Shown: one piece after another, positions 1 to 64,000 of the stretch
Numbering within the stretch: the first letter of the stretch is position 1
Layout: each line of letters opens with the position of its first letter
Virus record (IMG/VR): IMGVR_UViG_3300042937_001207
Reading direction: 5' to 3' (one strand)
From: an uncultured virus (IMG/VR IMGVR_UViG_3300042937_001207)
Taxonomy: Duplodnaviria; Heunggongvirae; Uroviricota; Caudoviricetes
Length of the DNA: 64,000 nt
Translations under genes and position numbers: made by a program
The notes under the pieces: generated by a model
What the model was told of the DNA's origin: nothing
Seen by the model: the letters and a program-made list of their open reading frames with translations, nothing else
Databases searched by the model: none

Positions 1-1584
1 GCTATTTGCTCCGATTGTCGTGCTAATTGATGCATTAGCAGAACCATCAAAACTTACCGTTCCTGTTACATCACCAGTTAATTCAATTGTTCGTGAAGTA
101 GCCAACTTTGTTGCAGTGGCGGCATTCCCGGTAGTAGAACCAGAACTTCCAGTTACATTGCCAGTCACATTACCAGTAACATCTCCAGTGACATTTCCAG
201 TGACTGGTGCAGAAACATGTGCAAAAGTAACTGATGAACTAGTTCCCACTGCCTGTCCAATGGCAATTGTAGGACTTGTTCCTTCACCGGGAGTGTGCGT
301 TACGGTTACTCCAGTTCCAGCAGTCACATCATTGACATAATTACCAGTTGTGTCAGTTCCGAGCGTAACGCTATTTGGCTGAATCGTTGCAGTGATGCTT
401 GCATCTGCAGAACCGTTGAATGAAACAGAACCAGAAACATCACCAGCAAGCGAGATAGTCCGTGCTGTCTCAAGTGTTGAAGCCGTTGATGCATTACCAA
501 TCACCGGAGCGGTAACAGCAGCAAAAGTTACTGACGAAGAGGTCGCTACAGCTTGCCCGATTGCGATAGTTGGAGTCGCTGTTTCTCCTGAGTTGTTGGA
601 GAGTGTTATTCCCGTTCCAGCGACAAGTGACGAAACATAATCACCGGAGGTATTCGTTCCGAGTGCAACATCACCAAACGACAAATCTCCCGACCCATTG
701 GTTTTGAGGACCGAACCAGCTGCACCATCAGCACCAACTGCGCTAATAATTGATGCTTCTGTTGTGCCGACAATTGTCGTGAAGTCCAAAACTCCAGAAC
801 CATTTGTAGTAAGCGCCTGTCCGTTGGTTCCATCTCCACCAGCTGCAGAAATAATTGCTGCCGCATCAATGGCTGGAACAGAAGCCCATTCAAGACCTGT
901 TGCCGTTGAAGAGTTTGCCTTTAAATAGGTTCCATTCGCACCAACCGCTAGATTGTCTGCCGCGCCATCAGCGGTTCCGACAATCAAGTCACCCTTAGCG
1001 GTAACCGTATCTAATACGAAGTTGACTACACCACCACCACCTACTTCGACCCATACGTCGTCGTAATAGATAAACATCACGCCGAGGATGGAATCAAACC
1101 ACAAGTCACCAGTAGCTGGAGAAGCTGGAGCAGACTCGCTTACGGTTACGCTTGCGCCACCACCAGTTGGCTCTCCATTCGTCCAGTATGTTCCGTTCCA
1201 CGTAAGAACATCACCAAAAGCAACGGAAGCAGTGGTTACATCGGATAGGTCGTTGAGTAGTCCAACGGTGCTTGCGGTTCCTGGGACAAACTTTGTGCCA
1301 TTAAATTTAAGAACTTGGTCTGAAGTTGCTCCAGTTGGGTCAATTTCTGTTCCAGAAACAAATAGACCAGCGGCCTTAAATGTGTCGTCTGTCTTTAGAA
1401 CATTCGGAGCATCTCTGTAAAGATTCGTGTCTAGGGCGGCATCACCAGAACCCCAAACAATACGGCCACCAGCTTGTATTTGGATTCGTGAATAAACGTC
1501 TTGGTCTACATAGATAGTAAACGCATCGGAGCCAGCGGAAGCAAGTTGGCGAACGGTTATAGGAACTATGAATTTCTGAGCCAC
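1..1584 (-). CDS. tail fibre-like protein (C-terminus outside window)
   Basis: Not in the ORF track. GTG at 1584 after a GAGG RBS, translated as MAQKFIVPITVRQLAS... It contains fibre-type motifs (GDVLTWNGTYW, TGDLWFDS, AKGDLIVGTADG, VTGDVTGNVTGNVTG) and two tandem ~95-aa repeats, and is open to the window edge. Confidence 0.75.
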   Translation of the reverse strand, partial: MAQKFIVPITVRQLASAGSDAFTIYVDQDVYSRIQIQAGGRIVWGSGDAALDTNLYRDAPNVLKTDDTFKAAGLFVSGTEIDPTGATSDQVLKFNGTKFVPGTASTVGLLNDLSDVTTASVAFGDVLTWNGTYWTNGEPTGGGASVTVSESAPASPATGDLWFDSILGVMFIYYDDVWVEVGGGGVVNFVLDTVTAKGDLIVGTADGAADNLAVGANGTYLKANSSTATGLEWASVPAIDAAAIISAAGGDGTNGQALTTNGSGVLDFTTIVGTTEASIISAVGADGAAGSVLKTNGSGDLSFGDVALGTNTSGDYVSSLVAGTGITLSNNSGETATPTIAIGQAVATSSSVTFAAVTAPVIGNASTASTLETARTISLAGDVSGSVSFNGSADASITATIQPNSVTLGTDTTGNYVNDVTAGTGVTVTHTPGEGTSPTIAIGQAVGTSSSVTFAHVSAPVTGNVTGDVTGNVTGNVTGSSGSTTGNAATATKLATSRTIELTGDVTGTVSFDGSANASISTTIGANS

Positions 1585-1642
1585 GACCTCAATCGTTTCT
1601 TTTAGTTCGGCTAGCCCCTCAAGGCTAATCTATGTTTTAAAT

Positions 1643-2941
1643 TTAGCCCGTTACAACGATTCTGTAATCGTTTGCTTGAATGCTTGCGCCAAGAAGCGTT
1701 ACTGTTACGGTGTCGGCATTGTTACGGACGACATCACCAAACACTGTTGCTCCGCTAGAGACTTCAACAATCTGTACGCTCACATCAAGCGTGTCAAAGT
1801 TGTGGGTTACTGTTGTCGTAGAGGTTCCAGAAGCGTTAGCCGCACATCCTTGACTTGCTACGCGGGCAAGTTTTGAGGTGCTTGTTGTGACCGCACCAGC
1901 CGTTGTTTTGATACCGAGGTTCGTGCGGGCACTTGCCGCGTCGCTTGCACCAGTACCACCGTCTGCAACAGCAACATCTGTACCGTTCCAAATACCAGTT
2001 GTAATCGTGCCAAGGGTTGTGATAGTTGACTGACCAACATATGTAGAAGCAATATCTACAGAATCAACATTAACTGTGATGCGGTCTGCTGTACCAACTA
2101 CATCAAGTGTGTTTCCGCTCTTTGTGAGACCAGCGCCAGCAATGACTTGACCAGCACCTGAGAACTGAACGAATGTTAGCCCTGTTGTTCCAAGAGTAAT
2201 CGTGTCGTTTGTTGTAAGAACAAAACCGTTGTCTCCGTTTACTGTACCTTCAGCAACGAAGGTGAACATTCCTGTCGTAACTTTTGCTGATGTATCGGCA
2301 TCAGTTGCGCGAGAGGCGGCACCAGAAGCAACCGCTACATAAATACCGTTTTCAGATGCTGTGCTCTGGTCTTTGAGGAGAACACGGTCACCAGCAACAA
2401 GTGTGACTCCATCAATTACGTCGCCTGCTTCAAGAGCCGAAGCGATTGCCACTGGAGCAACGGAGGCGACTCTTACTGATGCCTTAACATCAAGACCTTG
2501 ACGAGCAGCGTCTACATAACCTTTGGTGGCAATGTGGGCATTATCTGTTGGGTCGGCAACTTTTGCATTACCATTAGCGTCACGCTGAACAATTTTGTTA
2601 GCGGTCGCGTCTGGGGTGGAATCTCCGAGCTTCGTGAAGTCCGAAGCCGACATCAATCCAGCACTAGCCGAGTTGGCTAGGTTCGGAGTAATCGTTATAG
2701 CGCCATTGGATTCATTTATTGTCAGCGAAGTAGCGTGGTCTCCAGCAGCGGTTACGCCAGAAATCATCTTTCGCCAAGCAGAGGCGGTTACGTCGTAAAC
2801 CTTAATTACACCTTCGGTGCTATTGAATATCAGGCGACCATCAAATAGGTCGGTGCTCGGGTCGGTGGCGAGTACTTCAAAAGTACCTTTAATCAGTTGA
2901 TTCTGATTGAGGTCAATATTAGTTAGAAATTTTTGTGCCAT
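1643..2941 (-). CDS. tail fibre-associated structural protein
   Basis: 432 aa, A/T/G/S-rich. Contains the motif ATKGYVD...GLDVKASVRVA...GDRVLLKDQ...ENGIY typical of phage tail-fibre N-termini. Same MAQKF start as the neighbouring gene. Confidence 0.7.
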   Translation of the reverse strand: MAQKFLTNIDLNQNQLIKGTFEVLATDPSTDLFDGRLIFNSTEGVIKVYDVTASAWRKMISGVTAAGDHATSLTINESNGAITITPNLANSASAGLMSASDFTKLGDSTPDATANKIVQRDANGNAKVADPTDNAHIATKGYVDAARQGLDVKASVRVASVAPVAIASALEAGDVIDGVTLVAGDRVLLKDQSTASENGIYVAVASGAASRATDADTSAKVTTGMFTFVAEGTVNGDNGFVLTTNDTITLGTTGLTFVQFSGAGQVIAGAGLTKSGNTLDVVGTADRITVNVDSVDIASTYVGQSTITTLGTITTGIWNGTDVAVADGGTGASDAASARTNLGIKTTAGAVTTSTSKLARVASQGCAANASGTSTTTVTHNFDTLDVSVQIVEVSSGATVFGDVVRNNADTVTVTLLGASIQANDYRIVVTG

Positions 2942-2951
2942 TTTTCCTGCC

Positions 2952-3326
2952 TTATGTCAAATAGGCGTAACCAGAGAAAGGTGCAGTAAAAAACACCGTC
3001 ACCTGGGAATCCGTGCTACCAGTATATTGTACTTCACCAGTAACGTTGGTTTGGGCAGAATCAACCACTGTTACTGATGGTTTTCCACCAAGAGTGTGAT
3101 TAATAACCCAAGTTGATGATGCAGCTTGTTGGGTGTGAACATGTCTACGCGCATTGCCGCCCATCGCAGCAAGTCGAACCTGGACATTATTTGGGGCGTC
3201 TTGGTTGACAATTACAGCGTTAGGAGTGTCCTCGTGGACATTTATCTGATTTACACCGTCTTGCGTTACATTGACAAGATTGGGAATGTCATCAAAAATT
3301 ATGACATTATTTGGGGTGTTACTCAC
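2952..3326 (-). CDS. small tail/fibre-associated protein
   Basis: 124 aa with C-terminal HTQ..ASSTWVINHTLGGKPSVTVVDS...FSGYAYL, a common phage beta-domain. Lies in the tail module. Confidence 0.6.
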   Translation of the reverse strand: MSNTPNNVIIFDDIPNLVNVTQDGVNQINVHEDTPNAVIVNQDAPNNVQVRLAAMGGNARRHVHTQQAASSTWVINHTLGGKPSVTVVDSAQTNVTGEVQYTGSTDSQVTVFFTAPFSGYAYLT

Positions 3327-3721
3327 TTGGTAACCTCTGGGATAAGGGTAAAGGTGCCTCTAACCACTTTTGAAACAAAACCATCCGCAGCAATAACCTC
3401 GAGGTCGTAGACGCCACTGGTTGTAATTGATGCCGTAACTGCATCGCTCAAGAATACGTGAATCTGGTTATTTGCTGAGGCGGGATTTATTTCAAGCCTG
3501 CCCGGAGCGCTTGCAGAAAACGAATTAATGTTGACAATTGTTGTGTCTGAGTCAATTGTTCTCCGTATTTGCATTCTGGCAGAATGACCAGATAGGTCAT
3601 AATTTTCAAAAGTGTTCCCTGTGGGGTCAGCTATTAGGTCTGGTTGCTCTATTTTAAAAACACGAAGGAACGTAGAACCCTGTTCACACGTCATATTGTA
3701 AATTCCTGCAATCATTGACAT
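3323..3721 (-). CDS. BppU-like baseplate/fibre adaptor protein
   Basis: 132 aa with EQGSTF...YDLSGHSARMQIR...GVYDLEV...VVRGTFTLIPEVT pattern. Confidence 0.65.
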   Translation of the reverse strand: MSMIAGIYNMTCEQGSTFLRVFKIEQPDLIADPTGNTFENYDLSGHSARMQIRRTIDSDTTIVNINSFSASAPGRLEINPASANNQIHVFLSDAVTASITTSGVYDLEVIAADGFVSKVVRGTFTLIPEVTK

Positions 3722-3813
3722 ACTCTCCTAGATGTACACCCATCAAAGTTTAGGCTATTTGCCTTGACACAAATGGAACCCTTAAGGTAATGTTTTTAAA
3801 AAACTTTTAATGT

Positions 3814-4068
3814 TTACTCCTCATCCTCGCCAAAACCTTCATCCATGAAGCTGTTCTCTCCACTCAAAACCATGTCCTCTGCGGCCCTCAGCATCCCTGA
3901 GGCAAGCCATGGGGTCATTGAGTTTGAACAAGATATTGAAAGCTCGCTTCCAGATTCACTAATTATTTCGGCAACGATTACAAAATTTGATACAAGTTTG
4001 TTTGGGAGCGCATCTCTGACAAAAGAGTCAAAATCGTTTTTTATGTTTTTACTCTCATCTTCTTCCAT
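3814..4068 (-). CDS. hypothetical acidic protein
   Basis: 84-aa ORF co-oriented with the operon, with a GGGG RBS-like sequence upstream. Confidence 0.55.
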   Translation of the reverse strand: MEEDESKNIKNDFDSFVRDALPNKLVSNFVIVAEIISESGSELSISCSNSMTPWLASGMLRAAEDMVLSGENSFMDEGFGEDEE

Positions 4069-4076
4069 GTTTCCCC

Positions 4077-5318
4077 TTATGTTAATACATGTGTTATTTG
4101 CACTCCGATAGGCTTCGCATAAGAAATTGCTTCATTTATAACATCTAAAGATTCTCCAACCTTTTCTACTGAAGCTCCATATGTTTGCTCCCATGGAGTC
4201 TCAATCAGAACAGTAAAAGGCCCCTGGTGTTGGAGAGTGATTGAAACCTCTTGTGCGCCAATCATCAATCTCTTCACCGACTCTTCAACTGCTGAAATCG
4301 AGCCAGCATTAATGCCGTAGTAACCATTTGCAGCCTGCCACTGCAGGAATTCTGTTTGCAGTTCTGCCGTATTTTGTGGAGGTTCAAGAAGGGCTGATGT
4401 TGTAAATCTCAAAGCGTCTCCGCCGTTCAAAGTACTGGAACCATCACCCTCTGTTGCTCCAAGAATAAATGGGTCAGATGGGTCGGTACTTGATTCAAGT
4501 TTTGATATTGGTTCTGTACCAGCAAATTGAGCAAGCCATTTTAGTTCATCTAGTTCAGCCACATCAGGGTTTACAAGATAACTCTTTGTTCTGTCGTCGC
4601 TTTCGTCATAACCTTCAGATATATCGTAATACTGAAAAGAAAAAGACTGCTTTAAGGCCCTGTCAAGACCCTCAAACGCAACATCAGTAAAACGCTGTAA
4701 TGCAAAATCTGGGTTTTGTTGAATTTGCTCAGTATCAAGATACTCTGTTGGGATATACCTAGACATCTGAAGAAACACTTCACTGAATCTCCCAGCGTCA
4801 GCAGAAGTGCATAGCACTGGACTTGTAAAATACAAATCCTGTGACTGATTGTTTGGTATGAATTCTATTTCAATCGAAACAACTGGATGCCCACCGTTGT
4901 AACTTGGGGCATACATTTCGTTTGTTCTATAGACTCTCCAAGCTGGATTTTCCAGAGAGCTAGAATACAAAGAACTTGTTGCCGGAGGAATCTCAAAATT
5001 TGTAAGACCAAAAGACTCAATTGAGCTGCCGTCGTCAAATATTTTTATATTAATTTTACCGCCAGCTGGCATGTTTGCGCCAAATGTCAACTGGGCTGCA
5101 TGTTGGTAATCAGATATGTCCATTGCAACCGCGTCAATGCTTATATAGCAAGCACTTGCAGTTGGCGTAATCTTTATTTGCTTAAATTCACTACTTGTTC
5201 TAAGGTCGGAAACTGAAAGATTGTCATACGAAGCCCCAGATATATACCACTCACCCGAATCTCCAAGAGTGGACAGTGTTGAAGCAGCCCCTGTTAGACG
5301 ATTAAAAACTGCTGCCAT
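4077..5318 (-). CDS. baseplate wedge protein (P2 gpI-like C-terminal domain)
   Basis: Follows baseplate J. Motifs LVNPDVAELDELKWLAQFAG, AGSISAVEESVK and C-terminal YAKPIGVQITH. Confidence 0.65.
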   Translation of the reverse strand: MAAVFNRLTGAASTLSTLGDSGEWYISGASYDNLSVSDLRTSSEFKQIKITPTASACYISIDAVAMDISDYQHAAQLTFGANMPAGGKINIKIFDDGSSIESFGLTNFEIPPATSSLYSSSLENPAWRVYRTNEMYAPSYNGGHPVVSIEIEFIPNNQSQDLYFTSPVLCTSADAGRFSEVFLQMSRYIPTEYLDTEQIQQNPDFALQRFTDVAFEGLDRALKQSFSFQYYDISEGYDESDDRTKSYLVNPDVAELDELKWLAQFAGTEPISKLESSTDPSDPFILGATEGDGSSTLNGGDALRFTTSALLEPPQNTAELQTEFLQWQAANGYYGINAGSISAVEESVKRLMIGAQEVSITLQHQGPFTVLIETPWEQTYGASVEKVGESLDVINEAISYAKPIGVQITHVLT

Positions 5319-6820
5319 TACAGAACAACTACTTCAACTATTGCCTGAGGCAAGCTTCCTGCATAGATTGAATCGTAAGAAGTCACAGTCGTTCCGCTTG
5401 TTATTTCCTGAACCAGAAGATTGTTTCCGTATGGAGCATCTGGATACGAGGTAATTGATGTAGAAAAGCTAGAAACATATTGAACGCCTTCAACAGATAG
5501 AGACCTTCCGACTAAGTCAAAAATTCTAATTGACGAGTCAAATTGTGGCCATTGGTCTGGTGAAACATAAGATTCAAGTTCTGTTTTTAAGTCAGAAGAA
5601 ACTGTTGTTGAGTTGTAACCAGCACGCACGGCTATGGTCACCTGAATATTCAAATAAAATACAGATGCGTCAATAACATCAAAAATTAAACCAGCTACGA
5701 CGCGGTCTGTAATGTCTGATTTAATTAAATTTTTTGTAGTTCTTCCAACTGGGAGTCCGTCTTCGCCAAGTACAAAAATTGCGAAGTACCCTGGTTCTGG
5801 ATTGTTTTCAGTATAGCTTGACAGAAGCGTATCCATCATCACGACATCTACTAGATTTCCGGACATTGCAGAGGCCGAAATATTGTCGGTATATGTCAAT
5901 AGGGATTGTGCGCTATTAAGCGATAGACCGTTTGTCGTTGTTGTGTAAACACCACTTGGAAATATATCTGAGTATGTTGAGTCTCCATAAAATTCTGGAG
6001 TTATCATTCGATACGTTGTTCCTGGATGGGCAGATGCGGATGACGCAAAAGCTTGATTGACATACGCACTTGCTGATGTACCAAAATGATAAGCACTAGC
6101 GGATGTTGCAGTAAATGCAGTTGGTTTAACTAGGTCATAAACTTTGCATCTTTTTACATTTGAATAATTTAACAGAACATAGTTTTCAATCTGTGTTGCA
6201 GTATTTAGGGTTGAGCTTAGTGACTGCAGATATGTAGCTGCCCTGTTAAGGAACTGCGTTTCTGTTTCGCTGCTGTCTCCTTGAGTTACAACCGATGTTG
6301 TTGTGCAAGAGAATATGATTGCGCTTGGGGAGGCTGGCAAAAACTGAGTTCCTACAGATATTGAAGGTATTACCCCATTTATCAACGATGTTAAAGTAAC
6401 AGAAATTGTTGTTTCTGCCTCTTCGGCAGTAGCTGCCGTATTCAAAACAAATGGAAGCTGTATTACTTGTGAGCCGTCAAAATAATCATAAACAAAAAGT
6501 GTTCCAGCATCTACAGTTTGACCTGCATCAAAAAATTCAATTTCTACATCAACCGTTCCAGTCGTTGACTCTATTCTGGTAACACCCATAATTTTTAAAA
6601 TGCCTTCAACCAAACCGTTTGGAAGTCTGTTGATTGCGCCTATTGACAATGCCCCAACATACGCTCCGGCTTGCAAAATTGCATCTTCTATTGTGCCGGG
6701 TCGTGGGTTGAATTCGGGCAAAGCTAATTGAGCATAAGCAACAGCATCTTGATAAACAGAAGCTGGTTGTTCGTCAAAACCAGTAAAATTTATATATGTA
6801 CTAAAATCAGGTGAAGGCAT
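5318..6820 (-). CDS. baseplate J-like protein
   Basis: 500 aa with LPEFNPRPGTIE..., GDSSETETQFLNR and C-terminal SVEGVQYV. Position between gp25-like and gpI-like genes. Confidence 0.85.
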   Translation of the reverse strand: MPSPDFSTYINFTGFDEQPASVYQDAVAYAQLALPEFNPRPGTIEDAILQAGAYVGALSIGAINRLPNGLVEGILKIMGVTRIESTTGTVDVEIEFFDAGQTVDAGTLFVYDYFDGSQVIQLPFVLNTAATAEEAETTISVTLTSLINGVIPSISVGTQFLPASPSAIIFSCTTTSVVTQGDSSETETQFLNRAATYLQSLSSTLNTATQIENYVLLNYSNVKRCKVYDLVKPTAFTATSASAYHFGTSASAYVNQAFASSASAHPGTTYRMITPEFYGDSTYSDIFPSGVYTTTTNGLSLNSAQSLLTYTDNISASAMSGNLVDVVMMDTLLSSYTENNPEPGYFAIFVLGEDGLPVGRTTKNLIKSDITDRVVAGLIFDVIDASVFYLNIQVTIAVRAGYNSTTVSSDLKTELESYVSPDQWPQFDSSIRIFDLVGRSLSVEGVQYVSSFSTSITSYPDAPYGNNLLVQEITSGTTVTSYDSIYAGSLPQAIVEVVVL

Positions 6821-6825
6821 TTGTC

Positions 6826-7122
6826 CTACAATTCATAAGAGACATTTATTCTATCCGAACCATTTGAATCCGGTCTTCCCCTGTCAATCGAGGTTATGAT
6901 TATCTCTGGCCAAAAAGCATTGATGGATTGTCTAAATCCCTGAGGCTCGCCGGATTCAAATGTTGGGTCAATTGTCCCATATGAAGGCTCAAGCGGGTGT
7001 TCACCTGGGGTAGTGCGAATTGTAAGCGCTATAACCTGGTCGTATTGTGCGGTGTCGCCGTCTTCAATTAACTCAGCTTTACCAGACTGGTCAAATGTGA
7101 GTGGAAATTTTAGCATAGGCAT
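6826..7122 (-). CDS. gp25/gpW-like baseplate wedge protein
   Basis: 98 aa with TTPGEHPLEPSYG motif and FWPEI. Confidence 0.8.
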   Translation of the reverse strand: MPMLKFPLTFDQSGKAELIEDGDTAQYDQVIALTIRTTPGEHPLEPSYGTIDPTFESGEPQGFRQSINAFWPEIIITSIDRGRPDSNGSDRINVSYEL

Positions 7123-7140
7123 ATATACATTCTCTCATTC

Positions 7141-7521
7141 TTAATCAAAGTTTGCTTGAACCCAGGCTTTTAGCTCAAGTATTTCGTCATCAACATATTT
7201 TTTTGTTGCTGCATCTGATGCTAGTACTGGGTCGTCAATGCCGGAAATCCTTTTATTTGTTGACTGAGCACCAAAAACTGCAAGTTCTGTTTTGGCCCCA
7301 TCAAGGAAACCTACCAAAACGCTGTCGCCAATTGATGGGTATTTTGAAAAAACTTTACATGGACCGAATATCTGGTTCTGTGCAAGCTTTGGAACGTTTA
7401 CAAAAACTCCTCCGCTTATTCTAACAACCCGACCAACAAAAACACTGTTTGGGATTAATGGAGAACTGCTTGCTTTTGAAGAGTTTGATACTGAGTATCT
7501 TGGAGTTGAAGGTACTAACAT
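7141..7521 (-). CDS. putative baseplate spike/OB-fold protein
   Basis: GRVVR...VPKL...PSIGDSVLVGFLDG resembles the gp5/gpV N-terminal OB fold. Confidence 0.6.
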   Translation of the reverse strand: MLVPSTPRYSVSNSSKASSSPLIPNSVFVGRVVRISGGVFVNVPKLAQNQIFGPCKVFSKYPSIGDSVLVGFLDGAKTELAVFGAQSTNKRISGIDDPVLASDAATKKYVDDEILELKAWVQANFD

Positions 7522-7526
7522 TTTTC

Positions 7527-9026
7527 CTACTCTGTTGGTTTTTTCTGGTCTTTTGGTTTTTGTGGAGTATTGAAATTTATCTGCACGGGTTGAGAGTCAA
7601 ATTCAGAAAATGAAACACCGCTCACTATGTATCCACCTTTAAAGAACTCTGGCATGCCCGAAAAATAAACCGTGTGCCCTGGTCGTATCAATCTTCCATT
7701 TGGGGATTTTAATGTAGCCGTACCATCCCCCTCTAGGCCATCATTTTCTGACCTTCTTATTTCTGGCCATGTTGTCAGCTCAAAAGCTTTTGACTCTACT
7801 TTTGTAATTAACTTTTCTGCCACTATTCCAGTATCGTCATAAACCATTGATGACGGTCCTCCCCCGCTAGGCGAATATGAATATATTGTTGTTTCTACTT
7901 CGGTATCAACAGCACCGTTATTTGGCAAATTTGGGTTGTATACCAAATCAATATATTTTTGAGTTGTTCCCTTTTTTGATAGCTTTGAAGATAGCCCAAA
8001 TTTCCAAAGCATCCATTGAAGAGAGCCGTAAATTAGCTGCCCATCTACTTCAAATAATTGATATTGGTTTTGTCCAGCTGCCTCGCCCAGAACATTCCAC
8101 ACCGAACTGTCTGCACCGCTTGATGTCCTTGCCTTGAAAAGTGCTTGTTGTTTTCCAGTTTTTTGGCCAATAAAAGGCATGCTGTAACGTCTTGCAACAG
8201 ATTGAGCGTATTCAAAACCATTTGTTCCTGCAATTAGTTCTGGTTTTTTATCTCTTTTCATCAACTGAACATTTTTTGGCCAACACCTAATGCTTACAAC
8301 AGGTGACCCGCCAGAGCCGGGAGAAGTTGAAACCTCACCAACTTCGTATGACCTGCCTCGATAGAGGACATCTCTTCTTAAGTCAAAATATCTATTTTCT
8401 AAAATACTGTAGTTAGTGTCTAGATATTGAACTGAAACCTCGGTTGATGCGTTAGATGAGTAACTTACTGTCAGTGATGTCATTCTTCTAGCAAGAGTTT
8501 CTGATTCACTTTGCCTAAGTCCAGTTATGTTAAATATTGATAGTATTCCTTGTATATCTGTTCTATCTGATATTGCATAATCATTTCCATCATATGCAGA
8601 TGAATTTAATTTGATTAAAGCATTTACTCTTGCCTGTTCTAATTCTGAAAGCTTTTCGGCAGCTATGACAGCTATAAGTTTTGATTCAAAGACTCCGTTT
8701 GATGATTTATACTGTTTCTTTGCTTTTTCAAATATGCCCAAATGAAGGCCATCTTTTTGATACTGAGCCCAAGCTTGCGCTTCTGTGTAAACGGTTTTGC
8801 CGTCTGAACTCAATAATGGTAAATTTATGTCACGAAGTTCGCCGTTTATTCTTTTTGTTAAAGTAGCTGTTATTAGAGTTGAAACATCTGGCCCAGCTGG
8901 GTCAATTACGATTGAGCCATCAGTTTTTTTTCGTGTTCTAATCTGAGGCCTAGCAAGTACATTTATATTTCCAGCGATAATTGGTTCTGGTTCGGAAGGA
9001 TATCCTTCATAAATTGATTGTGCCAT
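7527..9026 (-). CDS. putative baseplate hub (gpD/gp27-like) with N-terminal extra domain
   Basis: C-terminal LIRPGHTVYFSGM...GGYIVSGV, an SSVWNVL...LFEVDGQLIYG motif, and gene order. Confidence 0.6.
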   Translation of the reverse strand: MAQSIYEGYPSEPEPIIAGNINVLARPQIRTRKKTDGSIVIDPAGPDVSTLITATLTKRINGELRDINLPLLSSDGKTVYTEAQAWAQYQKDGLHLGIFEKAKKQYKSSNGVFESKLIAVIAAEKLSELEQARVNALIKLNSSAYDGNDYAISDRTDIQGILSIFNITGLRQSESETLARRMTSLTVSYSSNASTEVSVQYLDTNYSILENRYFDLRRDVLYRGRSYEVGEVSTSPGSGGSPVVSIRCWPKNVQLMKRDKKPELIAGTNGFEYAQSVARRYSMPFIGQKTGKQQALFKARTSSGADSSVWNVLGEAAGQNQYQLFEVDGQLIYGSLQWMLWKFGLSSKLSKKGTTQKYIDLVYNPNLPNNGAVDTEVETTIYSYSPSGGGPSSMVYDDTGIVAEKLITKVESKAFELTTWPEIRRSENDGLEGDGTATLKSPNGRLIRPGHTVYFSGMPEFFKGGYIVSGVSFSEFDSQPVQINFNTPQKPKDQKKPTE

Positions 9027-9032
9027 TTGTTA

Positions 9033-10271
9033 TCAGATATTCTGAACTATTTCTTGAAGTGTTACTTTTCTTATGTCTTGACCGTATTCTGTCCACAATT
9101 TTGTTAGGTATGATACTGCTTTTTGATAAGCAGCTGAATCGCTTGTTCCTATCTCCCTATTGTACAAATCTTGATTGCTAGATTTTAATCCATACAGGTA
9201 TTTGGCAACTTGGTCTTTGGTTAATGGTCCAACGCCGTCGTAGGCCAATACGGTTGCGTCAATGGTCACAACTTTATCTGGTTTATTTGCCGTTTTTGTT
9301 GTTGATGTAGCAGTGTTTCCAGTATTTGTGTATGAGCTTGGAATTACAGTTGGAACCCATGCACTGGATGAGGCAATTGCTGAAGTAACAGTATATATTG
9401 CATCGCCAGAAGCAATTGCAGTATCAACTAAAAACCCACCACCGGGGCTGCGATATGTAAATTTTGTTGGAGTCACTGAACTTACAGTTATCTGAACTGG
9501 GGCTCCACCAGCGTTTAGAGCAAGTATTGATGGCGCAAGAGATTGCATCATTGTTATCTTTACATATGTGCCGCTTTTTAAACCATGGTTCGTTGCTGTA
9601 GTTGCAACTGTGATTCCAGTGCTCGTTCCCTGTATTCTAATTATGCTATTAGTTGTTCCATCTGGTGGTGTCTTGTCTCCATCTGGTCCAGTTCCCGTAG
9701 TACTGCTTAAACTAGCACCCTTGGGTATTGTGTATGTAAATTTAGGCAGTTGGATAAATCTTTCCGTTTTTGCAATTGATTCGACAAGTGACATATTGCA
9801 AGTAACTGCTGTTGCCTGACCGGACTCGTTTACCCTAGTTACTTGAAATGTAATGGAATCTATATTCCATGTCTTTGTAGCCAAAGCAGAATGCACATTA
9901 TAAAATTGAACCGGCCGTGCTTCATTTGCAAAATCTTGCAAAAGTGTTATATGCGAATCAATTGAACTACCAAGTGAGTCGTATGGGACTGCTATTAAAA
10001 ACTCAAAACTGCATCTTTCAAGCTTCTGCGAAGTTGCATCAACTAATGGAAGATTTAATGGCCTTGGAATTTCTGTATAAAGAACGCCACTTGAATCGTG
10101 GGTAAATGTTGATATGCCAAAATGAAACTCGTATTGAAGCGGTGTGTCAGTGCCCAAATTTATTTGTTGCATCGAGCGTATTAAGGTCTTAGTAGAAACA
10201 GTTGTAACCGGTGTTCTCTCTCTAACTTTTATTGATGTAGTAGTTGAGCGCCGTATTCTAGAGATGGCCAT
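9033..10271 (-). CDS. putative tail tube initiator/baseplate protein
   Basis: Likely start MAISRIRR at 10271, immediately after the tape measure gene. N-terminal EIPRPLNLPLV...LERCSFEFL...WNIDSITFQV pattern. Confidence 0.55.
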   Translation of the reverse strand: MAISRIRRSTTTSIKVRERTPVTTVSTKTLIRSMQQINLGTDTPLQYEFHFGISTFTHDSSGVLYTEIPRPLNLPLVDATSQKLERCSFEFLIAVPYDSLGSSIDSHITLLQDFANEARPVQFYNVHSALATKTWNIDSITFQVTRVNESGQATAVTCNMSLVESIAKTERFIQLPKFTYTIPKGASLSSTTGTGPDGDKTPPDGTTNSIIRIQGTSTGITVATTATNHGLKSGTYVKITMMQSLAPSILALNAGGAPVQITVSSVTPTKFTYRSPGGGFLVDTAIASGDAIYTVTSAIASSSAWVPTVIPSSYTNTGNTATSTTKTANKPDKVVTIDATVLAYDGVGPLTKDQVAKYLYGLKSSNQDLYNREIGTSDSAAYQKAVSYLTKLWTEYGQDIRKVTLQEIVQNI

Positions 10272-10273
10272 AA

Positions 10274-13200
10274 TTAGTACCTTTCTCTCCAATTTCTTTG
10301 TGCTCTTTCAATTTCCTGGACCACCTGTCTAGCAATGTCTTGAGGGGACTGATTTTCAGCTCCATAAACATTAACTGTCACAGGAGCTAATGCCACTCCG
10401 CCACCACTGGACGAAGAACCCTTGCCTGAAGAAACCCTGGTTACGCTGGTATCGCCAAGAGGTGGAACAACATGGAGGTGTCTGGAGCTGGCAGACCCGT
10501 GAAACTCCGCAAATCCTCCAGATTCAGAAATCATCTTCGCATATTGTCCAAGATTCTGTCCAGTAAGGTCATACGCTCTTCCGGCGGCATGGTCAGAGCT
10601 TGGTGAACCAAGACCAAATGTTCTAAAGGCGCTTGTTATTTTTCTTGAACCAGTCAACGCTGAATCAAAACGTGAATGAGCTGAGAGGGTTCTGCCAAGT
10701 GTTCTTGAAGTAGATGTATCCCCAATCATGCCACGTCTTGAACTGGTTGTGTCACCACCAATTAATCCAGCAGCAAGCATCTCGGTCCACCATTTTGGCT
10801 GTGTTTCCCACCACTCTGGAGTCGAGTCAAAACCCGTTTCTATCGCATCAAGGAACTGCTGATGTAGCTCTACTGCTACTTTGTCAAGACTCCCAGCGAG
10901 TATTGCTGCTTCAAGATTGTTTTGTGTTTGGAGAGCAGTAGAGTCTCCTGCCTGGAACTGGACGCCAAAACCTTCTAACAATTTCATTATTTCTGCGGAG
11001 TTATTAATGTTGGACATGTCCCCGGTTTTTAGGAATTGCTCAAATCCTGTTTGGTTAAATGTACCACTAGATATTGCAGCTGCAATTCTTTCATTTATCA
11101 CATTTCCAGCAACATCGCCTCGTGCAAATTGAGCTCCACCAAGATTTAGCAATCCGCTTATTCCTGGAGTAGCAATTTGGGAAGCGTATCCCTTGTATGC
11201 GGTGTTTGCTGCAGCTCCAGCGGCGCTTCTTCCGCTAATCATCAAACCACCGCCGATGTCCTGGATTCTATTAAATGCTGTTTCTAAACCTTTATTGCCA
11301 AAAAATGGAGAACTTGGGTCGGTAAATATTGAACCATTTGCAAAACTTCTAAACACTTCCATTTGTTTTGCTGGGTCATCTGGGAATGCAGAGGCAACAA
11401 AATCTGACATTGTTTTTTGGTAGTTAGCAAAATCATCTTGTGTTGCGCCAGCTCCAAGCTCTGATAAATCTTTTTGACTTGATTGCAACGCCTCAAACGA
11501 CTGACGTCTAGCTCGCACTTTGTCTAGTTCGTTTAGGGCTGAAGTCCGTATATCCTGCATTGCATTTTTTATATCTTCTGCAGTTTTCCGCATTGATTGG
11601 CCAAGGTCAGAAAAATTTTGAGTTAAACTCCGTGAAGCGTCAAAAAGATTGACTCCGGTTTCTTTGGCTAATTTAAATATCTCAGCTCTTGATTTGCCTG
11701 TTGACAAGGTTAATGCGTTCAAATTGTTTTCAAATTTTTTATAAGACTCGCCTTGCATTTTTAAAGCAGTATTATTTGACTCAAGCTGGTCAATAAAACC
11801 ACCGTCATTCATGTCAATGGATTGTGCCTGCTGCTGAGTTATTGTCCCAGTTGAAAGAAGGTAGTCTCTAACCGCAGAATCACCAGAGCCGCCTCTTGAC
11901 ATTGCTATTGCTTTGTCGTATATTTTTGTGTCTTTAGCAATTGCAGCAGTAGCGCTAACAGTGCTCAATATTGGACTTTTTAAGAGGGCCTCAATAGAAC
12001 GTGCTCCTGTTTGCTGAACCATTGAATCAGCTACACCTTTTGCTATTTTTGTTCTTCTGGCGCGCACAGTGAATATTCCGACTGCTGTTCCTATCGCAAA
12101 GCCTAAAGCTTTACCAATCGCCTGAGCCTGTGGGGGAAGGCCGGCAGTTAAAGCTCCAGCAATCTGCGCTCCAGTTGCGCCTCCAGCTATTGAACCAGCT
12201 AGGTAATTTGTTGTTTGTGAAAGAACTCCAACGCCGGCACCTGCAATTGCTCCCCTTTTCCCAAAGTATGAACCAGCAAGACCCATCTCGACACCAGAGC
12301 GAGCTGTGTCGTTTCCTATTTTTGAAGTAACACCAGAAGCCGTAATCAATGAACCAGCCATCCCAAGACCCGGAGTAAACGAACCCCTGAGTCCGGCCTG
12401 CATCGCCTCAACTCTGCCCGTCATCGCTCCACCAAATTTGGTTCTAAGCCCAAACATGGCGGCCTGTCTATTTGACATATTTTTCGTGGCTGCGTCTGCG
12501 AATTCCGCACCAGAAGCAGCGGTGTTCATAAATCTTGGGTCCCCGCTTCTTGCTGCTTTTAAAAGGTCTCCGTAGGACAACCTGCTCAATGAGGCTCTTG
12601 CTTTTTTTGCTGCAGTTAAGCCTGCTACATTGGTTATTTGTTTTCCGGTAATTGGGTCAAACTCTCCAATTTTTGCCTTTACCATTCCGGTTCTTGCATT
12701 CCTTCCGGTCTGACCTCTATATGATTCAACCGCTATCCGTGCACCCTTGTTTGAAACAGAATTTTGGTTTCCACCTAGCAAAATTGAACCTGAGTCAAAA
12801 AGCCTTGAACCGATACCACCTTTTCTTGCATATGCCGAACTTGCTCTAGTTCCTGCTTCTCCAAAACCAAAATCCCCAAACAAAGCCCTACTTAGTGGTC
12901 GATACATCGCAGCTTGTCTATATCCGTATGCACTAGCAGTAGCTGGCCCTGATTTGGCTCCGACTCCGCCACCTCTTCCCCTGAACCTGCGTCGACCCTT
13001 GAAGCCTGCATACATCAGACCCATCGTTAATGCAGACGAAAGAACAGGGCCCATTCCGGCATCAATCGTCCCACTTTTTCCACCTCCACCACCAAGTGTT
13101 CCTGTCAGACTAATTACTGCGGACAATCCTCTTACGAGCGATGCCAAACCATTGACGATTTGAGTCAGCACTGGCAGGGCTTCCGTAAAAGCAACTTTCA

Positions 13201-14632
13201 TTGCAGCAAAGAAATCAAATACTGAGAATATTAAACCCTCAAGAGCTTTGCCCCATTTTAGAAACGCCTCTTCATTATCCTCGGCAAGATAGCCGAGTTG
13301 CTCTGCATTTCTGCCAAATCCTTTTACCAATGCAAGAAGCGGCTCTCCAAATGTGTCGGTAATTATCTTTGAACCAGCTCTAAATTTATCTAAAGATTTT
13401 ACAAATTGAGCAAAAGAAGCTTTAAGGTCACTAAATGTTTTTCTCAACCAATCAGCACCGCCACTTATCTTTGGCAAGTAATCTCTTAGCAACTTTACAG
13501 AAAACTCTTCAAGAGAGTCTCCTATTGTCATTAAACCTGGCAACATTTTTGCTGTTGCAAATTCACTAATAATGCTTTCTGTTCTTCTAAAAGTATTCCT
13601 AAAATTTTTATAAAAAGACTCAAGAACGTCTTTTGCTGGTTCTAAAAGCTTTCTACCAAAGTCAGAAAGTTGCATAACCAAATCAGTCAGGAAGGATTGA
13701 AACTGACCCACAAGTGTTTGCTGCATCTTGTAGTTACCAGTAACTCCGGCAACACCAGCCAACTGTCCGCTTGAAAGCGCTGCGAGTATTGCTCCTGATG
13801 ACTTGTCCTTTTGTCCTGCAACGGCTTTTGCAAACTCCGGACTTACGGACTGAGCAGCTGTTGTTGCTTTTGAGTCAACTTTTTTTGCTTTTGTTACAAG
13901 GCCAATAAACTGAGAAAGACTTTGAAATGCTTTCTTTGGGTCTTCTGCTGTCGTTGTAAAGTCAAGAGCACCGGCCAAGGCTTTTCTTTGTGCAGCGCTT
14001 ACTGGAGCCTGTTTTGCCATGGCGGTATATGCTTGCGTAAGTGCAACAACTCCGACAGTTGCCAAAGATGTATCTTTTGCAAAATTCCTCATTGCGCTTG
14101 ATGACTGTTCCATGCCATCACCTAGGTCACTTACGCCCTTGTAGCTAAATGCCGTCATTGCTGCTGTGTATTCCTGAAAGGCTGCAATACCTATACCTAC
14201 CGCAGCCGTCACAGAAGCTAGGGCCCCGGCTAATAGACCTAGAGAAACCTGGTACGCCTTAACCGCCATCCGCCCAAGAGTAAAAGCCAGATTAACTGAA
14301 GCTAGGGTGGCTGCCGTTATCGCAAACTCTATACCTAGCGCAATCACGACCCAAAAGATTGCTCTCATTGATTTATTTAAAACACCTAGTAGTTTCTGCG
14401 ATGTCATCGTTTGGTTATTGAAACCACGGGTCGCTTTCACCGCACCCATTGCCCCACCTGAATAGCTTCTGAACGAAGTAGTTGTCTTATTTAAGGACTG
14501 TGTGAATTTATTTGAGTTTGTTGAACCGTTTCCAAGGGCTGCATTGAGCGCATTCATCTGTCCAAGCGCAGACGCAAAATCTTTCTTGTCTGTGGTTACA
14601 TTTATCTTGATTGTTGCGCGTGCGTCAGCCAC
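10274..14632 (-). CDS. tape measure protein with C-terminal peptidase M15-like domain
   Basis: 1452 aa, Ala/Gly-rich and helical with hydrophobic stretches, downstream of the chaperone. SDHAAGRAYDL...RHLHV near the C-terminus. Confidence 0.9.
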   Translation of the reverse strand: MADARATIKINVTTDKKDFASALGQMNALNAALGNGSTNSNKFTQSLNKTTTSFRSYSGGAMGAVKATRGFNNQTMTSQKLLGVLNKSMRAIFWVVIALGIEFAITAATLASVNLAFTLGRMAVKAYQVSLGLLAGALASVTAAVGIGIAAFQEYTAAMTAFSYKGVSDLGDGMEQSSSAMRNFAKDTSLATVGVVALTQAYTAMAKQAPVSAAQRKALAGALDFTTTAEDPKKAFQSLSQFIGLVTKAKKVDSKATTAAQSVSPEFAKAVAGQKDKSSGAILAALSSGQLAGVAGVTGNYKMQQTLVGQFQSFLTDLVMQLSDFGRKLLEPAKDVLESFYKNFRNTFRRTESIISEFATAKMLPGLMTIGDSLEEFSVKLLRDYLPKISGGADWLRKTFSDLKASFAQFVKSLDKFRAGSKIITDTFGEPLLALVKGFGRNAEQLGYLAEDNEEAFLKWGKALEGLIFSVFDFFAAMKVAFTEALPVLTQIVNGLASLVRGLSAVISLTGTLGGGGGKSGTIDAGMGPVLSSALTMGLMYAGFKGRRRFRGRGGGVGAKSGPATASAYGYRQAAMYRPLSRALFGDFGFGEAGTRASSAYARKGGIGSRLFDSGSILLGGNQNSVSNKGARIAVESYRGQTGRNARTGMVKAKIGEFDPITGKQITNVAGLTAAKKARASLSRLSYGDLLKAARSGDPRFMNTAASGAEFADAATKNMSNRQAAMFGLRTKFGGAMTGRVEAMQAGLRGSFTPGLGMAGSLITASGVTSKIGNDTARSGVEMGLAGSYFGKRGAIAGAGVGVLSQTTNYLAGSIAGGATGAQIAGALTAGLPPQAQAIGKALGFAIGTAVGIFTVRARRTKIAKGVADSMVQQTGARSIEALLKSPILSTVSATAAIAKDTKIYDKAIAMSRGGSGDSAVRDYLLSTGTITQQQAQSIDMNDGGFIDQLESNNTALKMQGESYKKFENNLNALTLSTGKSRAEIFKLAKETGVNLFDASRSLTQNFSDLGQSMRKTAEDIKNAMQDIRTSALNELDKVRARRQSFEALQSSQKDLSELGAGATQDDFANYQKTMSDFVASAFPDDPAKQMEVFRSFANGSIFTDPSSPFFGNKGLETAFNRIQDIGGGLMISGRSAAGAAANTAYKGYASQIATPGISGLLNLGGAQFARGDVAGNVINERIAAAISSGTFNQTGFEQFLKTGDMSNINNSAEIMKLLEGFGVQFQAGDSTALQTQNNLEAAILAGSLDKVAVELHQQFLDAIETGFDSTPEWWETQPKWWTEMLAAGLIGGDTTSSRRGMIGDTSTSRTLGRTLSAHSRFDSALTGSRKITSAFRTFGLGSPSSDHAAGRAYDLTGQNLGQYAKMISESGGFAEFHGSASSRHLHVVPPLGDTSVTRVSSGKGSSSSGGGVALAPVTVNVYGAENQSPQDIARQVVQEIERAQRNWRERY

Positions 14633-14670
14633 GGATTACCTCAGAATGACAATAGGAGGACACTCCTAGT

Positions 14671-14862
14671 TTAGCGTGATTCGCTCTCCGCACGTTTACG
14701 GTCTGCTTCAATCACCTTTGCACATGCATACCTAATCAGCCACTCATCTGGCTCCGAGTTAAGTATTACGATTGGGTCTGTTCCCCACAGTTCGCCAAGT
14801 CTGGCTGCTGCGGCCACTCGAGGGTCTTCGGAAAGTTCCTCTATGACCGTTTCGTAGGGTTT
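14671..14862 (-). CDS. -1 frameshift extension of tail assembly chaperone (gpGT-like)
   Basis: Slippery heptamer A-AAC-CCT at 14862-14856. The -1 frame reads ...YETVIEELSEDPRVAAAARLGELWGTDPIVIL...ESESR to TAA at 14671. Confidence 0.75.
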   Translation of the reverse strand, partial: KPYETVIEELSEDPRVAAAARLGELWGTDPIVILNSEPDEWLIRYACAKVIEADRKRAESESR

Positions 14863-15326
14863 TCAGTGGCCTCCGCAGAGATTGTGTCGCCGAAACCACA
14901 TGCTTCAATAATTGCAAGAGCTGCTGCTTCAACGTGTGCATCCAAACCAAAAAACTTCTGTACTGCGTCTGGAACTGCTTTTGTTGTTTCTGTCATTTCC
15001 AAGATGATTGACGAACCAAAAGTACATGGCCATCCATCATCAAGAACTTCTTCACCGTTCAAAAACACGCCTTTTGTGGTTTGACCCACAACAGTGCAAG
15101 CAAACTTTGTTGCGTCCATTCCCTTAGGAGAATCTCCGCCACACTGTTTCTGCCATGCTCTCATTTGCTGCTGAGTTACATTTGGGCTAACTAGCAACTT
15201 AACGCCAATGCGTTCAGGAACCTCGATAAAAACTTCCGCCCGTTCTACCTTCTTGGCAATAACAGACTTAAGTTGATTGAGGATTGTTTCTTCTTGAATT
15301 TCTTTAGGAGCTGATTTTTCTGTCAT
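14841..15326 (-). CDS. tail assembly chaperone (gpG-like)
   Basis: Between tube and tape measure genes, ending ENPTKRS. ATG at 15326 lies 6 nt after TAGATT. Confidence 0.8.
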   Translation of the reverse strand: MTEKSAPKEIQEETILNQLKSVIAKKVERAEVFIEVPERIGVKLLVSPNVTQQQMRAWQKQCGGDSPKGMDATKFACTVVGQTTKGVFLNGEEVLDDGWPCTFGSSIILEMTETTKAVPDAVQKFFGLDAHVEAAALAIIEACGFGDTISAEATENPTKRS

Positions 15327-15374
15327 GCCCAAAATCTAGCACACGGTTAATGCGTGATGGTAGATGTGTTTTGT

Positions 15375-15833
15375 TTAGAAGTTAAATGTATCGCCACTAA
15401 CATTTGCAGGACCCTTGTTCACTGAGAACGTGAGTGCAAATGTTGCTGGAGCACCGGATGAGGAGTCTCCATCTGGCTCTGTCAGGCCCACCAACAAGCA
15501 GTTGGAGTACGCTCTGTCAGGCTTGCCCGAAGAAATGTCACAGTTTAGATAATAAATAGTCACATTATAAAATGCCGAGCCGACATACTGACGAAGCTGG
15601 TTTAACTTGCCTCTATCAGCGTCGTCGTAGTGCTTGGTTATAGTGATGTCTCCGACTTCGGAAGGAGCACAGAGCAGTTCAGGGAACTTCTCTCCACCAA
15701 CGTAGATTTTTTCTACGGCGGCAGTTATCTCGCCACCCGAAACTTGAGCAAAATATCCAGAAAGGTCTGGATGAACAGTTGGTTGAACTGCTGCAATTTT
15801 TGCCAATATTTGACGCTGAGAAAGCTTAGCCAT
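15375..15833 (-). CDS. tail tube protein
   Basis: 152 aa directly downstream of the sheath, with FAQVSGGEITA...GDITITK...AYSNCLLVGLTEPDGDSSS. Confidence 0.85.
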   Translation of the reverse strand: MAKLSQRQILAKIAAVQPTVHPDLSGYFAQVSGGEITAAVEKIYVGGEKFPELLCAPSEVGDITITKHYDDADRGKLNQLRQYVGSAFYNVTIYYLNCDISSGKPDRAYSNCLLVGLTEPDGDSSSGAPATFALTFSVNKGPANVSGDTFNF

Positions 15834-15849
15834 TGTGATTTTCCTCCGT

Positions 15850-17313
15850 TTAGCCTAGCGAAGACGTAAGATTTGATTTTGTTATTTCGACTTCAATAGT
15901 GTCACCTATACTTGACACTCTTGCGCCGACCTTAGCTTTAACCACTCCAGTGGCAAGCTGTGAAATTGGGTTGATTGCGTCGTTTACCTGGATTGTGTAG
16001 CCAGGGTCAAGGCGCTTTCCGTCTGTGTTGTACAACTCAAACAGTCCACCAGCTTTTGAAATTGGGTCAAGGACATTGATGAGCACAGCAGCTACTTCAC
16101 CGAAGAGGCTCCTTCTGCCATCAATCACCGAGAACACAAGTGCTTCAAGGCCAACCTGAGCTTTATCAATGATGTCATTGAGAACTTCTCTTGAGTTGAT
16201 GTATCTGAAGTTAACCGTGTCAGTTGAAGCTGAGCGTGCTCCGTAAATTCTTACGGTTCCGCTGATGACTCTAATTGGGTTGATGTAGACAAGGTCCAAA
16301 GCATCAGCCTGAGTTGATGAAATTGTTGTCTGAACACCATTTACAAAACGCGCTTCGCTCTTTAGGCCTGCATAAGCGTGCCATGAACCAAGCTGATTGT
16401 GTACCGCAGCTCTCTTGGCTGCAATAAAGCCTTCGCAAGGAACAGAAATTGTTAGGCTTCCTCTAGGAATTTTTACCCAAGGATAAAACCATGCAGCGTT
16501 TTCTGCGCCTTCTCTGTCTTCGTAGGTCGAGGTTACGCTCAAAACATCGTTGACCGTATCGTCCTTGTCAAATCCAAGCAAAGCAATTCTGTTATTTGCT
16601 TTTGCGTGGTCTATCAAGTCCTCGTACACGGCTTGCGTGTAGAAACCAGGAGCTGCTACGGCACCAGGTCCAAGAGTTGGAATAAAAGCGTCAAGAGCAG
16701 TTTCGACATTTGCGTCCGTAACCGTAGTTCCGTTTCCGCCTCCGGTAAATACAAGTCTTGCAGCAGACGTGACCACTGCTGGAAGTGTATTACTTGCTCC
16801 AGCAACAGCAGTTACATACAAAGAAGCAATTGTGCTGTTATTGATTTCATCAAGCAACTCAGCTCTTGTTGTGCAAATTGGGGTTGAGTAAACAAGAATG
16901 TCATTTGAGAAAACACGAAGTCTGACATTTACTCCAACTGTTGGCTGAGCAACTTCTACTTCAAGAACGCCAGATTGTGGCCATGTTCCTTCACCAGAAG
17001 CAATCAGCGTGATGGATGTTCCGGAAGTTCCTGGAACTGCGCAGGATGCGCTTGTTGCATCCGAAGGAATTACTCTTGAGACATAAGCTCTTGAGCCGCC
17101 CTCTTCAAAAAACATTTGAATTGACTCGTGAACATAACCGGCAGATGTATATCCGCCATAAATAGCGTTGTAATCAGCAACGCTTGTAATAAGCTTTGCG
17201 CTGCCTTCTGGCCCTTTTTCTGTAACGCCAGCTATAAACAGTGTCGATGTAGGTGCAGTAGTTGTAGTTACTGGACCTGTTCTTACTGCTGTGGTGAGTA
17301 CGATGCCCGCCAT
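15850..17313 (-). CDS. tail sheath protein
   Basis: LFIAGVTEKGP, FFEEGGSRAYVSRV, AAWFYPWV and INPIRVISGTVRIYGARS are sheath signatures. Confidence 0.93.
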   Translation of the reverse strand: MAGIVLTTAVRTGPVTTTTAPTSTLFIAGVTEKGPEGSAKLITSVADYNAIYGGYTSAGYVHESIQMFFEEGGSRAYVSRVIPSDATSASCAVPGTSGTSITLIASGEGTWPQSGVLEVEVAQPTVGVNVRLRVFSNDILVYSTPICTTRAELLDEINNSTIASLYVTAVAGASNTLPAVVTSAARLVFTGGGNGTTVTDANVETALDAFIPTLGPGAVAAPGFYTQAVYEDLIDHAKANNRIALLGFDKDDTVNDVLSVTSTYEDREGAENAAWFYPWVKIPRGSLTISVPCEGFIAAKRAAVHNQLGSWHAYAGLKSEARFVNGVQTTISSTQADALDLVYINPIRVISGTVRIYGARSASTDTVNFRYINSREVLNDIIDKAQVGLEALVFSVIDGRRSLFGEVAAVLINVLDPISKAGGLFELYNTDGKRLDPGYTIQVNDAINPISQLATGVVKAKVGARVSSIGDTIEVEITKSNLTSSLG

Positions 17314-17366
17314 TTGTTACTCCTTCGGTTCCTAACTAGAATTTTTTAGGTTCTTTAACCACAGCG

Positions 17367-17375
17367 ATGATACCA
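17367..17375 (-). promoter_or_regulatory. extended -10 promoter (TGGTATCAT) upstream of sheath
   Basis: Minus strand reads ...tatggTGGTATCATcgctg about 55 nt upstream of the sheath start, with a GGAG RBS before the ATG. Confidence 0.4.
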
Positions 17376-17437
17376 CCATAGTTGAACCTTTTCTGGCAAC
17401 TTATTTTTATAAACTTTATTTCAATGTCACATCTATA

Positions 17438-17776
17438 TTAGCGTGTCGGACAGCACTTCCCGGGTGGAATAGCTCCACCGGAAGGAATCATCTGTGATTT
17501 GTTTTTTGCAACTTTTGTTATTTTGTTGACAATAGGTTTTTCGGTTAAGTCATTTTCGTCTATTGAGAATTCAATATTTGTCAATATTGACTTATTTAGC
17601 TGTTTAATTACAATTAAATCAAATGGATTCACCGCTGCGTAGGAATCTGGAGTCAGGTAGTTGCCTTTTGAGTCAGCAATAATCGTTCTACCAGATGTGT
17701 TTCTAACCTGAATCATTCCAGAGAACCTTTTAGCCAATATCGGGCTCTCTGTTTCTAGGTGCTCAAAATCACTCAT
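17438..17776 (-). CDS. hypothetical protein
   Basis: 112-aa ORF overlapping the upstream stop. Confidence 0.55.
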   Translation of the reverse strand: MSDFEHLETESPILAKRFSGMIQVRNTSGRTIIADSKGNYLTPDSYAAVNPFDLIVIKQLNKSILTNIEFSIDENDLTEKPIVNKITKVAKNKSQMIPSGGAIPPGKCCPTR

Positions 17777-18365
17777 TTAAGTACCAATCTGAAGGATTTT
17801 GCCAATCAAGTTCAATTTCACTCACTATGCCTAGATTTTGCCGTTCTATTACCTCTTCGATTCTTAGGTCATATCCGATGTAGGCCCCAGCCAGGTACCT
17901 ATCGCCTTTAAGAAGTGTTAACTCTGAATACTCTTCGTTAATTGAAGACTCTTCTATGATTGCTTCCCTAGCTGGGTTTGACCTTTTTAAACATGGATTA
18001 TCCATTAGTGCTGAACGCACAACAGTGGTGAGCCTGTCCCTCATGAGTGTTGTGTCTTGTGCCCCGTCGCTTCTAGCCCATACGTATGTTCGCATTGCGT
18101 AAATAACATTGTATTCCGGATTGTTGGTTGCGTTAAAACCAATTCTTGTTAGAGACTTGGTTGATATAGCAACAGTTATTATTGTTGGCCACTTATCCAT
18201 TGCCAATGGCTCGTATGCAAATATGTCTTCTATGTCTGGCAGCTCTCCAGAGCTTAAATTCCATGCATTTCTGTATCGAACTAATCTTGTTGGCATTTCA
18301 ACTGAAAGATAGTCGTTAACAAATTGCTTTGCATATTGTGGTCCATACATCACCTCTGCAGCCAT
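17769..18365 (-). CDS. tail terminator/completion protein
   Basis: 198 aa upstream of the sheath, with WPTIITV...YAMRTYVW...RDRLTTVVR. Confidence 0.6.
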   Translation of the reverse strand: MAAEVMYGPQYAKQFVNDYLSVEMPTRLVRYRNAWNLSSGELPDIEDIFAYEPLAMDKWPTIITVAISTKSLTRIGFNATNNPEYNVIYAMRTYVWARSDGAQDTTLMRDRLTTVVRSALMDNPCLKRSNPAREAIIEESSINEEYSELTLLKGDRYLAGAYIGYDLRIEEVIERQNLGIVSEIELDWQNPSDWYLNE

Positions 18366-18961
18366 CAGATACCTGGAACCTTGCTTACACCAGCTACATA
18401 ATCTGCGACCACAGAACTTGCAAACTCAGCAAAACCCAATGGCTCGTATACGACTTGTCTTTTTGGCATCTTGAACGTGCCGGTCTGATGAAACCTTGCG
18501 TAGGGTATGGCTGTTCCAATTTCAAAAGATGTTGTTGTTTCCTTTTGAACCAAAGGAGTAGTTGTTAGTGACTCCATCAACGCACCGGTTCTCACCATAG
18601 GAGGAGCTCCCGGAAAACGGATTGATTTCCACGCAGCGTATTTTGCGTCAAGTGGCTTCCATCCACCAGAAGGGAGACCGTTGGATGCAAAGTTTGCAGC
18701 GTTCATTGCTTGTATCTGCTTTTTTAAAACAGGGAATACCGGTGCTGTAAATGAACCACGTGCACCAATTTCTGCAAGTAATTCATATGCTTCGGTAAAA
18801 TCAGGTTCAAATTCAACCCGTGAACCACCAGGTGAATTTGACCCAATAGAATCAATAGCTTTTTCTAAAGCTTTTATTTCTCCAATTACCTTTAATAATG
18901 ATTTTTTATCAAAATCAGTATCAACTTTTAGAGAACGGTAAACATCTCTTGGAGAGTCCAT
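18365..18961 (-). CDS. virion morphogenesis protein (Mu gpG-like)
   Basis: WKPL..KYAAWK...MVRTGALMESL...IGTAIPYARFHQTGT..MPKR. Confidence 0.85.
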   Translation of the reverse strand: MDSPRDVYRSLKVDTDFDKKSLLKVIGEIKALEKAIDSIGSNSPGGSRVEFEPDFTEAYELLAEIGARGSFTAPVFPVLKKQIQAMNAANFASNGLPSGGWKPLDAKYAAWKSIRFPGAPPMVRTGALMESLTTTPLVQKETTTSFEIGTAIPYARFHQTGTFKMPKRQVVYEPLGFAEFASSVVADYVAGVSKVPGI

Positions 18962-19821
18962 TAAGCAATTCTTCTTCGCTTATATGATTTCATGGCTGCT
19001 AATTCTTTTTCTAAAAACCCAGTTTCAAGCGGCGCAACATTTCTTGTGTTTAAATCTTTTAGACCAACAACATCGTCATGCATGTTTTGCACCTCACGAG
19101 CCGCTGCTCTGAGAATCATTAGCTTAAACATTTTTATTGCTGAACCATCAAGGCCACCGGTGTATGTGATGCTAACTACGTCGTTTGGAAATCCTCTATA
19201 CAACTCAACACCGTATCTGTGTACTGTGTAATCATTTCCTGTTGCTGTAGCTAAACCGCCGGACACATAGGAACCACTAGCTCCAGCTGCGTCTCCAACT
19301 GTAAACGTAGTAGCAGTTACTGCGGTTATCTCTCTACCACTAACTTGAAGACTGGAAGGATTTATGTCCGAGACTGTAACTCTTTGGCCGACTGTGAAGT
19401 CGTTTGTTGCGGTAAAAACAATTGATGCTCCACTAACCGAAGCTGCGGTTATCGTTGCTTTTCTTTGTATTGCCTCAGCAAGATTAACTGGGTCTGCAGA
19501 AAGATTTCTTATACTGACTCTTTTTACATTTGATATTGGGGTGTTTCTTGCGTAAATAACCTGTGATGGTTGAATATAGTTAAGCCCATCATCGGTTGAG
19601 CTTAAGCTATGGTCATAAAAAAAAGAAGTTGCTGGTACGCCCTGAAAGTAAGATGGGATTACATGCTCTTCTGTCACTTCATCCTGTGTGACTGGTCTTC
19701 CAAGGAAAGCCTCAAGCTCACTCTGGAGACCCTCTAGAATATCTACAACAGCGTCCTCTTGTCTCTGCGTAAGAGAGATGTCCATGTATGTTTTTAAATG
19801 ACGAACCTCGACCAATGACAT
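18961..19821 (-). CDS. head-tail adaptor protein with inserted beta domain
   Basis: LKTYMDI...ELEAFLGRP at the N-terminus and VSITYTGG...LAAMKSYKRRRIA at the C-terminus. Confidence 0.75.
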   Translation of the reverse strand: MSLVEVRHLKTYMDISLTQRQEDAVVDILEGLQSELEAFLGRPVTQDEVTEEHVIPSYFQGVPATSFFYDHSLSSTDDGLNYIQPSQVIYARNTPISNVKRVSIRNLSADPVNLAEAIQRKATITAASVSGASIVFTATNDFTVGQRVTVSDINPSSLQVSGREITAVTATTFTVGDAAGASGSYVSGGLATATGNDYTVHRYGVELYRGFPNDVVSITYTGGLDGSAIKMFKLMILRAAAREVQNMHDDVVGLKDLNTRNVAPLETGFLEKELAAMKSYKRRRIA

Positions 19822-19827
19822 TTTAAA

Positions 19828-20100
19828 CTAGCCTCTTCCGGTTATTCGGCGTCGTGCCTCCTGAGCCAAATTTCTTCCTTCCCCAGGAGTGGTTCTTTGT
19901 CTAGCGCCTCGTCCAAACTGGATGCTGTCTGCGAGTCTTCTAACGGAATACGCAACAGCCCTTCTCCACCATGCTGGTTTTCTTTGTGCGGCAGGGGTTG
20001 GCACAGGGACCAGTTCGGTTCCTGTCTGTTCAAGCTCTGGAATTACGTCTACGGCTTCTTCTGTAAGCTCTTCATCTTCTACATCAGACGGAAAATTCAT
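19828..20100 (-). CDS. hypothetical protein (acidic N-half, Arg-rich C-half)
   Basis: ATG at 20100 after GGAGG, with a TAAAAT -10 element upstream. Confidence 0.6.
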   Translation of the reverse strand: MNFPSDVEDEELTEEAVDVIPELEQTGTELVPVPTPAAQRKPAWWRRAVAYSVRRLADSIQFGRGARQRTTPGEGRNLAQEARRRITGRG

Positions 20101-20162
20101 TAAGACCTCCGGGTCAAATACTAACAAGCATTTTACACCAGCTATCTCTATAAAGACGAAAC

Positions 20163-20714
20163 TTACCTATCTGCGTTTGGCGGCCGTTCAAGTGAAGGCA
20201 TTTCGGGCTCACTTGGTGCCTCGATTGGAACCCAGGCCCTAGAGTAAACATGTTCTTTGATTTTGCGCTGTTTTATAACTGTTCCGTCAACCATCGCCGC
20301 AATTTCTGAGTTGCTCATCGTAAGTAGGTCTTTGATTTGTTCAATTGAGTATTTTTTTGAATGGACAACAGAGCGGACAAGGTTTGAGAGGTGTTTAGTG
20401 ACAACCTCGCCCCTGCCACGGTTTAGCCTGACATGCATAAGCATTGCATCCATGTCGTCAACATCCACCAGAACGATTGGAACCTTGCCATTGATTTTTG
20501 ATGACTCCTGCTGTGCGCACAGCCACCTGTGGAATCCATCAATGATTGTCATTGAGCTTTTCTGGACGATTATTGGGCTAACCCACCCAAAATCAATCAT
20601 TGAGCCGGCGAGAACCTTCATGTCTGGCTTCAGCGTGTGGGTGACCCGCCATTCAGCTGGCTTTAACTTTTCTGGTTCAATCCATACGACACTGTTAATT
20701 GGGGAATTTGCCAT
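20163..20714 (-). CDS. ParB/Srx-like protein (IbrB-like)
   Basis: SMIDFGWVSPIIV...IIDGFHRW...HVRLNRGRG, adjacent to the PAPS-reductase gene. Confidence 0.8.
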   Translation of the reverse strand: MANSPINSVVWIEPEKLKPAEWRVTHTLKPDMKVLAGSMIDFGWVSPIIVQKSSMTIIDGFHRWLCAQQESSKINGKVPIVLVDVDDMDAMLMHVRLNRGRGEVVTKHLSNLVRSVVHSKKYSIEQIKDLLTMSNSEIAAMVDGTVIKQRKIKEHVYSRAWVPIEAPSEPEMPSLERPPNADR

Positions 20715-20723
20715 TTAGAAATC

Positions 20724-21887
20724 CTACATTTTCTCGTCTTTGATGTCAAGGGCATCCATGTCTGCAAGTTCTGAAGCTTCCTTCATTGCTAGTGAATAAG
20801 CCTTTGTCCCTGGGCCTATTGGGTGAGGAGAAGTTCCAATGAATTCATGCATCAAAAGATTTCTAATCAACCAATGAACCGGATAGGAAAGCGGTTCCTT
20901 CATGCTCTTTCTACGGAATTCTGCTGAGTACGCAAGTGCTCGCTGCGCCAACCCCTTAGTGAGGATGTTGTCCTCAATGCAACGCCGAACACCGTCCCAG
21001 CCATCTTTTGCGTATCGCATTATGACCATCTCTATGTCATAGTCCGGCCAAATTCTACGCTGTGCGTCTAGATGGGGGAATATTTCCCATAGCCTGTCAT
21101 AGAACTCTGGCTCAGTCGCAACAACATCGCCTATTCTTCTGACTGCAACTGCGTGAAGAGGTATCCCGACGCGTGTGTTACTCCCTGTTGAGGAGGCTAG
21201 GTCGTAATACTCACAATAAGTTCCGCCGTGTTCTTCGACAATAAATTTAAAAACATCATCTGTTGTCCAGTCGTATATTGGCTTTGCAAAACGAAGAGGT
21301 ATGTTCCGTTTTGAACGATAAGGGACAACTATATAGTTTTCGTGAAGTTTTTGAACCAAAGAGCGATAACGAATCATTGACTCATTTGCCCTAACGCCCA
21401 TGACGAACGCAACTTTTCCCTTTTTGCCCTGCATTGTGTAGTAGTCAATCGTCTGGGGTATTGGCTTATTTGGGTCAAGCCCGAAGTCTTCTGCCTTAAT
21501 CGCCCACTCAGGCATCTGGCGTGTTAGACGGCCCTCTCGTGCACGCTGAGCTGACCAAAGCAGACAATACTGCCTTCTGCCCAAAACCCAAACATCCGTT
21601 CCCATGGGCAAGCAGTACCACTCCATGTCAACCCAGTCATAGTCTCTAACTTCTTCAACAAATTTTACAATTGTCGGACTCAGCATTTCCTCGTCACGAA
21701 AAATTACTTTTACCGGACCGAGGTTCCTCTCTTCGTGTATTTCTTTTGCAAGATAGAGGATTGCGGTTGAGTCTTTTCCTCCAGAAAACTGAATGCACAC
21801 TGTGTCAAAAGTGTCGTAAATGTGGCGCATTCTCTCACGAGCTGCATCAACACACGACATTGATAAAAACATTCGCTGTCTAGGCAT
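20724..21887 (-). CDS. PAPS reductase family protein (IbrA-like)
   Basis: PP-loop FSGGKDS, FRDEE, GVRANESMIR and KPIYDWTTDDVFK. Confidence 0.88.
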   Translation of the reverse strand: MPRQRMFLSMSCVDAARERMRHIYDTFDTVCIQFSGGKDSTAILYLAKEIHEERNLGPVKVIFRDEEMLSPTIVKFVEEVRDYDWVDMEWYCLPMGTDVWVLGRRQYCLLWSAQRAREGRLTRQMPEWAIKAEDFGLDPNKPIPQTIDYYTMQGKKGKVAFVMGVRANESMIRYRSLVQKLHENYIVVPYRSKRNIPLRFAKPIYDWTTDDVFKFIVEEHGGTYCEYYDLASSTGSNTRVGIPLHAVAVRRIGDVVATEPEFYDRLWEIFPHLDAQRRIWPDYDIEMVIMRYAKDGWDGVRRCIEDNILTKGLAQRALAYSAEFRRKSMKEPLSYPVHWLIRNLLMHEFIGTSPHPIGPGTKAYSLAMKEASELADMDALDIKDEKM

Positions 21888-22666
21888 TAGAAATCCGCAT
21901 GCGAACGAATGAAGTCAATCAGCTTGGCAGCCGTTGTGTCTCCTATGTACCCAGGGTCATTTCGTATGTAACGAATAAAGTCGTACCAGTCACGCTGTTG
22001 CGTCGAGTCATCAAAAACAAGAGTGTATTGGACTACAGCTTTTTCTCCGCCTTTGATGTTTACTGCAGAGCTACCACGTGTCACTGCCTCCATTTCGTTT
22101 ACTTCATCTGATGCAACATAGATGTTCTCGTCATTTGAGTTTTTTTCAACAGATGGAGCAACATCGTTCTGAGGCTTAAAAGGATTAACTTCTGGTGGTG
22201 CAATATAGCCAGAGCGGTTGTCATTCTTTGAGCTTCTTATATCATCAACAGAAAGTGATGCTATTTCAAAATCATCCCAACCAAGTTTGTCAAAAAGCTC
22301 TCCGTATTCAGAAGAAATGCTGTTGATTAGCTCAATCAATATTGATTGGTCTGTTTCTCCAAGCTCAGAAGTTTTGTTATCTGCCAATGCAAAAGCTACT
22401 GCCGACTTGTCGCTACCGTCAAAGTCAATACATGCTAATTCGGTCCAACCCATTTGTTTTGCGGCTGCAAGTCTGTGGTTTCCAGATATGACAGTAAATG
22501 TTGAATCACCATTATCTTTCACTACTATTGGCGTCACCTGGCCAAATTCTTTGAAAGAAGAAACTATCGCCCCAATATCGCCACGGCGTGGGTTGTTTTC
22601 AAGTGGGCGCAACTGGCTTATGGGTATGGTCATTTCGGAAAGAGATGGATGTATGTTGCTTGTCAT
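21887..22666 (-). CDS. ParB N-terminal domain protein
   Basis: NNPRRGD...SFKEFGQVTPIVV...ISGNHRLAAAK...ALADNKTSELG. Confidence 0.85.
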   Translation of the reverse strand: MTSNIHPSLSEMTIPISQLRPLENNPRRGDIGAIVSSFKEFGQVTPIVVKDNGDSTFTVISGNHRLAAAKQMGWTELACIDFDGSDKSAVAFALADNKTSELGETDQSILIELINSISSEYGELFDKLGWDDFEIASLSVDDIRSSKNDNRSGYIAPPEVNPFKPQNDVAPSVEKNSNDENIYVASDEVNEMEAVTRGSSAVNIKGGEKAVVQYTLVFDDSTQQRDWYDFIRYIRNDPGYIGDTTAAKLIDFIRSHADF

Positions 22667-22773
22667 TTTTTCTTCTTTGTTTTATTCTTTTTTTTAATTA
22701 TTGAAAAAGAGTAACTTTTATCTGTAGTGAGTTTTTCTGGGAAAAGTTTTTTGTTCTTTTTGTTCAATCTCAT
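22663..22773 (-). CDS. 36-aa Lys-rich small ORF
   Basis: MRLNKKNKKLFPEKLTTDKSYSFSIIKKKNKTKKKK, with ATGA overlaps to both flanking genes. Confidence 0.45.
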   Translation of the reverse strand: MRLNKKNKKLFPEKLTTDKSYSFSIIKKKNKTKKKK

Positions 22774-23108
22774 ACTTGCGACCTAACATTTGCGTTCAGT
22801 GTCCTAAGAGCATCTATTGATGTCCTGAGAGAAAGAAGCTGTTCTCGTTTTGCCCTCACAAGACCCTCGGATATTTTGTAATCATAATTTTCGTCGTTCA
22901 TCTGATAGTCGGCCCAGGCTTCACGCTCTCTGATTGAACCCTTTGCACTGAGATACGATTTTGCCCAGTTTGACTTATAGGCAGCCTCTTTCTTTGCGCC
23001 ATCAACAGCCAGTGTTTCAAAAGCTTCTGTTTCATTTTCTAAAACGGAAACAAGACGCAACAACTCTTCTTCTACTTCAACTTGACTAATGGGGCTATTT
23101 CGTGCCAA
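22770..23108 (-). CDS. hypothetical coiled-coil protein (possibly UvsY-like mediator)
   Basis: 112-aa helical ORF next to the RuvC-like gene. The functional guess is weak. Confidence 0.5.
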   Translation of the reverse strand: MARNSPISQVEVEEELLRLVSVLENETEAFETLAVDGAKKEAAYKSNWAKSYLSAKGSIREREAWADYQMNDENYDYKISEGLVRAKREQLLSLRTSIDALRTLNANVRSQV

Positions 23109-23119
23109 TTTATTTTCCT

Positions 23120-23638
23120 TTACGAATCAATATAGGTCCAGTCAACACTGTCAAGTGCCGATATGTTTAGTTTAGGCCAGTCAAACCGTGATTGTCCATA
23201 GTGAAACAAACCTATTTCTTCTAAAATCCAGGCGTCACACATATCATCGGCCCCGGAGCCAGCCCAGACGATTCCGGTTTTTGCTGATATTGAGGAAACA
23301 ACTTCTGATTTTGCAGCATTGCCCCTTCCGGTGGCAAATTTTGCTCTAACCGTCGGTGGCACATCTATGAAGGGAATTTTAGATTTGAGCAAGCAAAACC
23401 TAACCACACCGCCAAGCTCTCCGATTGAGAAAGCCTGACCGCTCCTAGAAGCAAAAGAGTAACCCTCAATCACTACTATGTCAACTTTACGGCTGACACA
23501 AATTTTAAGTATCTCTTCAGAAATGTCAATGAGCCTTTGAGTCTTTTTATTTTTTGAAGATATGACTCCGTAGTCTCCGCCACATGACCAACCGGTCGAT
23601 GTGAGTGATAGGTCTAAGCCCATTATTGTTTTGCTCAT
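23120..23638 (-). CDS. RuvC-like Holliday junction resolvase
   Basis: IMGLDLSLTSTG, VVIEGYSF, GELGGVV, KFATGRGNAAKSEV and DDMCDA. Start MSKTIMG at 23638. Confidence 0.85.
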   Translation of the reverse strand: MSKTIMGLDLSLTSTGWSCGGDYGVISSKNKKTQRLIDISEEILKICVSRKVDIVVIEGYSFASRSGQAFSIGELGGVVRFCLLKSKIPFIDVPPTVRAKFATGRGNAAKSEVVSSISAKTGIVWAGSGADDMCDAWILEEIGLFHYGQSRFDWPKLNISALDSVDWTYIDS

Positions 23639-23654
23639 TTTGACTAAACTACAC

Positions 23655-23706
23655 CAAAAAGCAAGAAGCCACTGAGGGTTTGATTCCACAGTGGCTCATC
23701 CTTGTA
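23655..23706 (-). terminator. hairpin followed by U-tract (terminator-like)
   Basis: Minus strand caagga-tg-AGCCACTG-loop-CAGTGGCT-tcttg-cttttt. Confidence 0.5.
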
Positions 23707-23835
23707 CAAGGATATTTCTTGCAACGGTTCCCCGCTTAGAAATGGACCACCCCCTCCCTAATTCGTCTTAGGAAATTCTATACCTAGCAGTATTTATAGA
23801 AAGTGGTAATAAATATTCAAATTTCAAAAAGTCTT

Positions 23836-23906
23836 TACACGCAAAAGCCGAGTGCTGCAGGTTGCCCTTCGCACCCGACTTTCGCGCCTATAACGGTCCT
23901 AAGGAT
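23836..23906 (-). ncRNA. candidate structured small RNA
   Basis: 15-bp stem with G-U pairs that close only on the minus strand, capped by agg-GCAA-cct. The 5' single-stranded part is complementary to 23S rRNA, and TATTGT lies ~7 nt upstream. Confidence 0.5.
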
Positions 23907-24044
23907 TACTACAATACACCAAAACTAAATATAAAAAACGTTAAATATAAACAAATTTTTTAGAGTTCTTTTTGAATGTCGCCACCTCATGTATACTTTT
24001 TTTGTGCCCGACTCAACGGCACCAAATCCAAAACAGGAGCAAAA

Positions 24045-24620
24045 ATGTCAACAGCAGTACTCGCACCAACAACCATCACAATGAACATTGCTGGTGGACT
24101 ATCAACGAGCAGCATTGTCACGATGGCTATGCCATTCGCTGGAACAATCACCGGCGCTACCGTCGCAGTCACCACAGCACCAGTAGGTTCGGCACTTACC
24201 GCAGACCTCAAAGTCGGTTCCGGAGTAGCTGCAGCTTTCTCGATTGCCGCCGCTGGAACTTCGGATGCAGGCTCTTTGAACACAGCATCTTATGCAGTCA
24301 CAAACAAAGCCCTAACAAGCAACGTAGCAACACTCACCACAGCAGCACACGGCTACAAGGTGGGCGATGTTGTGAGAGTGGCCGGTGTAGGATTTCCGTT
24401 TGATGGCAACCACACAATCACGGCTGTAGGTTCAACAACAACATTCTCGTACGCAAAGATAAATACAAACGTGTCCTCGGTGGCTTCGTCTGGTGGAACT
24501 GCTGTTTCAACAAGCACAGTCCAATTCGCAGAAGGCGATTTGGTGAGTCTTGATGTATCGGCTGTTGGTTCGAGCACTGCGGGTTCAAACATGACAGTAG
24601 CATTCACTGTTGAGAGCTAA
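24045..24620 (+). CDS. putative virion decoration protein
   Basis: ATG at 24045 after AGGAG, with TATACT -10 near 23993. 191 aa, A/T/S/V/G-rich beta protein with an inserted TTAAHGYKVGDVVRV domain. Confidence 0.6.
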   Translation: MSTAVLAPTTITMNIAGGLSTSSIVTMAMPFAGTITGATVAVTTAPVGSALTADLKVGSGVAAAFSIAAAGTSDAGSLNTASYAVTNKALTSNVATLTTAAHGYKVGDVVRVAGVGFPFDGNHTITAVGSTTTFSYAKINTNVSSVASSGGTAVSTSTVQFAEGDLVSLDVSAVGSSTAGSNMTVAFTVES

Positions 24621-24635
24621 ATAAGCTTTAATTAT

Positions 24636-24675
24636 AAAAAGCACCTCATCCGATATGGGTGAGGTGCTTTTTTTT
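24636..24675. terminator. bidirectional intrinsic terminator
   Basis: AAAAA-GCACCTCATCC-gatat-GGGTGAGGTGC-TTTTTTTT between convergent genes. Confidence 0.85.
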
Positions 24676-24695
24676 ACCCTAAAAACAGCTGGATT

Positions 24696-24998
24696 TTAAT
24701 CTTCCCAGCCATGTTTCGCTAATCCCAAATCAAAAGCTAGTTGAGGGTAGTTTCCTATTCTAGTGTGGCACGGTCTGCAAACGCATATTATGTTGTCTTC
24801 ATCAAGAATCGAGCCACCCTGAGAGCGTCGTTTTAGCTCATGCAAATCAGAAGACATGTTTCGCTGGTACATCTTCTTGCCGTCGTGTTCAGCAAAAACG
24901 GGGCATGCCTCACAGTAGGGTTTCTCCTCAAGAAGCTTTACGACCAGCTTCCTCCGCTCAGCATACTCTTTTTCTTTTTTGCTTGACCTATATCTCAA
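24696..24998 (-). CDS. HNH endonuclease
   Basis: CEAC...DLHELKRRSQGG...DNIICVCRPCH. Confidence 0.85.
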   Translation of the reverse strand: MRYRSSKKEKEYAERRKLVVKLLEEKPYCEACPVFAEHDGKKMYQRNMSSDLHELKRRSQGGSILDEDNIICVCRPCHTRIGNYPQLAFDLGLAKHGWED

Positions 24999-25527
24999 TT
25001 AGGTTGGCCCCGTCGTAGTCGATTTCTTCAAAATTCCATTGGCCATCCAGGGCGGCCCACAGGGCTTCATCGTACGGAGTCGGTTCAATGTCGTTTTCGT
25101 TTAGTTCTTTCCTGTGCCTGATTATAGCTTGTCTGCAAATAACAAGTATGTCGTCATCAGATGAGACTCCGTTTTCAAGCATTGAAACAAGCTCGGCAAC
25201 CTCATTTATTTTTCGTGAAACATAACCTTTGAATTTTTCAATCTTTCGTTTTTGCCCAAGGTAATAATGAGTTGCTTCTGCGAGTAGGGCGGTGCCATCT
25301 TCTCCGAGCGCAGAATACTGCTCCGTATCTGAGGCTATGTCTGCGTCAATGTCCTCAATCTGTTCATTGAGATTTGAAAGGAGAGCATCTAGGCATCTCG
25401 CCCACCTGCCCACATTTTGTGATTCGCGCAAAAACTCACGCTGTTTATCGTTGACTTTATTTTTTATGTCCTGTGCAACCAGGTGTGCAAATGCGTCATC
25501 GCTCATCATGTAATGACCAGTACTCAC
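24988..25527 (-). CDS. hypothetical protein
   Basis: 179-aa helical ORF in the operon. Confidence 0.6.
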   Translation of the reverse strand: MSTGHYMMSDDAFAHLVAQDIKNKVNDKQREFLRESQNVGRWARCLDALLSNLNEQIEDIDADIASDTEQYSALGEDGTALLAEATHYYLGQKRKIEKFKGYVSRKINEVAELVSMLENGVSSDDDILVICRQAIIRHRKELNENDIEPTPYDEALWAALDGQWNFEEIDYDGANLIEI

Positions 25528-25536
25528 TTTGTCTCC

Positions 25537-26322
25537 TTATTTTTTATTCCAATATTCACATAGGTCTCGCTTGAAGTAACACCAGTTGCAAAGCACGGCA
25601 GGTATTGCTTCCCACTGATTTGTATCAAAAGAATTTTTGATTTTGGTGCCAACATCTTCAACCATAACGGATACGGTCCCAGCGTCTTTTTCTGTAAATT
25701 TTTGAGAAAACTTAGTTCCGTCTTTTAGGTACAAAAGTTCAACCAGGTCTATCTCTACATCTTTTGTGTCCGCTAAAACTATTGCGTAAATCAGCAGCTG
25801 TGTGAACTTATCTCCAACATACCTGGCCTTGGGGGTCTTCCCTGTTTTGTAATCGGAGATTGTTGTTAGCCCATTTAGGGTTGACCATCTATCGATGTAT
25901 CCCTTAATCTGAAATCCACCAATGCTTCCGTTGAGTTCAGTTTCCACTCCAGCCGGCACCACATCAATTGGTGATTCAACTTTAAAAATGTTCTCTAGAC
26001 ACCACCACGAGTTCCATCTAAAAGTATTCAACCCATCCTTGATGAACGGCGAGACTTTTTCAGCCCAACCCCCGCTTGCCCAAATAGAAGAACTAACACT
26101 TTTAAGTGAAGCAATGTTCCTGCTCTCTGCCTCAATGTTTAAGTAGAAGTACTCAAGAACATCGTGCACAAAATTACCCATCAGGGTAGCTTCTGTTGGA
26201 GGTTCAGAGAGCTTGTTGACCCTGGAGTATTTGTACTTTAAAGGACATTGAACATATGTCGATATTGACGATGGTGATAGGTATGGGGGCAACTCATATG
26301 GCAAATCAACAGTATTGGTCAC
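25537..26322 (-). CDS. PD-(D/E)XK exonuclease, RecB/Cas4-like with Fe-S cysteines
   Basis: LSPSSISTYVQCP, GNFVHDVLE, KGYIDR, ISDYKTGK, QLLIY and CNWCYFKRDLC. Confidence 0.9.
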   Translation of the reverse strand: MTNTVDLPYELPPYLSPSSISTYVQCPLKYKYSRVNKLSEPPTEATLMGNFVHDVLEYFYLNIEAESRNIASLKSVSSSIWASGGWAEKVSPFIKDGLNTFRWNSWWCLENIFKVESPIDVVPAGVETELNGSIGGFQIKGYIDRWSTLNGLTTISDYKTGKTPKARYVGDKFTQLLIYAIVLADTKDVEIDLVELLYLKDGTKFSQKFTEKDAGTVSVMVEDVGTKIKNSFDTNQWEAIPAVLCNWCYFKRDLCEYWNKK

Positions 26323-26984
26323 TGTGCACCCGATTGAACCTGTCCGTTGAATTCAATTTTTACAACGGTTTCAAGGAGAAACACCATTTGCTCATTGGTA
26401 ACACTGGCCGCATTGCTTGGGACTGGAGCGTTGTTGCTATATGTCTCCCAGTCTTTGCGAAGAGTTGCTTTTTGTTCTGGTGTCATCTTCTTTGTTACTG
26501 ACATGAATGTGTTCCACATCTCAAGCTTTTCTGTATCAACAGGTTCTACAGGGCGAGAAATCTCAGCATCCATTACCTGTTCAATCTCGATTGCGTCTTC
26601 GCTGCGAGCAAGATATAAGCCAATGCCAAATGTTTGAACTGCTTTTTTGAATGCGTCGGAAACGGCTCCCTTTACTTCGTCGCCGTAGTCAACAGCAAGA
26701 CCAGTTGCTTTGATGCGTTTGATTTTTTGGCCACCAACACCGTCCCTAGTCACCTCGTTGCCATCAATCGTGGCAATGACTGTCACATGCGCAACAACAG
26801 AATCGCCAATTTCTGAAAAGTTTTGAACTTTTAGCGACCAGTTCCCAACTCCAATCACCTTGTTCATCCTGTTGACCACTTCACTAACCGGGATGTATGT
26901 AAGTGATGCTCCGCCTTTGTTTAGGCTTCGTTCCATTTCCTGTGGGAATGGCTCTGATAGGAGGTGATAAATTTCGTTGTTCAT
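26319..26984 (-). CDS. Rad52/Rad22-family single-strand annealing protein
   Basis: LTYIPVSEVVNRMNKVIGVGNW...KGAVSDAFKKAVQTFGIGLYL. Start MNNEIY is coupled (TAATG) to the upstream stop. Confidence 0.88.
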   Translation of the reverse strand: MNNEIYHLLSEPFPQEMERSLNKGGASLTYIPVSEVVNRMNKVIGVGNWSLKVQNFSEIGDSVVAHVTVIATIDGNEVTRDGVGGQKIKRIKATGLAVDYGDEVKGAVSDAFKKAVQTFGIGLYLARSEDAIEIEQVMDAEISRPVEPVDTEKLEMWNTFMSVTKKMTPEQKATLRKDWETYSNNAPVPSNAASVTNEQMVFLLETVVKIEFNGQVQSGAQ

Positions 26985-27508
26985 TATTTTGCCTTTCGGA
27001 TAATTATGCTTGTTTTTACTTCGTCTGAAACCTGACAATAATTGTCTGCGTTAACTCCAATTTTTGACAATTCTTTTATGCGCCAGTAAGAGGGTTGAAC
27101 AAAACGTAGCAGTTGAGAAGCGATGTCGTCAATGGTCGCATTCATTTCACCTGAGTCAAGGTCCGTTGACATCTCAACAAGCCTGCGTGTAACAATTGAC
27201 GCCAACGCATCATGGTCCCAAGACTTGCGGTCACTACCTGATTTCTTTTCAATAGTGGTTCCGTCACCTAGGGAAATCATGGGTAGAGAGCCCATCTTGT
27301 CTGCAACTATCTTTGCGGCCGTGTCGTAAACAGAAGAAAATTCTTGCTTGAGGAAATTTAAAATCTTAAGCGATTCGCACAATTCCTCAATATCCACATC
27401 TTGTTCTCTGGCAGCAGAAAAGTTTCTATCAGCGTCCATAAGTTTCTTTGATATTTCCGAAACTTGAACGGCCAACTGCTCTGCATTGAAAATAACTTCA
27501 GTATCCAT
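26984..27508 (-). CDS. hypothetical protein
   Basis: 174 aa containing RKSWDHDAL...PSYWRIKELSKIGVNADNYC. Confidence 0.6.
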   Translation of the reverse strand: MDTEVIFNAEQLAVQVSEISKKLMDADRNFSAAREQDVDIEELCESLKILNFLKQEFSSVYDTAAKIVADKMGSLPMISLGDGTTIEKKSGSDRKSWDHDALASIVTRRLVEMSTDLDSGEMNATIDDIASQLLRFVQPSYWRIKELSKIGVNADNYCQVSDEVKTSIIIRKAK

Positions 27509-27540
27509 TTTTCCTCTTTTTAATAGGGGTGTAATCTGTG

Positions 27541-28845
27541 TTAGATGATGATACTGGTAGGGCGGCGATAAGGCAAGCCTAAACCAGCTAAAAATGTAAA
27601 AGCTCCAACAGCAGAGTCGACTTGGTCATCATGGTCACACGCTTCAGGGAAGGATGACATTTCATCAAGCCAATCGCTCAGCCATGGTCCACGAACAACC
27701 CTCACATTCCCGTTTGCGACAGCTGCGGCAAATGGCCGAGCCCTTGTGAGCTTGTCTCCAGTAGAACGAATACCCATGAAGTCGTAACCTGGAAGTATGT
27801 ATCTTGCGTATTGGTCAACGAGTGCTTTTCCAGACGAGCCTGGTTCTTGCTCCATTCTCACCGATACATTTGGCCCATCTTCCGCAGCTGTTTGGGAAAT
27901 TAGCTGCTCAACCTTGTCGCCCTTCACTCTTGCTTTTTTTACATCAAGAACATAAGCAACGCCGGAATCGTATAAGACAAGCGTGCCCACCGTCCAGTCT
28001 GGATTCGGATTACTGCCAGAAGGCTCCGTGGCTGCAAGGTCCCAGAATCTAACCGCTCGAGCATTCCCCCCGACTGGAGGAACTTCAGATTGGTCAATTA
28101 TCACAAATGAAGTTCTATCAAAAAGGCTTCCAAGGGTTGTCGCCCACCAGTCTCCCTCTTCTAGCCTTCTTCTTTCGATTGGGTCAAGAGCAGCCAGAGC
28201 CTGTCTGTACGACTCAGGGTCAATTCCAGGGTTGTCGGTGAGCAACGAGGGCACAAAGATTCTCCCTGTCTCGACCCCTTCAACAATGAATCTCTGCCTT
28301 ACCCAGTTGGGGGCTGGGTTTGAAGCTGAACGCATCCTCAGTGGAACTTTTGAAAGCTCACCGCTTTTTGGTCTTCTGAGTCGGGAGAACAGGTATCTGT
28401 AGTCGGATTCTCTAATTTCCGTAACCTCATCCATTCCTATAAATTGGAATTCCGAACCTTTGTAGCGGAGGTAGTCATTCGTGTTATTCAGATAACCAAA
28501 GGATATTCTGGCACCAGATGGAAATGTAGCTACATATGTATTGTTGTTCCAGCTTATTTCCTCAACTCCGCCAACCCAGGACTTGAATCTGTCCATCAAT
28601 GCTCCAGGAAGCGACAAGTCGGCGTATGTGCGCCGGAAGAGAATCGCAGAATATCCAGGGACGTCTACATACTGCATCGCAGACATCAACAAAGCGCTGC
28701 TCTTTCCACCCCCAGCAGCTCCACCAAAAAATGCTTCCAACGCATATGTTCTGAGAAACACTTTTTGCGTAATAGACGGTGTTTCAGGGCAAAAATGCGG
28801 TTTTCTTGGTTCTAGGTATTCTAAAACTTTTTGCCAGTTAGTCAT
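27541..28845 (-). CDS. terL: terminase large subunit
   Basis: Walker A FGGAAGGGKS, Walker B IGMDE, ASNP motif, nuclease WDLAA and HDDQVD. Confidence 0.95.
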   Translation of the reverse strand: MTNWQKVLEYLEPRKPHFCPETPSITQKVFLRTYALEAFFGGAAGGGKSSALLMSAMQYVDVPGYSAILFRRTYADLSLPGALMDRFKSWVGGVEEISWNNNTYVATFPSGARISFGYLNNTNDYLRYKGSEFQFIGMDEVTEIRESDYRYLFSRLRRPKSGELSKVPLRMRSASNPAPNWVRQRFIVEGVETGRIFVPSLLTDNPGIDPESYRQALAALDPIERRRLEEGDWWATTLGSLFDRTSFVIIDQSEVPPVGGNARAVRFWDLAATEPSGSNPNPDWTVGTLVLYDSGVAYVLDVKKARVKGDKVEQLISQTAAEDGPNVSVRMEQEPGSSGKALVDQYARYILPGYDFMGIRSTGDKLTRARPFAAAVANGNVRVVRGPWLSDWLDEMSSFPEACDHDDQVDSAVGAFTFLAGLGLPYRRPTSIII

Positions 28846-28885
28846 TCTTGTCCAAATCGATTAGTCGTGCTAAGTTTAGAATACT

Positions 28886-29107
28886 GTGGCACAAAATAAT
28901 CCTAGCGAAAAAAAGTTACAAAAAATGACAAACACACTCCGCCGTTTCTTCTCAAAATTGACTAAAAGGACAACCATCGCCAACATACTGATTGCTTCAT
29001 TTATACTGTTTGTGAGCGTAGGAACATTTTTGATATGGCCACCAGCTGGTTTTATTGCTTTTGGTGTTGCTTGTGGTGCAGTCGGAATATTACTTGGGAT
29101 GGAGTAA
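28886..29107 (+). CDS. small membrane protein preceding portal
   Basis: 73 aa with two hydrophobic segments. Such a gene often precedes HK97-type portals. Confidence 0.6.
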   Translation: MAQNNPSEKKLQKMTNTLRRFFSKLTKRTTIANILIASFILFVSVGTFLIWPPAGFIAFGVACGAVGILLGME

Positions 29108-29116
29108 AAGTACATA

Positions 29117-31366
29117 ATGGCTTGGAATTCGTCGCAAAATAAGTCAATTAACCAATCACAGCAAAAATCTGCGCTTGGACCAGGAGCACCAGTTGCCTTC
29201 AATCCGTCAATGGCTGGTAAGCCCTACAGGGACTCGTGGGACATTGAAAGAGCCTACCGTGAAGGCTTCCAAAAGGTAACTTGGGTTAATAGATGCATTG
29301 ATGCGATTGCGGGAAACCAATCAAGACTTCCAGCCATCTTGCGAGAGAACAATAGCCCAACCGGAAAAATTATTAGAGAGTCAGATGAGAGCATTCTCAA
29401 CTTGCTGAACACCAAGTCAAATATGGGTGAGAACTCATTCGTTTTTAGATACAGACTTTCGTCTCAATTGCTCATGTCATCCCGTGGTGCATTCATTGAA
29501 AAAGTAAGAGGCAGAGATGGTCAACTAATTGCTCTACAGCTTTTGCCACCACAACACACAGCCCCAATACCAGACCCAAGAAAGTTTGTTTCTGGTTTTG
29601 AAGTTGATATGCGTAATGGAACAAAAATTATATTGAAGCCAGAAGATGTTGTGTGGATTAGAAAACCACACCCACTTGACCCATACCTCTCATTGACTCC
29701 AATGGAAGCTGCTGGAATTGCAATCGAAATTGAAAATCTTTCCAAGATTTACAACAGAAACTTTTTACTTAATGACGGCAGACCAGGTGGCCTTCTTGTC
29801 GTCAGAGGAGAAATCGACGACGATGATAAAGATGAACTAAGAAGTCGTTTTAGGGGAAACATCAATAGGGCTGGTGCAGTAACTGTCGTGTCATCCGACG
29901 AAGGTGTTGATTTTGTTGATACAGGGCAGTCTCCGCGTGATGCAAATTACGTGCAAATGAGACAGATACAAAAAGAAGAAATACTTGCAGCGTTTGGCGT
30001 GCCTGAATCAGTAATCGGAAACGCATCCGGCAGAACATTCAGCAACGCTGCGGAAGAACATAAAGTTTTTTGGAATGAAACGATGCTTCCACACCTAGAG
30101 ACATTGGCTCGTGGATTAGATGAGCTTCATACAAAGTACTATGTTGACTTTGACGTTACCGATGTTCCCGTTTTGGTTCTGTACAAGCAAGAACGAGATA
30201 GATATTTGTTAAACGAATATCAAAGCGGTTTAATAAGTGGCAACGAATATAGAGAAGGTGCTGGCAGAGGAAAAATTGACTCTGAGCTGATGGACGCAAT
30301 GCTTGCTAATCCGAACTTGACACCAATTGGTTACACGAACAAGAAGTTTGAACCGCAACAACAAGGGCAACTTGACATGATGGGAGGTGGAGCTCCAGTT
30401 CCTGGAATGCCACCAGTCCCTGGTATGCCACCTGCTCCCGGCGCACCAGCAACACCTCAAGAAATTCCAGTTCCCTCATACGGACCTCAAGCTGCTCCTT
30501 CCGCTGGACCATCAGAGGGAATGTCCGCTGCCCTGAGTGCGGAAGCAATTGCCGCACAGCAAGCTGCGTCAATGGGTGGGCCTCAGACAAAAGAGGGCTC
30601 CTCTGGAATAAATAGTTATGTTCTTGATGAGTGGGATGTAAAGGCAGAGGAGTCATCAGACAGGTGGATTGAGATTCTTGACGCTTCACTCGAAAGATTT
30701 TTTGAAAGACAACAACGAGTAATAATGGAAAAAGCCGCTGGAAGCAAAGCTAGAAAAAACATAGAATCCAAAGCTCTTGACCCAGAATCAATATTTGACC
30801 TTGCTGTCTGGAATAAACAACTAAACGAAGACATAAGACCGATACTCAGCGGAATAATGAACGACGCATCAAGCGTTGTCTCGCAGGAGGCATCAATGCA
30901 AGCTGAAATGGATGATGATGCAGTTAAAGAACACCTTGACTCTCAGATGGAGAGAATGGAAAATGTTAATTCAACAACAGCTTCAGAAGTAGCAGCAGCC
31001 GTACTCGTAGCCTCCTCAATGTCCGAAGAAGAAGACAAAATCGGAATGTTAAAAGCCGCTCTCGCTGCAATTTTTATAAATCTCTTAATGAAGAGAAAGA
31101 GACTTATAGCCGAGCATGAAGGGCAAACTGCCTACAACGCTGGAACATATCTGTCAGGACGCTCAATTGGGGCAATGACCAAAACATGGATTACGGAAAA
31201 AGACCCAAAAGTTAGACCAGAGCATGCTGGTTTGCACGGAAAATCCGTTGGTGTTTTGGAGGCATTTGATATGGGCGGAAATCTTTTGAGGTTCCCTGGC
31301 GACCCATTTGCTCCACCGCACCTAACAATCAACTGCAGGTGCAGACTACGTTTTGATAAAGACTAG
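29117..31366 (+). CDS. portal protein fused to MuF (phage Mu gpF-like) domain
   Basis: HK97-type portal motifs (WVNRCIDAIA, GRPGGLL, EILAAFGVPES), a Pro-rich linker, then KTWITEKDPKVRPEH...LRFPGDP...INCRC. Confidence 0.92.
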   Translation: MAWNSSQNKSINQSQQKSALGPGAPVAFNPSMAGKPYRDSWDIERAYREGFQKVTWVNRCIDAIAGNQSRLPAILRENNSPTGKIIRESDESILNLLNTKSNMGENSFVFRYRLSSQLLMSSRGAFIEKVRGRDGQLIALQLLPPQHTAPIPDPRKFVSGFEVDMRNGTKIILKPEDVVWIRKPHPLDPYLSLTPMEAAGIAIEIENLSKIYNRNFLLNDGRPGGLLVVRGEIDDDDKDELRSRFRGNINRAGAVTVVSSDEGVDFVDTGQSPRDANYVQMRQIQKEEILAAFGVPESVIGNASGRTFSNAAEEHKVFWNETMLPHLETLARGLDELHTKYYVDFDVTDVPVLVLYKQERDRYLLNEYQSGLISGNEYREGAGRGKIDSELMDAMLANPNLTPIGYTNKKFEPQQQGQLDMMGGGAPVPGMPPVPGMPPAPGAPATPQEIPVPSYGPQAAPSAGPSEGMSAALSAEAIAAQQAASMGGPQTKEGSSGINSYVLDEWDVKAEESSDRWIEILDASLERFFERQQRVIMEKAAGSKARKNIESKALDPESIFDLAVWNKQLNEDIRPILSGIMNDASSVVSQEASMQAEMDDDAVKEHLDSQMERMENVNSTTASEVAAAVLVASSMSEEEDKIGMLKAALAAIFINLLMKRKRLIAEHEGQTAYNAGTYLSGRSIGAMTKTWITEKDPKVRPEHAGLHGKSVGVLEAFDMGGNLLRFPGDPFAPPHLTINCRCRLRFDKD

Positions 31367-31455
31367 TTTATACAAACATACTCACTTTATATAAACAAAA
31401 TAAAAAGCTTCACAAAAACAGAAACAACTCGTTTATCATTGATGACTAGGTGAAC

Positions 31456-34400
31456 ATGACTAACACGCACGAAACAGACGCAGACTACGAATATAAGTCC
31501 CTAACAGGGCAATTCAACATTGACGAAGCTCTCGGCATAGTCGAGTGCTTTGCTGCTGGTGTTGGGAATAAGGACTCTGTTGGCGATATTTGCCTCCCAG
31601 GGTGCTTTACAAATTCTTTGAAAAGAAGAAAGCCCCGGGTCGTATGGGGTCACAATTGGAATGAGCCAATCGGCAAAGTTTTGGAAATCTATGAAGTTGG
31701 TCCAAACGACCCTCGTCTTCCAGCAAAGATGAGAAAAGCCGGAATAGGTGGCCTTTATGCAAGAGTCCAATTTAATCTCAAAGCCGAAAGAGGCCGTGAG
31801 GCATTTGCAAATGTGTCATTCTTTGGTCTTGAGCAGGAGTGGTCAATAGGCTACAAAACTCTTGATGCAGTCTTTGACCCAACCCAGCAAGCAAACCTTT
31901 TGAAAGAAGTTGAGCTGTACGAGGTTTCTCCAGTTCTTCATGGAGCCAACCAGCTGACAGGCACTATCTCAATTAAATCGGATGAAGCTGTTAACGAAAA
32001 CAAAGATGGAATAGACGTAAAGCGTCAACCACTAAGAGACCCAAAGGGCGGTTTGACAGCAGCCGGTCGTGCTCATTTCAAGAGAACAGAAGGCGCAAAT
32101 CTAAAGCCTGGCGTTAAGGGTCCAGCTGACACACCAGAAAAGATGCGCCGCAAGGGTTCATTCCTCACAAGATTTTTTACAAACCCATCTGGCCCAATGA
32201 AGAAACCAAATGGAGAACCAACAAGACTTGCTCTTTCGGCGGCTGCATGGGGTGAGCCAGTTCCAAAGAATATGGAAGACGCTGCAAAACTTGCTGCAAA
32301 AGGAAGAAGACTTCTTGAGCGTTATAGCAATACAAAGAAAAAAGATGACAGCGAAAACTCGGAAACAAAGAACCATGTAAACGCAATTTACGAGGCAATG
32401 AACAGTGCAGAAAACTCCGTAGTTGGAAGAGCTGCCGACCTCACAAGAGCACTTGCTTCACACTTTGGCGGAGCGGTGAGACTTGTTAATGCCGATAACG
32501 ACATTGCAATTTTTGAGATGGGTGCCGGTCAGTCTGTTGAGACACTAAGAGTCGCTTACCACTTTGATGGTGACGAGTTCATGTTCGGAACGGCGCAACA
32601 AGTAAAACCAGAAACCGTCTACATTCCGGTTAACGGCTCAAATGGAAGCAGGGTTGGTGACAGCGGTGTTTCTAACGCAATGACTATTGCAATGAGTCCA
32701 GTTGGAGGTAGCTTGTACGACGCAATGTCTTTGGCTGCAGTTCCACATGACGCATGCTGCGACGATTGCGCAAAAGGGGAAAGTTCTTGTTCTGTAACAA
32801 AACAGCTGAGCACGCTAGAAGAATTTAAATCTTCAAATGCAGGAGAACACCTAATCCTAGTTCCAGAAGATAACAGCGAAAAAATTTCTGCTTTTGAAAT
32901 GATTAACCCAATTGCCCAGTATCACGAATTTGAAGTAAAAGTTCTCGAAAATGGAATTGTCATTCCGGATATCAACAATGTAAGCGCTGATGGTTACGAG
33001 GCTCTTTCTAATGTACTAAATGTTTTTGAGCAGAAAGCTATTGGCACTGCAATCGGAAAAACTCCAAGAAACATGAATGCGTGGACTGCTCGCAACGCTG
33101 ATAGTGACCCGTATGTTCTTGAGGGCATATCAACGATAAACAGAGGGCGCGGCGTAATTGACCCAACACCAGGGAGTGATTTTGGTATCCCAAAAGCACC
33201 AAAGTCAAGAGGCAAGAGGGGCGCATCTAAACCAAGACGCGCTAAGAGACCTGGCGAAGCAGACATGCCAGCTGTACCAAGACCAGTTGAAGTACCAGAA
33301 GAAATCCCAGAAATACAACCAGCGAAGCCAGCAATAAAACCGGCAAGACCAGCAACAGTTCCAGAAAGAAAACCAGACAAGGTTCCAGAACGTACACCCC
33401 AAAAAGAACCAGACAAGGTTCCTGAGCGTTGGCCTCAAAGGGAGCCCGAAAGAGTTCCACGGCCAACTCCTGCGCCACCACGCGTACCCGAAAGAGAGCC
33501 AGTCCCCGTACCACGACGAGACCCACAAAGAGTTCCTGAAAGAGTTCCGCAAAGAACCCCACAGAGGGCTTCAACTAGCCCAGTTGGCAGAATGTCGGAC
33601 GGTAGAAGATTCCCTAAGGAGCAACGTCCAGTCGATATGGATATGGCGGAAGAGGTATTTGACCGCTTTAATACCATTTCAAAAAACAAAAACACAGCAC
33701 GGGCGTATGAAGAGGTGGCCCGTAAGTTTGGCATTTCTCCTAGAACAGTTGAAAGATATATCAACGAAATGGGAAGAAGAAACAATAGGGACCTCCCTTA
33801 TGTTAAGCGACCAGAAGATGCTGGTGTCAAGGATGTTGATTCACCGCGTGGAAAAATGTCCTCAATACAAAGTGATTCCGACCTGTCACCTAGAGAAAAA
33901 AGAAGACTAAAAGAAGACAAAATAGGAAGACAGATATTCTTAGCAAGAGACAACGAGGGAATTTCGCTTGATGAAGCAGCATCAAGATTCAAGGTTTCGA
34001 GACAGAAAGCAAGACAGCTTGAACTAAGACACATGTCAAAGCTTCGTGGTCTTGACGAAAACAGTCCAAACAGAATCACCAGAAGAATGCTTGATGACCC
34101 TGCCTCAACTCTTACTGACGAACAAACAGATTTGATGAAGAGAAGACTTGATGGGGAAACTCTTCAAGAAGCAGCAGCAAGACTTGGCACGGATAGACAA
34201 ACAATAAGACGGCAAGAACAAATTGCAATGAGAAAGTTGCAAGACTCCATGGTAATTGACAATGGGCCAGTTGGCTCAATGGCAAATGCAAAATGGACGG
34301 AGTCAATAAGGGCAGCCGAGTCTGTCGACGATTTAAAAGGTCAAGATAGAAGCTTAGGCGAAAAACCTTTTAGCAGAATTTTCTACAGTGCCCCAGTTGG

Positions 34401-37400
34401 AAGAATGTCGGGCGGCGATGAAATCATTGACTTTGGTGACGAGTTCGGAGTAGTACGGTTTGGAACTGACGACGAAGAGGAAGATGCTGCTTTATTATTT
34501 GGTGAAGACGAGGTAATTTTTGATAGAGGCGACGGAAGTAAACCCGTTGTTGAGCGCGAAAGAATCCCATTATCAAAACCAGACGCAACACCAGCAGCCC
34601 CTGGGAAAACACGACTCCGTGGAGATGGAATCACGTGGGATTCAAAACCAACAACTTCGGGGCGGCCAATAATAGAAGTCACTCCACCGGTCATAACACC
34701 ATCCGCCCCAAGTCCATCAAGACTTCGTGGAACTGCAGTTGCACCAGAGACAACCCCGGAACGAACAAGACTACGTGGCACAGGAATTTCTATTGAAGCA
34801 GTACCCACTTTTTCTAGAGACCTTCCTGATACAAGGGCAGTTCCGCCAACGCCAATGTCAGTGACTGATTTGACAGACGACAAACCAATAGAGTATTTAA
34901 AGTTTGAGTCGTTGCCAAGACCAGAAGATACATGGTCTTATCAAAAAGGCTCAGATGAAGCAAACAACGCAATTGCTGATGCGCTTACAAGGGCTATTTT
35001 GGGTAGAGAAACACAATTGGATGTTGATTTAATAGACGAACTTCAAACAGCAGATGAATCAAGACTGATTAGCTCCATTGCTAAGAAAAAAATTAAAGAA
35101 GAAATTCCAAAACTTGACGATGAATCGCTTTTGGTAAGAAAAGAAGCAATCAATGAAACTATTCAAGCATGGAAAGACGACATCAAAGAGCTGTTTGACG
35201 AAAAAAGAACTGCTCGCAACAATAGAGATTTCATAGAATATCAAGAGATACAAGACAGCATTGATTTTGCAATGCCATTATTGACATCTTCAGAAGAACT
35301 GTTGGATGACGTAAATAAGGAAATAGCTAAACGAGGTCTTGTTTCAGGTCCTGTAGGAAAAATGTCTTCGTATGAAAGAGCTCTTCCGGATGGTTTTGCA
35401 TCTGAAGTTTTTGACTCAACTGGTCGTAAGAAGAGTTACTTAAAACAAAATGACTCTGATGACGCAGAGCTTGACGAGTATCTACCGAACATAATTAACA
35501 GCTTCTTGAGCAATTTCTCATTGACTGGAGAACCTTATTCTGGCAACAACTCTCCAGATGGTCCTTCTGGAGCAGTAAAAGCAATAAACAGAATTATCAG
35601 CAATAACAACAATGAAGAAAGTTCATACCCAGAAAAGCTGATGAGGAATGTTTACTCAAGTTTTGGAAATTCTCCAATTGAGCAAATAGCAAAACAAAAT
35701 GATATTTCAAGAGAAGATGTTGTAAAAATTGTAAAGGCTCAGGCAAATATTCTGTCCGCAACAGAGACTCCAGAGCGCTCTGAGATGCGATATCTAATGA
35801 GAGAACACGGATATCTGCTCGCAGGAACAGACAGAGACATAATGTCTCAAAAACTTTATGGAGCAACAAATGCGGATATTGCAAAAGACTTTAATTTAAG
35901 AATTGATGATGTTGATTCAAGACTTACAAAGTCTTTGCGAACTCTTAGAAAAGCAGATGGCTCAACGTCAAAGCCGCCATCTGTTTCAAACACCAGATAC
36001 GGAGTTGACGACGAAGGATTTTTTGTTGAAGCAGATGCAAGCGACGGCAGTTTCTACAAAAAGTACATAGGCAGGACCGAGCTTGGAGATGAAATAGATG
36101 ATTATTTTTCACCCGGCCCAGTTGGTGCCATGGCGATTCGACAGAACAAAAAAGTACGAATTTATGCCAATGCAGACGATGGGATAGTAGAAGAATACGA
36201 CTTTACAGAAGACCTTGCTGACGGTGTTCCAATGCAGGAGAAGCCATACCTCCGCAGAGTGCGTGGATTCAACCAACCAGAACTGCACGAAATGTTGGGC
36301 AGAAAACTTTTGGCAGAAGATGGTGGATACAACTACATGGTTGTTGATACTCCAGAGTATTCATTTGTTACTCAAACTGAGGCTCAGGCAATGGCTAGAG
36401 CTGCTGAGCGTGGAATGTTCCTTGACGATGAAATGTTTCCACAAGGTTTATTCCTTAACTCAGATGGAACCGAAGAATTGCGTCCTATACCAATTCAAAC
36501 TTCTCCAAGAGAAGGTTTGAGAGTTGTTTCATGGAATGACCGTGCTGGATACGATGGCGAGCCATCTTACTTCAGACTCGGCGGTACAGTTTTTGCAACT
36601 TCTGACATGTCTGAAAGCTGGGACGAGAGTGAAAGAAATGCAAAGCGAGTAGCTAGAAATAAGAAGTTGAGAAGACTTGAAAGTGGCCCCGATGAAAAAT
36701 TCTGGACCAAAGACTCGTGGAAGTGGAGATTCCAGGGCAGTGACGACTTGTCTGTTACAAAAAGTCCAAATACTCCAGACTTCGGTCCTTCGGTGATAGA
36801 AAAAATTCACACACTTAGAAATAGTCCAGATTTTGATGCTCTTAGAGCAACAGTAAACTCAAAAGATAAAAAAGACCTTACTGGACCAGAAAAGAACTAT
36901 TCAGTACTAAGCGATATGTACTACCAGTACGCAAAAAATGGCGGTCTTTCAGATAGACAGTGGTCTTACGCATCGTCATTGATTGACAAGTTCGAAAGCG
37001 GAGACGGTGGATACACTCTTGCACCAGGCGAAGAAGCTGTACTTAAAGTAAATAAAGAAACTGGCGAAATGCTGGGCGCAGACCCAGAAGATGCAAAACG
37101 TTTAGTAAATGCTGCACGAATGCTCGAACAGGATGATGCAGAGATTGAAAAAATTCTGTATAGGTACGACATTGATGGTGGATTGATGCCAGAGCAGTGG
37201 GACAGACTACGTGCTCTCACAAAGCAGAGAATGACAGAGAATAGAGCAGCACGGCAGGCTGGTCAAGCATCTGCAAGACCAAGCGCCCCAACAGTTGGCG
37301 TTAGTGCACCAAGTATTGATAAATCAGAAGTTGAAGACGATGGAAAACTTGTTTCTACTTATGTGAATAAGTTGACCGGCGAAATTACAAAGTACAGACA

Positions 37401-40400
37401 TAAAAATGTTGGTGCAAATGCTAATGGCCCAGTATTTTTGGTTGCAGAAGACGACAATGGCAATTTGGTCAAATGGAATCACCCAGTAGCTGGCGACCTG
37501 TTCTCATATGAAGACTGGCCACAAGAAGAGCTTGGTGAAATCTTTGATGAAACTACAGAAAAGATTAGAACCCAAAGAGGAAGACATCCAGCAACAGATG
37601 GCGTATTTATTTCGGCAAAGCCATGGGAAATTGAAGCAGACTTAAGGACGAAGGCTGGAGAAACAGTAACCGCACAAGAACTAAAGAGCGAGTACGAAAA
37701 ACTTGGTCTTTATGGTCTTGGCTCTGATTCATCCGGTCCAGTCATTGAAACCGACACTGAAATAATCCTTGGTAAAAACTTTACTGAATCAGACATTAGA
37801 AAAGCAATTAATGATGCAAGCGATTCTGGTCTTAAAATTTCTTTTGAATACCTAAAACCAGATGCAGACAGACCAGAAAAAAGAACATTGACTGAACCAA
37901 GATATGAAGAGCGTCTTGGGAAAAACGGTGAGATTCTTGCTGCATACATCGTCGGAATTGATGAAAAAGACGGTAAAGAAAAGAATTTCAGAACCGACAG
38001 AATATATGGCCGAAAATCTGAAAAACCAAAACCTCAGACGGATGACGAACAGCAAGCTGGATTCAGAAGACCTCGCCAAGACACGAAGAGACCAAGAGGC
38101 GAGTCAGAGAGAGAACCTCGTCGTCGTCCTAGCGACCAAGAATCGGACCGTCGTCAAGAGCAGTCACGGCCCAGTGACGAACAAGCACCACCAAGAGAGG
38201 AAGCAACCCCGAATCAAGAGCAAGCAAGACCAAGAGAACGCCAAACGGAAAGACAAAAAAGAACTGCTGAAATAATCTCAAGAACAAATTCTCTTAGAAG
38301 AGGTTTGCGAGAAAGGTCTCTGTTTATATCACTTGACGACAACCAGCAAACGGTTGCCAGTACACTCGCTACAGCTGACCGAGATGTCCTTGATGTTGAA
38401 TTTCCATATGGAAATAAAGTCTATGCTGTTGAACTTGTTAAGTTTGTAAAGAATGCTGATGGGAACGTCTCACTGCATGCTACAGATAAATCAGATAGTC
38501 AAAGAAAAATATTTGACCCGTACATGATTGCAGTAAGGTCTAGCTCCGAGCCAGTACCAACAGCTTTGCCTTATTTGCTTGAAGACCTAAGCCGCAGAAT
38601 TGGCAGTGACCAGAGAAGTTTTGCATTAGCCAGTGCTTCAGATATAGCCGCATACAATAGGGCAAAAGAAAAACTTGCTAGAGCTAGTAGACAAAACCAA
38701 ATAAACAGTTTTGATACTGGGCCACACGGAGCGCTTGGGTTGAATGCATCGCGTGTACCTAACTACTCGCCAACAGAGTTCTGGAAACCAAACAAACACG
38801 ATTCAACATATGCATCAATGCCATATGCTCAACGAAAAGCTGAATCACAAAGATTGCTGTCTAGAATACTCAACTCCGCAAACAGGAATGATTCACAACT
38901 CAATGACGTTCTTGATAGATATGTAGCACTCGAAAGAATAACCAAAACAGCAAACGGTCCATATGTTGACGAGTTTGGGGTTTCAATTACAAGACTTGAA
39001 AATGGCGAATACGAGATTTCTGGAAACATCCCGTTTGACCCAGAAATGAATTCTTCTCCGTTTGGGAAAATGGGCAGATATGTAAGGCCTAGAGATGCCC
39101 AAGAAAGAGTAATTGACGATTCTTACAATATTCAAATTTACAATGAGTTGACAGATTTGCTCAGCTCCGTGCCTGAGGGGCAAGCAATAGCTCAGCTGTC
39201 GCAGAGACATTCTACAAGTCAGCAAAACATAAGAAGAAGGCTAAATGTTGTTGACAGAGAAAGAGCAAATGAAATACGCTCACTTGATTCGGTTGACGAA
39301 ATAATAAGTCAACTTGAATCCGGAGACATAACATTTGACGAATTAGAAATGCGAATTGACTCCGACATGAGTCCAAGACAATTAATTAGAAATATTGATT
39401 ACGCATACCGTGAAATGAATTTCCAGCATGATGATTTTGGACCTGTTGGAGCCATGTCTGGCAAAAACACATCTGACATGTCAGACCAAGAACTCGTTGA
39501 TGCGTGGAACGATGCAATGGAAAAACTTTTTGGTTCTTATGGAAGACCACACAGGAAAGATAGAGCGGCAAAGTCGGCTCTAATGAAAGAACTCAAGTCG
39601 GTGGGAAGAGAAATTCAAAAAAGGTATTTTGAATCAGAAGATGCAAGAACTTTAATTAACGAAATAAAGCAAAACCCACCTCAGAGTCCGGCTGGTCTTA
39701 TGTCTTCAGGCTCAATGCCAGATAATCCAATTAGTGGTAGCAGACATGTTGACAGAAGACTTTATGAAGTTTACGGAGATGACAACTGGAAAAAAGTTGC
39801 CGAGCAAATTGGCCGAAGGTTCTCAAACATTGAGGAAAGAGACTGGGAAAACCCAACAGACGACGACCTAATTGACTTGCACCAGTACTTGACTCAAAGG
39901 ATATTTGATTCACACATGAGCGGCGAGGAACAGGGTGAACTTGGCGGGATACCCCTTGACATCCTCTCTGTGTCCGGGGATTTAGACATAACCCCAAATC
40001 AGGTTGTGGAATACTCCAAAAAAGGAAAAGACATAACTGAAGCACGTATAGCTGCTTTGATGACTCCGTTTGAAAGGGCTGAACGGATGATTCAAAACGA
40101 CAGACGTAAAACATTTGAGAGATTGATTTCAAGAAAACGAGCAGAGCTTGGTGAAGGTTTTTCTGATTGGTTCCAATCTGCTACTGAAAAAAATAAAAAT
40201 ATACTTTTTGATTCAAATGGCAATGAACGCTCAGTTGAAGAAATAGACGAATTAGGCGGACCTTTTGCTGGGTATTTCTCTTTTGGGCAAGAAACGACTG
40301 AGCCTGATGTTGATGTTGACACGGCTAGAGAAATTGAAGAACTTAACAAGTTGTTTAATAGTCCTACATTTGGTTCTGATGATGGAGATAGCAGCCCTGC

Positions 40401-41220
40401 TGGAAACATGGCTAGGCGATTTGTCCCACAAAGATACGACATTAGGCCCACAAACGATGGCAAATGGGAAATAATAGATACCGCAAACAGAAATGTTGTA
40501 GTTAGTCGTCCATTTGATAGCAGGCTAGAAGCTCTCGCTGGAGCTAAAAAGATGGACATGGGTGACACATCGTTCAATCCTTTTGCTCCACCAAAAGTTT
40601 TTGAACAAAAACCACCAAGCAGGCCTCAAGCAAATCCAAATCCAATAATTGAGTCTGGCGTTTACGAAAACGAACAGCCAGAGCTACCTTTTTCTGACGG
40701 CCCATTTGGTGAAATGAGAAGAATACCTGGAAGTAGGTATGTTTCAAATGACCCAGTTCGCAGAAATGGTGCAAGAGTAACAAAGGGCAACGCAGAAGCT
40801 GCAATAAGGGAATATGAAGAAGGCGACGCCGTGCTGCCTTTTGGTGGAGCAGAAGAGGCATCAGAATACATGCTCTTCTCTGGATGGACAGCCTCAGATG
40901 CTGCTTTGGACACGATAATTGGAAGACTTGAGTATTTGTCAAAAATGAGAACTCATGCCGGAGATGCCCGGGACAAAAAGAAAGCAGAAGTAAGAAAACT
41001 TGTTTCATATCTTCCAAAACTCCAGAAGCGCAGAAAATGGTTTTTCCTTCAGCTTAGAAGACAAATGCTCGAAAATAGAGACATAGATGGAGTTTCTCAA
41101 ATTGACGCAATGGAAAAAACGAGGAGCGGTTTCACTCTTGAGGACCCAATAACAATGAACTCTGCTAATTTCCCAAGATACAACATACCCGGAATCACTG
41201 TTCCGAGAGATAGAAGGTAA
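31456..41220 (+). CDS. giant multidomain protein with N-terminal HK97-family prohead protease
   Basis: WGHNWNEPIG, EWSIGY and LYEVSPVLHGAN in the first ~175 aa. Followed by a DUF6321-like domain, sigma4-like HTHs and WYL domains. ATG at 31456 after AGGTG. Confidence 0.88.
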   Translation: MTNTHETDADYEYKSLTGQFNIDEALGIVECFAAGVGNKDSVGDICLPGCFTNSLKRRKPRVVWGHNWNEPIGKVLEIYEVGPNDPRLPAKMRKAGIGGLYARVQFNLKAERGREAFANVSFFGLEQEWSIGYKTLDAVFDPTQQANLLKEVELYEVSPVLHGANQLTGTISIKSDEAVNENKDGIDVKRQPLRDPKGGLTAAGRAHFKRTEGANLKPGVKGPADTPEKMRRKGSFLTRFFTNPSGPMKKPNGEPTRLALSAAAWGEPVPKNMEDAAKLAAKGRRLLERYSNTKKKDDSENSETKNHVNAIYEAMNSAENSVVGRAADLTRALASHFGGAVRLVNADNDIAIFEMGAGQSVETLRVAYHFDGDEFMFGTAQQVKPETVYIPVNGSNGSRVGDSGVSNAMTIAMSPVGGSLYDAMSLAAVPHDACCDDCAKGESSCSVTKQLSTLEEFKSSNAGEHLILVPEDNSEKISAFEMINPIAQYHEFEVKVLENGIVIPDINNVSADGYEALSNVLNVFEQKAIGTAIGKTPRNMNAWTARNADSDPYVLEGISTINRGRGVIDPTPGSDFGIPKAPKSRGKRGASKPRRAKRPGEADMPAVPRPVEVPEEIPEIQPAKPAIKPARPATVPERKPDKVPERTPQKEPDKVPERWPQREPERVPRPTPAPPRVPEREPVPVPRRDPQRVPERVPQRTPQRASTSPVGRMSDGRRFPKEQRPVDMDMAEEVFDRFNTISKNKNTARAYEEVARKFGISPRTVERYINEMGRRNNRDLPYVKRPEDAGVKDVDSPRGKMSSIQSDSDLSPREKRRLKEDKIGRQIFLARDNEGISLDEAASRFKVSRQKARQLELRHMSKLRGLDENSPNRITRRMLDDPASTLTDEQTDLMKRRLDGETLQEAAARLGTDRQTIRRQEQIAMRKLQDSMVIDNGPVGSMANAKWTESIRAAESVDDLKGQDRSLGEKPFSRIFYSAPVGRMSGGDEIIDFGDEFGVVRFGTDDEEEDAALLFGEDEVIFDRGDGSKPVVERERIPLSKPDATPAAPGKTRLRGDGITWDSKPTTSGRPIIEVTPPVITPSAPSPSRLRGTAVAPETTPERTRLRGTGISIEAVPTFSRDLPDTRAVPPTPMSVTDLTDDKPIEYLKFESLPRPEDTWSYQKGSDEANNAIADALTRAILGRETQLDVDLIDELQTADESRLISSIAKKKIKEEIPKLDDESLLVRKEAINETIQAWKDDIKELFDEKRTARNNRDFIEYQEIQDSIDFAMPLLTSSEELLDDVNKEIAKRGLVSGPVGKMSSYERALPDGFASEVFDSTGRKKSYLKQNDSDDAELDEYLPNIINSFLSNFSLTGEPYSGNNSPDGPSGAVKAINRIISNNNNEESSYPEKLMRNVYSSFGNSPIEQIAKQNDISREDVVKIVKAQANILSATETPERSEMRYLMREHGYLLAGTDRDIMSQKLYGATNADIAKDFNLRIDDVDSRLTKSLRTLRKADGSTSKPPSVSNTRYGVDDEGFFVEADASDGSFYKKYIGRTELGDEIDDYFSPGPVGAMAIRQNKKVRIYANADDGIVEEYDFTEDLADGVPMQEKPYLRRVRGFNQPELHEMLGRKLLAEDGGYNYMVVDTPEYSFVTQTEAQAMARAAERGMFLDDEMFPQGLFLNSDGTEELRPIPIQTSPREGLRVVSWNDRAGYDGEPSYFRLGGTVFATSDMSESWDESERNAKRVARNKKLRRLESGPDEKFWTKDSWKWRFQGSDDLSVTKSPNTPDFGPSVIEKIHTLRNSPDFDALRATVNSKDKKDLTGPEKNYSVLSDMYYQYAKNGGLSDRQWSYASSLIDKFESGDGGYTLAPGEEAVLKVNKETGEMLGADPEDAKRLVNAARMLEQDDAEIEKILYRYDIDGGLMPEQWDRLRALTKQRMTENRAARQAGQASARPSAPTVGVSAPSIDKSEVEDDGKLVSTYVNKLTGEITKYRHKNVGANANGPVFLVAEDDNGNLVKWNHPVAGDLFSYEDWPQEELGEIFDETTEKIRTQRGRHPATDGVFISAKPWEIEADLRTKAGETVTAQELKSEYEKLGLYGLGSDSSGPVIETDTEIILGKNFTESDIRKAINDASDSGLKISFEYLKPDADRPEKRTLTEPRYEERLGKNGEILAAYIVGIDEKDGKEKNFRTDRIYGRKSEKPKPQTDDEQQAGFRRPRQDTKRPRGESEREPRRRPSDQESDRRQEQSRPSDEQAPPREEATPNQEQARPRERQTERQKRTAEIISRTNSLRRGLRERSLFISLDDNQQTVASTLATADRDVLDVEFPYGNKVYAVELVKFVKNADGNVSLHATDKSDSQRKIFDPYMIAVRSSSEPVPTALPYLLEDLSRRIGSDQRSFALASASDIAAYNRAKEKLARASRQNQINSFDTGPHGALGLNASRVPNYSPTEFWKPNKHDSTYASMPYAQRKAESQRLLSRILNSANRNDSQLNDVLDRYVALERITKTANGPYVDEFGVSITRLENGEYEISGNIPFDPEMNSSPFGKMGRYVRPRDAQERVIDDSYNIQIYNELTDLLSSVPEGQAIAQLSQRHSTSQQNIRRRLNVVDRERANEIRSLDSVDEIISQLESGDITFDELEMRIDSDMSPRQLIRNIDYAYREMNFQHDDFGPVGAMSGKNTSDMSDQELVDAWNDAMEKLFGSYGRPHRKDRAAKSALMKELKSVGREIQKRYFESEDARTLINEIKQNPPQSPAGLMSSGSMPDNPISGSRHVDRRLYEVYGDDNWKKVAEQIGRRFSNIEERDWENPTDDDLIDLHQYLTQRIFDSHMSGEEQGELGGIPLDILSVSGDLDITPNQVVEYSKKGKDITEARIAALMTPFERAERMIQNDRRKTFERLISRKRAELGEGFSDWFQSATEKNKNILFDSNGNERSVEEIDELGGPFAGYFSFGQETTEPDVDVDTAREIEELNKLFNSPTFGSDDGDSSPAGNMARRFVPQRYDIRPTNDGKWEIIDTANRNVVVSRPFDSRLEALAGAKKMDMGDTSFNPFAPPKVFEQKPPSRPQANPNPIIESGVYENEQPELPFSDGPFGEMRRIPGSRYVSNDPVRRNGARVTKGNAEAAIREYEEGDAVLPFGGAEEASEYMLFSGWTASDAALDTIIGRLEYLSKMRTHAGDARDKKKAEVRKLVSYLPKLQKRRKWFFLQLRRQMLENRDIDGVSQIDAMEKTRSGFTLEDPITMNSANFPRYNIPGITVPRDRR
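33034..33171 (+). repeat. shared peptide module A, copy 1
   Basis: KAIG...TARNADSDPYVLEGISTINRGRGVIDPTP, nearly identical in protein to 43586-43723. Confidence 0.85.
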
Positions 41221-41226
41221 TTTGAC

Positions 41227-41727
41227 ATGAAAATATTTACTTCAACGCAGGTCAATAGATATGCGACTTCAATAAAAAGTCTTGAATCTATTGACGAAAC
41301 TCTTTTGGACGAAATTGTTATTCAAGCCGAGCTATCCGAGATGTTTAGTTTAAAAACGGAAATCGACCCGATTCTTGAAAAGTATGGTTTTGAGTCATTA
41401 GCAAGCGAAAAAGGCGTAATTCTGGTTGACGCAAAATCAATGGGCCCCATCTTGATTGATGAGTTAGTCAATAAATTATCGGAATTGAACAAAGTTGAAG
41501 AAAAAAAAATGTTCAGCAATAATCGCAGAGAGGAGCTAGCTGCTGAAGGTCAGGCTCTACCCGATGGTTCATACCCTATAGAAAATGCATCAGACCTGAA
41601 AAACGCAATTTATGCTTTTGGTCGAGCTAAAAACAAATCACGTGCAAAAAAGCACATAATCAAAAGAGCAATTGCTTTAGGCAGAGAAGAAATGATTCCA
41701 GAAAATTGGAAGAATACAAGTAAATAG
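41227..41727 (+). CDS. head-associated hypothetical protein (LPDGSYPI domain)
   Basis: C-terminal RREELAAEGQALPDGSYPIENASDLKNAI...IPENWK, paralogous to the C-terminus of the 41925 ORF. Confidence 0.7.
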   Translation: MKIFTSTQVNRYATSIKSLESIDETLLDEIVIQAELSEMFSLKTEIDPILEKYGFESLASEKGVILVDAKSMGPILIDELVNKLSELNKVEEKKMFSNNRREELAAEGQALPDGSYPIENASDLKNAIYAFGRAKNKSRAKKHIIKRAIALGREEMIPENWKNTSK

Positions 41728-41731
41728 TTTT

Positions 41732-41938
41732 ATGAATGATGAGATAAAAAGTAGGTACAACCGCAAGAACCCTGTTATGGGTTATGCTAAACGTACTAAA
41801 GAAAACAGTTCTAAGGCGAAGTATCAGTGCATTGTCTCTGGCGAAAAACGTCAGTTTCCATGTGGTGGATGCATGAGTCCCAAGGGTTGTCTTTCGACAA
41901 CCATGCAATACAAGGAGCAAAAAAATGGCAATGGCTGA
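41732..41938 (+). CDS. small Cys-rich protein
   Basis: YQCIVSGEKRQFPCGGCMSPKGCL. Confidence 0.6.
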   Translation: MNDEIKSRYNRKNPVMGYAKRTKENSSKAKYQCIVSGEKRQFPCGGCMSPKGCLSTTMQYKEQKNGNG

Positions 41939-43499
41939 CGGTCCTATGTTAAAAATCGATGCTGACGGAGAAATTGTTCAGTGTGCAAAAGGTCTTGATT
42001 CTTCTGAGTGTGGCTACAAAGCGGGGGACAAGGTCTGCGGCAAGTGCGGAGCTATGGCCGTGTCAATGAAAATGATGGACGACATGGCCATGGAGATGGA
42101 TGAAGACATGCCTGCCCCAATGCCAAAAAAGAAAAAGAAACCGATGATGGAAATGGAAATGGTAGAAGAGAAGGCTGCAATGAGAGCCTACGGTGATGTC
42201 TACCAAGACGAAGAACACGATGTCCAAGAAAACGATGAAGAAGACATGGACGAAGAAGATGAAATGCCGGGCGAAGAAAAGATGTACGGCATGATGCCAA
42301 AGAAAAAGAAGCGCATGGAAATGATGGACGATGAAGACATGGACATGGACGAAGAGGACATGGATATGGAAGACGAAGATATGGAAGATGACGACATGGA
42401 CGAAATGCTCGCCATGCGCTCTGCTCCAAAAAGAAAAAGACAGATGGTTCCAGTAGCCGAAGAAGAGCTAGTTGACGAGGAAGAGCTTGACGACGAGATG
42501 TCCGAGCAAGAAGATGAAGTGCCAAATCGTCAAATGATGGAAAACAGAAGACTAAGAAGCATGGGTTACAAGTCAGAAGACTTTGGTTCTGATGTTTTTG
42601 TTTGCGCAATCGAGCGCAAGGTCTATCCAGGTTCAACAGGTCTTTGCGATAACTGCCCTGGTGGGTGCGTAAAAGAAGGCGACATGCCTGCTCTCCTTGA
42701 AATTGAAGGAAGAGCCGAGGATATGTTTAGTGGCAAAGTCCTCGATTCTGGCTACTCGGATGTTGCAGATATGTTCGTAGTTGACGTTGAAAGAAAAGAT
42801 GGAAAACCAATTGAGATTTTCTTTGATGGCTCAAGCGGTGAGGTAATGGGATGGCACATGTTGAACGAAGAAGTTCTTCAAGTTAAATCTGGTTTTCAGC
42901 CAACAAACTTGATTTCTTTCAGCGATGCTGCAGGAATAGCTACAAAGAGCATTCAGGGAGATGTGGTTGCTGTAGAAGCAGACATATTTGAAGGCTTTGA
43001 TGCGTATGCAGTTGAGATAGAAGGCATCGACGGCAAGTCTTACGATGTGTTTGTTTCTCTTGACGGAGATGTTCTCGGCTATGACGAATATACACAGGAC
43101 GAAGCACTTGCAATTGAAGCAGAAGCTGCCGAGATAGCGCTAAAGCGTTCTTATAGCGATATCCAGAAGAAAGAAATGGCAGAAGCCGGCGAAGCAATGG
43201 ATGACGGCAACTTCCCAATCGCAAACGAAACAGACCTAAGAAATGCGATTATGGCATGGGAGCGCTCAAAGAGCGATGTAGCCAAAATGCACATCATGAA
43301 AAGAGCAATGGCTCTTGGACTTGAAAACATAATTCCAGATGGCTGGGTTGATGAAGAGACGAAGAAGAGATTTGAAACCGGCGAAAAGTCTGCGGCAGAT
43401 AATTTCCTATCCACGCTTCTTGAGTTTGAAATGATTTCGGCTGAAGAAGGTTTCTCTATTAGCCAAGACGAATCAAAGCCTCAAACAGAGCTAAGTTAG
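41925..43499 (+). CDS. acidic Met/Asp/Glu-rich protein with Cys clusters and two PepSY-like domains
   Basis: ISFSDAAGIATKSIQGDVVAVE...AYAVEIEGIDGKSYDVFVSLDGDVLG is PepSY-like. GGAG RBS upstream. Confidence 0.7.
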   Translation: MAMADGPMLKIDADGEIVQCAKGLDSSECGYKAGDKVCGKCGAMAVSMKMMDDMAMEMDEDMPAPMPKKKKKPMMEMEMVEEKAAMRAYGDVYQDEEHDVQENDEEDMDEEDEMPGEEKMYGMMPKKKKRMEMMDDEDMDMDEEDMDMEDEDMEDDDMDEMLAMRSAPKRKRQMVPVAEEELVDEEELDDEMSEQEDEVPNRQMMENRRLRSMGYKSEDFGSDVFVCAIERKVYPGSTGLCDNCPGGCVKEGDMPALLEIEGRAEDMFSGKVLDSGYSDVADMFVVDVERKDGKPIEIFFDGSSGEVMGWHMLNEEVLQVKSGFQPTNLISFSDAAGIATKSIQGDVVAVEADIFEGFDAYAVEIEGIDGKSYDVFVSLDGDVLGYDEYTQDEALAIEAEAAEIALKRSYSDIQKKEMAEAGEAMDDGNFPIANETDLRNAIMAWERSKSDVAKMHIMKRAMALGLENIIPDGWVDEETKKRFETGEKSAADNFLSTLLEFEMISAEEGFSISQDESKPQTELS

Positions 43500-43513
43500 T
43501 CAGGTGGTGCGGC

Positions 43514-46069
43514 ATGGCCGAACCAACCAATAACAAAAAGTCATCAAACAGGTCTTCACGGAAGATAGTCAAAAACCTTGGCGCCAAGGCCCTTGGGATG
43601 CCTGTGGGCTCTTCTGGTAGGAACCTTAACCCAACGACTGCTCGCAACGCAGACAGCGACCCGTATGTGCTCGAAGGCATCTCATTCATCAACAGGGGGC
43701 GAGGCGTAATTGACCCAACACCGAACGGTCCAGCCGGAAGAGTGGAGGGCAATAGGTCCAATAGAAGAAGAGCTAGAGATTTCGTTAATCGGGCGGTATC
43801 AAAAGACGAACCTGTAACAGACCCAGCTTTTGATTTGGACGACGAGTCGCAGCCTTCGTTGTTTGGTCAAGATGAATTGTTTGACGATTTTGAGTTTGAT
43901 GATATGAGCTCGGCTGAAGTTGGTAACAAACTCACCGAATTTGAAGAAGAAGAACTTGAAATAAACTACAACGACGCATGGCGCGCATATCTTGAAGACG
44001 CAGGGTTAGACCCGAACTTTGAGGAATCTTATGAATTCCCTCCTCCAAACTTTTACGAAACAATGGACAGCAATGAAAATTTTGAGCCACAGTCCGACAT
44101 TCTTTCCGGGTACAACAGGCCGTCTTCAATTTTGCCCAAAAGCACAATACCAAGAGCACGGTTTATAAATACCACCCCATACGGTGGGGACAGATTTGTT
44201 GTAACTCATCAGGCACTGGAGTTAGCAAAGCATAGGCAACTGGCAGATTCAGAACAGTGGAGAAAAATACATAATGACCACTATGACTGGTGGTTGTTCC
44301 CGATTGACAGGGGGAGCGGTGCATACGGAGAGAAATATAACATTGCGGGAAAACCGCTGAAAAGACTTAAAAGAAATAGAAGATTTTTAAAAAATGTTGC
44401 TGAAGCTATCAAAATAAACGCATTAGCACTTGGCTGGGATGTGGAGTCTTCGCAGTATATTGAAGACATAAATTGGGACGCTGGTCAAGACCCGTGGGTT
44501 GCATACCCAACAAGAATATGGAAAATGACACGCTCCGCCCAAGTCCTAGGGCTAAAAAAAGAGTTTGAATCATTGCTTCTAATGCAACAATCGCTTGAAG
44601 ATGGCGGAATAAAGTTCAACCATCAGGACTATTGGGAAAATCCAGGCGACATAAATAACATAAAACAGTCAAAGTATGAAACAAAAGAACCCAACAATCC
44701 ATCAGGTAACATTTCTTCATTAAGTGCACTGCTTAATACCAGCATGGAAAACGGCGTTGTAAATCAAAGGAAAAAACTGGGAATATCAATTTCCGCAAAT
44801 CCCTTGTACTCCTGGACTACGGCAAATCCAACAGAAAACAATGTAGACAACTATTCTTCGCCGGGAAACAGCATTGAAGATATTTTCGGATTTAGTAGCT
44901 TTGCCGATGGGGAGGCTGTTGACTGGTTTGACTTCTGGCTGATGACAAATGACATACAGCCATTGATAGAAAAACACATTGGCGACAACTTTAAAAAAAA
45001 TGAGCTATTAGAAAAAACTGGTTACAGCCTACTTGGCAGAACCCCTTCGGATTATATTTTGTCAATACTAAAAGGGGATAGCAAAAACCCAGCAAAAGAG
45101 CAATACAAAGCTTTTGACATTCGTCGAGCAGGAACCTATTTTATGGGTGTTAATGGGGTTGACGAAGAGTTAATAAATTACGAAAACTTTAATAACTATT
45201 TTAAAAACTCAAATGCAAATATTCAAAAAAACAATGGCATAAAAATAACATCAACTATTGACGGCTGGAAAGTTGAAATAGGAAATAATCCGCCACTTCT
45301 TTGGTCAATATCCCAAGACGAAAGAGAATCCGTTACCGAACAGATGTTCAGCAGTTTAAATGATGATTTTGATGATTCTAAAGTAACCCCAAACTATGAA
45401 GACTTAAAAAAATTCTTCAAGTTACTGGAAGAAAGGCAGGTTAGTTTTAGCGGTTCAAAATCAAAAGCTGGGGTTTCTGCTTTTCTTGACGGCGGAGCCG
45501 CTGGGGCGATGTCCAGTGGTGCTTCAAAAAACTACTCAAGAGGGTATTCAGGGGTAACGGATGGGGTTCCGCTCTGGGAAAAGCTTTCTGGAGCCAAAGC
45601 GTCCACATCAAACCCCGTACATACTGTCAATCGTTTACTTGAGGCCGGCGCCCTAAGTATCGGTCCAGACGGTTTACCAGAGGGCCCAATGACAGACACC
45701 GAACTAAGAGACTGGTTTGGTTTTGCTTTTATGGCGAATGATTTTGGATTAATAAATAATGGGTATCTATCTAACAAAAAATCCATGGATAGAGAAAATG
45801 CTTTAAAAATGCTAAAACTACTATCAGAGAACAATGCCGAAAGTTCAGAAAAAACACGGAAAAAAATACGAGCAGCCGGGTATGACCTAGTGGCGAAATC
45901 TATAGAAGTTGATAAAAACATTGATGACCTTAGTGTCCGGTCAACGCCATTTGGGTACGTGTATACAGATTTTAAAAATAACAAGACCTACAATTGGTCC
46001 ACGACATCCGACAACCTAACATCAAGGATTAGCTCAATTATTGACGGGTACGAAGAAGCCTCTTCGTAA
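43514..46069 (+). CDS. module-A protein with OGFr-like domain
   Basis: IHNDHYDWWLFPIDRGS...RIWKMTRSAQVLG resembles the OGFr_N motifs H.YIQWLFP and RITRILKSL..LG. Confidence 0.65.
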   Translation: MAEPTNNKKSSNRSSRKIVKNLGAKALGMPVGSSGRNLNPTTARNADSDPYVLEGISFINRGRGVIDPTPNGPAGRVEGNRSNRRRARDFVNRAVSKDEPVTDPAFDLDDESQPSLFGQDELFDDFEFDDMSSAEVGNKLTEFEEEELEINYNDAWRAYLEDAGLDPNFEESYEFPPPNFYETMDSNENFEPQSDILSGYNRPSSILPKSTIPRARFINTTPYGGDRFVVTHQALELAKHRQLADSEQWRKIHNDHYDWWLFPIDRGSGAYGEKYNIAGKPLKRLKRNRRFLKNVAEAIKINALALGWDVESSQYIEDINWDAGQDPWVAYPTRIWKMTRSAQVLGLKKEFESLLLMQQSLEDGGIKFNHQDYWENPGDINNIKQSKYETKEPNNPSGNISSLSALLNTSMENGVVNQRKKLGISISANPLYSWTTANPTENNVDNYSSPGNSIEDIFGFSSFADGEAVDWFDFWLMTNDIQPLIEKHIGDNFKKNELLEKTGYSLLGRTPSDYILSILKGDSKNPAKEQYKAFDIRRAGTYFMGVNGVDEELINYENFNNYFKNSNANIQKNNGIKITSTIDGWKVEIGNNPPLLWSISQDERESVTEQMFSSLNDDFDDSKVTPNYEDLKKFFKLLEERQVSFSGSKSKAGVSAFLDGGAAGAMSSGASKNYSRGYSGVTDGVPLWEKLSGAKASTSNPVHTVNRLLEAGALSIGPDGLPEGPMTDTELRDWFGFAFMANDFGLINNGYLSNKKSMDRENALKMLKLLSENNAESSEKTRKKIRAAGYDLVAKSIEVDKNIDDLSVRSTPFGYVYTDFKNNKTYNWSTTSDNLTSRISSIIDGYEEASS
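43586..43723 (+). repeat. shared peptide module A, copy 2
   Basis: KALG...TARNADSDPYVLEGISFINRGRGVIDPTP. Confidence 0.85.
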
Positions 46070-46140
46070 TAATTATGATAATAAGTCTATAATTTACATG
46101 CAAATAACTTTTAAAACACGAATTAAAGAAAGACCCCAAC

Positions 46141-49100
46141 ATGGGCGATAAAAGCCAAAACATTCCACTCAATGCAAGAATTGTTGCAAAGAGTGGCAAC
46201 TCCTTTATGTACCAGTTGCCAACTGGGGAGCGTTTTGTCTACAACTCAACAACTGGTCAATTAAGAAAATCCGAAGCTGTTGACGAAATACAGCTCAAGG
46301 CAGTTTCAAACACGGATTTTGGTGGTCACAACTCCGAATGGGCAACAAACGCAATCATCTCTTATAGGGGAAAAAGTTTAGACTCATGGTGGAAGCAACC
46401 AAAACAGGACATTAACTTTAAGGCATCAAAACCCAAAAAGGAAACACCGGCATACCCTGAGTCTACTTTTTTCAAGTGGGCAAAACAGTGGAAACCTGGT
46501 GACGATTTACCGCTGATGGCTCCAGGCATGTCAATGAAGATGTGTCATAACGGCTCTGGTGGTGGGCCAGTTGACAGAATGCGTTTTCAAGAGCTTGACG
46601 ATTTAATCAAGTATCTTCCTTTGCCAAATGACAATTTTAAACTTCAATATCCGCGAACTGTTCAAAATGAATCAGAAAAAGGTTTATTGGGACGTTCAAT
46701 AAGAGAATTCAGCGAATCCTTACTTGGTCTTGCAGCTGCCGCTAGAGGCCTATACCTAGACGGAAAAAATAAACTTAGGTGCGGTCCAGGAAATCCAGGA
46801 GCAAACAGGTTCACAAACATTTTTGGAATTGGTTGTGACATTCCAGGCTCTCCAGATGGACCTGATGGTTCGATTTCGGCAGCAGCTGGTTCTGCTGTAT
46901 CAAAACTAAATAACGACAAAACCCCAGATGCGCCAAAATTTAGAAGACTTTCTGAAGTTATCAATTCAGTACAGGGAAATATAAGACCCTTGAGATATGA
47001 CAAACGAACACTTAGCGTGTTTGACGACAGGGGCAACTTGGTCGGCTCTGGTTATGACTCTCCAGACGAAGGACCAGTTGGAAGAATGTTGGCACCGATT
47101 GTCAGCGACTTAACTAGGATTGTTCCTCGCAATGTACTTAAAGAAAGACAAGCAAGAAAAAAAGCTAGAGACGAAAGAAATAAATCTGATTTAAAAACTG
47201 CCCAAAAAAGCATTCCTGGTAGCTTTCTTGACAAATCAAGAGTAACTATTGTGCGTGTCTATGGGAACCTTGAAGAAAGAATCAATGCAAACAGAAGAGG
47301 ACGTGGGAAACCAGACTTAAGGATTGATACAACCAATTTTGAACAAGGCTCCATGGTCGAAGCTGGCAGCGAAATGGTTTATCTTTCGGTTCCAGATGGT
47401 TCTGGCGGTTTTAGGCCATTGTCAAATATTGAAGTTTCCATACTTGGGTACAACCAAAGTGTTGCTCGATTAATGGAGATGGGAAAATCTGACAAAGAAA
47501 TTAGAGAAGCTAGAAGAAAGGTGCTTTCTGCACAATTGCAGAGAAACATAACAGACAAAGGTTTGACCGAGCTAGAAAATTTTGTTTCTGAGATTCTTGA
47601 TGCAATTGCAAGACACATGCAGGACTCATCTGCAGAGAATGAATTTGCTTCTGTCATACCAATGAGAATTTACTGGGGTTCAGAAGAAGACTTTAAAGAT
47701 TTTGAAGACCCGTTCGACGAATATGATTCAGGCGTATTAGTGATGGCCATGATTCCTGGGCAAAAAAATCCATTTGGTGGATTGGATTAAATTGACGCTG
47801 ATGAATTTGGTAACACATTTGGAATCAGTTTTGACGGAGTTAACAAGATAAGAAACAGAACCCTGACACCAGCTGAGTCGGAGTCGCTTGATTTGCAACT
47901 AATTGACTACATACAGAGGAACTTGGGTTTGTCTGGTCCAGATGTTGATGATGCCTTAAAAAAAATAAAGGGGAACGAAAGAATCCTCCGTGGAATAATG
48001 AGAGACCTCAACCCTCCCGGGTTCGGGGTTCTAATGTTAAACCCAAGACTTTTTGAAGAAGCAAATCTTTATCAGTTCATGAAAGCATCCGGCGAACACT
48101 ACCTAGTAAACGGTCAGCCAAAAAACACAAGTGATTTTATAAAAGACACGATTGACCATGAACTAAATCACCTCAACGACTATTACAACAGAATAAGAAC
48201 TATTTCTAACATAAGCGTTGACGATTTTCAAGAGATATTAGCAAGCGGCCAACCATTAAATTTTAGAACCCTCGCATCGTATGACCCAAACAGCATCTTG
48301 GCGGCTCAACTTAGAAATTTGGATTTGAGAGTTGCTGCTGCTAGAGACGACATTGAAAAAGCATCCGTTTTGGCGCAATGGTATATGGAAAATTATCAAT
48401 TCAATGACAGATTAAGAAAAGACTATGCAGATTGGGCAAAAAGAAAAGGCTACACAAATAGAGCAATTCAAGATGTTTTAGATGGAATAAAAGATGCATT
48501 GGGGGCGCGTGGAGTAAATGGAGACCTTGAGTGGTGGTATCAAGCTTTCATAAATTCTGCAGGACAGAATGACCCATCGTTCAGGACCACCCCAAGAGAT
48601 GCAATTGCGTCCGACGAGTTATGGAAACTAATTTACAACATTATTGGAACAACATACGGGCAACAAGACCACAATGAGGCAATGGCCGAACTCGGAGCAT
48701 TCATCTTCAACGGCGATGGGGTTCAACAGATTAGAAGATGGCTGACTTCATCAGAGAACACACAATTTTCAAATTACACAGAAAGTCAATTACTTGACAT
48801 ATTGGGCTTGTTTCTTGGAGAAGAGCGAGTGCAAGCTGCATTTAGGAATCCAGGAAACACCAATCGATACGACTTCAAACACTCAAACGTAAATATTAGA
48901 AATACTGCCTTAGTTTTAGCCCCCAGTAAATTCCACAACTACAACAATGTCAAAGCTCAATCAATATCCAGTTTTGTCGGTAAGTCATCAATTAAGGCTC
49001 TTGGCAGCCCAATAGGTTCATCGCGCGGGAGACGAATTGAACCATTTAGAGCGAATGCATATGATGGCGACAGCGATGGAGACGTTCAAGACGGAACGAT

Positions 49101-51384
49101 ACATGAACGACCTGGTTCCCCAGTCGGGGCAATGCGGGCAGCAACAAACACGGCAACTCCAGATACATTTTCTCCAAACATAGAAAATAGGCGTGCAAGA
49201 AGAAATAAAATAAAAAAACAAAAACCAGATAAAAGATTTTCTGCTGTTCAATCAATATCGACTATTGCATCCGAAAGACAGAACTCAGCTGGTCCAATTG
49301 GGCGTATTGAAAAATATCCACTCCCACGGCCAACAGCGAACGATTGGCTGTATGACATCAATGGAGTAAAACAAAAAATCGATGAAATAGAATCAAAAGT
49401 AGATTCAATGTTTAGGGGTAAACCCAAAAAACTAAGACATGCCATGGAAAATATTCGCTCAATTGTAGAAATGATGAATAATTCTGGAATAAACACAGAA
49501 GTAACCCCATCGTATTTCCTGCTTTCATCGATGCCCGCACTAAAAGATGCGCTCGGAGGCAGATATTCTGGTCCTGGAACACCAATATCACCAGCTGAGC
49601 TTGGAGCGTACTACGCTCTAATGCATCACCTAATGGAATACCCTGAAGCCTTCAGAGATGTTTCTCTTGACTTTAGCGCTCTCAACATGCCTGACCAGCC
49701 AGCACAAAATGCACCCGGTGGAACAACAGCGATACTGCCAACATACATGGAATTTACACAAAACAGGTTAAGTATTGCTTCTCCAGGAATTCGTCCAGAT
49801 GTACAACTACCCGGTCTTGAAGGTCGCGTGATTGTTTCGGACGCTGGAATAGATGACATGACCCAGGTCGGCGTATCAATTAATCCAAAGCTCAGACGAG
49901 CAAAAAAGGGAATAATGGTTTCACTTCCAGCAATACCATACAATCAAGGTAAGAATCCAGTGTTCTTTGTTCCTGGGATTGGTGATATTCAACTGCAACT
50001 TGAAGAAATTCCAAACGGAATAGTTGATGCAACCATAACCACAATGCTTGAAATGGCAACAAACAAAGACCAAACCTCTGACGGGATTATGGATACAACA
50101 ATAGCAACGGCCGTATCTCAGCTATCTCAAGAAATAGCAAACAAATACGAAGAAGCGATGAGCCTTGCGCGCCAAAAACCAGCACAAAGAAATCAAATAG
50201 TTTCAAATGCAACACGTGAAGCAATTGATGGATTTGACGAAATGTTGAGAATTTCCACATTTTTAGTAGGAGTGCACGAATTTGGACACCTGCTTGATGG
50301 AGTTGGAAACTGGAGAAACTCAAAAAACGCATCAAACAAAAATTCAGGAAACGGTCTGAATTCCGCACGTGAATTTAGGTTGGCAGTAGCAGAATTGTCA
50401 GCAATTGAGTCCGGCATGCAGTCACCTTTCGTAGATGATATTGCAGATACATATGCAACTAAATTTTTTACAGAACAGGTAAGAGACGCTATTCAAACAA
50501 AAATTTCACACGACCAAATGATAAAAGAAATTCCTGCAATGATTGACGAAAGAAACAGACTTGCGGAATTACTAATTGACGCTGAAACCAACCTGTCCTC
50601 TTCAATGGCTGGAGCCGGTTTGCTGGATATAAGAAACAGCATGGAAGACGCTCTTTCAAGTGGCTCAGGGATTGAGGCTATTCTGAACTCGATACTTGGC
50701 TCAATCGGCGGCCGAACCCAAGATGAATCGCTGCAACAACTTCAGGAAATGCGGGAAACTTTGACTGTGATGGATAGTCAGCTTATGCAGGCAAAACAAA
50801 TGATGGATTTGTTTCAAAATAAATTACAAAATCTAGTCCCTATTTTGAAATGGCTAAACAGTCAGACATTCGCACTAGACAGAGCTGGTTATGTGACCAC
50901 CGACATTTTAACTGGAAACAAGAATGCAGTAGACGAGTTTATGCAAAACTTTGCAAAAACTGTTTATGGAAAAAATAGCTGGTTTGATGCAAACGGAAAA
51001 TTTGATAAATCAAAATATGTTGCTTCTGTAATTGAGAAAGTTAACGATGATTCTCTCTACCAACAACTTTTAACGAATGTGACCGAGTTGATTAACATGC
51101 AGGATAACAATGGCTGGAAAAACTTATCCGATGAAGAAATTGAAGGAATAGCAGCTCTCTTGCCATACATATCCATATACGCCGGACCAGCCTATTACCC
51201 AGGACAAAAACCAGCAAAAAACTACGTGCAATCCAATGCTGAAGGTTATGCAGAATTGCATGTTGCAAAAATACTTGAACAGGCTGGTGGGCTTGCACAG
51301 TTCTCCGAACAGGAGAAAGACCTTCTTGATAGGCTTCATTCAAGAATGATTGAATGGGCTTCAGGAAATGGTGAAGGGATGTAA
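46141..51384 (+). CDS. 1747-codon double-zincin protein interrupted by one in-frame TAA (47788-47790)
   Basis: ORFs 46141..47790 and 47893..51384 are in the same frame and the gap is open (IDADEFGNTFG...). HELNH and HEFGH motifs are present. Confidence 0.75.
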
Positions 51385-51385
51385 C

Positions 51386-51817
51386 ATGGAAGATGTAAAT
51401 AAAAATTCAGATAGAGATTTCATTGAACTACTTGACAGGATAAACAAGACCCCAATTAAGGACTTGATTGAGCAAGGCGGGTTTGATGGCACTGTTCAGT
51501 ATGGTCAGTTTGATGAAAAAATCGGGATTGTTGACAAATTCTCAAACAACTGGGAGCCTTCAGACGCAACTAGAAGCAGAATAAAGAACCTATTGGGTGG
51601 CGAAATTTACAAAAACTCATCAGAAACAGTTAAAAAGATAATTACGGCACTAGAAGCAAACAGGTTGATGCGGGAAAAAAATGACTATTTTAAAAATCAA
51701 GACAAAAAAATCAACATCGGAGAGTCTTTGCTTTTAGGTGATTCTGCAATTGAAAAAATAAACAAAGCCCTAGAAGATATAAACAATTTGGAAAGCGAAG
51801 ATGATGAGCGAAAATAA
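51386..51817 (+). CDS. hypothetical protein
   Basis: MEDVNKNS starts 1 nt after the zincin gene stop. 143 aa. Confidence 0.65.
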   Translation: MEDVNKNSDRDFIELLDRINKTPIKDLIEQGGFDGTVQYGQFDEKIGIVDKFSNNWEPSDATRSRIKNLLGGEIYKNSSETVKKIITALEANRLMREKNDYFKNQDKKINIGESLLLGDSAIEKINKALEDINNLESEDDERK

Positions 51818-52409
51818 TTACATACCAGATAAACTTATAATAAAGAATCTTGGTAATACTTCTGAAAAGCTTGCTGTATCACCAGATGCAATTCCACAAG
51901 AAAGAATTACCGGAGACCTCCTAAGGGGTCGTGGGCCAAGACGAGGGAACCTTGAGAGGCTTCTAAGATATTGGCGTCCAATCATGAAAAAACCAGGTGG
52001 ATTTAGGCGCTGTCGCGTGATACTCGCAGACCATCCAGAGCTATATCCACTTAACAATATCTGTGCATGGCTCCATCACGAGACAACAGGTTTGTGGCCC
52101 AATGAAGGATGCCATCACCCCGGCATGAAAAACTGCAGAAAAAAAATTCGTGGAGTCGTTCAGGGTTCAATATGGAACGACCAAGAGTTTGACGACAGAA
52201 TCAAAAAAATAACTTCAAGAGCAGGTAGAAAGACGGCAATTGCGTCTGGTCAGAGCACTTTTGCTGATGAACCGTTTACGCCAGTTGTTACCAACGAGGA
52301 TTGGGACCATGCTTTTAAAGTACTAGAACAGTTTATTTCAATGGAGCAGGATTTTTCTAGCTGGGTTGCAAATGACGAAAATTGGGAATTAGAAGAATTT
52401 GATGCCTAA
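51801..52409 (+). CDS. hypothetical head-cluster protein
   Basis: GNLERLLRYW...GGFRRC...ICAWLHHETTGLWP, a pattern recalled from actinophage head-region proteins. Confidence 0.65.
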   Translation: MMSENNYIPDKLIIKNLGNTSEKLAVSPDAIPQERITGDLLRGRGPRRGNLERLLRYWRPIMKKPGGFRRCRVILADHPELYPLNNICAWLHHETTGLWPNEGCHHPGMKNCRKKIRGVVQGSIWNDQEFDDRIKKITSRAGRKTAIASGQSTFADEPFTPVVTNEDWDHAFKVLEQFISMEQDFSSWVANDENWELEEFDA

Positions 52410-54462
52410 AAAAACTAGCGAATGCGCTGCGTGCGAAAAAACAAGTGTTACGAGAAATCGAACACTCATGCCGGCGATTGCTGTAACACGCCCAAATATT
52501 GTCAAGTCACCGCTTGTTGTGGTTGGTGACAAGCAAAGCGCAATTGAATTTAAATGCAGGGCCCAAATTACATCTTCTAAGAACAATCTAATTATGACAA
52601 AAGCTGGAATAGTTAGTAGCGACAACCCAATCGTAAGGGCGGCCCAGAGCGGAGTGAGTTCTCTAATCCCAGGTGATTTAAAAAATCCATTACGCTCAGC
52701 GGCCTGGTCAATGATTTCACCCGGCGGTAGCGGTTTGCCAAATCCGCTAGCTAGAGCAAGCTCTGGCGGATTCCCAAAACCGGAACGTGGATTCAGGTGC
52801 CCTGAGGGTTTTCAATTTGGCGGAAGATTTACAAACAAGTACTACACGACATGTGGTAAAAGACTATTTGAACTTGCAACTTCGATAGCAGCCGGTCTTC
52901 AAAATGTATCAGAGCTTTCGTCAAGAAATACCCCTAGACAAATCAGTGCTGCTGGTCGAGTAATAAAGCCTTTGATTGGAAATAACCAGGTTTCATTATT
53001 AAGACAACCAAACATAATAATTCCAAAAGTTTCAAGAATGAATTTTGCTGCCTACAAGAGAGCTATTGAGAACGTTGTTCAAGAGATGACTCCTGTATCC
53101 GGGGGCCTGGCACGGCTTGTACGCAGGGATGGTGTTGTTCTTACACCGGTCGTATCATCTAGGGTTTTGCGCACCGTTCCAGACAATAGGGACATGGAGG
53201 GTGCTACATATGTGCAAAAAATAGTTTCTGCTTCAGAACTTGGAAAAACAGAACTTGGCATGCTTTCAAACACTGGAGTCAACAGTCTTTTATATGTTCT
53301 TCCAGAGGGCTCGACGATAACACTAAGAAAAAAAAGAAACTTAACACCTGGTGAAAGAAGAAAACTAGGTAAAACTGTTGCAGAAGCAGAACGAATGAAG
53401 ATAGGCCAAAATCCAGCCGCGCGTCTAGAGATGGTAGCCGCGGAAATGAATGGCGCAATTGCTTATGAACAAAAATTCAATAAAATCCAAAATCCAAATG
53501 ATGTAATAGAAGTAACATTGCCAAAAAGCAACATCAAAAAGCAGATGCGTAAATGGCATTACCAAGCATTTATTGAAACACCAAAACCAATTATCAGCGA
53601 GAGAAAAACCCAGATAGAGGATGAGTCTGGATTTGTTGAAAAACTATCAGAAGCGATAAAGCTTATTGATTCGGGTGGACAAATTGGAAATATTAAACCA
53701 AACATGCGTGGCACGGCTTTGGGGAAAAGCAAAACTGTTGATACCAAAAAGATAAACAACAGGCTTACAGAGCACGAGATTGGTAGACAGAAAATATACG
53801 AGGTCTCACCAACCCACGAATATGAACATCTTGGTTCAATGTTTTCATCAGAAATTCAATCACACCTAGGAATGATGTCACCAGATGTATGGTTTTCTGG
53901 TGAGGGTGCAAGACGACGATATTTAGTTTCTTACCCAAATGACTCAACAGCCACTTCGCGTTCAACCAGAACAGCATCAATGGATATGGCGAGCCCATCA
54001 GATATGGCTAGGCTTTTTATTTCGGATTTGCTTACTGATTCCAAGATGAGAAACCCGTCATCGATATACACAATATCTACAGGCTCAAAAAAGAGAACAT
54101 TTGCAAGTCCTTCCATATATTCTGGCCTTGCTGGTATTGGAAGAAGAGAACAAAATATCCGAATAGCCATGCCAATAAAAGAACTTTTACTCGAGAATGA
54201 TAAAGTTACATATAAAGATTATTTTGCCAAATTAAGAAAAGACCAAAAAGTAAGAGTTTTATCAATGTTGGTTGAACTTCTTGAAAGAGCAAGGTCCTTC
54301 GACTTTGATGATTTTGCAAATAGAATGGCTATTGACGGAGAAATTACTTCATCAGAAAGACAGCACATTGCTGTAATGAAGTCTTTGTACGAATCAAGGG
54401 TTAGAAAGCTATCAACATCTGTCTCGATGATAAAAAAATATGTAGGTCAATCAAATGAGTAA
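52399..54462 (+). CDS. module-B protein with degenerate HipA/PI3K-like C-terminal domain
   Basis: RCPEGFQFGGRFTN...C module, then SEIQSHLGMMSPDV...LFISDLLTDSKMRNPSSI. Confidence 0.6.
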   Translation: MMPKKTSECAACEKTSVTRNRTLMPAIAVTRPNIVKSPLVVVGDKQSAIEFKCRAQITSSKNNLIMTKAGIVSSDNPIVRAAQSGVSSLIPGDLKNPLRSAAWSMISPGGSGLPNPLARASSGGFPKPERGFRCPEGFQFGGRFTNKYYTTCGKRLFELATSIAAGLQNVSELSSRNTPRQISAAGRVIKPLIGNNQVSLLRQPNIIIPKVSRMNFAAYKRAIENVVQEMTPVSGGLARLVRRDGVVLTPVVSSRVLRTVPDNRDMEGATYVQKIVSASELGKTELGMLSNTGVNSLLYVLPEGSTITLRKKRNLTPGERRKLGKTVAEAERMKIGQNPAARLEMVAAEMNGAIAYEQKFNKIQNPNDVIEVTLPKSNIKKQMRKWHYQAFIETPKPIISERKTQIEDESGFVEKLSEAIKLIDSGGQIGNIKPNMRGTALGKSKTVDTKKINNRLTEHEIGRQKIYEVSPTHEYEHLGSMFSSEIQSHLGMMSPDVWFSGEGARRRYLVSYPNDSTATSRSTRTASMDMASPSDMARLFISDLLTDSKMRNPSSIYTISTGSKKRTFASPSIYSGLAGIGRREQNIRIAMPIKELLLENDKVTYKDYFAKLRKDQKVRVLSMLVELLERARSFDFDDFANRMAIDGEITSSERQHIAVMKSLYESRVRKLSTSVSMIKKYVGQSNE

Positions 54463-57400
54463 ATTTATTGTAATAACAGACTCTGATACAAAAATACCGT
54501 TTGGCGCCATTGTCACGTCTCAGAATAGATTGACATGTATTGGGAATACATTACAGGCAAACGACTGGGCATCATGGGCGAACTCCGTGGGTCTTGGCGC
54601 CCAAGATATTTTGGACTCTCTTGATTTTGGGTTAGAAGCCGATAACCCCAGAGCTCTAAACAATGAAACGCTATCTAATCTCTCCGAGAAGTTTTCGCCA
54701 AAAACTCTCAAAAAACTGCAAGACCTAATTGACGACAGTATTCTAAAAATTGAAAAAAAATCCATTCCTGACGATATGGATGAATTCTACTCAGAGGAAG
54801 AATTTCAGTTAATAACCGATTGGCCAATAACGGACATAGCATTAAGTCTTGTCGAAGTTCAGTTCAAGAGAAGCGCAGTAAACTTCAAAGCAAAAGCATT
54901 CATTTCAGACAAAGCTTCTTCTTCTTTGTTGCTTGGCGCTAAGGGCGTAAGAGCGGTTTGGGACCCAGACAGCCCGGGTGGCGGAGCCTGGAGATGCCCA
55001 CCGACAAGCGGAGATACAGCAGGACAGTTCACGAACAGATTTGGACGAGGATGTTTGCCCGGAATGGCCAGACGTCTTGGCTCAAGACTAATTGATTTGG
55101 CTGGAGGAGACCTCAACACGCCTCTTGGCGAGCGTGGGGCCATGCTTGAGGCTACAGGAGATTTGCGTTCGGCACAGGCGCTCTCAAGGGCCTCTAGAGC
55201 CCAAGCAAACAAAATACGCTCACAGCAGAGAAGAATTGAAAGAAGAATCGCCAAACTTGAAGAACCGATAGACACGGATATCGTTGACACATACATACCG
55301 AAACCAAAAGCACGCTCAAACAGAAGAAATAGCAGAGCTGAAAGACTTGCGAGTTTTGCAGACAGGGTTTCTGGGCAAAGAGTTACTCCAAAGCAAAACG
55401 AATCAGAATTGGTTGACGCTGATGTTGTAACTTCAAGAACAGCAAGACGTGCAGAACAACGCTCCGGTACAAGAGAGCAATTAGCCCTACCTGCAGCACC
55501 ATTAAACGTCTCACCTACGGAGAATGATGAAACCGTTTTGCCAAGCTCTAATAGAAGAGTTAAAAAAGGCAAGACTCCAAAATCTTCTCCAATTGACAAA
55601 AAGGTAAGAGGCCGTTCATTGGCCCCAGATGATGAATTTGAAGCAAATAGGAAAAGAGAGAAGAAGCGTAAAAAAATTGGCAAGACACCAGCTGGTTCCG
55701 GAGAGTCAATGCGCTCTCGAGCAGCTCAAAGACTTGACAGACTTGCAAATAGGCTGAACAAACCAAAAACCGATTATTCAGTGCTTCCAGATGAATCAGC
55801 AAAAAACAACAAACCAACAGGAGTCAGACAGCGAGCACGGTCCGTTGCGCTAAGCAAGAACAACCCACGAAATTTGATGTATGGAAATATAGTCCCATCT
55901 CAAAGAGTTGCCAAAACAATCAAAGATTGGGATGCGTACACTCCTGCCGAACAAACCTTAATTGAAAACTCAATGAAGAAAGCAAGAACTAGGCTCGAAA
56001 ATGGTTGGAGAAATAGAATTGGCCTGAAACCCCAAGAAGAAATGACCGAGGATTCAATCCAGCAATGGATGGCAAACTTGGCAAAAACTCAACCAAGAAA
56101 AGCTGCAATTATAAAGAATCAAGCGCACAACATAGTTGTTCTTGATGACTTCCTAGATTCAACCGACCCACTATACCCAAATAATAAAAAATCAGATTGG
56201 ACGGCGCTAAAGCCTGGGCTAAGAGAGTGGATTCTTGAAGATGCAGGTCTTCTTTCTAAAACCACAAATAAACCAGCTCGCCCGGCTCAAACGGCACCGA
56301 AGCCTCCAAAAAGACCAAGAAAAACAAATACTGTTAGTGTTCAACCTATTGTCAACACAGACACTACAGACCCCGTAGACACACCAGAAAATGCTCCCGA
56401 CCAAGTTGAAATTCCTGAAGTATTAAATGTTGACTCAAGTATTGAGGAATCAAATGATGAAGTAACAAATGTTGTTATACCTTCAGTGGAGCACGGAACA
56501 CAGGACGCTTCAGAAAATGCTCAGTATATTCTTGAGGAGTACACAGGTCTTTTAAGAGACCCAGTATCAGGCCAATACCAAGAAGATTATTCTGGCTTCC
56601 CGATAACCCTAGATACAGAATTTATACCTATGCAGCCATACCCAGTAATGCAGCGCTCTGCAAAAACTGGTGCAGAAATAGTTTCATATCCAAAAATCAA
56701 ATCAAATGTTGGGGGGCAAGATAGGTTTGTTTCTCTAGCTCCTGGAACCCACGAATATAGCGTCAATTCATATAAAGAAGCAAGAGACGCCATCTGGGAA
56801 AGCTTGCCAGACAGGGTCAAAAAAGATTCACCCGGTTTGCGAGTAATTGACATACCGGCCAACGACGACGGCACCCCAGGAACACCGCAAAAAGCAATAA
56901 GAGAAGATACTGGAACAAGTTTTTTTGCCGCACAAAGAAGTTACTACCGCTCTTCGCAAATGGTTCGAGGTCTTGATGACGGTGACTACACCCTTGCTCA
57001 ACCATTATTCATTGCTCAAGACAAGGACGTCGGTTGGACATACTCAACCACGGAAGCATCCAAGGTCATGGAGGCAGTCAATAAAGCCCTCACATCAAAT
57101 GACGGCGGGGATTGGTACAAGGCTTGGATAGAGCTAAAAAGAGCACACACCGATGCCGTCAACTCAAGAGACTCGGCTTTGGCCGACTGGAGAAGAACTC
57201 CGAAAAACAATCAAAGACAAAGAAGAGATTTTGTGCTTAATGCACAATTTGCAGAAACACTTGAGGAAATTGCGGAGAAAGTATTCCCTTCAGTATTCCC
57301 AAGAATAACTGAGTCGATTAGAAGCACAATGCAAGACGCATCAAAGATTAGAAATCGACTTGCACAGGCAAGAATTAAAGCACAAAAAGACGGAACTAGA

Positions 57401-58768
57401 ATTGTTGGAGGAGTTGACCCAACACTTTTGGCTCCTCTAAAGGATGAAGACAATAACTTCATACTAAGAAGTCCACAAGAAATTGAAAGTCTTTTTGATA
57501 AAAATAGAACTTTGGGTTTGTTTGAACAACAACCTACAGTTCTTCAACCAGGTGAAGAATACGCACTTTCATCTTTAACTGAAGCCCAAATTGAATACTT
57601 TAATACAGTACAGCTTTCACGAGAGCAAGATGTTGACTACATTACAGCCGAGAGTGTCGGGAATAAAGAAAAGGCAATGCATATTGCAGCAAACGGGCTG
57701 AATGGTTATAGCGACCAAACTGTTGTTGTTACAACAGAAGAAGCTGAATCATTATTAAAAATGCTTGACGAAAACGACCAACCAATGTACCTTCCTATAC
57801 AAAGAGGAATATCCAGAAGCAAGACTGGCAAGAGCCAAAAAGAAATGGTTCTGGATTACATATTTAGGGGTAGATATATTACCGCGGGAGAAGGTGGAGC
57901 TGCGGGTGGCGAAGGTGACAACTTCTCGTCAGCGGTCAGACCTATTACCGGATACCACGGAAACAGAGAAGATAAAGCGGCAATTTTTGCGTTGGTACCA
58001 CGTACTGGAAGAATCATAAACCGTGGTGACATGAATGCGCTTGCCCGTCAGATTGATGGATTGGTTGGATTTTTTGATGCAAAAATAAATCGTGATGACT
58101 CGCATAGCTCTCACTCATCAAATTGGAGAATTAGTAATCTTGACTCTGCTTGGCAAGAAATTGCACAGAACATGCTCCAAATGCCACAGAATGCAGAATG
58201 GTCTGATGCAGAAACAATCAACGGGCTTTACACTTCAATCGTCGCAGGACTCTCCACAACTAGGCCAGCAGATAACGATTACGCGTTTTCTATTTCATCA
58301 TATGAAATGAGGAGCTACGAGGACAATGACCTTCTTGAAAATCCAATCGGAGGCAAAGATTGGTTTGAGGCAACAAGAAACGAAATATTTGGTTGGTATG
58401 TTCAACTCGAAATTGCAAAAAATGCTCTTTATGCAATGGGTGCTACATCTGACGAGGAACGTGTACAGAGACTATTTAGAAGCCAACAATACCTACGTCA
58501 CCTGAGCGACGAGGTACTATTTGCTCCAATTCTTGGAATTGACCTTTATCTAAGCGACGGTAATTCAAATTACAACAGAGACCCAATAAAGCCATACTTG
58601 AGAATCCCGCCTGGTAAATACAATGACCAAACTCACATAATGGTCAATAACAGAACCGGCTTGATACTCCTTAATGAGCCAACATCAATTGAGGATATCT
58701 CTGAATGGCTGGGTACAATAGAGGTCACCAAAAAAGATGGAACTACGGAAAATATCTACAAGAGATAG
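54455..58768 (+). CDS. large module-B protein with possible ADP-ribosyltransferase-like C-terminal domain
   Basis: 1437 aa with RCPPTSGDTAGQFTNRFGRGC, IQRG...GEGGAAGGEGDNFS and HIMVNNRTGLIL. Confidence 0.6.
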   Translation: MSKFIVITDSDTKIPFGAIVTSQNRLTCIGNTLQANDWASWANSVGLGAQDILDSLDFGLEADNPRALNNETLSNLSEKFSPKTLKKLQDLIDDSILKIEKKSIPDDMDEFYSEEEFQLITDWPITDIALSLVEVQFKRSAVNFKAKAFISDKASSSLLLGAKGVRAVWDPDSPGGGAWRCPPTSGDTAGQFTNRFGRGCLPGMARRLGSRLIDLAGGDLNTPLGERGAMLEATGDLRSAQALSRASRAQANKIRSQQRRIERRIAKLEEPIDTDIVDTYIPKPKARSNRRNSRAERLASFADRVSGQRVTPKQNESELVDADVVTSRTARRAEQRSGTREQLALPAAPLNVSPTENDETVLPSSNRRVKKGKTPKSSPIDKKVRGRSLAPDDEFEANRKREKKRKKIGKTPAGSGESMRSRAAQRLDRLANRLNKPKTDYSVLPDESAKNNKPTGVRQRARSVALSKNNPRNLMYGNIVPSQRVAKTIKDWDAYTPAEQTLIENSMKKARTRLENGWRNRIGLKPQEEMTEDSIQQWMANLAKTQPRKAAIIKNQAHNIVVLDDFLDSTDPLYPNNKKSDWTALKPGLREWILEDAGLLSKTTNKPARPAQTAPKPPKRPRKTNTVSVQPIVNTDTTDPVDTPENAPDQVEIPEVLNVDSSIEESNDEVTNVVIPSVEHGTQDASENAQYILEEYTGLLRDPVSGQYQEDYSGFPITLDTEFIPMQPYPVMQRSAKTGAEIVSYPKIKSNVGGQDRFVSLAPGTHEYSVNSYKEARDAIWESLPDRVKKDSPGLRVIDIPANDDGTPGTPQKAIREDTGTSFFAAQRSYYRSSQMVRGLDDGDYTLAQPLFIAQDKDVGWTYSTTEASKVMEAVNKALTSNDGGDWYKAWIELKRAHTDAVNSRDSALADWRRTPKNNQRQRRDFVLNAQFAETLEEIAEKVFPSVFPRITESIRSTMQDASKIRNRLAQARIKAQKDGTRIVGGVDPTLLAPLKDEDNNFILRSPQEIESLFDKNRTLGLFEQQPTVLQPGEEYALSSLTEAQIEYFNTVQLSREQDVDYITAESVGNKEKAMHIAANGLNGYSDQTVVVTTEEAESLLKMLDENDQPMYLPIQRGISRSKTGKSQKEMVLDYIFRGRYITAGEGGAAGGEGDNFSSAVRPITGYHGNREDKAAIFALVPRTGRIINRGDMNALARQIDGLVGFFDAKINRDDSHSSHSSNWRISNLDSAWQEIAQNMLQMPQNAEWSDAETINGLYTSIVAGLSTTRPADNDYAFSISSYEMRSYEDNDLLENPIGGKDWFEATRNEIFGWYVQLEIAKNALYAMGATSDEERVQRLFRSQQYLRHLSDEVLFAPILGIDLYLSDGNSNYNRDPIKPYLRIPPGKYNDQTHIMVNNRTGLILLNEPTSIEDISEWLGTIEVTKKDGTTENIYKR

Positions 58769-58777
58769 GCAGTCAAA

Positions 58778-59200
58778 ATGGAACTAGAACCTCAAGAACT
58801 TTTCAAAAAAGTAATAGAAAATAGAAATTCATTGACTGAAGAAGAGTTTGTGATACTCGACAACGCCATAGAAAAAATGACCGAAGACTTTATCTCCTTG
58901 ATGGAGTTCGCTAAATTTCCGCCTCTTTCATACAGGAAAGCAAATTTAGGTAGAGATTTTAAACAAGACATTAAAAAAGAGTGGTCTCTTTATACCTACG
59001 GGGATAAAGCTTACGACAAATTTTCCGAAATAGAACAAAAATTTCAAGCTGAGATTTCAGAAGCTGATGTGTATCGCTCAATGTCATTAACCCCAGAGAA
59101 AGCTGCAATGCAATTTGCTGAAGATGTTGGCATAGGAAGCGGCTCAGCTGTTCTTCAAGATTTCTCGTACTGGGATGGCGATGCGGAGGTGCCGGTGTGA
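58778..59200 (+). CDS. hypothetical acidic protein
   Basis: 140-aa ORF tightly following the 1437-aa gene. Confidence 0.65.
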   Translation: MELEPQELFKKVIENRNSLTEEEFVILDNAIEKMTEDFISLMEFAKFPPLSYRKANLGRDFKQDIKKEWSLYTYGDKAYDKFSEIEQKFQAEISEADVYRSMSLTPEKAAMQFAEDVGIGSGSAVLQDFSYWDGDAEVPV

Positions 59201-60030
59201 GTGATTCAGAAAGAAAAAAACAGGTTTTAAAGATTGCTAGATATATGGGTTGCCGTGGAGCACACCAAAACGAAAAAGGCGAATGGATGCCCTGTGCCGA
59301 CCGTCAGACTCTGCAAAGATTAAGCGACGAAGCAGAAAATGAATCTTTTTTGCAAAAATCTGAAATTGAAGAAAAAACTGCAAATTATACAAAACCAAAA
59401 CTTAGAGAAGAGATAAAAAACAGAATCATGGCCGGCTCCAGAGGTGGAAAACCAGGTCAATGGTCGGCCAGAAAAGCACAGCTGGTTGCTCAGGAGTACA
59501 AGAAGCGTGGTGGCGGTTACAAGGGTGGGAAGACTGGAAAACAACGGTCTCTATCAAAGTGGACAAAAGAAAAATGGACGACATCCGACGGCAAGCCAGC
59601 AATAAGGACCGGGGGAACTAGAAGATACCTGCCATCAAAGGCTTGGTCAAAACTTACCCCAGCTCAAAAAAGAGCAACAAACAATAAGAAACGAAAAGGC
59701 AGTAATTCGGGTCAACAGTTTGTTCAAAATACAGAAGCAGCTGCACGGGCTAGACGTTCTGCCACAAAATCTCACCAACCAATAATTTTGGTTAAATCAA
59801 AAATTGTTGAGCGCCTTGAATCAATTGATAACGGCTCTCCAAGAAAATCCAAAAGAAAAGCACGTGGTAAAAATTGGGAAAAATTGCAGGAACGCGGCCC
59901 AGTCGGCATATCGTCGCTAGAAGGTGGTGGAATAGTCTCTGCACCGATTTTGTCTAAAATAATTGACGTTGACAACAGGGCCCCTTCAAGCAGAAAACTC
60001 AAAGCCAATAAGAGGGTTATACCTGAATAG
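59197..60030 (+). CDS. basic protein with DUF5872-like domain
   Basis: NYTKPKLRE...GGKPGQWSARKAQL...YKKRGGGY...SLSKWTKEKW...RYLP (resemblance recalled, not searched). N-terminal GC.G...WMPC module. Confidence 0.7.
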   Translation: MSDSERKKQVLKIARYMGCRGAHQNEKGEWMPCADRQTLQRLSDEAENESFLQKSEIEEKTANYTKPKLREEIKNRIMAGSRGGKPGQWSARKAQLVAQEYKKRGGGYKGGKTGKQRSLSKWTKEKWTTSDGKPAIRTGGTRRYLPSKAWSKLTPAQKRATNNKKRKGSNSGQQFVQNTEAAARARRSATKSHQPIILVKSKIVERLESIDNGSPRKSKRKARGKNWEKLQERGPVGISSLEGGGIVSAPILSKIIDVDNRAPSSRKLKANKRVIPE

Positions 60031-60095
60031 CAAATAGTCGGCTATATTTGTTGGTACGATAAACGCGCTTACAAATAGCAAGGCTATGGGGCAAA

Positions 60096-63000
60096 ATGAC
60101 GAACGAATTTGAGCAGGGCGACTGTTGCCCTATAGAAAATGAAACCCAGGAAAAATCACTGAGTTTCGGTTCTCGTTCTATAAGACCCGGCTCACCGGAC
60201 GCATTCACTGATAAAGAATTAGCAAGACAAAGAGCGAGACAGCTTGGATGCATCGGTATACGACAGTACAGCTCAACATCTGGAGGCTTTGTATGGATGC
60301 CCTGCACCAATGAGTCTGACTACAGAAGAGTGACCGGTCAAAGCCCGCTCGGTAGAAGAAACCAAGACAGAGATTTTGCACAAAGAGTTAGACGCGTTAT
60401 CAACAAAAAAACACTAGAAGAAAAAGCACTCGGCCCAAATGTTGGTCAGGCAATTGGCTCTGTTCCTAGAAACATGGACGCAACGACAGCCCGCGATGCG
60501 GATAAAGACAAACGCGTATTGGAAGGTATTGCAGAGGTCAACTTTGGACGAGGAATACCGGACCCAACACCAGGTGGTAATGCTGCAGAAAAGCCAGAAA
60601 CAGTAGCTGGTGCCGTTTTTGAGAACATCGTTGAAGCTCCGCCCAAAATTGCACCACCGCTCCCGGACGTAGACATTGAAGCAGTACCAAAGCCAAAAGC
60701 TTCAGCACCAAACAGACCAAGGCCAGTAAAAACACCAAAAAGACTTGGGGCAACAAGCGGGCCGAGGCAAGAACAAACAATCGGACCAGCTGGTGCAATT
60801 TCAAGAAATCATAAGTCTAATGAAGAAAGAACATACGGTTCTTACATAAGCAATGTGCCCAAGGAATTTGCACTTCCAGAAGAAGCTGAGTTACGCAAAA
60901 AAGTACTGGACATTCTTTTTGACGAAGAAGCAAGGGCTTCTGAATACTATCAAGGAGAAATAAATAGAACTACAGATAAAGTAAATGAATCTGGGGTTGC
61001 AAAATTAAAAACAATGCTTTCCGACGAAGGCCTTGCAAAACAACTGTTTGATGAGAATGTCATAGAACAAGCTAGGCAATGGTGGGATGAAGAGTTTGAA
61101 ATTCTTTCTTCACTATTCATGAGCAAACTGCAAGCTGCAGATTTGGATGAAAGAGACTTTGACGCTGCATTAAATGAGTATCAACTTGAAGCATCGGTAT
61201 CTATTGATGAAGGAATTAACGCTGATGTAATGAAGGGGCTTACCTACAATGGCAGACGTGATGCATATGGTTGGTTAATTGCAGAAGACATAGCTAAGAA
61301 AGTGAGTTCTGGACACAGTTTGGCTTCTTTTGGTGCGCGTGTAGCGGTCGAGACAATGCAAAGTGCAACATTTATTGGCGATGATTCACCGGCTTTGAGA
61401 ATGTTTGGAGCAATGGAAAATGACCCAAAGTTTACCAAGCTTGGGCTGATTGCGCCAATTAATTTAATTGACATACCAGCTTCTCGAAAAGTTTTTAGAA
61501 ATCTAATGCGTCTTGCAACAAAGTCACGAGAGCTTTCAGACTCATTTGAAAATAATCCATTTGAGAAATCATTACTTGGTTCTGTGTTTAGTGCATTTGC
61601 TATGTCAATGTTTATGCGTGGAGGCACACCATCTTTTGATGAAGCAAATATTGAAACATACCTACCTAATTTTGCATACAACGAAGAATCCGCTGCAATC
61701 ATGTTTAGGTTTGCAGAATTACTTGACTCTGTTGATACAAGACTTGTTGATTACAAAGAATCTTTGAGAAGGGCTCGTTCGGAAGTCATCAATTCAAACA
61801 GGGATTTGGCTTATGAAAAACAACAAGAAAGAATAAATCAAGACACAGGTCTAGACCTGCCAACAGATGGTTCTTCATTTGTAAAAAATACAGACTCAAA
61901 AAATAATGTAAAAATTGCAAGTAGATTAGCTGTTTTGTCAAGTTTGACAGATGATGAACTTATGAATCTTGCAAAAAATATTGAACGAACTGGTTTATTC
62001 AGAAAACAAAATCAAACTAACAATTTTATTGAAGACCTTCAGCCGCTTTCACTAGACGGAGCGTTCAAGACTGCAAAAAGAATCACAGACCTATCAAACG
62101 GAAAGATAAACCTTTCGGAACTAGCGGGTGCTCTATATACACCAAACTTTTTTGATGGATGGATGAACCGTGACGGATTGTCGCAGACCTGGGAATCGTA
62201 TCTAAAATTCGGCAAAAACTCAAGAACACATGCTGCCCTAAAAAAAATGACACCAGAAAAAAGGTCTCAATTTCTTGGAGTTGACACAGAGATTGCTGAC
62301 ATGCTTGTTGCAAGAGCTCAAGAAGATTTCCTGTTATGGACTGATGACTCAGAAGCTTTTTCCGGTGATTTGGTAACCACACTAGAGGAATTGAAGTTGC
62401 TAGCTAAGGACGATTCTCTTTTTGACAACCCGAACCCACATCCGAACTACCCACTCCAATGGGGAAATTCAATAGCAAAGTCAGTATCTCACCCGGTAGA
62501 GCAATTTATTCATGCTCTATCCCTCAGAGATATGCAACTAAAAGAAATCTGGGAAAACTCTCATACAAATTCAACAAAACGTGCGATAGATGGGCTTCTT
62601 GGAGAAAATCTAGAGGGTGCGCGAAGTACAGCATTCAAGATTGCTTCTTATTTACTACCAGGAACCCTGCTATCTGAAATAACGGATAACGAAGATGACG
62701 AAATCCCCGCAACAGTCGTTGCCCTAAAGAGACAATTGAACAGATACGACCAAAAAGGCCGTTCCTTTATTGACTACGCCATAATGGCTGACGTTCAAGA
62801 AAATAAAAATAAAAATAGCGTTCTTGAAAGAAATGAAAACCTTGTAAATGCTCTTGGAATAATAAGCACGGCTATTAGAACACTTGGCGCATATGGTGAC
62901 GAAATAAACACAATCAATGGAAATATAAAAGATGTAAATAATTCCATCGCTTCAGAAATATCTGAAGAAAACGATGAATCTTTTGCAGAACTTGTTGAAA

Positions 63001-64000
63001 ACTACATGGATGCAGCCCCATTCGCATGGGGCCCAAGCGGAGCAATGGCAAGGCGCTCTGGCTCGGACTATCCAAGAGAAAAAAGACAGTCTGGAGCATG
63101 GAGCCCTCTTGCTAATTATGCGCAATCAAGCATGTATCTTGATTACAAAAATAGAAGAACAAGAAAAAACCTTGATATATCAAACTCGATAGATGCAAAT
63201 CAATCTGAAATATTTAACGAAATTTCAGAGCTAATGCTAACCCTTAGGGAGCGTGTTTCAAACAACTCACTAAGACTACTTGATTACGCAAAATCATATG
63301 ACCAAAAAACTGGAAATCTAGTTCTTGATTTCTACAACCCAAGAAAGCCTACTTCTGCCCTTGGTGATAGTCCCGGTCTATTAAAATCCATAACAATGCT
63401 ACTAGCCATAGCATCTAATAATGCCAGAAATAATAACGAGCGTTCTGAGGCTAGAAGCATTCTAAACGAACTTCTTGATTGGGCCGAAGTTTACTTGCCA
63501 CAGTATTCCAAAATTAGACCTAAAAATAATAATTCTCTTTCCGAGATGCTTTTAAACGGTCCAGTTGGAAAGCTTGGTGCAAAAGAAGCTTACGATGCGC
63601 TGGAAAACAAAAAATACAAAACACTTAAACAACGACTCCAGGCTTTTGACAATAAGTCCAAAGATATAGTTTTTGACTCAGTTGCAGACAAGAATCCAAG
63701 TTCCAAGCTCAGAGAGCTAGAAACAGAACTTGATGAAATAATCTCGGAAGGCTGGATGAACGAAAGAGTTCTGTCCAGCTTGTTTGAGTCAATTTCGGGT
63801 CACATGGACGATGTATTTGAAGAAGGAATTTCTGAAAGAACAAGAAATCGAATGCGTCCGGTATTTGATGGCTTTGCAAATGCAATGAAGTCCAAGTACA
63901 GCAAGGAATATTCAGAAGCTTTTGGAATGATAAATCTGGATTCAATCCAGAGAAAACGCCGTAGAGCAAATGTCCGGATGTCGCAGGAGACACCAGACTC
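60096..64000 (+). CDS. large module-A/C protein (>1300 aa, runs off window)
   Basis: Not in the ORF track because there is no stop. ATG at 60096, MTNEFEQGDCCP... It contains LGCIG...WMPC, module A at 60423-60572, and GPAGAI, GPSGAM and GPVGKL. Confidence 0.8.
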   Translation, partial: MTNEFEQGDCCPIENETQEKSLSFGSRSIRPGSPDAFTDKELARQRARQLGCIGIRQYSSTSGGFVWMPCTNESDYRRVTGQSPLGRRNQDRDFAQRVRRVINKKTLEEKALGPNVGQAIGSVPRNMDATTARDADKDKRVLEGIAEVNFGRGIPDPTPGGNAAEKPETVAGAVFENIVEAPPKIAPPLPDVDIEAVPKPKASAPNRPRPVKTPKRLGATSGPRQEQTIGPAGAISRNHKSNEERTYGSYISNVPKEFALPEEAELRKKVLDILFDEEARASEYYQGEINRTTDKVNESGVAKLKTMLSDEGLAKQLFDENVIEQARQWWDEEFEILSSLFMSKLQAADLDERDFDAALNEYQLEASVSIDEGINADVMKGLTYNGRRDAYGWLIAEDIAKKVSSGHSLASFGARVAVETMQSATFIGDDSPALRMFGAMENDPKFTKLGLIAPINLIDIPASRKVFRNLMRLATKSRELSDSFENNPFEKSLLGSVFSAFAMSMFMRGGTPSFDEANIETYLPNFAYNEESAAIMFRFAELLDSVDTRLVDYKESLRRARSEVINSNRDLAYEKQQERINQDTGLDLPTDGSSFVKNTDSKNNVKIASRLAVLSSLTDDELMNLAKNIERTGLFRKQNQTNNFIEDLQPLSLDGAFKTAKRITDLSNGKINLSELAGALYTPNFFDGWMNRDGLSQTWESYLKFGKNSRTHAALKKMTPEKRSQFLGVDTEIADMLVARAQEDFLLWTDDSEAFSGDLVTTLEELKLLAKDDSLFDNPNPHPNYPLQWGNSIAKSVSHPVEQFIHALSLRDMQLKEIWENSHTNSTKRAIDGLLGENLEGARSTAFKIASYLLPGTLLSEITDNEDDEIPATVVALKRQLNRYDQKGRSFIDYAIMADVQENKNKNSVLERNENLVNALGIISTAIRTLGAYGDEINTINGNIKDVNNSIASEISEENDESFAELVENYMDAAPFAWGPSGAMARRSGSDYPREKRQSGAWSPLANYAQSSMYLDYKNRRTRKNLDISNSIDANQSEIFNEISELMLTLRERVSNNSLRLLDYAKSYDQKTGNLVLDFYNPRKPTSALGDSPGLLKSITMLLAIASNNARNNNERSEARSILNELLDWAEVYLPQYSKIRPKNNNSLSEMLLNGPVGKLGAKEAYDALENKKYKTLKQRLQAFDNKSKDIVFDSVADKNPSSKLRELETELDEIISEGWMNERVLSSLFESISGHMDDVFEEGISERTRNRMRPVFDGFANAMKSKYSKEYSEAFGMINLDSIQRKRRRANVRMSQETPD

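Follow-up and report, generated by a model that had tools for sequence, protein, structure and literature searches.

Comparative analysis shows that the minus strand of the DNA studied here, a stretch of 64,000 nucleotides from an uncultured phage (the window), encodes RNA-1, a structured and conserved RNA about 75 nt long, whose presumed ends lie at roughly 23904 and 23826, and in which a predicted single-stranded front end of 17 nt is joined directly to a covarying hairpin. This front end, the seed CCUUAGGACCGUUAUAG (23888..23904, minus strand), is the exact complement of 23S rRNA from the loop of helix 69 through the 5' strand of helix 70. As the free front end of RNA-1 is an exact complement of a highly conserved 23S stretch, the phage probably acts on the ribosomal RNA of its host by means of an RNA.

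On the plus strand, positions 23888-23904 read CTATAACGGTCCTAAGG, and the minus strand carries the complementary seed. A preliminary description of the window had identified this word with 17 nt of 23S rRNA, correctly so, as the same word occurs in a true actinobacterial 23S gene, that of a 1.6-Mb genome (L241, gene positions 2027-2043); it is also present in a 23S fragment (L097). In E. coli numbering the 17-mer spans C1914-G1930, from the helix 69 loop to helix 70, and it is the core of a known homing-endonuclease site (I-CeuI). In the window the identity to 23S ends exactly at the 17-mer and the flanks differ. The word is matched only once in the 64 kb, even if up to 3 mismatches are allowed (shuffled sequences give an expectation of 0.04), so that no phage target is seen within the window. 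The computed energy of the duplex between seed and target is -29.2 kcal/mol. The element sits in an intergenic region of 406 bp, with a RuvC-like gene (minus strand) on one side and an ORF of 191 aa (plus strand) on the other.

Structure, strand and presumed ends of RNA-1

The hairpin (23839..23887, minus strand) has 17 base pairs and an inner GCAA loop, and the fold bears out the earlier remark that the stem directly abuts the seed on this strand. The predicted energy of the minus-strand fold is -39.1 kcal/mol (z = -3.45), as compared with -20.9 kcal/mol (z = -1.34) for the plus strand. Covariation was scored for a stem of 14 pairs in an alignment of 37 distinct seed-plus-hairpin sequences (A2). 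In this alignment 99.4% of the stem cells are paired, and compensatory changes, affecting both sides of a pair, are found in 12 of the 14 pairs; none of 500 shuffles matched the values of the stem, and these collapse when the register is slid. The covariation test of the hairpin that the preliminary description had called for is thus positive, and strand-specific as well: the A2 stem holds 114 G-U cells when read on the minus strand of the window and not a single A-C cell, which would be a G-U pair on the plus strand. That G-U pairs work only in the minus orientation, at first noted for the window alone, therefore holds across the family. Since the two folds agree with this asymmetry, the minus strand is the one from which RNA-1 is read, and as far as base pairing can tell the question of the strand is settled, with selection acting on a minus-strand transcript. 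A covariance model built from A2 (R1) recovers the element at 23827-23904 (minus strand) with 71.7 bits (E = 4.5e-17), as a single copy in the window. In the folds predicted for the 62 unique family members, at least 12 of the 17 seed bases are unpaired in 43.

Upstream of RNA-1 lies a promoter-like box, TTAACGTTTTTTATATTT (23927..23944, minus strand), the pattern of which was taken from relatives, where it reads TTGACAC/TTAACAC TTTCAGTATT, and the role of which as a promoter is putative. This pattern has two matches only in the 64 kb; they lie on the minus strand, at 23944 and at 23809, and either one precedes an RNA. The -10-like hexamer TATTGT (23911..23916, minus strand), pointed out before, does precede the seed and ends 6 nt ahead of it; of the 62 unique family members, 42 have a TAnnnT motif at -12 and another 6 have one at -13, a placement by which the RNA would start at about the first base of the seed. 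At the other side, 8 nt past the stem, a U5 tract (23826..23830, minus strand) offers a possible 3' end, and a run of at least four U within 15 nt after the hairpin is present in 32 of the 62 members. At the element in the window, TATTGT and U5 included, a consensus scan called no sigma-70 promoter and no terminator, and in some relatives the RuvC start is only 77 nt away from the seed. Given the lack of consensus signals, the U run in only about half of the members and the nearness of RuvC, the RNA may belong to a longer mRNA; judged by these signals, RNA-1 may be a leaky stand-alone unit or may be processed from an operon transcript.

The Rfam check proposed earlier returned no family: at gathering scores there was no match in the window, nor, apart from tRNAs, in 20 related loci, and at E values up to 10 the region 23640-24045 gave three weak matches only, all far below gathering scores. 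Several known classes of RNA were tried and rejected. ARAGORN found 0 tRNA or tmRNA genes in the window, again without a match in Rfam, and the covariance model of group I introns, which does detect a real intron in L242, had no match in the window, which speaks against an intron or a fragment of one. An rRNA fragment or contamination was dismissed because the 23S identity ends at the 17-mer, and because among the 119 listed loci with the 17-mer only L097 continues as rRNA. With R1 in single copy and the 17-mer present once, the element is no CRISPR RNA or repeat mimic in the window, and with no gene opposite in the 406-bp intergenic region it is no cis-antisense RNA of the OOP type. As to box C/D guide RNAs, the C box RUGAUGA is seen in 0/37 sequences, the D box CUGA in 1/37 and both together in 0/37. 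A toxin decoy was discarded as well, as the family does not conserve a U in front of the seed, by which UCCUU would arise.

Conservation of the seed and its match to 23S rRNA

When the IMG/VR viral contigs were scanned for the exact 17-mer, at least 119 loci were found. Among the 119 listed, one is true 23S rRNA (L097), and 107 show the layout of the window, i.e. a -10-like TAnnnT box, the 17-mer, and a hairpin from the next base onwards. These 107 consist of 94 loci of the window class and 13 of a second class; the remaining 11 include unrelated gene contexts with a longer match to 23S. The combination of 17-mer and hairpin, which the preliminary description suggested looking for in relatives, is hence kept in more than 100 viral contigs. 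As a control, the adjacent and equally conserved 23S word GTCGGGTAAGTTCCGAC was scanned in the same way and gave only 14 viral loci, versus at least 119 for the seed 17-mer.

In some of these contigs the complementarity to 23S is longer than in the window. It amounts to 20 nt in the 3' UTR of a ribonucleotide-reductase-like gene (L024) and to 23 nt at a site flanked by a small ORF and a convergent lysozyme gene (L069), in both cases followed by a hairpin and U7; to 22 nt (L026/L066) and 25 nt (L001) next to tRNA genes; and, in the second class, to 19 nt in Watson-Crick pairs or 28 nt with G-U pairs (L062). The additional complementarity grows in different directions in different gene contexts. 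Such independent extension points to selection for pairing with 23S rRNA or with its gene, as chance does not predict it. The reservation of the preliminary description, that the 17-mer might be a chance match, can consequently be ruled out, both by the extension of the 23S match to 20-28 bases elsewhere and by the control word with its 14 viral matches.

In order to obtain a sample free of bias, I collected 574 relatives by means of an alignment of 13 RuvC proteins (A1, 51-82% identical) and took the best 80 of them. Among these best 80 of 574, picked by RuvC alone, the element is present in 39. The exact seed is found upstream of RuvC in 23 of the 80 loci, one seed change in 9 (A8G in 6, U15C in 3) and two changes, A8G plus U12C, in 7, and no seed within 5 mismatches was found upstream of RuvC in 41, 4 of which have truncated flanks. 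The seed changes in the RuvC-picked loci are confined to positions 8, 12 and 15, with A8G the commonest, while the stem varies freely; in alignment A2, with its 37 distinct sequences, 14 of the 17 seed columns are invariant. The A8G variant retains a G-U pair with rRNA, and the U12C and U15C variants would give C-A mismatches with canonical rRNA. No host group with a 23S change compensating U12C or U15C was found in the genome scan and in 301 Actinomycetota genomes, a tally that takes in five unpublished genomes (G050, G090, G122, G176 and G270), with no claim depending on these five by themselves. The complement of a seed variant, CTATARCGGCCCTAAGG, occurs at only 36 genome loci in many scattered taxa, 5 of them in a true 23S context, and the natural 23S variants in the Actinomycetota, with a match in 160 of the 301 genomes, are CCAUC and CCGUC, not those needed. 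The seed variants are therefore not explained by variation of the host 23S.

The second class of seed RNAs comprises 13 loci (L014, L027, L035, L036, L038, L062 and relatives) with ferredoxin-like and nuclease-like neighbours. In this class 12 seed bases pair with UAGCGGUCU behind the hairpin, and the long stem that results sequesters the seed.

Neighbouring genes and further RNAs at the HNH-RuvC spot

The downstream neighbour of RNA-1 is a RuvC-like Holliday junction resolvase (23120..23638, minus strand; phrog_159, E = 3e-31; Pfam RuvC, 25.5 bits), and the usual upstream neighbour is an HNH endonuclease (24696..24998, minus strand; phrog_15522, E = 3e-15). The element lies upstream of RuvC in 60 and downstream of HNH in 59 of 79 loci, all on one strand. 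In the window the ORF of 191 aa (24045..24620, plus strand; no PHROG or Pfam match), relatives of which occur in 22 of the 79 loci, is inserted between HNH and the element, and box, seed and hairpin stay together all the same. In at least 10 related loci HNH runs straight into RuvC, with no intergenic RNA. Since there are relatives in which HNH and RuvC overlap, or in which other RNAs occupy the spot, RNA-1 behaves as an inserted module that is independent of both nucleases. A Pfam search found no domain of an RNA-binding partner in six neighbouring proteins.

The window encodes a tailed phage, with genes for sheath, tube, baseplate, portal and large terminase, in addition to Erf-like, exonuclease, ParB-like and PAPS-reductase genes. 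At 20163-22666 (minus strand), near the recombination genes, a PAPS-reductase-like gene (phrog_2302, E = 3e-75) lies between two ParB-like genes, a gene set known from freshwater actinophages. Further on, at 31450-41220 (plus strand), there is an ORF of 3256 aa, in which only the first ~285 residues match a known family, a head maturation protease (phrog_80).

Directly downstream of RNA-1 there is a candidate gene for a second RNA, RNA-2 (23656..23809, minus strand), which has the same promoter-like box upstream as RNA-1 (23792-23809) and a core, GGGAGGGGGUGGUCC, at 23744-23758. Its predicted transcript extends over about 23770-23656 (minus strand), with a hairpin and, reaching to about 23656, a terminator made up of a stem-loop and U5. 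The family (alignment A3, 19 sequences) has an invariant GUG.UC inside GGGAGGGGGUGGUCC. When the core of 22 nt was paired with 1528 windows of an rRNA operon, the 3' tail of 16S rRNA was the best duplex in 12 of the 19 members and ranked among the top 10 in all 19; for the window's own core the duplex with the 16S tail has an energy of -30.2 kcal/mol. A long-range RNAduplex comparison of the first 60 nt of RNA-2 with whole rRNAs was no better than shuffles. The position of RNA-2 next to RNA-1 and the complementarity of its core to the 16S tail suggest a two-RNA programme against host ribosomal RNA.

In related phages the promoter-like box is followed by other RNAs at this spot. Eight loci (L143, L146, L150, L154, L163, L164, L168 and L185) have a GC-rich, structured RNA of ~150 nt, without a match in Rfam, that is located ~150 nt upstream of RuvC behind the same box. 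It starts with CAGGUAACUCGACAAGG, followed by GGAGGGGGUGAUCC, and so combines complements of 23S helix 70/71 and of the 16S tail. In L181, L183, L188 and L199, at ~100 nt upstream of RuvC, a TACAAT box is followed by ACCCGACAAGG and a terminator hairpin with U5; ACCCGACAAGG is complementary to 11 nt of 23S immediately past helix 70, a match that taken alone is within chance.

Proposed action on host rRNA and rival readings

The closest isolates to the phage are actinophages (TerL ~42% and RuvC ~31% identity), and all 20 of the 20 listed public runs that contain the stretch are lake water metagenomes, with no RNA run among them. From this I infer that the host is a freshwater actinobacterium. 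The element, defined as GCRY plus the 17-mer, has 0 copies in 185,579 species genomes, and hence no prophage gives a host; a DNA search of isolate phage genomes found nothing similar, and a second search only chance fragments. Small actinobacterial genomes, the likely hosts, carry the exact 17-mer target in their 23S. Shine-Dalgarno-like pairing was found at 38% of 45 phage gene starts, with the start codons taken roughly, versus 8% of random positions, and strong Shine-Dalgarno leaders are present at many phage genes, those for tail tube and sheath included. By these proportions the phage is not mainly leaderless, and the idea of a leaderless bias was dropped. With such leaders of its own, a general block of the ribosome or of the 16S tail would hurt the phage too.

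The reading I prefer, to which I would give about an even chance, is that RNA-1 is a trans-acting antisense RNA directed against unassembled 23S rRNA at helix 69/70. In this model RNA-1 would be made from its own promoter, or be cut from the transcript of the HNH-RuvC operon, presumably within an early or middle block of DNA metabolism, and would pair in trans with helix 69 (the 3' half of its loop and its 3' strand) and with the 5' strand of helix 70 of 23S. Helix 69 forms a bridge to the small subunit, and in E. coli the 17 nt targeted include modified uridines. In the mature ribosome the target stretch is base-paired, which counts against an antisense action, as do the two seed variants that would give C-A mismatches and the sequestered seed of the second class; as the stretch is folded and modified in the finished ribosome, the most likely substrate would be nascent or late-assembly 23S. 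Pairing could then stop helix 69/70 from forming, or yield a duplex open to cutting by RNase III; in both cases the host's new 50S subunits would be held up or broken down, and the existing ribosomes would go on translating phage mRNA. The site is vulnerable, as a PNA against 23S helix 69 is reported to block translation and growth of E. coli (PMC12828698, citing Kulik 2017). The PNA resembles RNA-1 in being antisense to the same helix; it is man-made and short, though, whereas RNA-1 is natural, reaches into helix 70 and has a hairpin.

Alternatively, RNA-1 and RNA-2 could bind rRNA where it is exposed, on helix 69 of the free 50S and on the 16S 3' tail, and reprogramme translation or serve counter-defence, either by biasing ribosomes towards certain phage mRNAs or by shielding, or competing for, rRNA sites that are attacked by toxins. 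The two RNAs share a box found only twice in the window, and the best predicted partner of the RNA-2 core is the 16S 3' tail with its anti-Shine-Dalgarno sequence. In PMC5408214, moreover, actinobacterial toxins of the MazF family are described to cut 23S helix/loop 70 in the 50S, not in the 70S, and the 16S anti-Shine-Dalgarno sequence as well, i.e. both of the regions that the phage RNAs complement or adjoin. Unlike these toxins (MazF-mt3 and MazF-mt6), which are RNases made of host protein, RNA-1 is a phage RNA, and its seed ends 9 nt before the UUCCU cut site. Relatives' RNAs at the spot carry CGACAAGG(AAU) or ACCCGACAAGG and so complement the helix 70/71 stretch with the UUCCU site, but with 330 nt compared against 4.6 kb each of these 11-mers alone is within chance, the U that would complete a toxin site before the seed is variable, and no toxin or antitoxin gene is seen nearby. 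A block of the 16S tail would also be costly for a phage with many strong Shine-Dalgarno leaders of its own, and I consider reprogramming or counter-defence unlikely. Somewhat further down the scale, and quite improbable in my view, is a cis element of the HNH-RuvC operon that acts either at the end of HNH (3' UTR or terminator) or ahead of RuvC (5' leader or attenuator), with the 17-mer kept as a site for a protein or an RNase and its identity to 23S due to chance or to a captured scrap of rDNA. A terminator-like hairpin is to be expected between genes of an operon, the place between HNH (59/79) and RuvC (60/79) is fixed and on one strand, the RuvC start can be as near as 77 nt past the seed, and among ~250,000 windows a few 17-mers must match rRNA by chance. 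Such an element would not account for the seed adjoining unrelated genes in other phages, where the 23S match is 20-28 nt, nor for the excess of the seed 17-mer over the control 17-mer (at least 119 versus 14 viral loci); box, seed and hairpin are kept together where the opposite-strand gene of 191 aa parts HNH from the element, and relatives in which HNH overlaps RuvC need no element at all.

The two remaining readings concern DNA. RNA-1 might form an R-loop at rRNA genes, by which their transcription would be blocked, or guide the HNH and RuvC nucleases to rDNA, as a split relative of the IscB type, which would fit a guide-like 5' segment of 17 nt that abuts a hairpin, the HNH and RuvC-fold genes that flank it in about 60 of 79 loci, and the many mobile elements that target the same 23S site, such as the group I intron of L242 after U1931. 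However, both proteins are small and belong to ordinary phage families (phrog_15522; phrog_159, Pfam RuvC), no RNA-binding domain was found nearby, and the seed is also present in phages without HNH or RuvC neighbours. A guided nuclease, a role suggested in the preliminary description, is made unlikely by the at least 10 related loci that keep HNH and RuvC without an RNA, and an action on DNA as a whole has a very small probability. Smaller still is that of a palindromic site in the DNA, for packaging (cos), as an origin or for a homing endonuclease, with no RNA involved. The 17-mer is the core of a homing-endonuclease site, and HNH genes often adjoin the cos site in cos phages, but the longer homing site is represented by 17 bp only, with different flanks, viral contigs among the matches listed do not end at the element, and the 114 G-U cells on one strand versus 0 on the other, a sign of selection on a single-stranded minus-strand transcript, effectively exclude such a site.

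Returning to the antisense reading, RNA-1 can be compared with small RNAs of known function. RybB and OmrA/B are trans-encoded, base-pairing sRNAs with a 5' seed and a terminator hairpin, and RNA-1 is like them in its short length, its invariant, single-stranded 5' seed, its stable 3' hairpin that is often followed by U, and its gene between protein genes. It is unlike them in that its presumed partner is rRNA instead of mRNA, and that its seed of 17 nt is perfect and joins the hairpin without a spacer. Actinobacteria, the likely hosts, are not known to have Hfq. Like lambda OOP and CopA/CopT, RNA-1 is an antisense RNA, small and with a hairpin, that belongs to a mobile element, and its duplex may be a substrate of RNase III; those RNAs are cis-antisense to an opposite gene, whereas nothing is encoded opposite RNA-1 and its complement is host rRNA. 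The box C/D and H/ACA guides of archaea and eukaryotes have rRNA complementarities of 10-21 nt, comparable with that of RNA-1, but the RNA-1 family is without C/D boxes, and no partner proteins of these guides are known in bacteria or phages. A full-text search of the literature, judged from titles and abstracts, brought up no report of a phage RNA that is complementary to rRNA. The phage small RNAs known so far regulate mRNAs, and none is known to target rRNA.

It is conceivable, although I would put it at somewhat less than even, that small RNAs pairing directly with the rRNA of the host have been acquired more than once by lake phages without close kinship, among them actinophage-like myoviruses and large phages rich in tRNAs, and that the locus in the window is a takeover system made of RNA only, with RNA-1 directed at 23S and RNA-2 at 16S. 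If so, production and use of ribosomes would be stopped or reprogrammed, in a class of virus-host interaction that is undescribed for bacterial viruses. The helix 69/70 target is the intersubunit bridge and ranks among the most highly conserved words of RNA in all of biology. Should the pairing be real, phages would manipulate the assembly or function of ribosomes with bare RNA, which would offer a testable route to the way in which lake phages take over slow-growing hosts, to natural antisense inhibitors of the ribosome and to the parts of assembling ribosomes that are accessible in vivo. The RNA-1 family is in addition a clean candidate for an Rfam entry, with its strong covariation and its settled strand.

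In L242, a 1.4-Mb actinobacterial genome, a group I intron (3120-3397; Rfam, 56.9 bits) follows right after the 17-mer plus U in 23S. The guide of this intron, GCCUUAG, pairs with the same 23S bases, CUAAGGU, as does the front of the seed; unlike the intron, RNA-1 is without a ribozyme core, and its complementarity is 17 nt and not ~7. In genomes of Myxococcota, cyanobacteria and Bacteroidota (L200-L202, L204, L206, L207, L213, L217, L223, L225, L227, L229, L232 and L234) I observed a 23S-like word with one T-to-C change, GTAA-CTATAACGGCCCTAAGG-TAGCGA or near variants, between non-rRNA flanks and with a hairpin after it, which may represent intron-flanked micro-exons or an rRNA mimic. Finally, viral loci L252, L255, L246 and L243/245/249/250/251/254 carry sense-like copies of 23S helix 70-71, of up to ~45 nt, within non-rRNA flanks, and in L255 the copy is followed by a terminator-like hairpin; these copies may be rRNA mimics rather than antisense RNAs.

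Follow-up and report, generated by a model that had tools for sequence, protein, structure and literature searches.

A recurrent Gly-Pro-x-Gly-x-Met peptide as a candidate processing site in head-cluster proteins of an uncultured tailed phage

The window analyzed here, 64,000 nucleotides of DNA from an uncultured tailed virus (IMG/VR IMGVR_UViG_3300042937_001207), contains a giant open reading frame (ORF) that opens with a prohead protease domain and carries a short peptide of the form [G/S/A]-P-x-G-x-M over and over between unrelated modules. This raises the question of what the repeated peptide does. We infer that the peptide probably shows where cargo polyproteins loaded into the capsid would be processed by proteolysis, with the fused HK97-type protease doing the cutting, probably after the Met.

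The giant ORF encodes 3256 residues counted from the GTG at 31450; the 3254 given in an earlier note on this DNA is the length in the database record (P0001). It is located between the portal gene and further head genes, and it holds S78 protease, DUF6321, and at least two helix-turn-helix (HTH) domains along with modules of no family (Table 1). The head cluster begins at the portal/MuF-like ORF. All 21 motif copies listed previously are in place, 13 in the giant ORF and eight elsewhere, and a further match (GPDGSI) had been overlooked. The copies outside the giant ORF are indeed in head-cluster proteins, but these number four rather than three, and the window in total holds 21 copies of the pattern in five ORFs, plus the degenerate GAAGAM. 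Spacing between sites in the giant ORF is domain-sized, close to the range of about 40-870 aa proposed earlier.

Table 1. Features of the head cluster in the window, with positions in the nucleotide sequence and residue numbers in the encoded protein.
Feature	Position	Strand	Details
Portal protein fused to MuF-like domain	29117..31366	+	Pfam Phage_portal 1.6e-50, Phage_Mu_F 8e-10; PHROG portal 1.5e-95
Protease-headed precursor, 3256 aa (giant ORF)	31450..41220	+	13 motif sites; the 14 segments they delimit span 42-868 aa
HK97-type prohead serine protease domain	31537..31968	+	aa 30-173; Pfam Peptidase_S78 4.9e-11
DUF6321 domain	32035..32250	+	aa 196-267; Pfam PF19846 6e-29
Shared targeting-like segment	33016..33186	+	aa 523-579; HMM match 4e-31
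Pro/Arg/Glu-rich spacer, shared segment to first site	33247..33576	+	aa 600-709
SPVGRM	33577..33594	+	aa 710; followed by HTH module; within low-pLDDT stretch 1-26 (model A2), immediately preceding confident domain 27-107
SPRGKM	33841..33858	+	aa 798; low-pLDDT linker 108-122 separating two confident domains
GPVGSM	34264..34281	+	aa 939; five residues past confident domain 123-244; aligns with EPTSSM in L014
APVGRM	34390..34407	+	aa 981; coil, pLDDT <50
GPVGKM	35347..35364	+	aa 1300; starts 2 residues past confident helical domain 476-609 of model A2
GPSGAV (doubtful site)	35560..35577	+	aa 1371; Met in 0/8 aligned relatives; flanks highly conserved
GPVGAM	36115..36132	+	aa 1556; aligns with GPSAGM in L015
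GPHGAL	38719..38736	+	aa 2424; aligns with GPTGSM in L014; pLDDT ~25
SPFGKM	39055..39072	+	aa 2536; low-pLDDT coil; motif absent from the corresponding position of L014
GPVGAM	39439..39456	+	aa 2664; aligns with GPTAAM in L014
SPAGLM	39685..39702	+	aa 2746; aligns with GPTASM in L014
SPAGNM	40393..40410	+	aa 2982; aligns with EPTAAM in L014
GPFGEM	40699..40716	+	aa 3084; long coil, pLDDT ~26
Carrier, 851 aa	43514..46069	+	shared segment aa 18-75 (43565-43738); GPAGRV 43727, GAAGAM 45494
Carrier, 549 aa	46141..47790	+	GPDGSI 46858, GPVGRM 47071
Carrier, 1163 aa	47893..51384	+	SPVGAM 49117, GPIGRI 49291; two HExxH strings; weak shared-segment copy ~aa 368-405 (48994-49107)
Carrier, at least 1301 aa, runs off window end	60096..63998	+	N-terminal DUF3721; shared segment aa 104-164 (60405-60587); GPAGAI 60783, GPSGAM 63030, GPVGKL 63558

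The motif is far more frequent than composition predicts. Measured with the pattern [GSA]P.G.[MLIV] against residue shuffles (5000 and 2000), the giant ORF has 13 copies vs 0.60-0.61 expected, a number reached in 0/5000 and 0/2000 shuffles, in agreement with the enrichment that a shuffle count had been expected to reveal; for the form ending in Met, the count is 11 vs 0.07. The remaining 13 plus-strand ORFs of the window together hold 9 vs 1.34 expected (0/2000 shuffles). The 29 minus-strand tail and DNA-metabolism ORFs, where no motif had been noticed, are at chance level with 1 vs 1.56 (1580/2000 shuffles equal the observed count). The same partition is seen in a complete relative of 174 kb, G002, which has 33 sites vs 1.69 expected in four proteins encoded from the protease to the capsid gene, and 6 vs 7.55 in its other 165 ORFs, or, for the Met-last form, 22 vs 0.22 in the four carriers and 0 vs 0.71 elsewhere. 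Blind gapped-word searches recover the motif as well, with PVG.M, P.G.M, and GP.G.M ranking first in the head cluster of the window and GP.G.M (16 vs 0.09 expected) in that of G002. Nine of ten database homologues of the giant ORF (2242-3801 aa in length) bear 9-15 sites. The G002 homologue of ORF 43514 has GPVGQM and GPIGSM at the two matching places, that of the ORF at the window end is 5345 aa long, with 14 sites, and directly precedes the capsid gene, and ORFs 46141 and 47893 correspond to a single 1748-aa ORF in this relative.

Four Gly and three Pro codons are used at the fixed positions, as the claim of conservation at the protein level had it; since these codons vary, selection acts on the protein and there is no conserved DNA word. 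In an alignment of eight relatives, conservation is 92-100% at the fixed positions and 76-78% at the two x positions, vs 90% overall, and at aa 2664 the Gly, Pro, Met, and following Ser are invariant (alignment A1). The residue after the motif Met is small in 11/14 window sites and 19/22 G002 sites. Together, the sequence comparisons support a real protein-level signal that is specific to the head cluster. An origin in the nucleic acid or in translation, namely a recombination signal joining cassettes or an internal start at the Met codon, is very improbable: module insertions and deletions extend from one site to another and ATG ends 14 of the 20 tabulated sites, but the codons of the fixed residues vary, the other six sites end in GTA, CTT, GTG, or ATT, the 25 bases upstream of the motif ATGs lack a Shine-Dalgarno-like element at the spacing of many real starts, and conservation lies upstream of the Met, at the protein level.

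Structure models place the motif in linkers between modules, as had been anticipated. Stretches with pLDDT below 50 contain 13/13 sites of the giant ORF, and several sites adjoin confidently predicted domains (27-107, 123-244, and 476-609 of model A2), falling within 1-6 residues of their borders. Overall model quality is low, with mean pLDDT values of 48.7 and 48.9 from inputs of 4-5 sequences, and such stretches make up 60-63% of all residues, so that a low-confidence linker is only a moderately specific location. No site is spanned by any Pfam hit, neither S78, DUF6321, and the two HTH domains of the giant ORF nor DUF3721, HTH_23, Clp_N, NUDIX, and Zeta_toxin in the 5345-aa protein of G002. 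The models and the Pfam hits both support an inter-module position.

The modules turn over between relatives while the motif is retained, another point on which the earlier note is borne out. A 100-aa insertion in P0004 spans exactly from site to site; the sites at aa 981 and aa 1300 are lost together in P0007, P0008, and L010 through a site-to-site deletion; and deletions have borders near sites, 4-21 columns away in P0002, P0005, and P0006 (76-84 aa) and 13 and 2 columns away in P0007 (440 aa). In related lineages the motif itself changes. Site positions in L014 and L015 align with those of the window, and the sequence reads [GE]P.[AS][AS]M and [EDS]AGM. By patterns picked after inspecting the sequences, G004 has 24 [EDS]AGM[SAGT] vs 0.32 expected and G005 has 7 [IVL][SAV]G[SA]M[SAT] vs 0.03, each in four separate proteins, and each dialect counts 0-2 in other lineages. 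The motif switches genome-wide to dialects such as EAGM or [IV]SG[SA]M, with the core of small-x-Met followed by a small residue being kept. G007 has a different motif, G-[ML]-R-S-x-[RK], in 12 copies over five proteins, and a blind word search of G006 returned no recurrent motif. Such concerted change across the proteins of one genome is what would be expected of a site read by a genome-encoded factor, for example a protease. Because the protease domain is 73-99% identical across lineages with differing dialects, the dialects could alternatively reflect founder effects as linkers spread, and not changes in specificity.

The fused protease looks intact from its sequence. The Peptidase_S78 match scores 43.5 bits vs a curated cut-off of 21, and the giant ORF also matches the PHROG head maturation protease (2.1e-30). 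In an alignment of 53 N-termini, including the annotated protease of Gordonia phage Hanem, His68 and Ser132, which we take to be the catalytic pair by analogy with HK97, are invariant (53/53), and His164 is present in 52/53. In every lineage examined, including short forms of 780-990 aa, the motif array is fused to this protease. The capsid protein of G002, encoded outside the window, belongs to PF05065 (4.6e-45) and is extended by about 100 aa at its N-terminus. Its likely maturation border is Met-Ser, and Lys-Ser/Thr occupies this place in the other lineages (4/5); none of these borders bears the motif, which means that G-P-x-G is not necessarily a requirement of the S78 protease.

The sites could instead be cut by another enzyme, either a second phage peptidase, such as an HExxH-bearing head-cluster protein, or a host protease acting after injection; we consider this unlikely. 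The motif-free capsid border and the near constancy of the S78 domain between lineages of different dialect would fit such an enzyme, host-specific dialects would follow from a host protease too, at least one head-cluster protein of every lineage has an HExxH string, and the account of polyvalent proteins credits mainly zincin-like peptidases with their processing (PMC5512222). Against it, Pfam searches found no peptidase family other than S78 and none in any HExxH-bearing protein, with ORF 47893, one of these, matching no family at all, and so short a string is expected by chance in long proteins; the zincin domains proposed earlier are bare HExxH strings. The array is physically fused to S78 throughout the lineages examined, and Met plus a small residue is constant in most lineages, as is the protease.

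We also give little weight to the possibility that the motif serves as a hinge or for docking and is not cut, with the giant proteins staying whole and the repeats lending flexibility or binding a repeated partner (the inner capsid surface, DNA, or a chaperone). Gly/Pro-rich linkers between domains are common, the sites are in predicted coil, and some giant virion proteins are described as packaged intact (PMC5512222). Generic linkers, however, lack a fixed six-residue register with an invariant Met, a rare residue (2.2% of the giant protein), followed by a small one; here G, P, G, and M are fixed, and the x positions change more quickly than the sequence on either side. In addition, the order seen in separate proteins, a targeting-like segment and then a site, is that of known propeptides that combine targeting with cleavage.

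A carrier has one copy of this 45-60-aa segment, located before its first site, and there are 13 HMM matches over five genomes, among them three proteins in the window, three in G002, one in G003, and five in G004. Compared with the copy in the giant ORF, identity is 58% for aa 25-88 of ORF 43514 and 37% for aa 106-216 of ORF 60096; the segment lies inside three carriers, and only ORF 43514 has it close to the N-terminus. The spacer that follows contains the word VP.R.P in seven copies vs 0.10 expected. Under processing by the fused protease, the segment would dock each carrier inside the assembling procapsid, as the capsid-targeting sequences of T4 and P1 do, and would lead through the spacer and the first [G/S]-P-x-G-x-M site into a chain of unrelated modules with further sites. 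The S78 protease, which makes up residues 1-180 of the largest carrier, would cut the chains inside the procapsid, most likely between Met and the next small residue, freeing about a dozen pieces of the 3256-aa protein and up to 37 from the four G002 proteins; the freed modules may then remain inside the head and pass into the host together with the DNA. Candidates for delivery would be sigma-70 region 4-like HTH modules in the window and a zeta-toxin-like kinase and NUDIX in the relative. We infer all of packaging, cutting, the enzyme, the scissile bond, and delivery.

Of the earlier interpretation, the head-cluster signal at the protein level, the linkers, the turnover, and the concerted change hold up, and three details are doubtful. 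That many products start with Met sits poorly with the small residue after Met and with the capsid border, Lys/Met then Ser, both of which favor a cut after the Met; this fits the sequences better and would give Ser, Ala, or Gly neo-N-termini. The label of effector modules is likewise questionable: only HTH/sigma-70 region 4 modules are recognized in the window, most modules match no known family, and the 5345-aa protein of the relative (domains DUF3721, HTH, Clp_N, NUDIX, and Zeta_toxin) is the only place where zeta-toxin-like kinase, NUDIX, and Clp_N modules occur. The third is the zincins.

Like the giant ORF, picornavirus 3C-type polyproteins and herpesvirus assemblin sites combine an ORF with its own protease and a conserved junction peptide with a small residue after the presumed cut. 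Unlike RNA-virus polyproteins, the chain described here belongs to a dsDNA tailed phage, would carry head cargo rather than replication machinery, and shares its code with several other chains, with cleavage predicted from sequence. Assemblin shares its fold class with S78 proteases (PMC5512222). Polyvalent proteins (Iyer, Burroughs, Anand, de Souza, Aravind 2017, PMC5512222) are giant multi-domain products of virion genes, for which packaging into the virion, injection, and cutting into separate effectors have been proposed; they combine 2-15 distinct domains per phage polypeptide, including NUDIX and HTH, with a zincin-like metallopeptidase in about 36%. The giant ORF and the 5345-aa protein likewise join several distinct domains among virion genes, but most modules here have no known family, Pfam found no zincin-like metallopeptidase, and the peptidase is N-terminal (aa 30-173 of 3256), whereas an assemblin-like peptidase, in those polyvalent proteins that have one, is C-terminal. 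The word "linker" is absent from the main text of that paper, so that no such inter-domain motif is described there. It does cite the N4 virion RNA polymerase as a very large virion protein packaged uncut (PMC5512222).

HK97 gp4 removes an N-terminal piece of about 104 residues from the capsid protein (PMC9024508). It belongs to the same Pfam S78 family, and the relatives' PF05065 capsid proteins have a comparable, putatively removable extension of about 100 aa ending in Lys/Met then Ser; gp4 is small, free-standing, beside the capsid gene, and without a cargo array, whereas here a protein of 3256 aa begins with the protease, which in G002 lies about 45 kb from the capsid gene. In T4 internal proteins and Alt, and in P1 DarB, a transferable segment (the N-terminal 30 residues in DarB) sends unrelated proteins into the capsid, and the T4 head protease removes it (PMC9024508). 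Compared with those of T4 IPIII and DarB, the segment here is also common to otherwise unrelated carriers, but it spans 45-60 aa and is mostly internal, and its targeting role is putative.

A close parallel is with T4 (gp21), phiKZ, 201phi2-1, and SPN3US, in which a phage head protease reads a short motif recurring in many head and ejection proteins, much as the present motif recurs across five ORFs of the window and four of G002, and in which a role in directing proteins to the prohead interior is ascribed to propeptides. The SPN3US protease gp245 recognizes A-x-E at 14 sites in nine head/ejection proteins; cutting is proven, and 13/14 cuts take off an N-terminal propeptide (PMC10052503). Unlike gp21-type enzymes, which cut after Glu (x-x-E), the protease here is HK97/S78 and the motif ends in Met; unlike in SPN3US, 9-15 sites chain unrelated modules within proteins of 2242-5345 aa and cutting is deduced; and, unlike in any of these phages, the protease itself heads one chain. 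If this reading is correct, the arrangement would be a dsDNA phage variation both on T4/phiKZ-style head processing and on polyvalent proteins.

The window derives from an uncultured tailed phage. Its minus strand carries sheath, tube, baseplate, fibre, recombination, ParB/PAPS-reductase and large terminase genes, and from position 29117 the plus strand encodes a portal fused to MuF, followed by a giant ORF of 3256 aa that opens with a prohead protease of the HK97 type (Pfam S78) together with DUF6321 and has sigma-70 region 4-like helix-turn-helix (HTH) domains further in. The first 300 aa of this ORF have 338 relatives in IMG/VR, the best 80 of which were retained, and no match in a sequence search of the PDB. 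G002, whose record is complete (173,962 bp, bounded by terminal repeats) and whose DNA is 77-91% identical to the window across aligned blocks, serves as a whole-genome stand-in for the phage. The closest cultured phages (Gordonia Bendigovirus, Brevibacterium Cantare and Streptomyces Gilgamesh) resemble it in the portal or protease domain alone, where identity is about 40%, and a comparison of their proteins with the window revealed no similarity beyond these domains. Searches of open-access PubMed Central and bioRxiv papers turned up no mention of DUF6321 (PF19846) and no description of the protein family or of the motif discussed below. The ParB-like and PAPS-reductase-like genes on the minus strand form a trio of a kind frequently tied to phage DNA modification.

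The earlier note described a recurrent site, [GSA]P.G.[MLIV] and usually ending in Met, in the giant ORF and in other head-cluster proteins; every coordinate listed for it is correct in the window, and one further copy, GPDGSI at 46858, had been overlooked. Counting against shuffled sequence, the check proposed for this claim, reveals enrichment in the giant ORF, with 13 sites against 0.6 expected, a number attained by 0 of 5000 and 0 of 2000 shuffles, and with 11 Met-ending sites against 0.07 expected. By the same comparison with shuffles, the 13 other plus-strand ORFs of the window hold 9 sites (1.34 expected) and the 29 minus-strand ORFs hold 1 (1.56 expected). Among 169 non-overlapping G002 ORFs, each of at least 80 aa, the four between the protease and the capsid gene (3190, 852, 1748, and 5345 aa) contain 33 sites against 1.69 expected, and the other 165 contain 6 against 7.55; for Met-ending sites, the corresponding figures are 22 against 0.22 and 0 against 0.71. 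A blind search through all gapped three- and four-residue words ranks GP.G.M first in the G002 head cluster and PVG.M first in that of the window. The site logo reads [D/S]-[S/D]-[G/S]-P-[V/I]-G-x-M-[A/S/G], the Met being followed by a small residue at 11 of 14 window sites and 19 of 22 G002 sites. Outside the G002 head cluster, blind word discovery also returned many PP..PP runs and the words LH..PR, H.APR, and LH.A.R (16-17 times, about 0.1 expected), which suggest that another protein contains a repeated unit.

In distant giant proteins, the sites are aligned in position and their letters are changed, giving lineage-specific forms, or dialects (see table); those of G003, G004 and G005 each occur in 0-2 copies in lineages other than their own. 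Blind discovery in G004 ranked EAGM first, independently of the chosen pattern, and the blind word search found no comparable recurrent motif in the relative G006. Most lineages have a common core, consisting of a small residue, any residue, Met, and a small residue. Within a genome the motif shifts in concert in several separate proteins, which points to a putative reader that the genome itself encodes or that stays constant for it.

Positions of the features described in the text, and motif dialects. Dialect patterns were picked post hoc, after viewing the sequences, and their counts are to be read accordingly. G003-G005 and G007 are genomes of other relatives, L014 and L015 distant giant proteins, and P0010 a database homologue of the giant ORF.
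Feature	Protein or genome	Position	Details
Shared segment	giant ORF	aa 523-579	end of core
Shared segment copy	ORF 43514	aa 18-75	58% identity to giant-ORF copy
Shared segment copy	ORF 60096	aa 104-164	single copy
Shared segment, weaker copy	ORF 47893		
Spacer	giant ORF	aa 600-709 (window 33247-33576)	V-P-x-R-x-P-like repeats, 7 against 0.10 expected
F-A-[VIL]-A-A-M	G004, three head-cluster proteins	aa 80, 173, 684	first Met site past shared segment
A7 runs, two only	giant ORF	aa 1213, 2913 (window 35086, 40187)	-1 frame: stop 1 codon later
524-aa protein	window	41925-43499 (+)	52-70% identity across all six lineages compared
ORF 60096	window	60096-63998	incomplete at window end
Homologue of ORF 60096	G002	107709-123746, reoriented	5345 aa, 14 sites
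DUF3721 (~30 aa, Pfam PF12518)	adjacent head-cluster proteins	59197-60030 (+) and 60096-60314	N-terminal
Trio of ParB-like, PAPS-reductase-like and ParB-like proteins	window	20163-22666 (-)	PAPS-reductase-like protein in the middle: PHROG 2302, 3.2e-75
Dialect [GE]-P-x-[AS]-[AS]-M	L014/G003		
Dialect [EDS]-A-G-M	L015/G004		24 in G004 against 0.32 expected; four proteins (10, 3, 3, 8 copies)
Dialect [IVL][SAV]G[SA]M[SAT]	G005		7 against 0.03 expected; four proteins
Dialect [ST]-G-x-M-[SA]	P0010		ten copies
Motif G-[ML]-R-S-x-[RK]	G007		12 copies in 5 proteins

The N-terminal core of the giant ORF (~700 aa) is common to relatives whose protease protein measures only 586-1078 aa. It contains a docking- or targeting-like segment of 45-60 aa that recurs in other site-bearing proteins of the head cluster; an HMM of this shared segment detects it 13 times across five genomes, at most once per protein and always upstream of the first site. 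Past it, the layout runs from a Pro/Arg/Glu-rich spacer to the first site and on to the modules, as we call the segments between sites. The giant-ORF spacer is itself repetitive, and relatives with a short protease protein have Pro-rich duplicated blocks resembling it in that protein. The F-A-[VIL]-A-A-M sites of G004 are a second, distinct conserved junction near the docking segment.

The 5345-aa protein of G002 directly precedes the capsid gene (PF05065, 4.6e-45), and its last modules bear Clp_N, NUDIX, and Zeta_toxin/AAA_33 domains, one inter-site segment each. The modules had been taken for effectors; the only support for that role comes from HTH modules in the window and from the kinase (zeta-toxin-like), NUDIX, and Clp_N modules in the relative. 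From the start of the protease to the capsid gene, this region of G002 occupies ~45 of 174 kb, about a quarter of the genome.

Several further features lie in and around these chains. Window ORFs 46141-47790 and 47893-51384 (the latter starting with TTG) are a single 1748-aa ORF in G002, and the two-ORF state could reflect either a genuine split or a difference in sequencing or assembly. ORF 59197, one of the two DUF3721 proteins, has further matches to DUF5872 and two PHROGs of unknown function. A short and a long form of the giant ORF produced at a slippery run was rejected, neither A7 run lying at the core/cargo junction. The 524-aa protein has a Cys-rich ribbon at its N-terminus, a long Asp/Glu/Met-rich low-complexity middle, and a C-x-N-C-P-G-G-C string in its C-terminal part; its aa 407-474 share 48% identity with aa 93-161 of the small upstream ORF 41227-41727 (+). 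It has no family match and could be a scaffold-like or inner-core protein. We rejected it as the capsid protein: its atlas neighbours are viral clusters without names, its "CGAM" string is part of the Cys-rich ribbon with Met replaced by Thr or Ile in other lineages, and the real capsid gene of G002 is located ~36 kb past the giant ORF.

Among 5.8 billion proteins, 9 of 10 giant homologues carry 9-15 sites, and across eight aligned ones conservation is 92-100% at the fixed motif positions and 76-78% at the two x positions, compared with 90% for the whole. Motif retention with module turnover, the pattern for which the earlier note had suggested looking, is borne out: most differences of module size extend from one site to another. 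The homologue P0004 has a 100-aa insertion with both borders 1 column from sites, as well as a 414-aa C-terminal insertion carrying its own site; three homologues have deletions of 76-84 aa with borders 4-21 columns from sites; and P0007 has a 440-aa deletion with borders 13 and 2 columns from sites, with an equivalent deletion in P0008. Smaller indels, of 25-77 aa, fall inside modules. A search of modules 8-11 (aa 1562-2751) against 1.84 billion representative proteins gave just 2 matches, one to a clade member and one to a 209-aa fragment, and found no stand-alone homologues of these modules as separate genes; on this search, most of the modules are without relatives.

Two AlphaFold2 models (aa 690-1600 and 2330-3256 of the giant ORF), built from alignments of 4 and 5 sequences, cover all 13 sites. 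As expected of disordered linkers, 13 of 13 sites fall in stretches with pLDDT <50, although this test is only moderately sharp because the models are poor overall (mean pLDDT 48.7 and 48.9). Such stretches hold 60-63% of residues, and random placement would put all 13 sites in them with a probability of ~0.002. The first model has three confident domains (residues 27-107, 123-244, and 476-609), each with a site within 1-6 residues of its border, and no Pfam domain match spans a site in the window ORFs or the G002 5345-aa protein. A Foldseek search of the aa 690-1600 model against the PDB gave no match at E<=0.001.

Cleavage at the sites is the best-supported reading of these sequence patterns, and we regard it as reasonably probable. 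The shared docking segment would load the chains into the head, where the small-x-Met site would be cut ahead of its final small residue, giving dozens of separate proteins. We would place the cut after the Met and not before it, in which case the products would not start with Met, as had been supposed for many of them. The fused S78 protease is the obvious candidate reader: its domain scores above the Pfam cut-off, His68 and Ser132 are kept in 53 of 53 sequences, and it is fused to a site-bearing tail in every lineage, short forms included. A complex prediction for the protease domain and a 51-aa site-bearing stretch scored 0.01 against a mark of 0.32, a result that weighs in neither direction. 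The likely maturation border of the capsid protein lacks G-P-x-G, reading Lys-Ser/Thr in four lineages but Met-Ser in G002, and the protease domain is 73-99% identical between lineages of differing dialect. Both observations fit a protease whose main requirement is a small residue preceded by a long, unbranched one such as Met, Lys, or perhaps Arg, and the upstream letters would then represent a lineage habit that travelled with the linkers. They are just as compatible with the sites being read by an enzyme other than the S78 protease; HExxH strings are present in head-cluster proteins of all lineages, and the proteins bearing them have no peptidase family support. Internal translation starts or DNA-level signals behind the motif are unlikely, as the Gly and Pro codons at its fixed positions vary and the signal is therefore in the protein.

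T4-type proteases are known to cut numerous head and ejection proteins at a defined motif (PMC10052503); SPN3US has 14 sites in 9 proteins with the motif A-x-E, 13 of the 14 removing N-terminal propeptides. The window phage differs in its protease family (HK97/S78), its Met-ending motif, and the number of internal sites per chain. Capsid-targeting sequences are described as established for T4 and P1 DarB (PMC9024508). For the giant "polyvalent proteins," packaging and processing have been predicted, mainly by zincin-like peptidases (PMC5512222); the assemblin-like peptidase is reported there as always C-terminal, in contrast to the N-terminal protease heading one chain in the window, and the main text of that paper does not contain the word "linker."

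We tentatively propose, at a confidence somewhat short of probable, a widespread family of uncultured large phages in which about a quarter of the genome would encode true polyproteins of up to 5345 aa, one of them headed by the HK97-type capsid protease itself, that are docked and cut by a two-part code, the flanking dialect of the cut site drifting genome-wide within each lineage. If this is true, RNA virus-like polyprotein expression would be used by a dsDNA phage for a fast-evolving injected arsenal, and a simple, portable tag-and-cut rule would serve to load foreign proteins into capsids. Should the sites be cut, motif-directed head processing would no longer be confined to T4-like and phiKZ-like phages but would take in the HK97-type protease family, and it would go past propeptide trimming to the dismantling of chains of 10-15 unrelated modules. 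The docking segment and cut site would then provide a rule for spotting packaged, probably injected, proteins in uncultured phages. A possible handle for putting chosen proteins into phage heads is also suggested, and the arsenals themselves would evolve by site-to-site module swaps.
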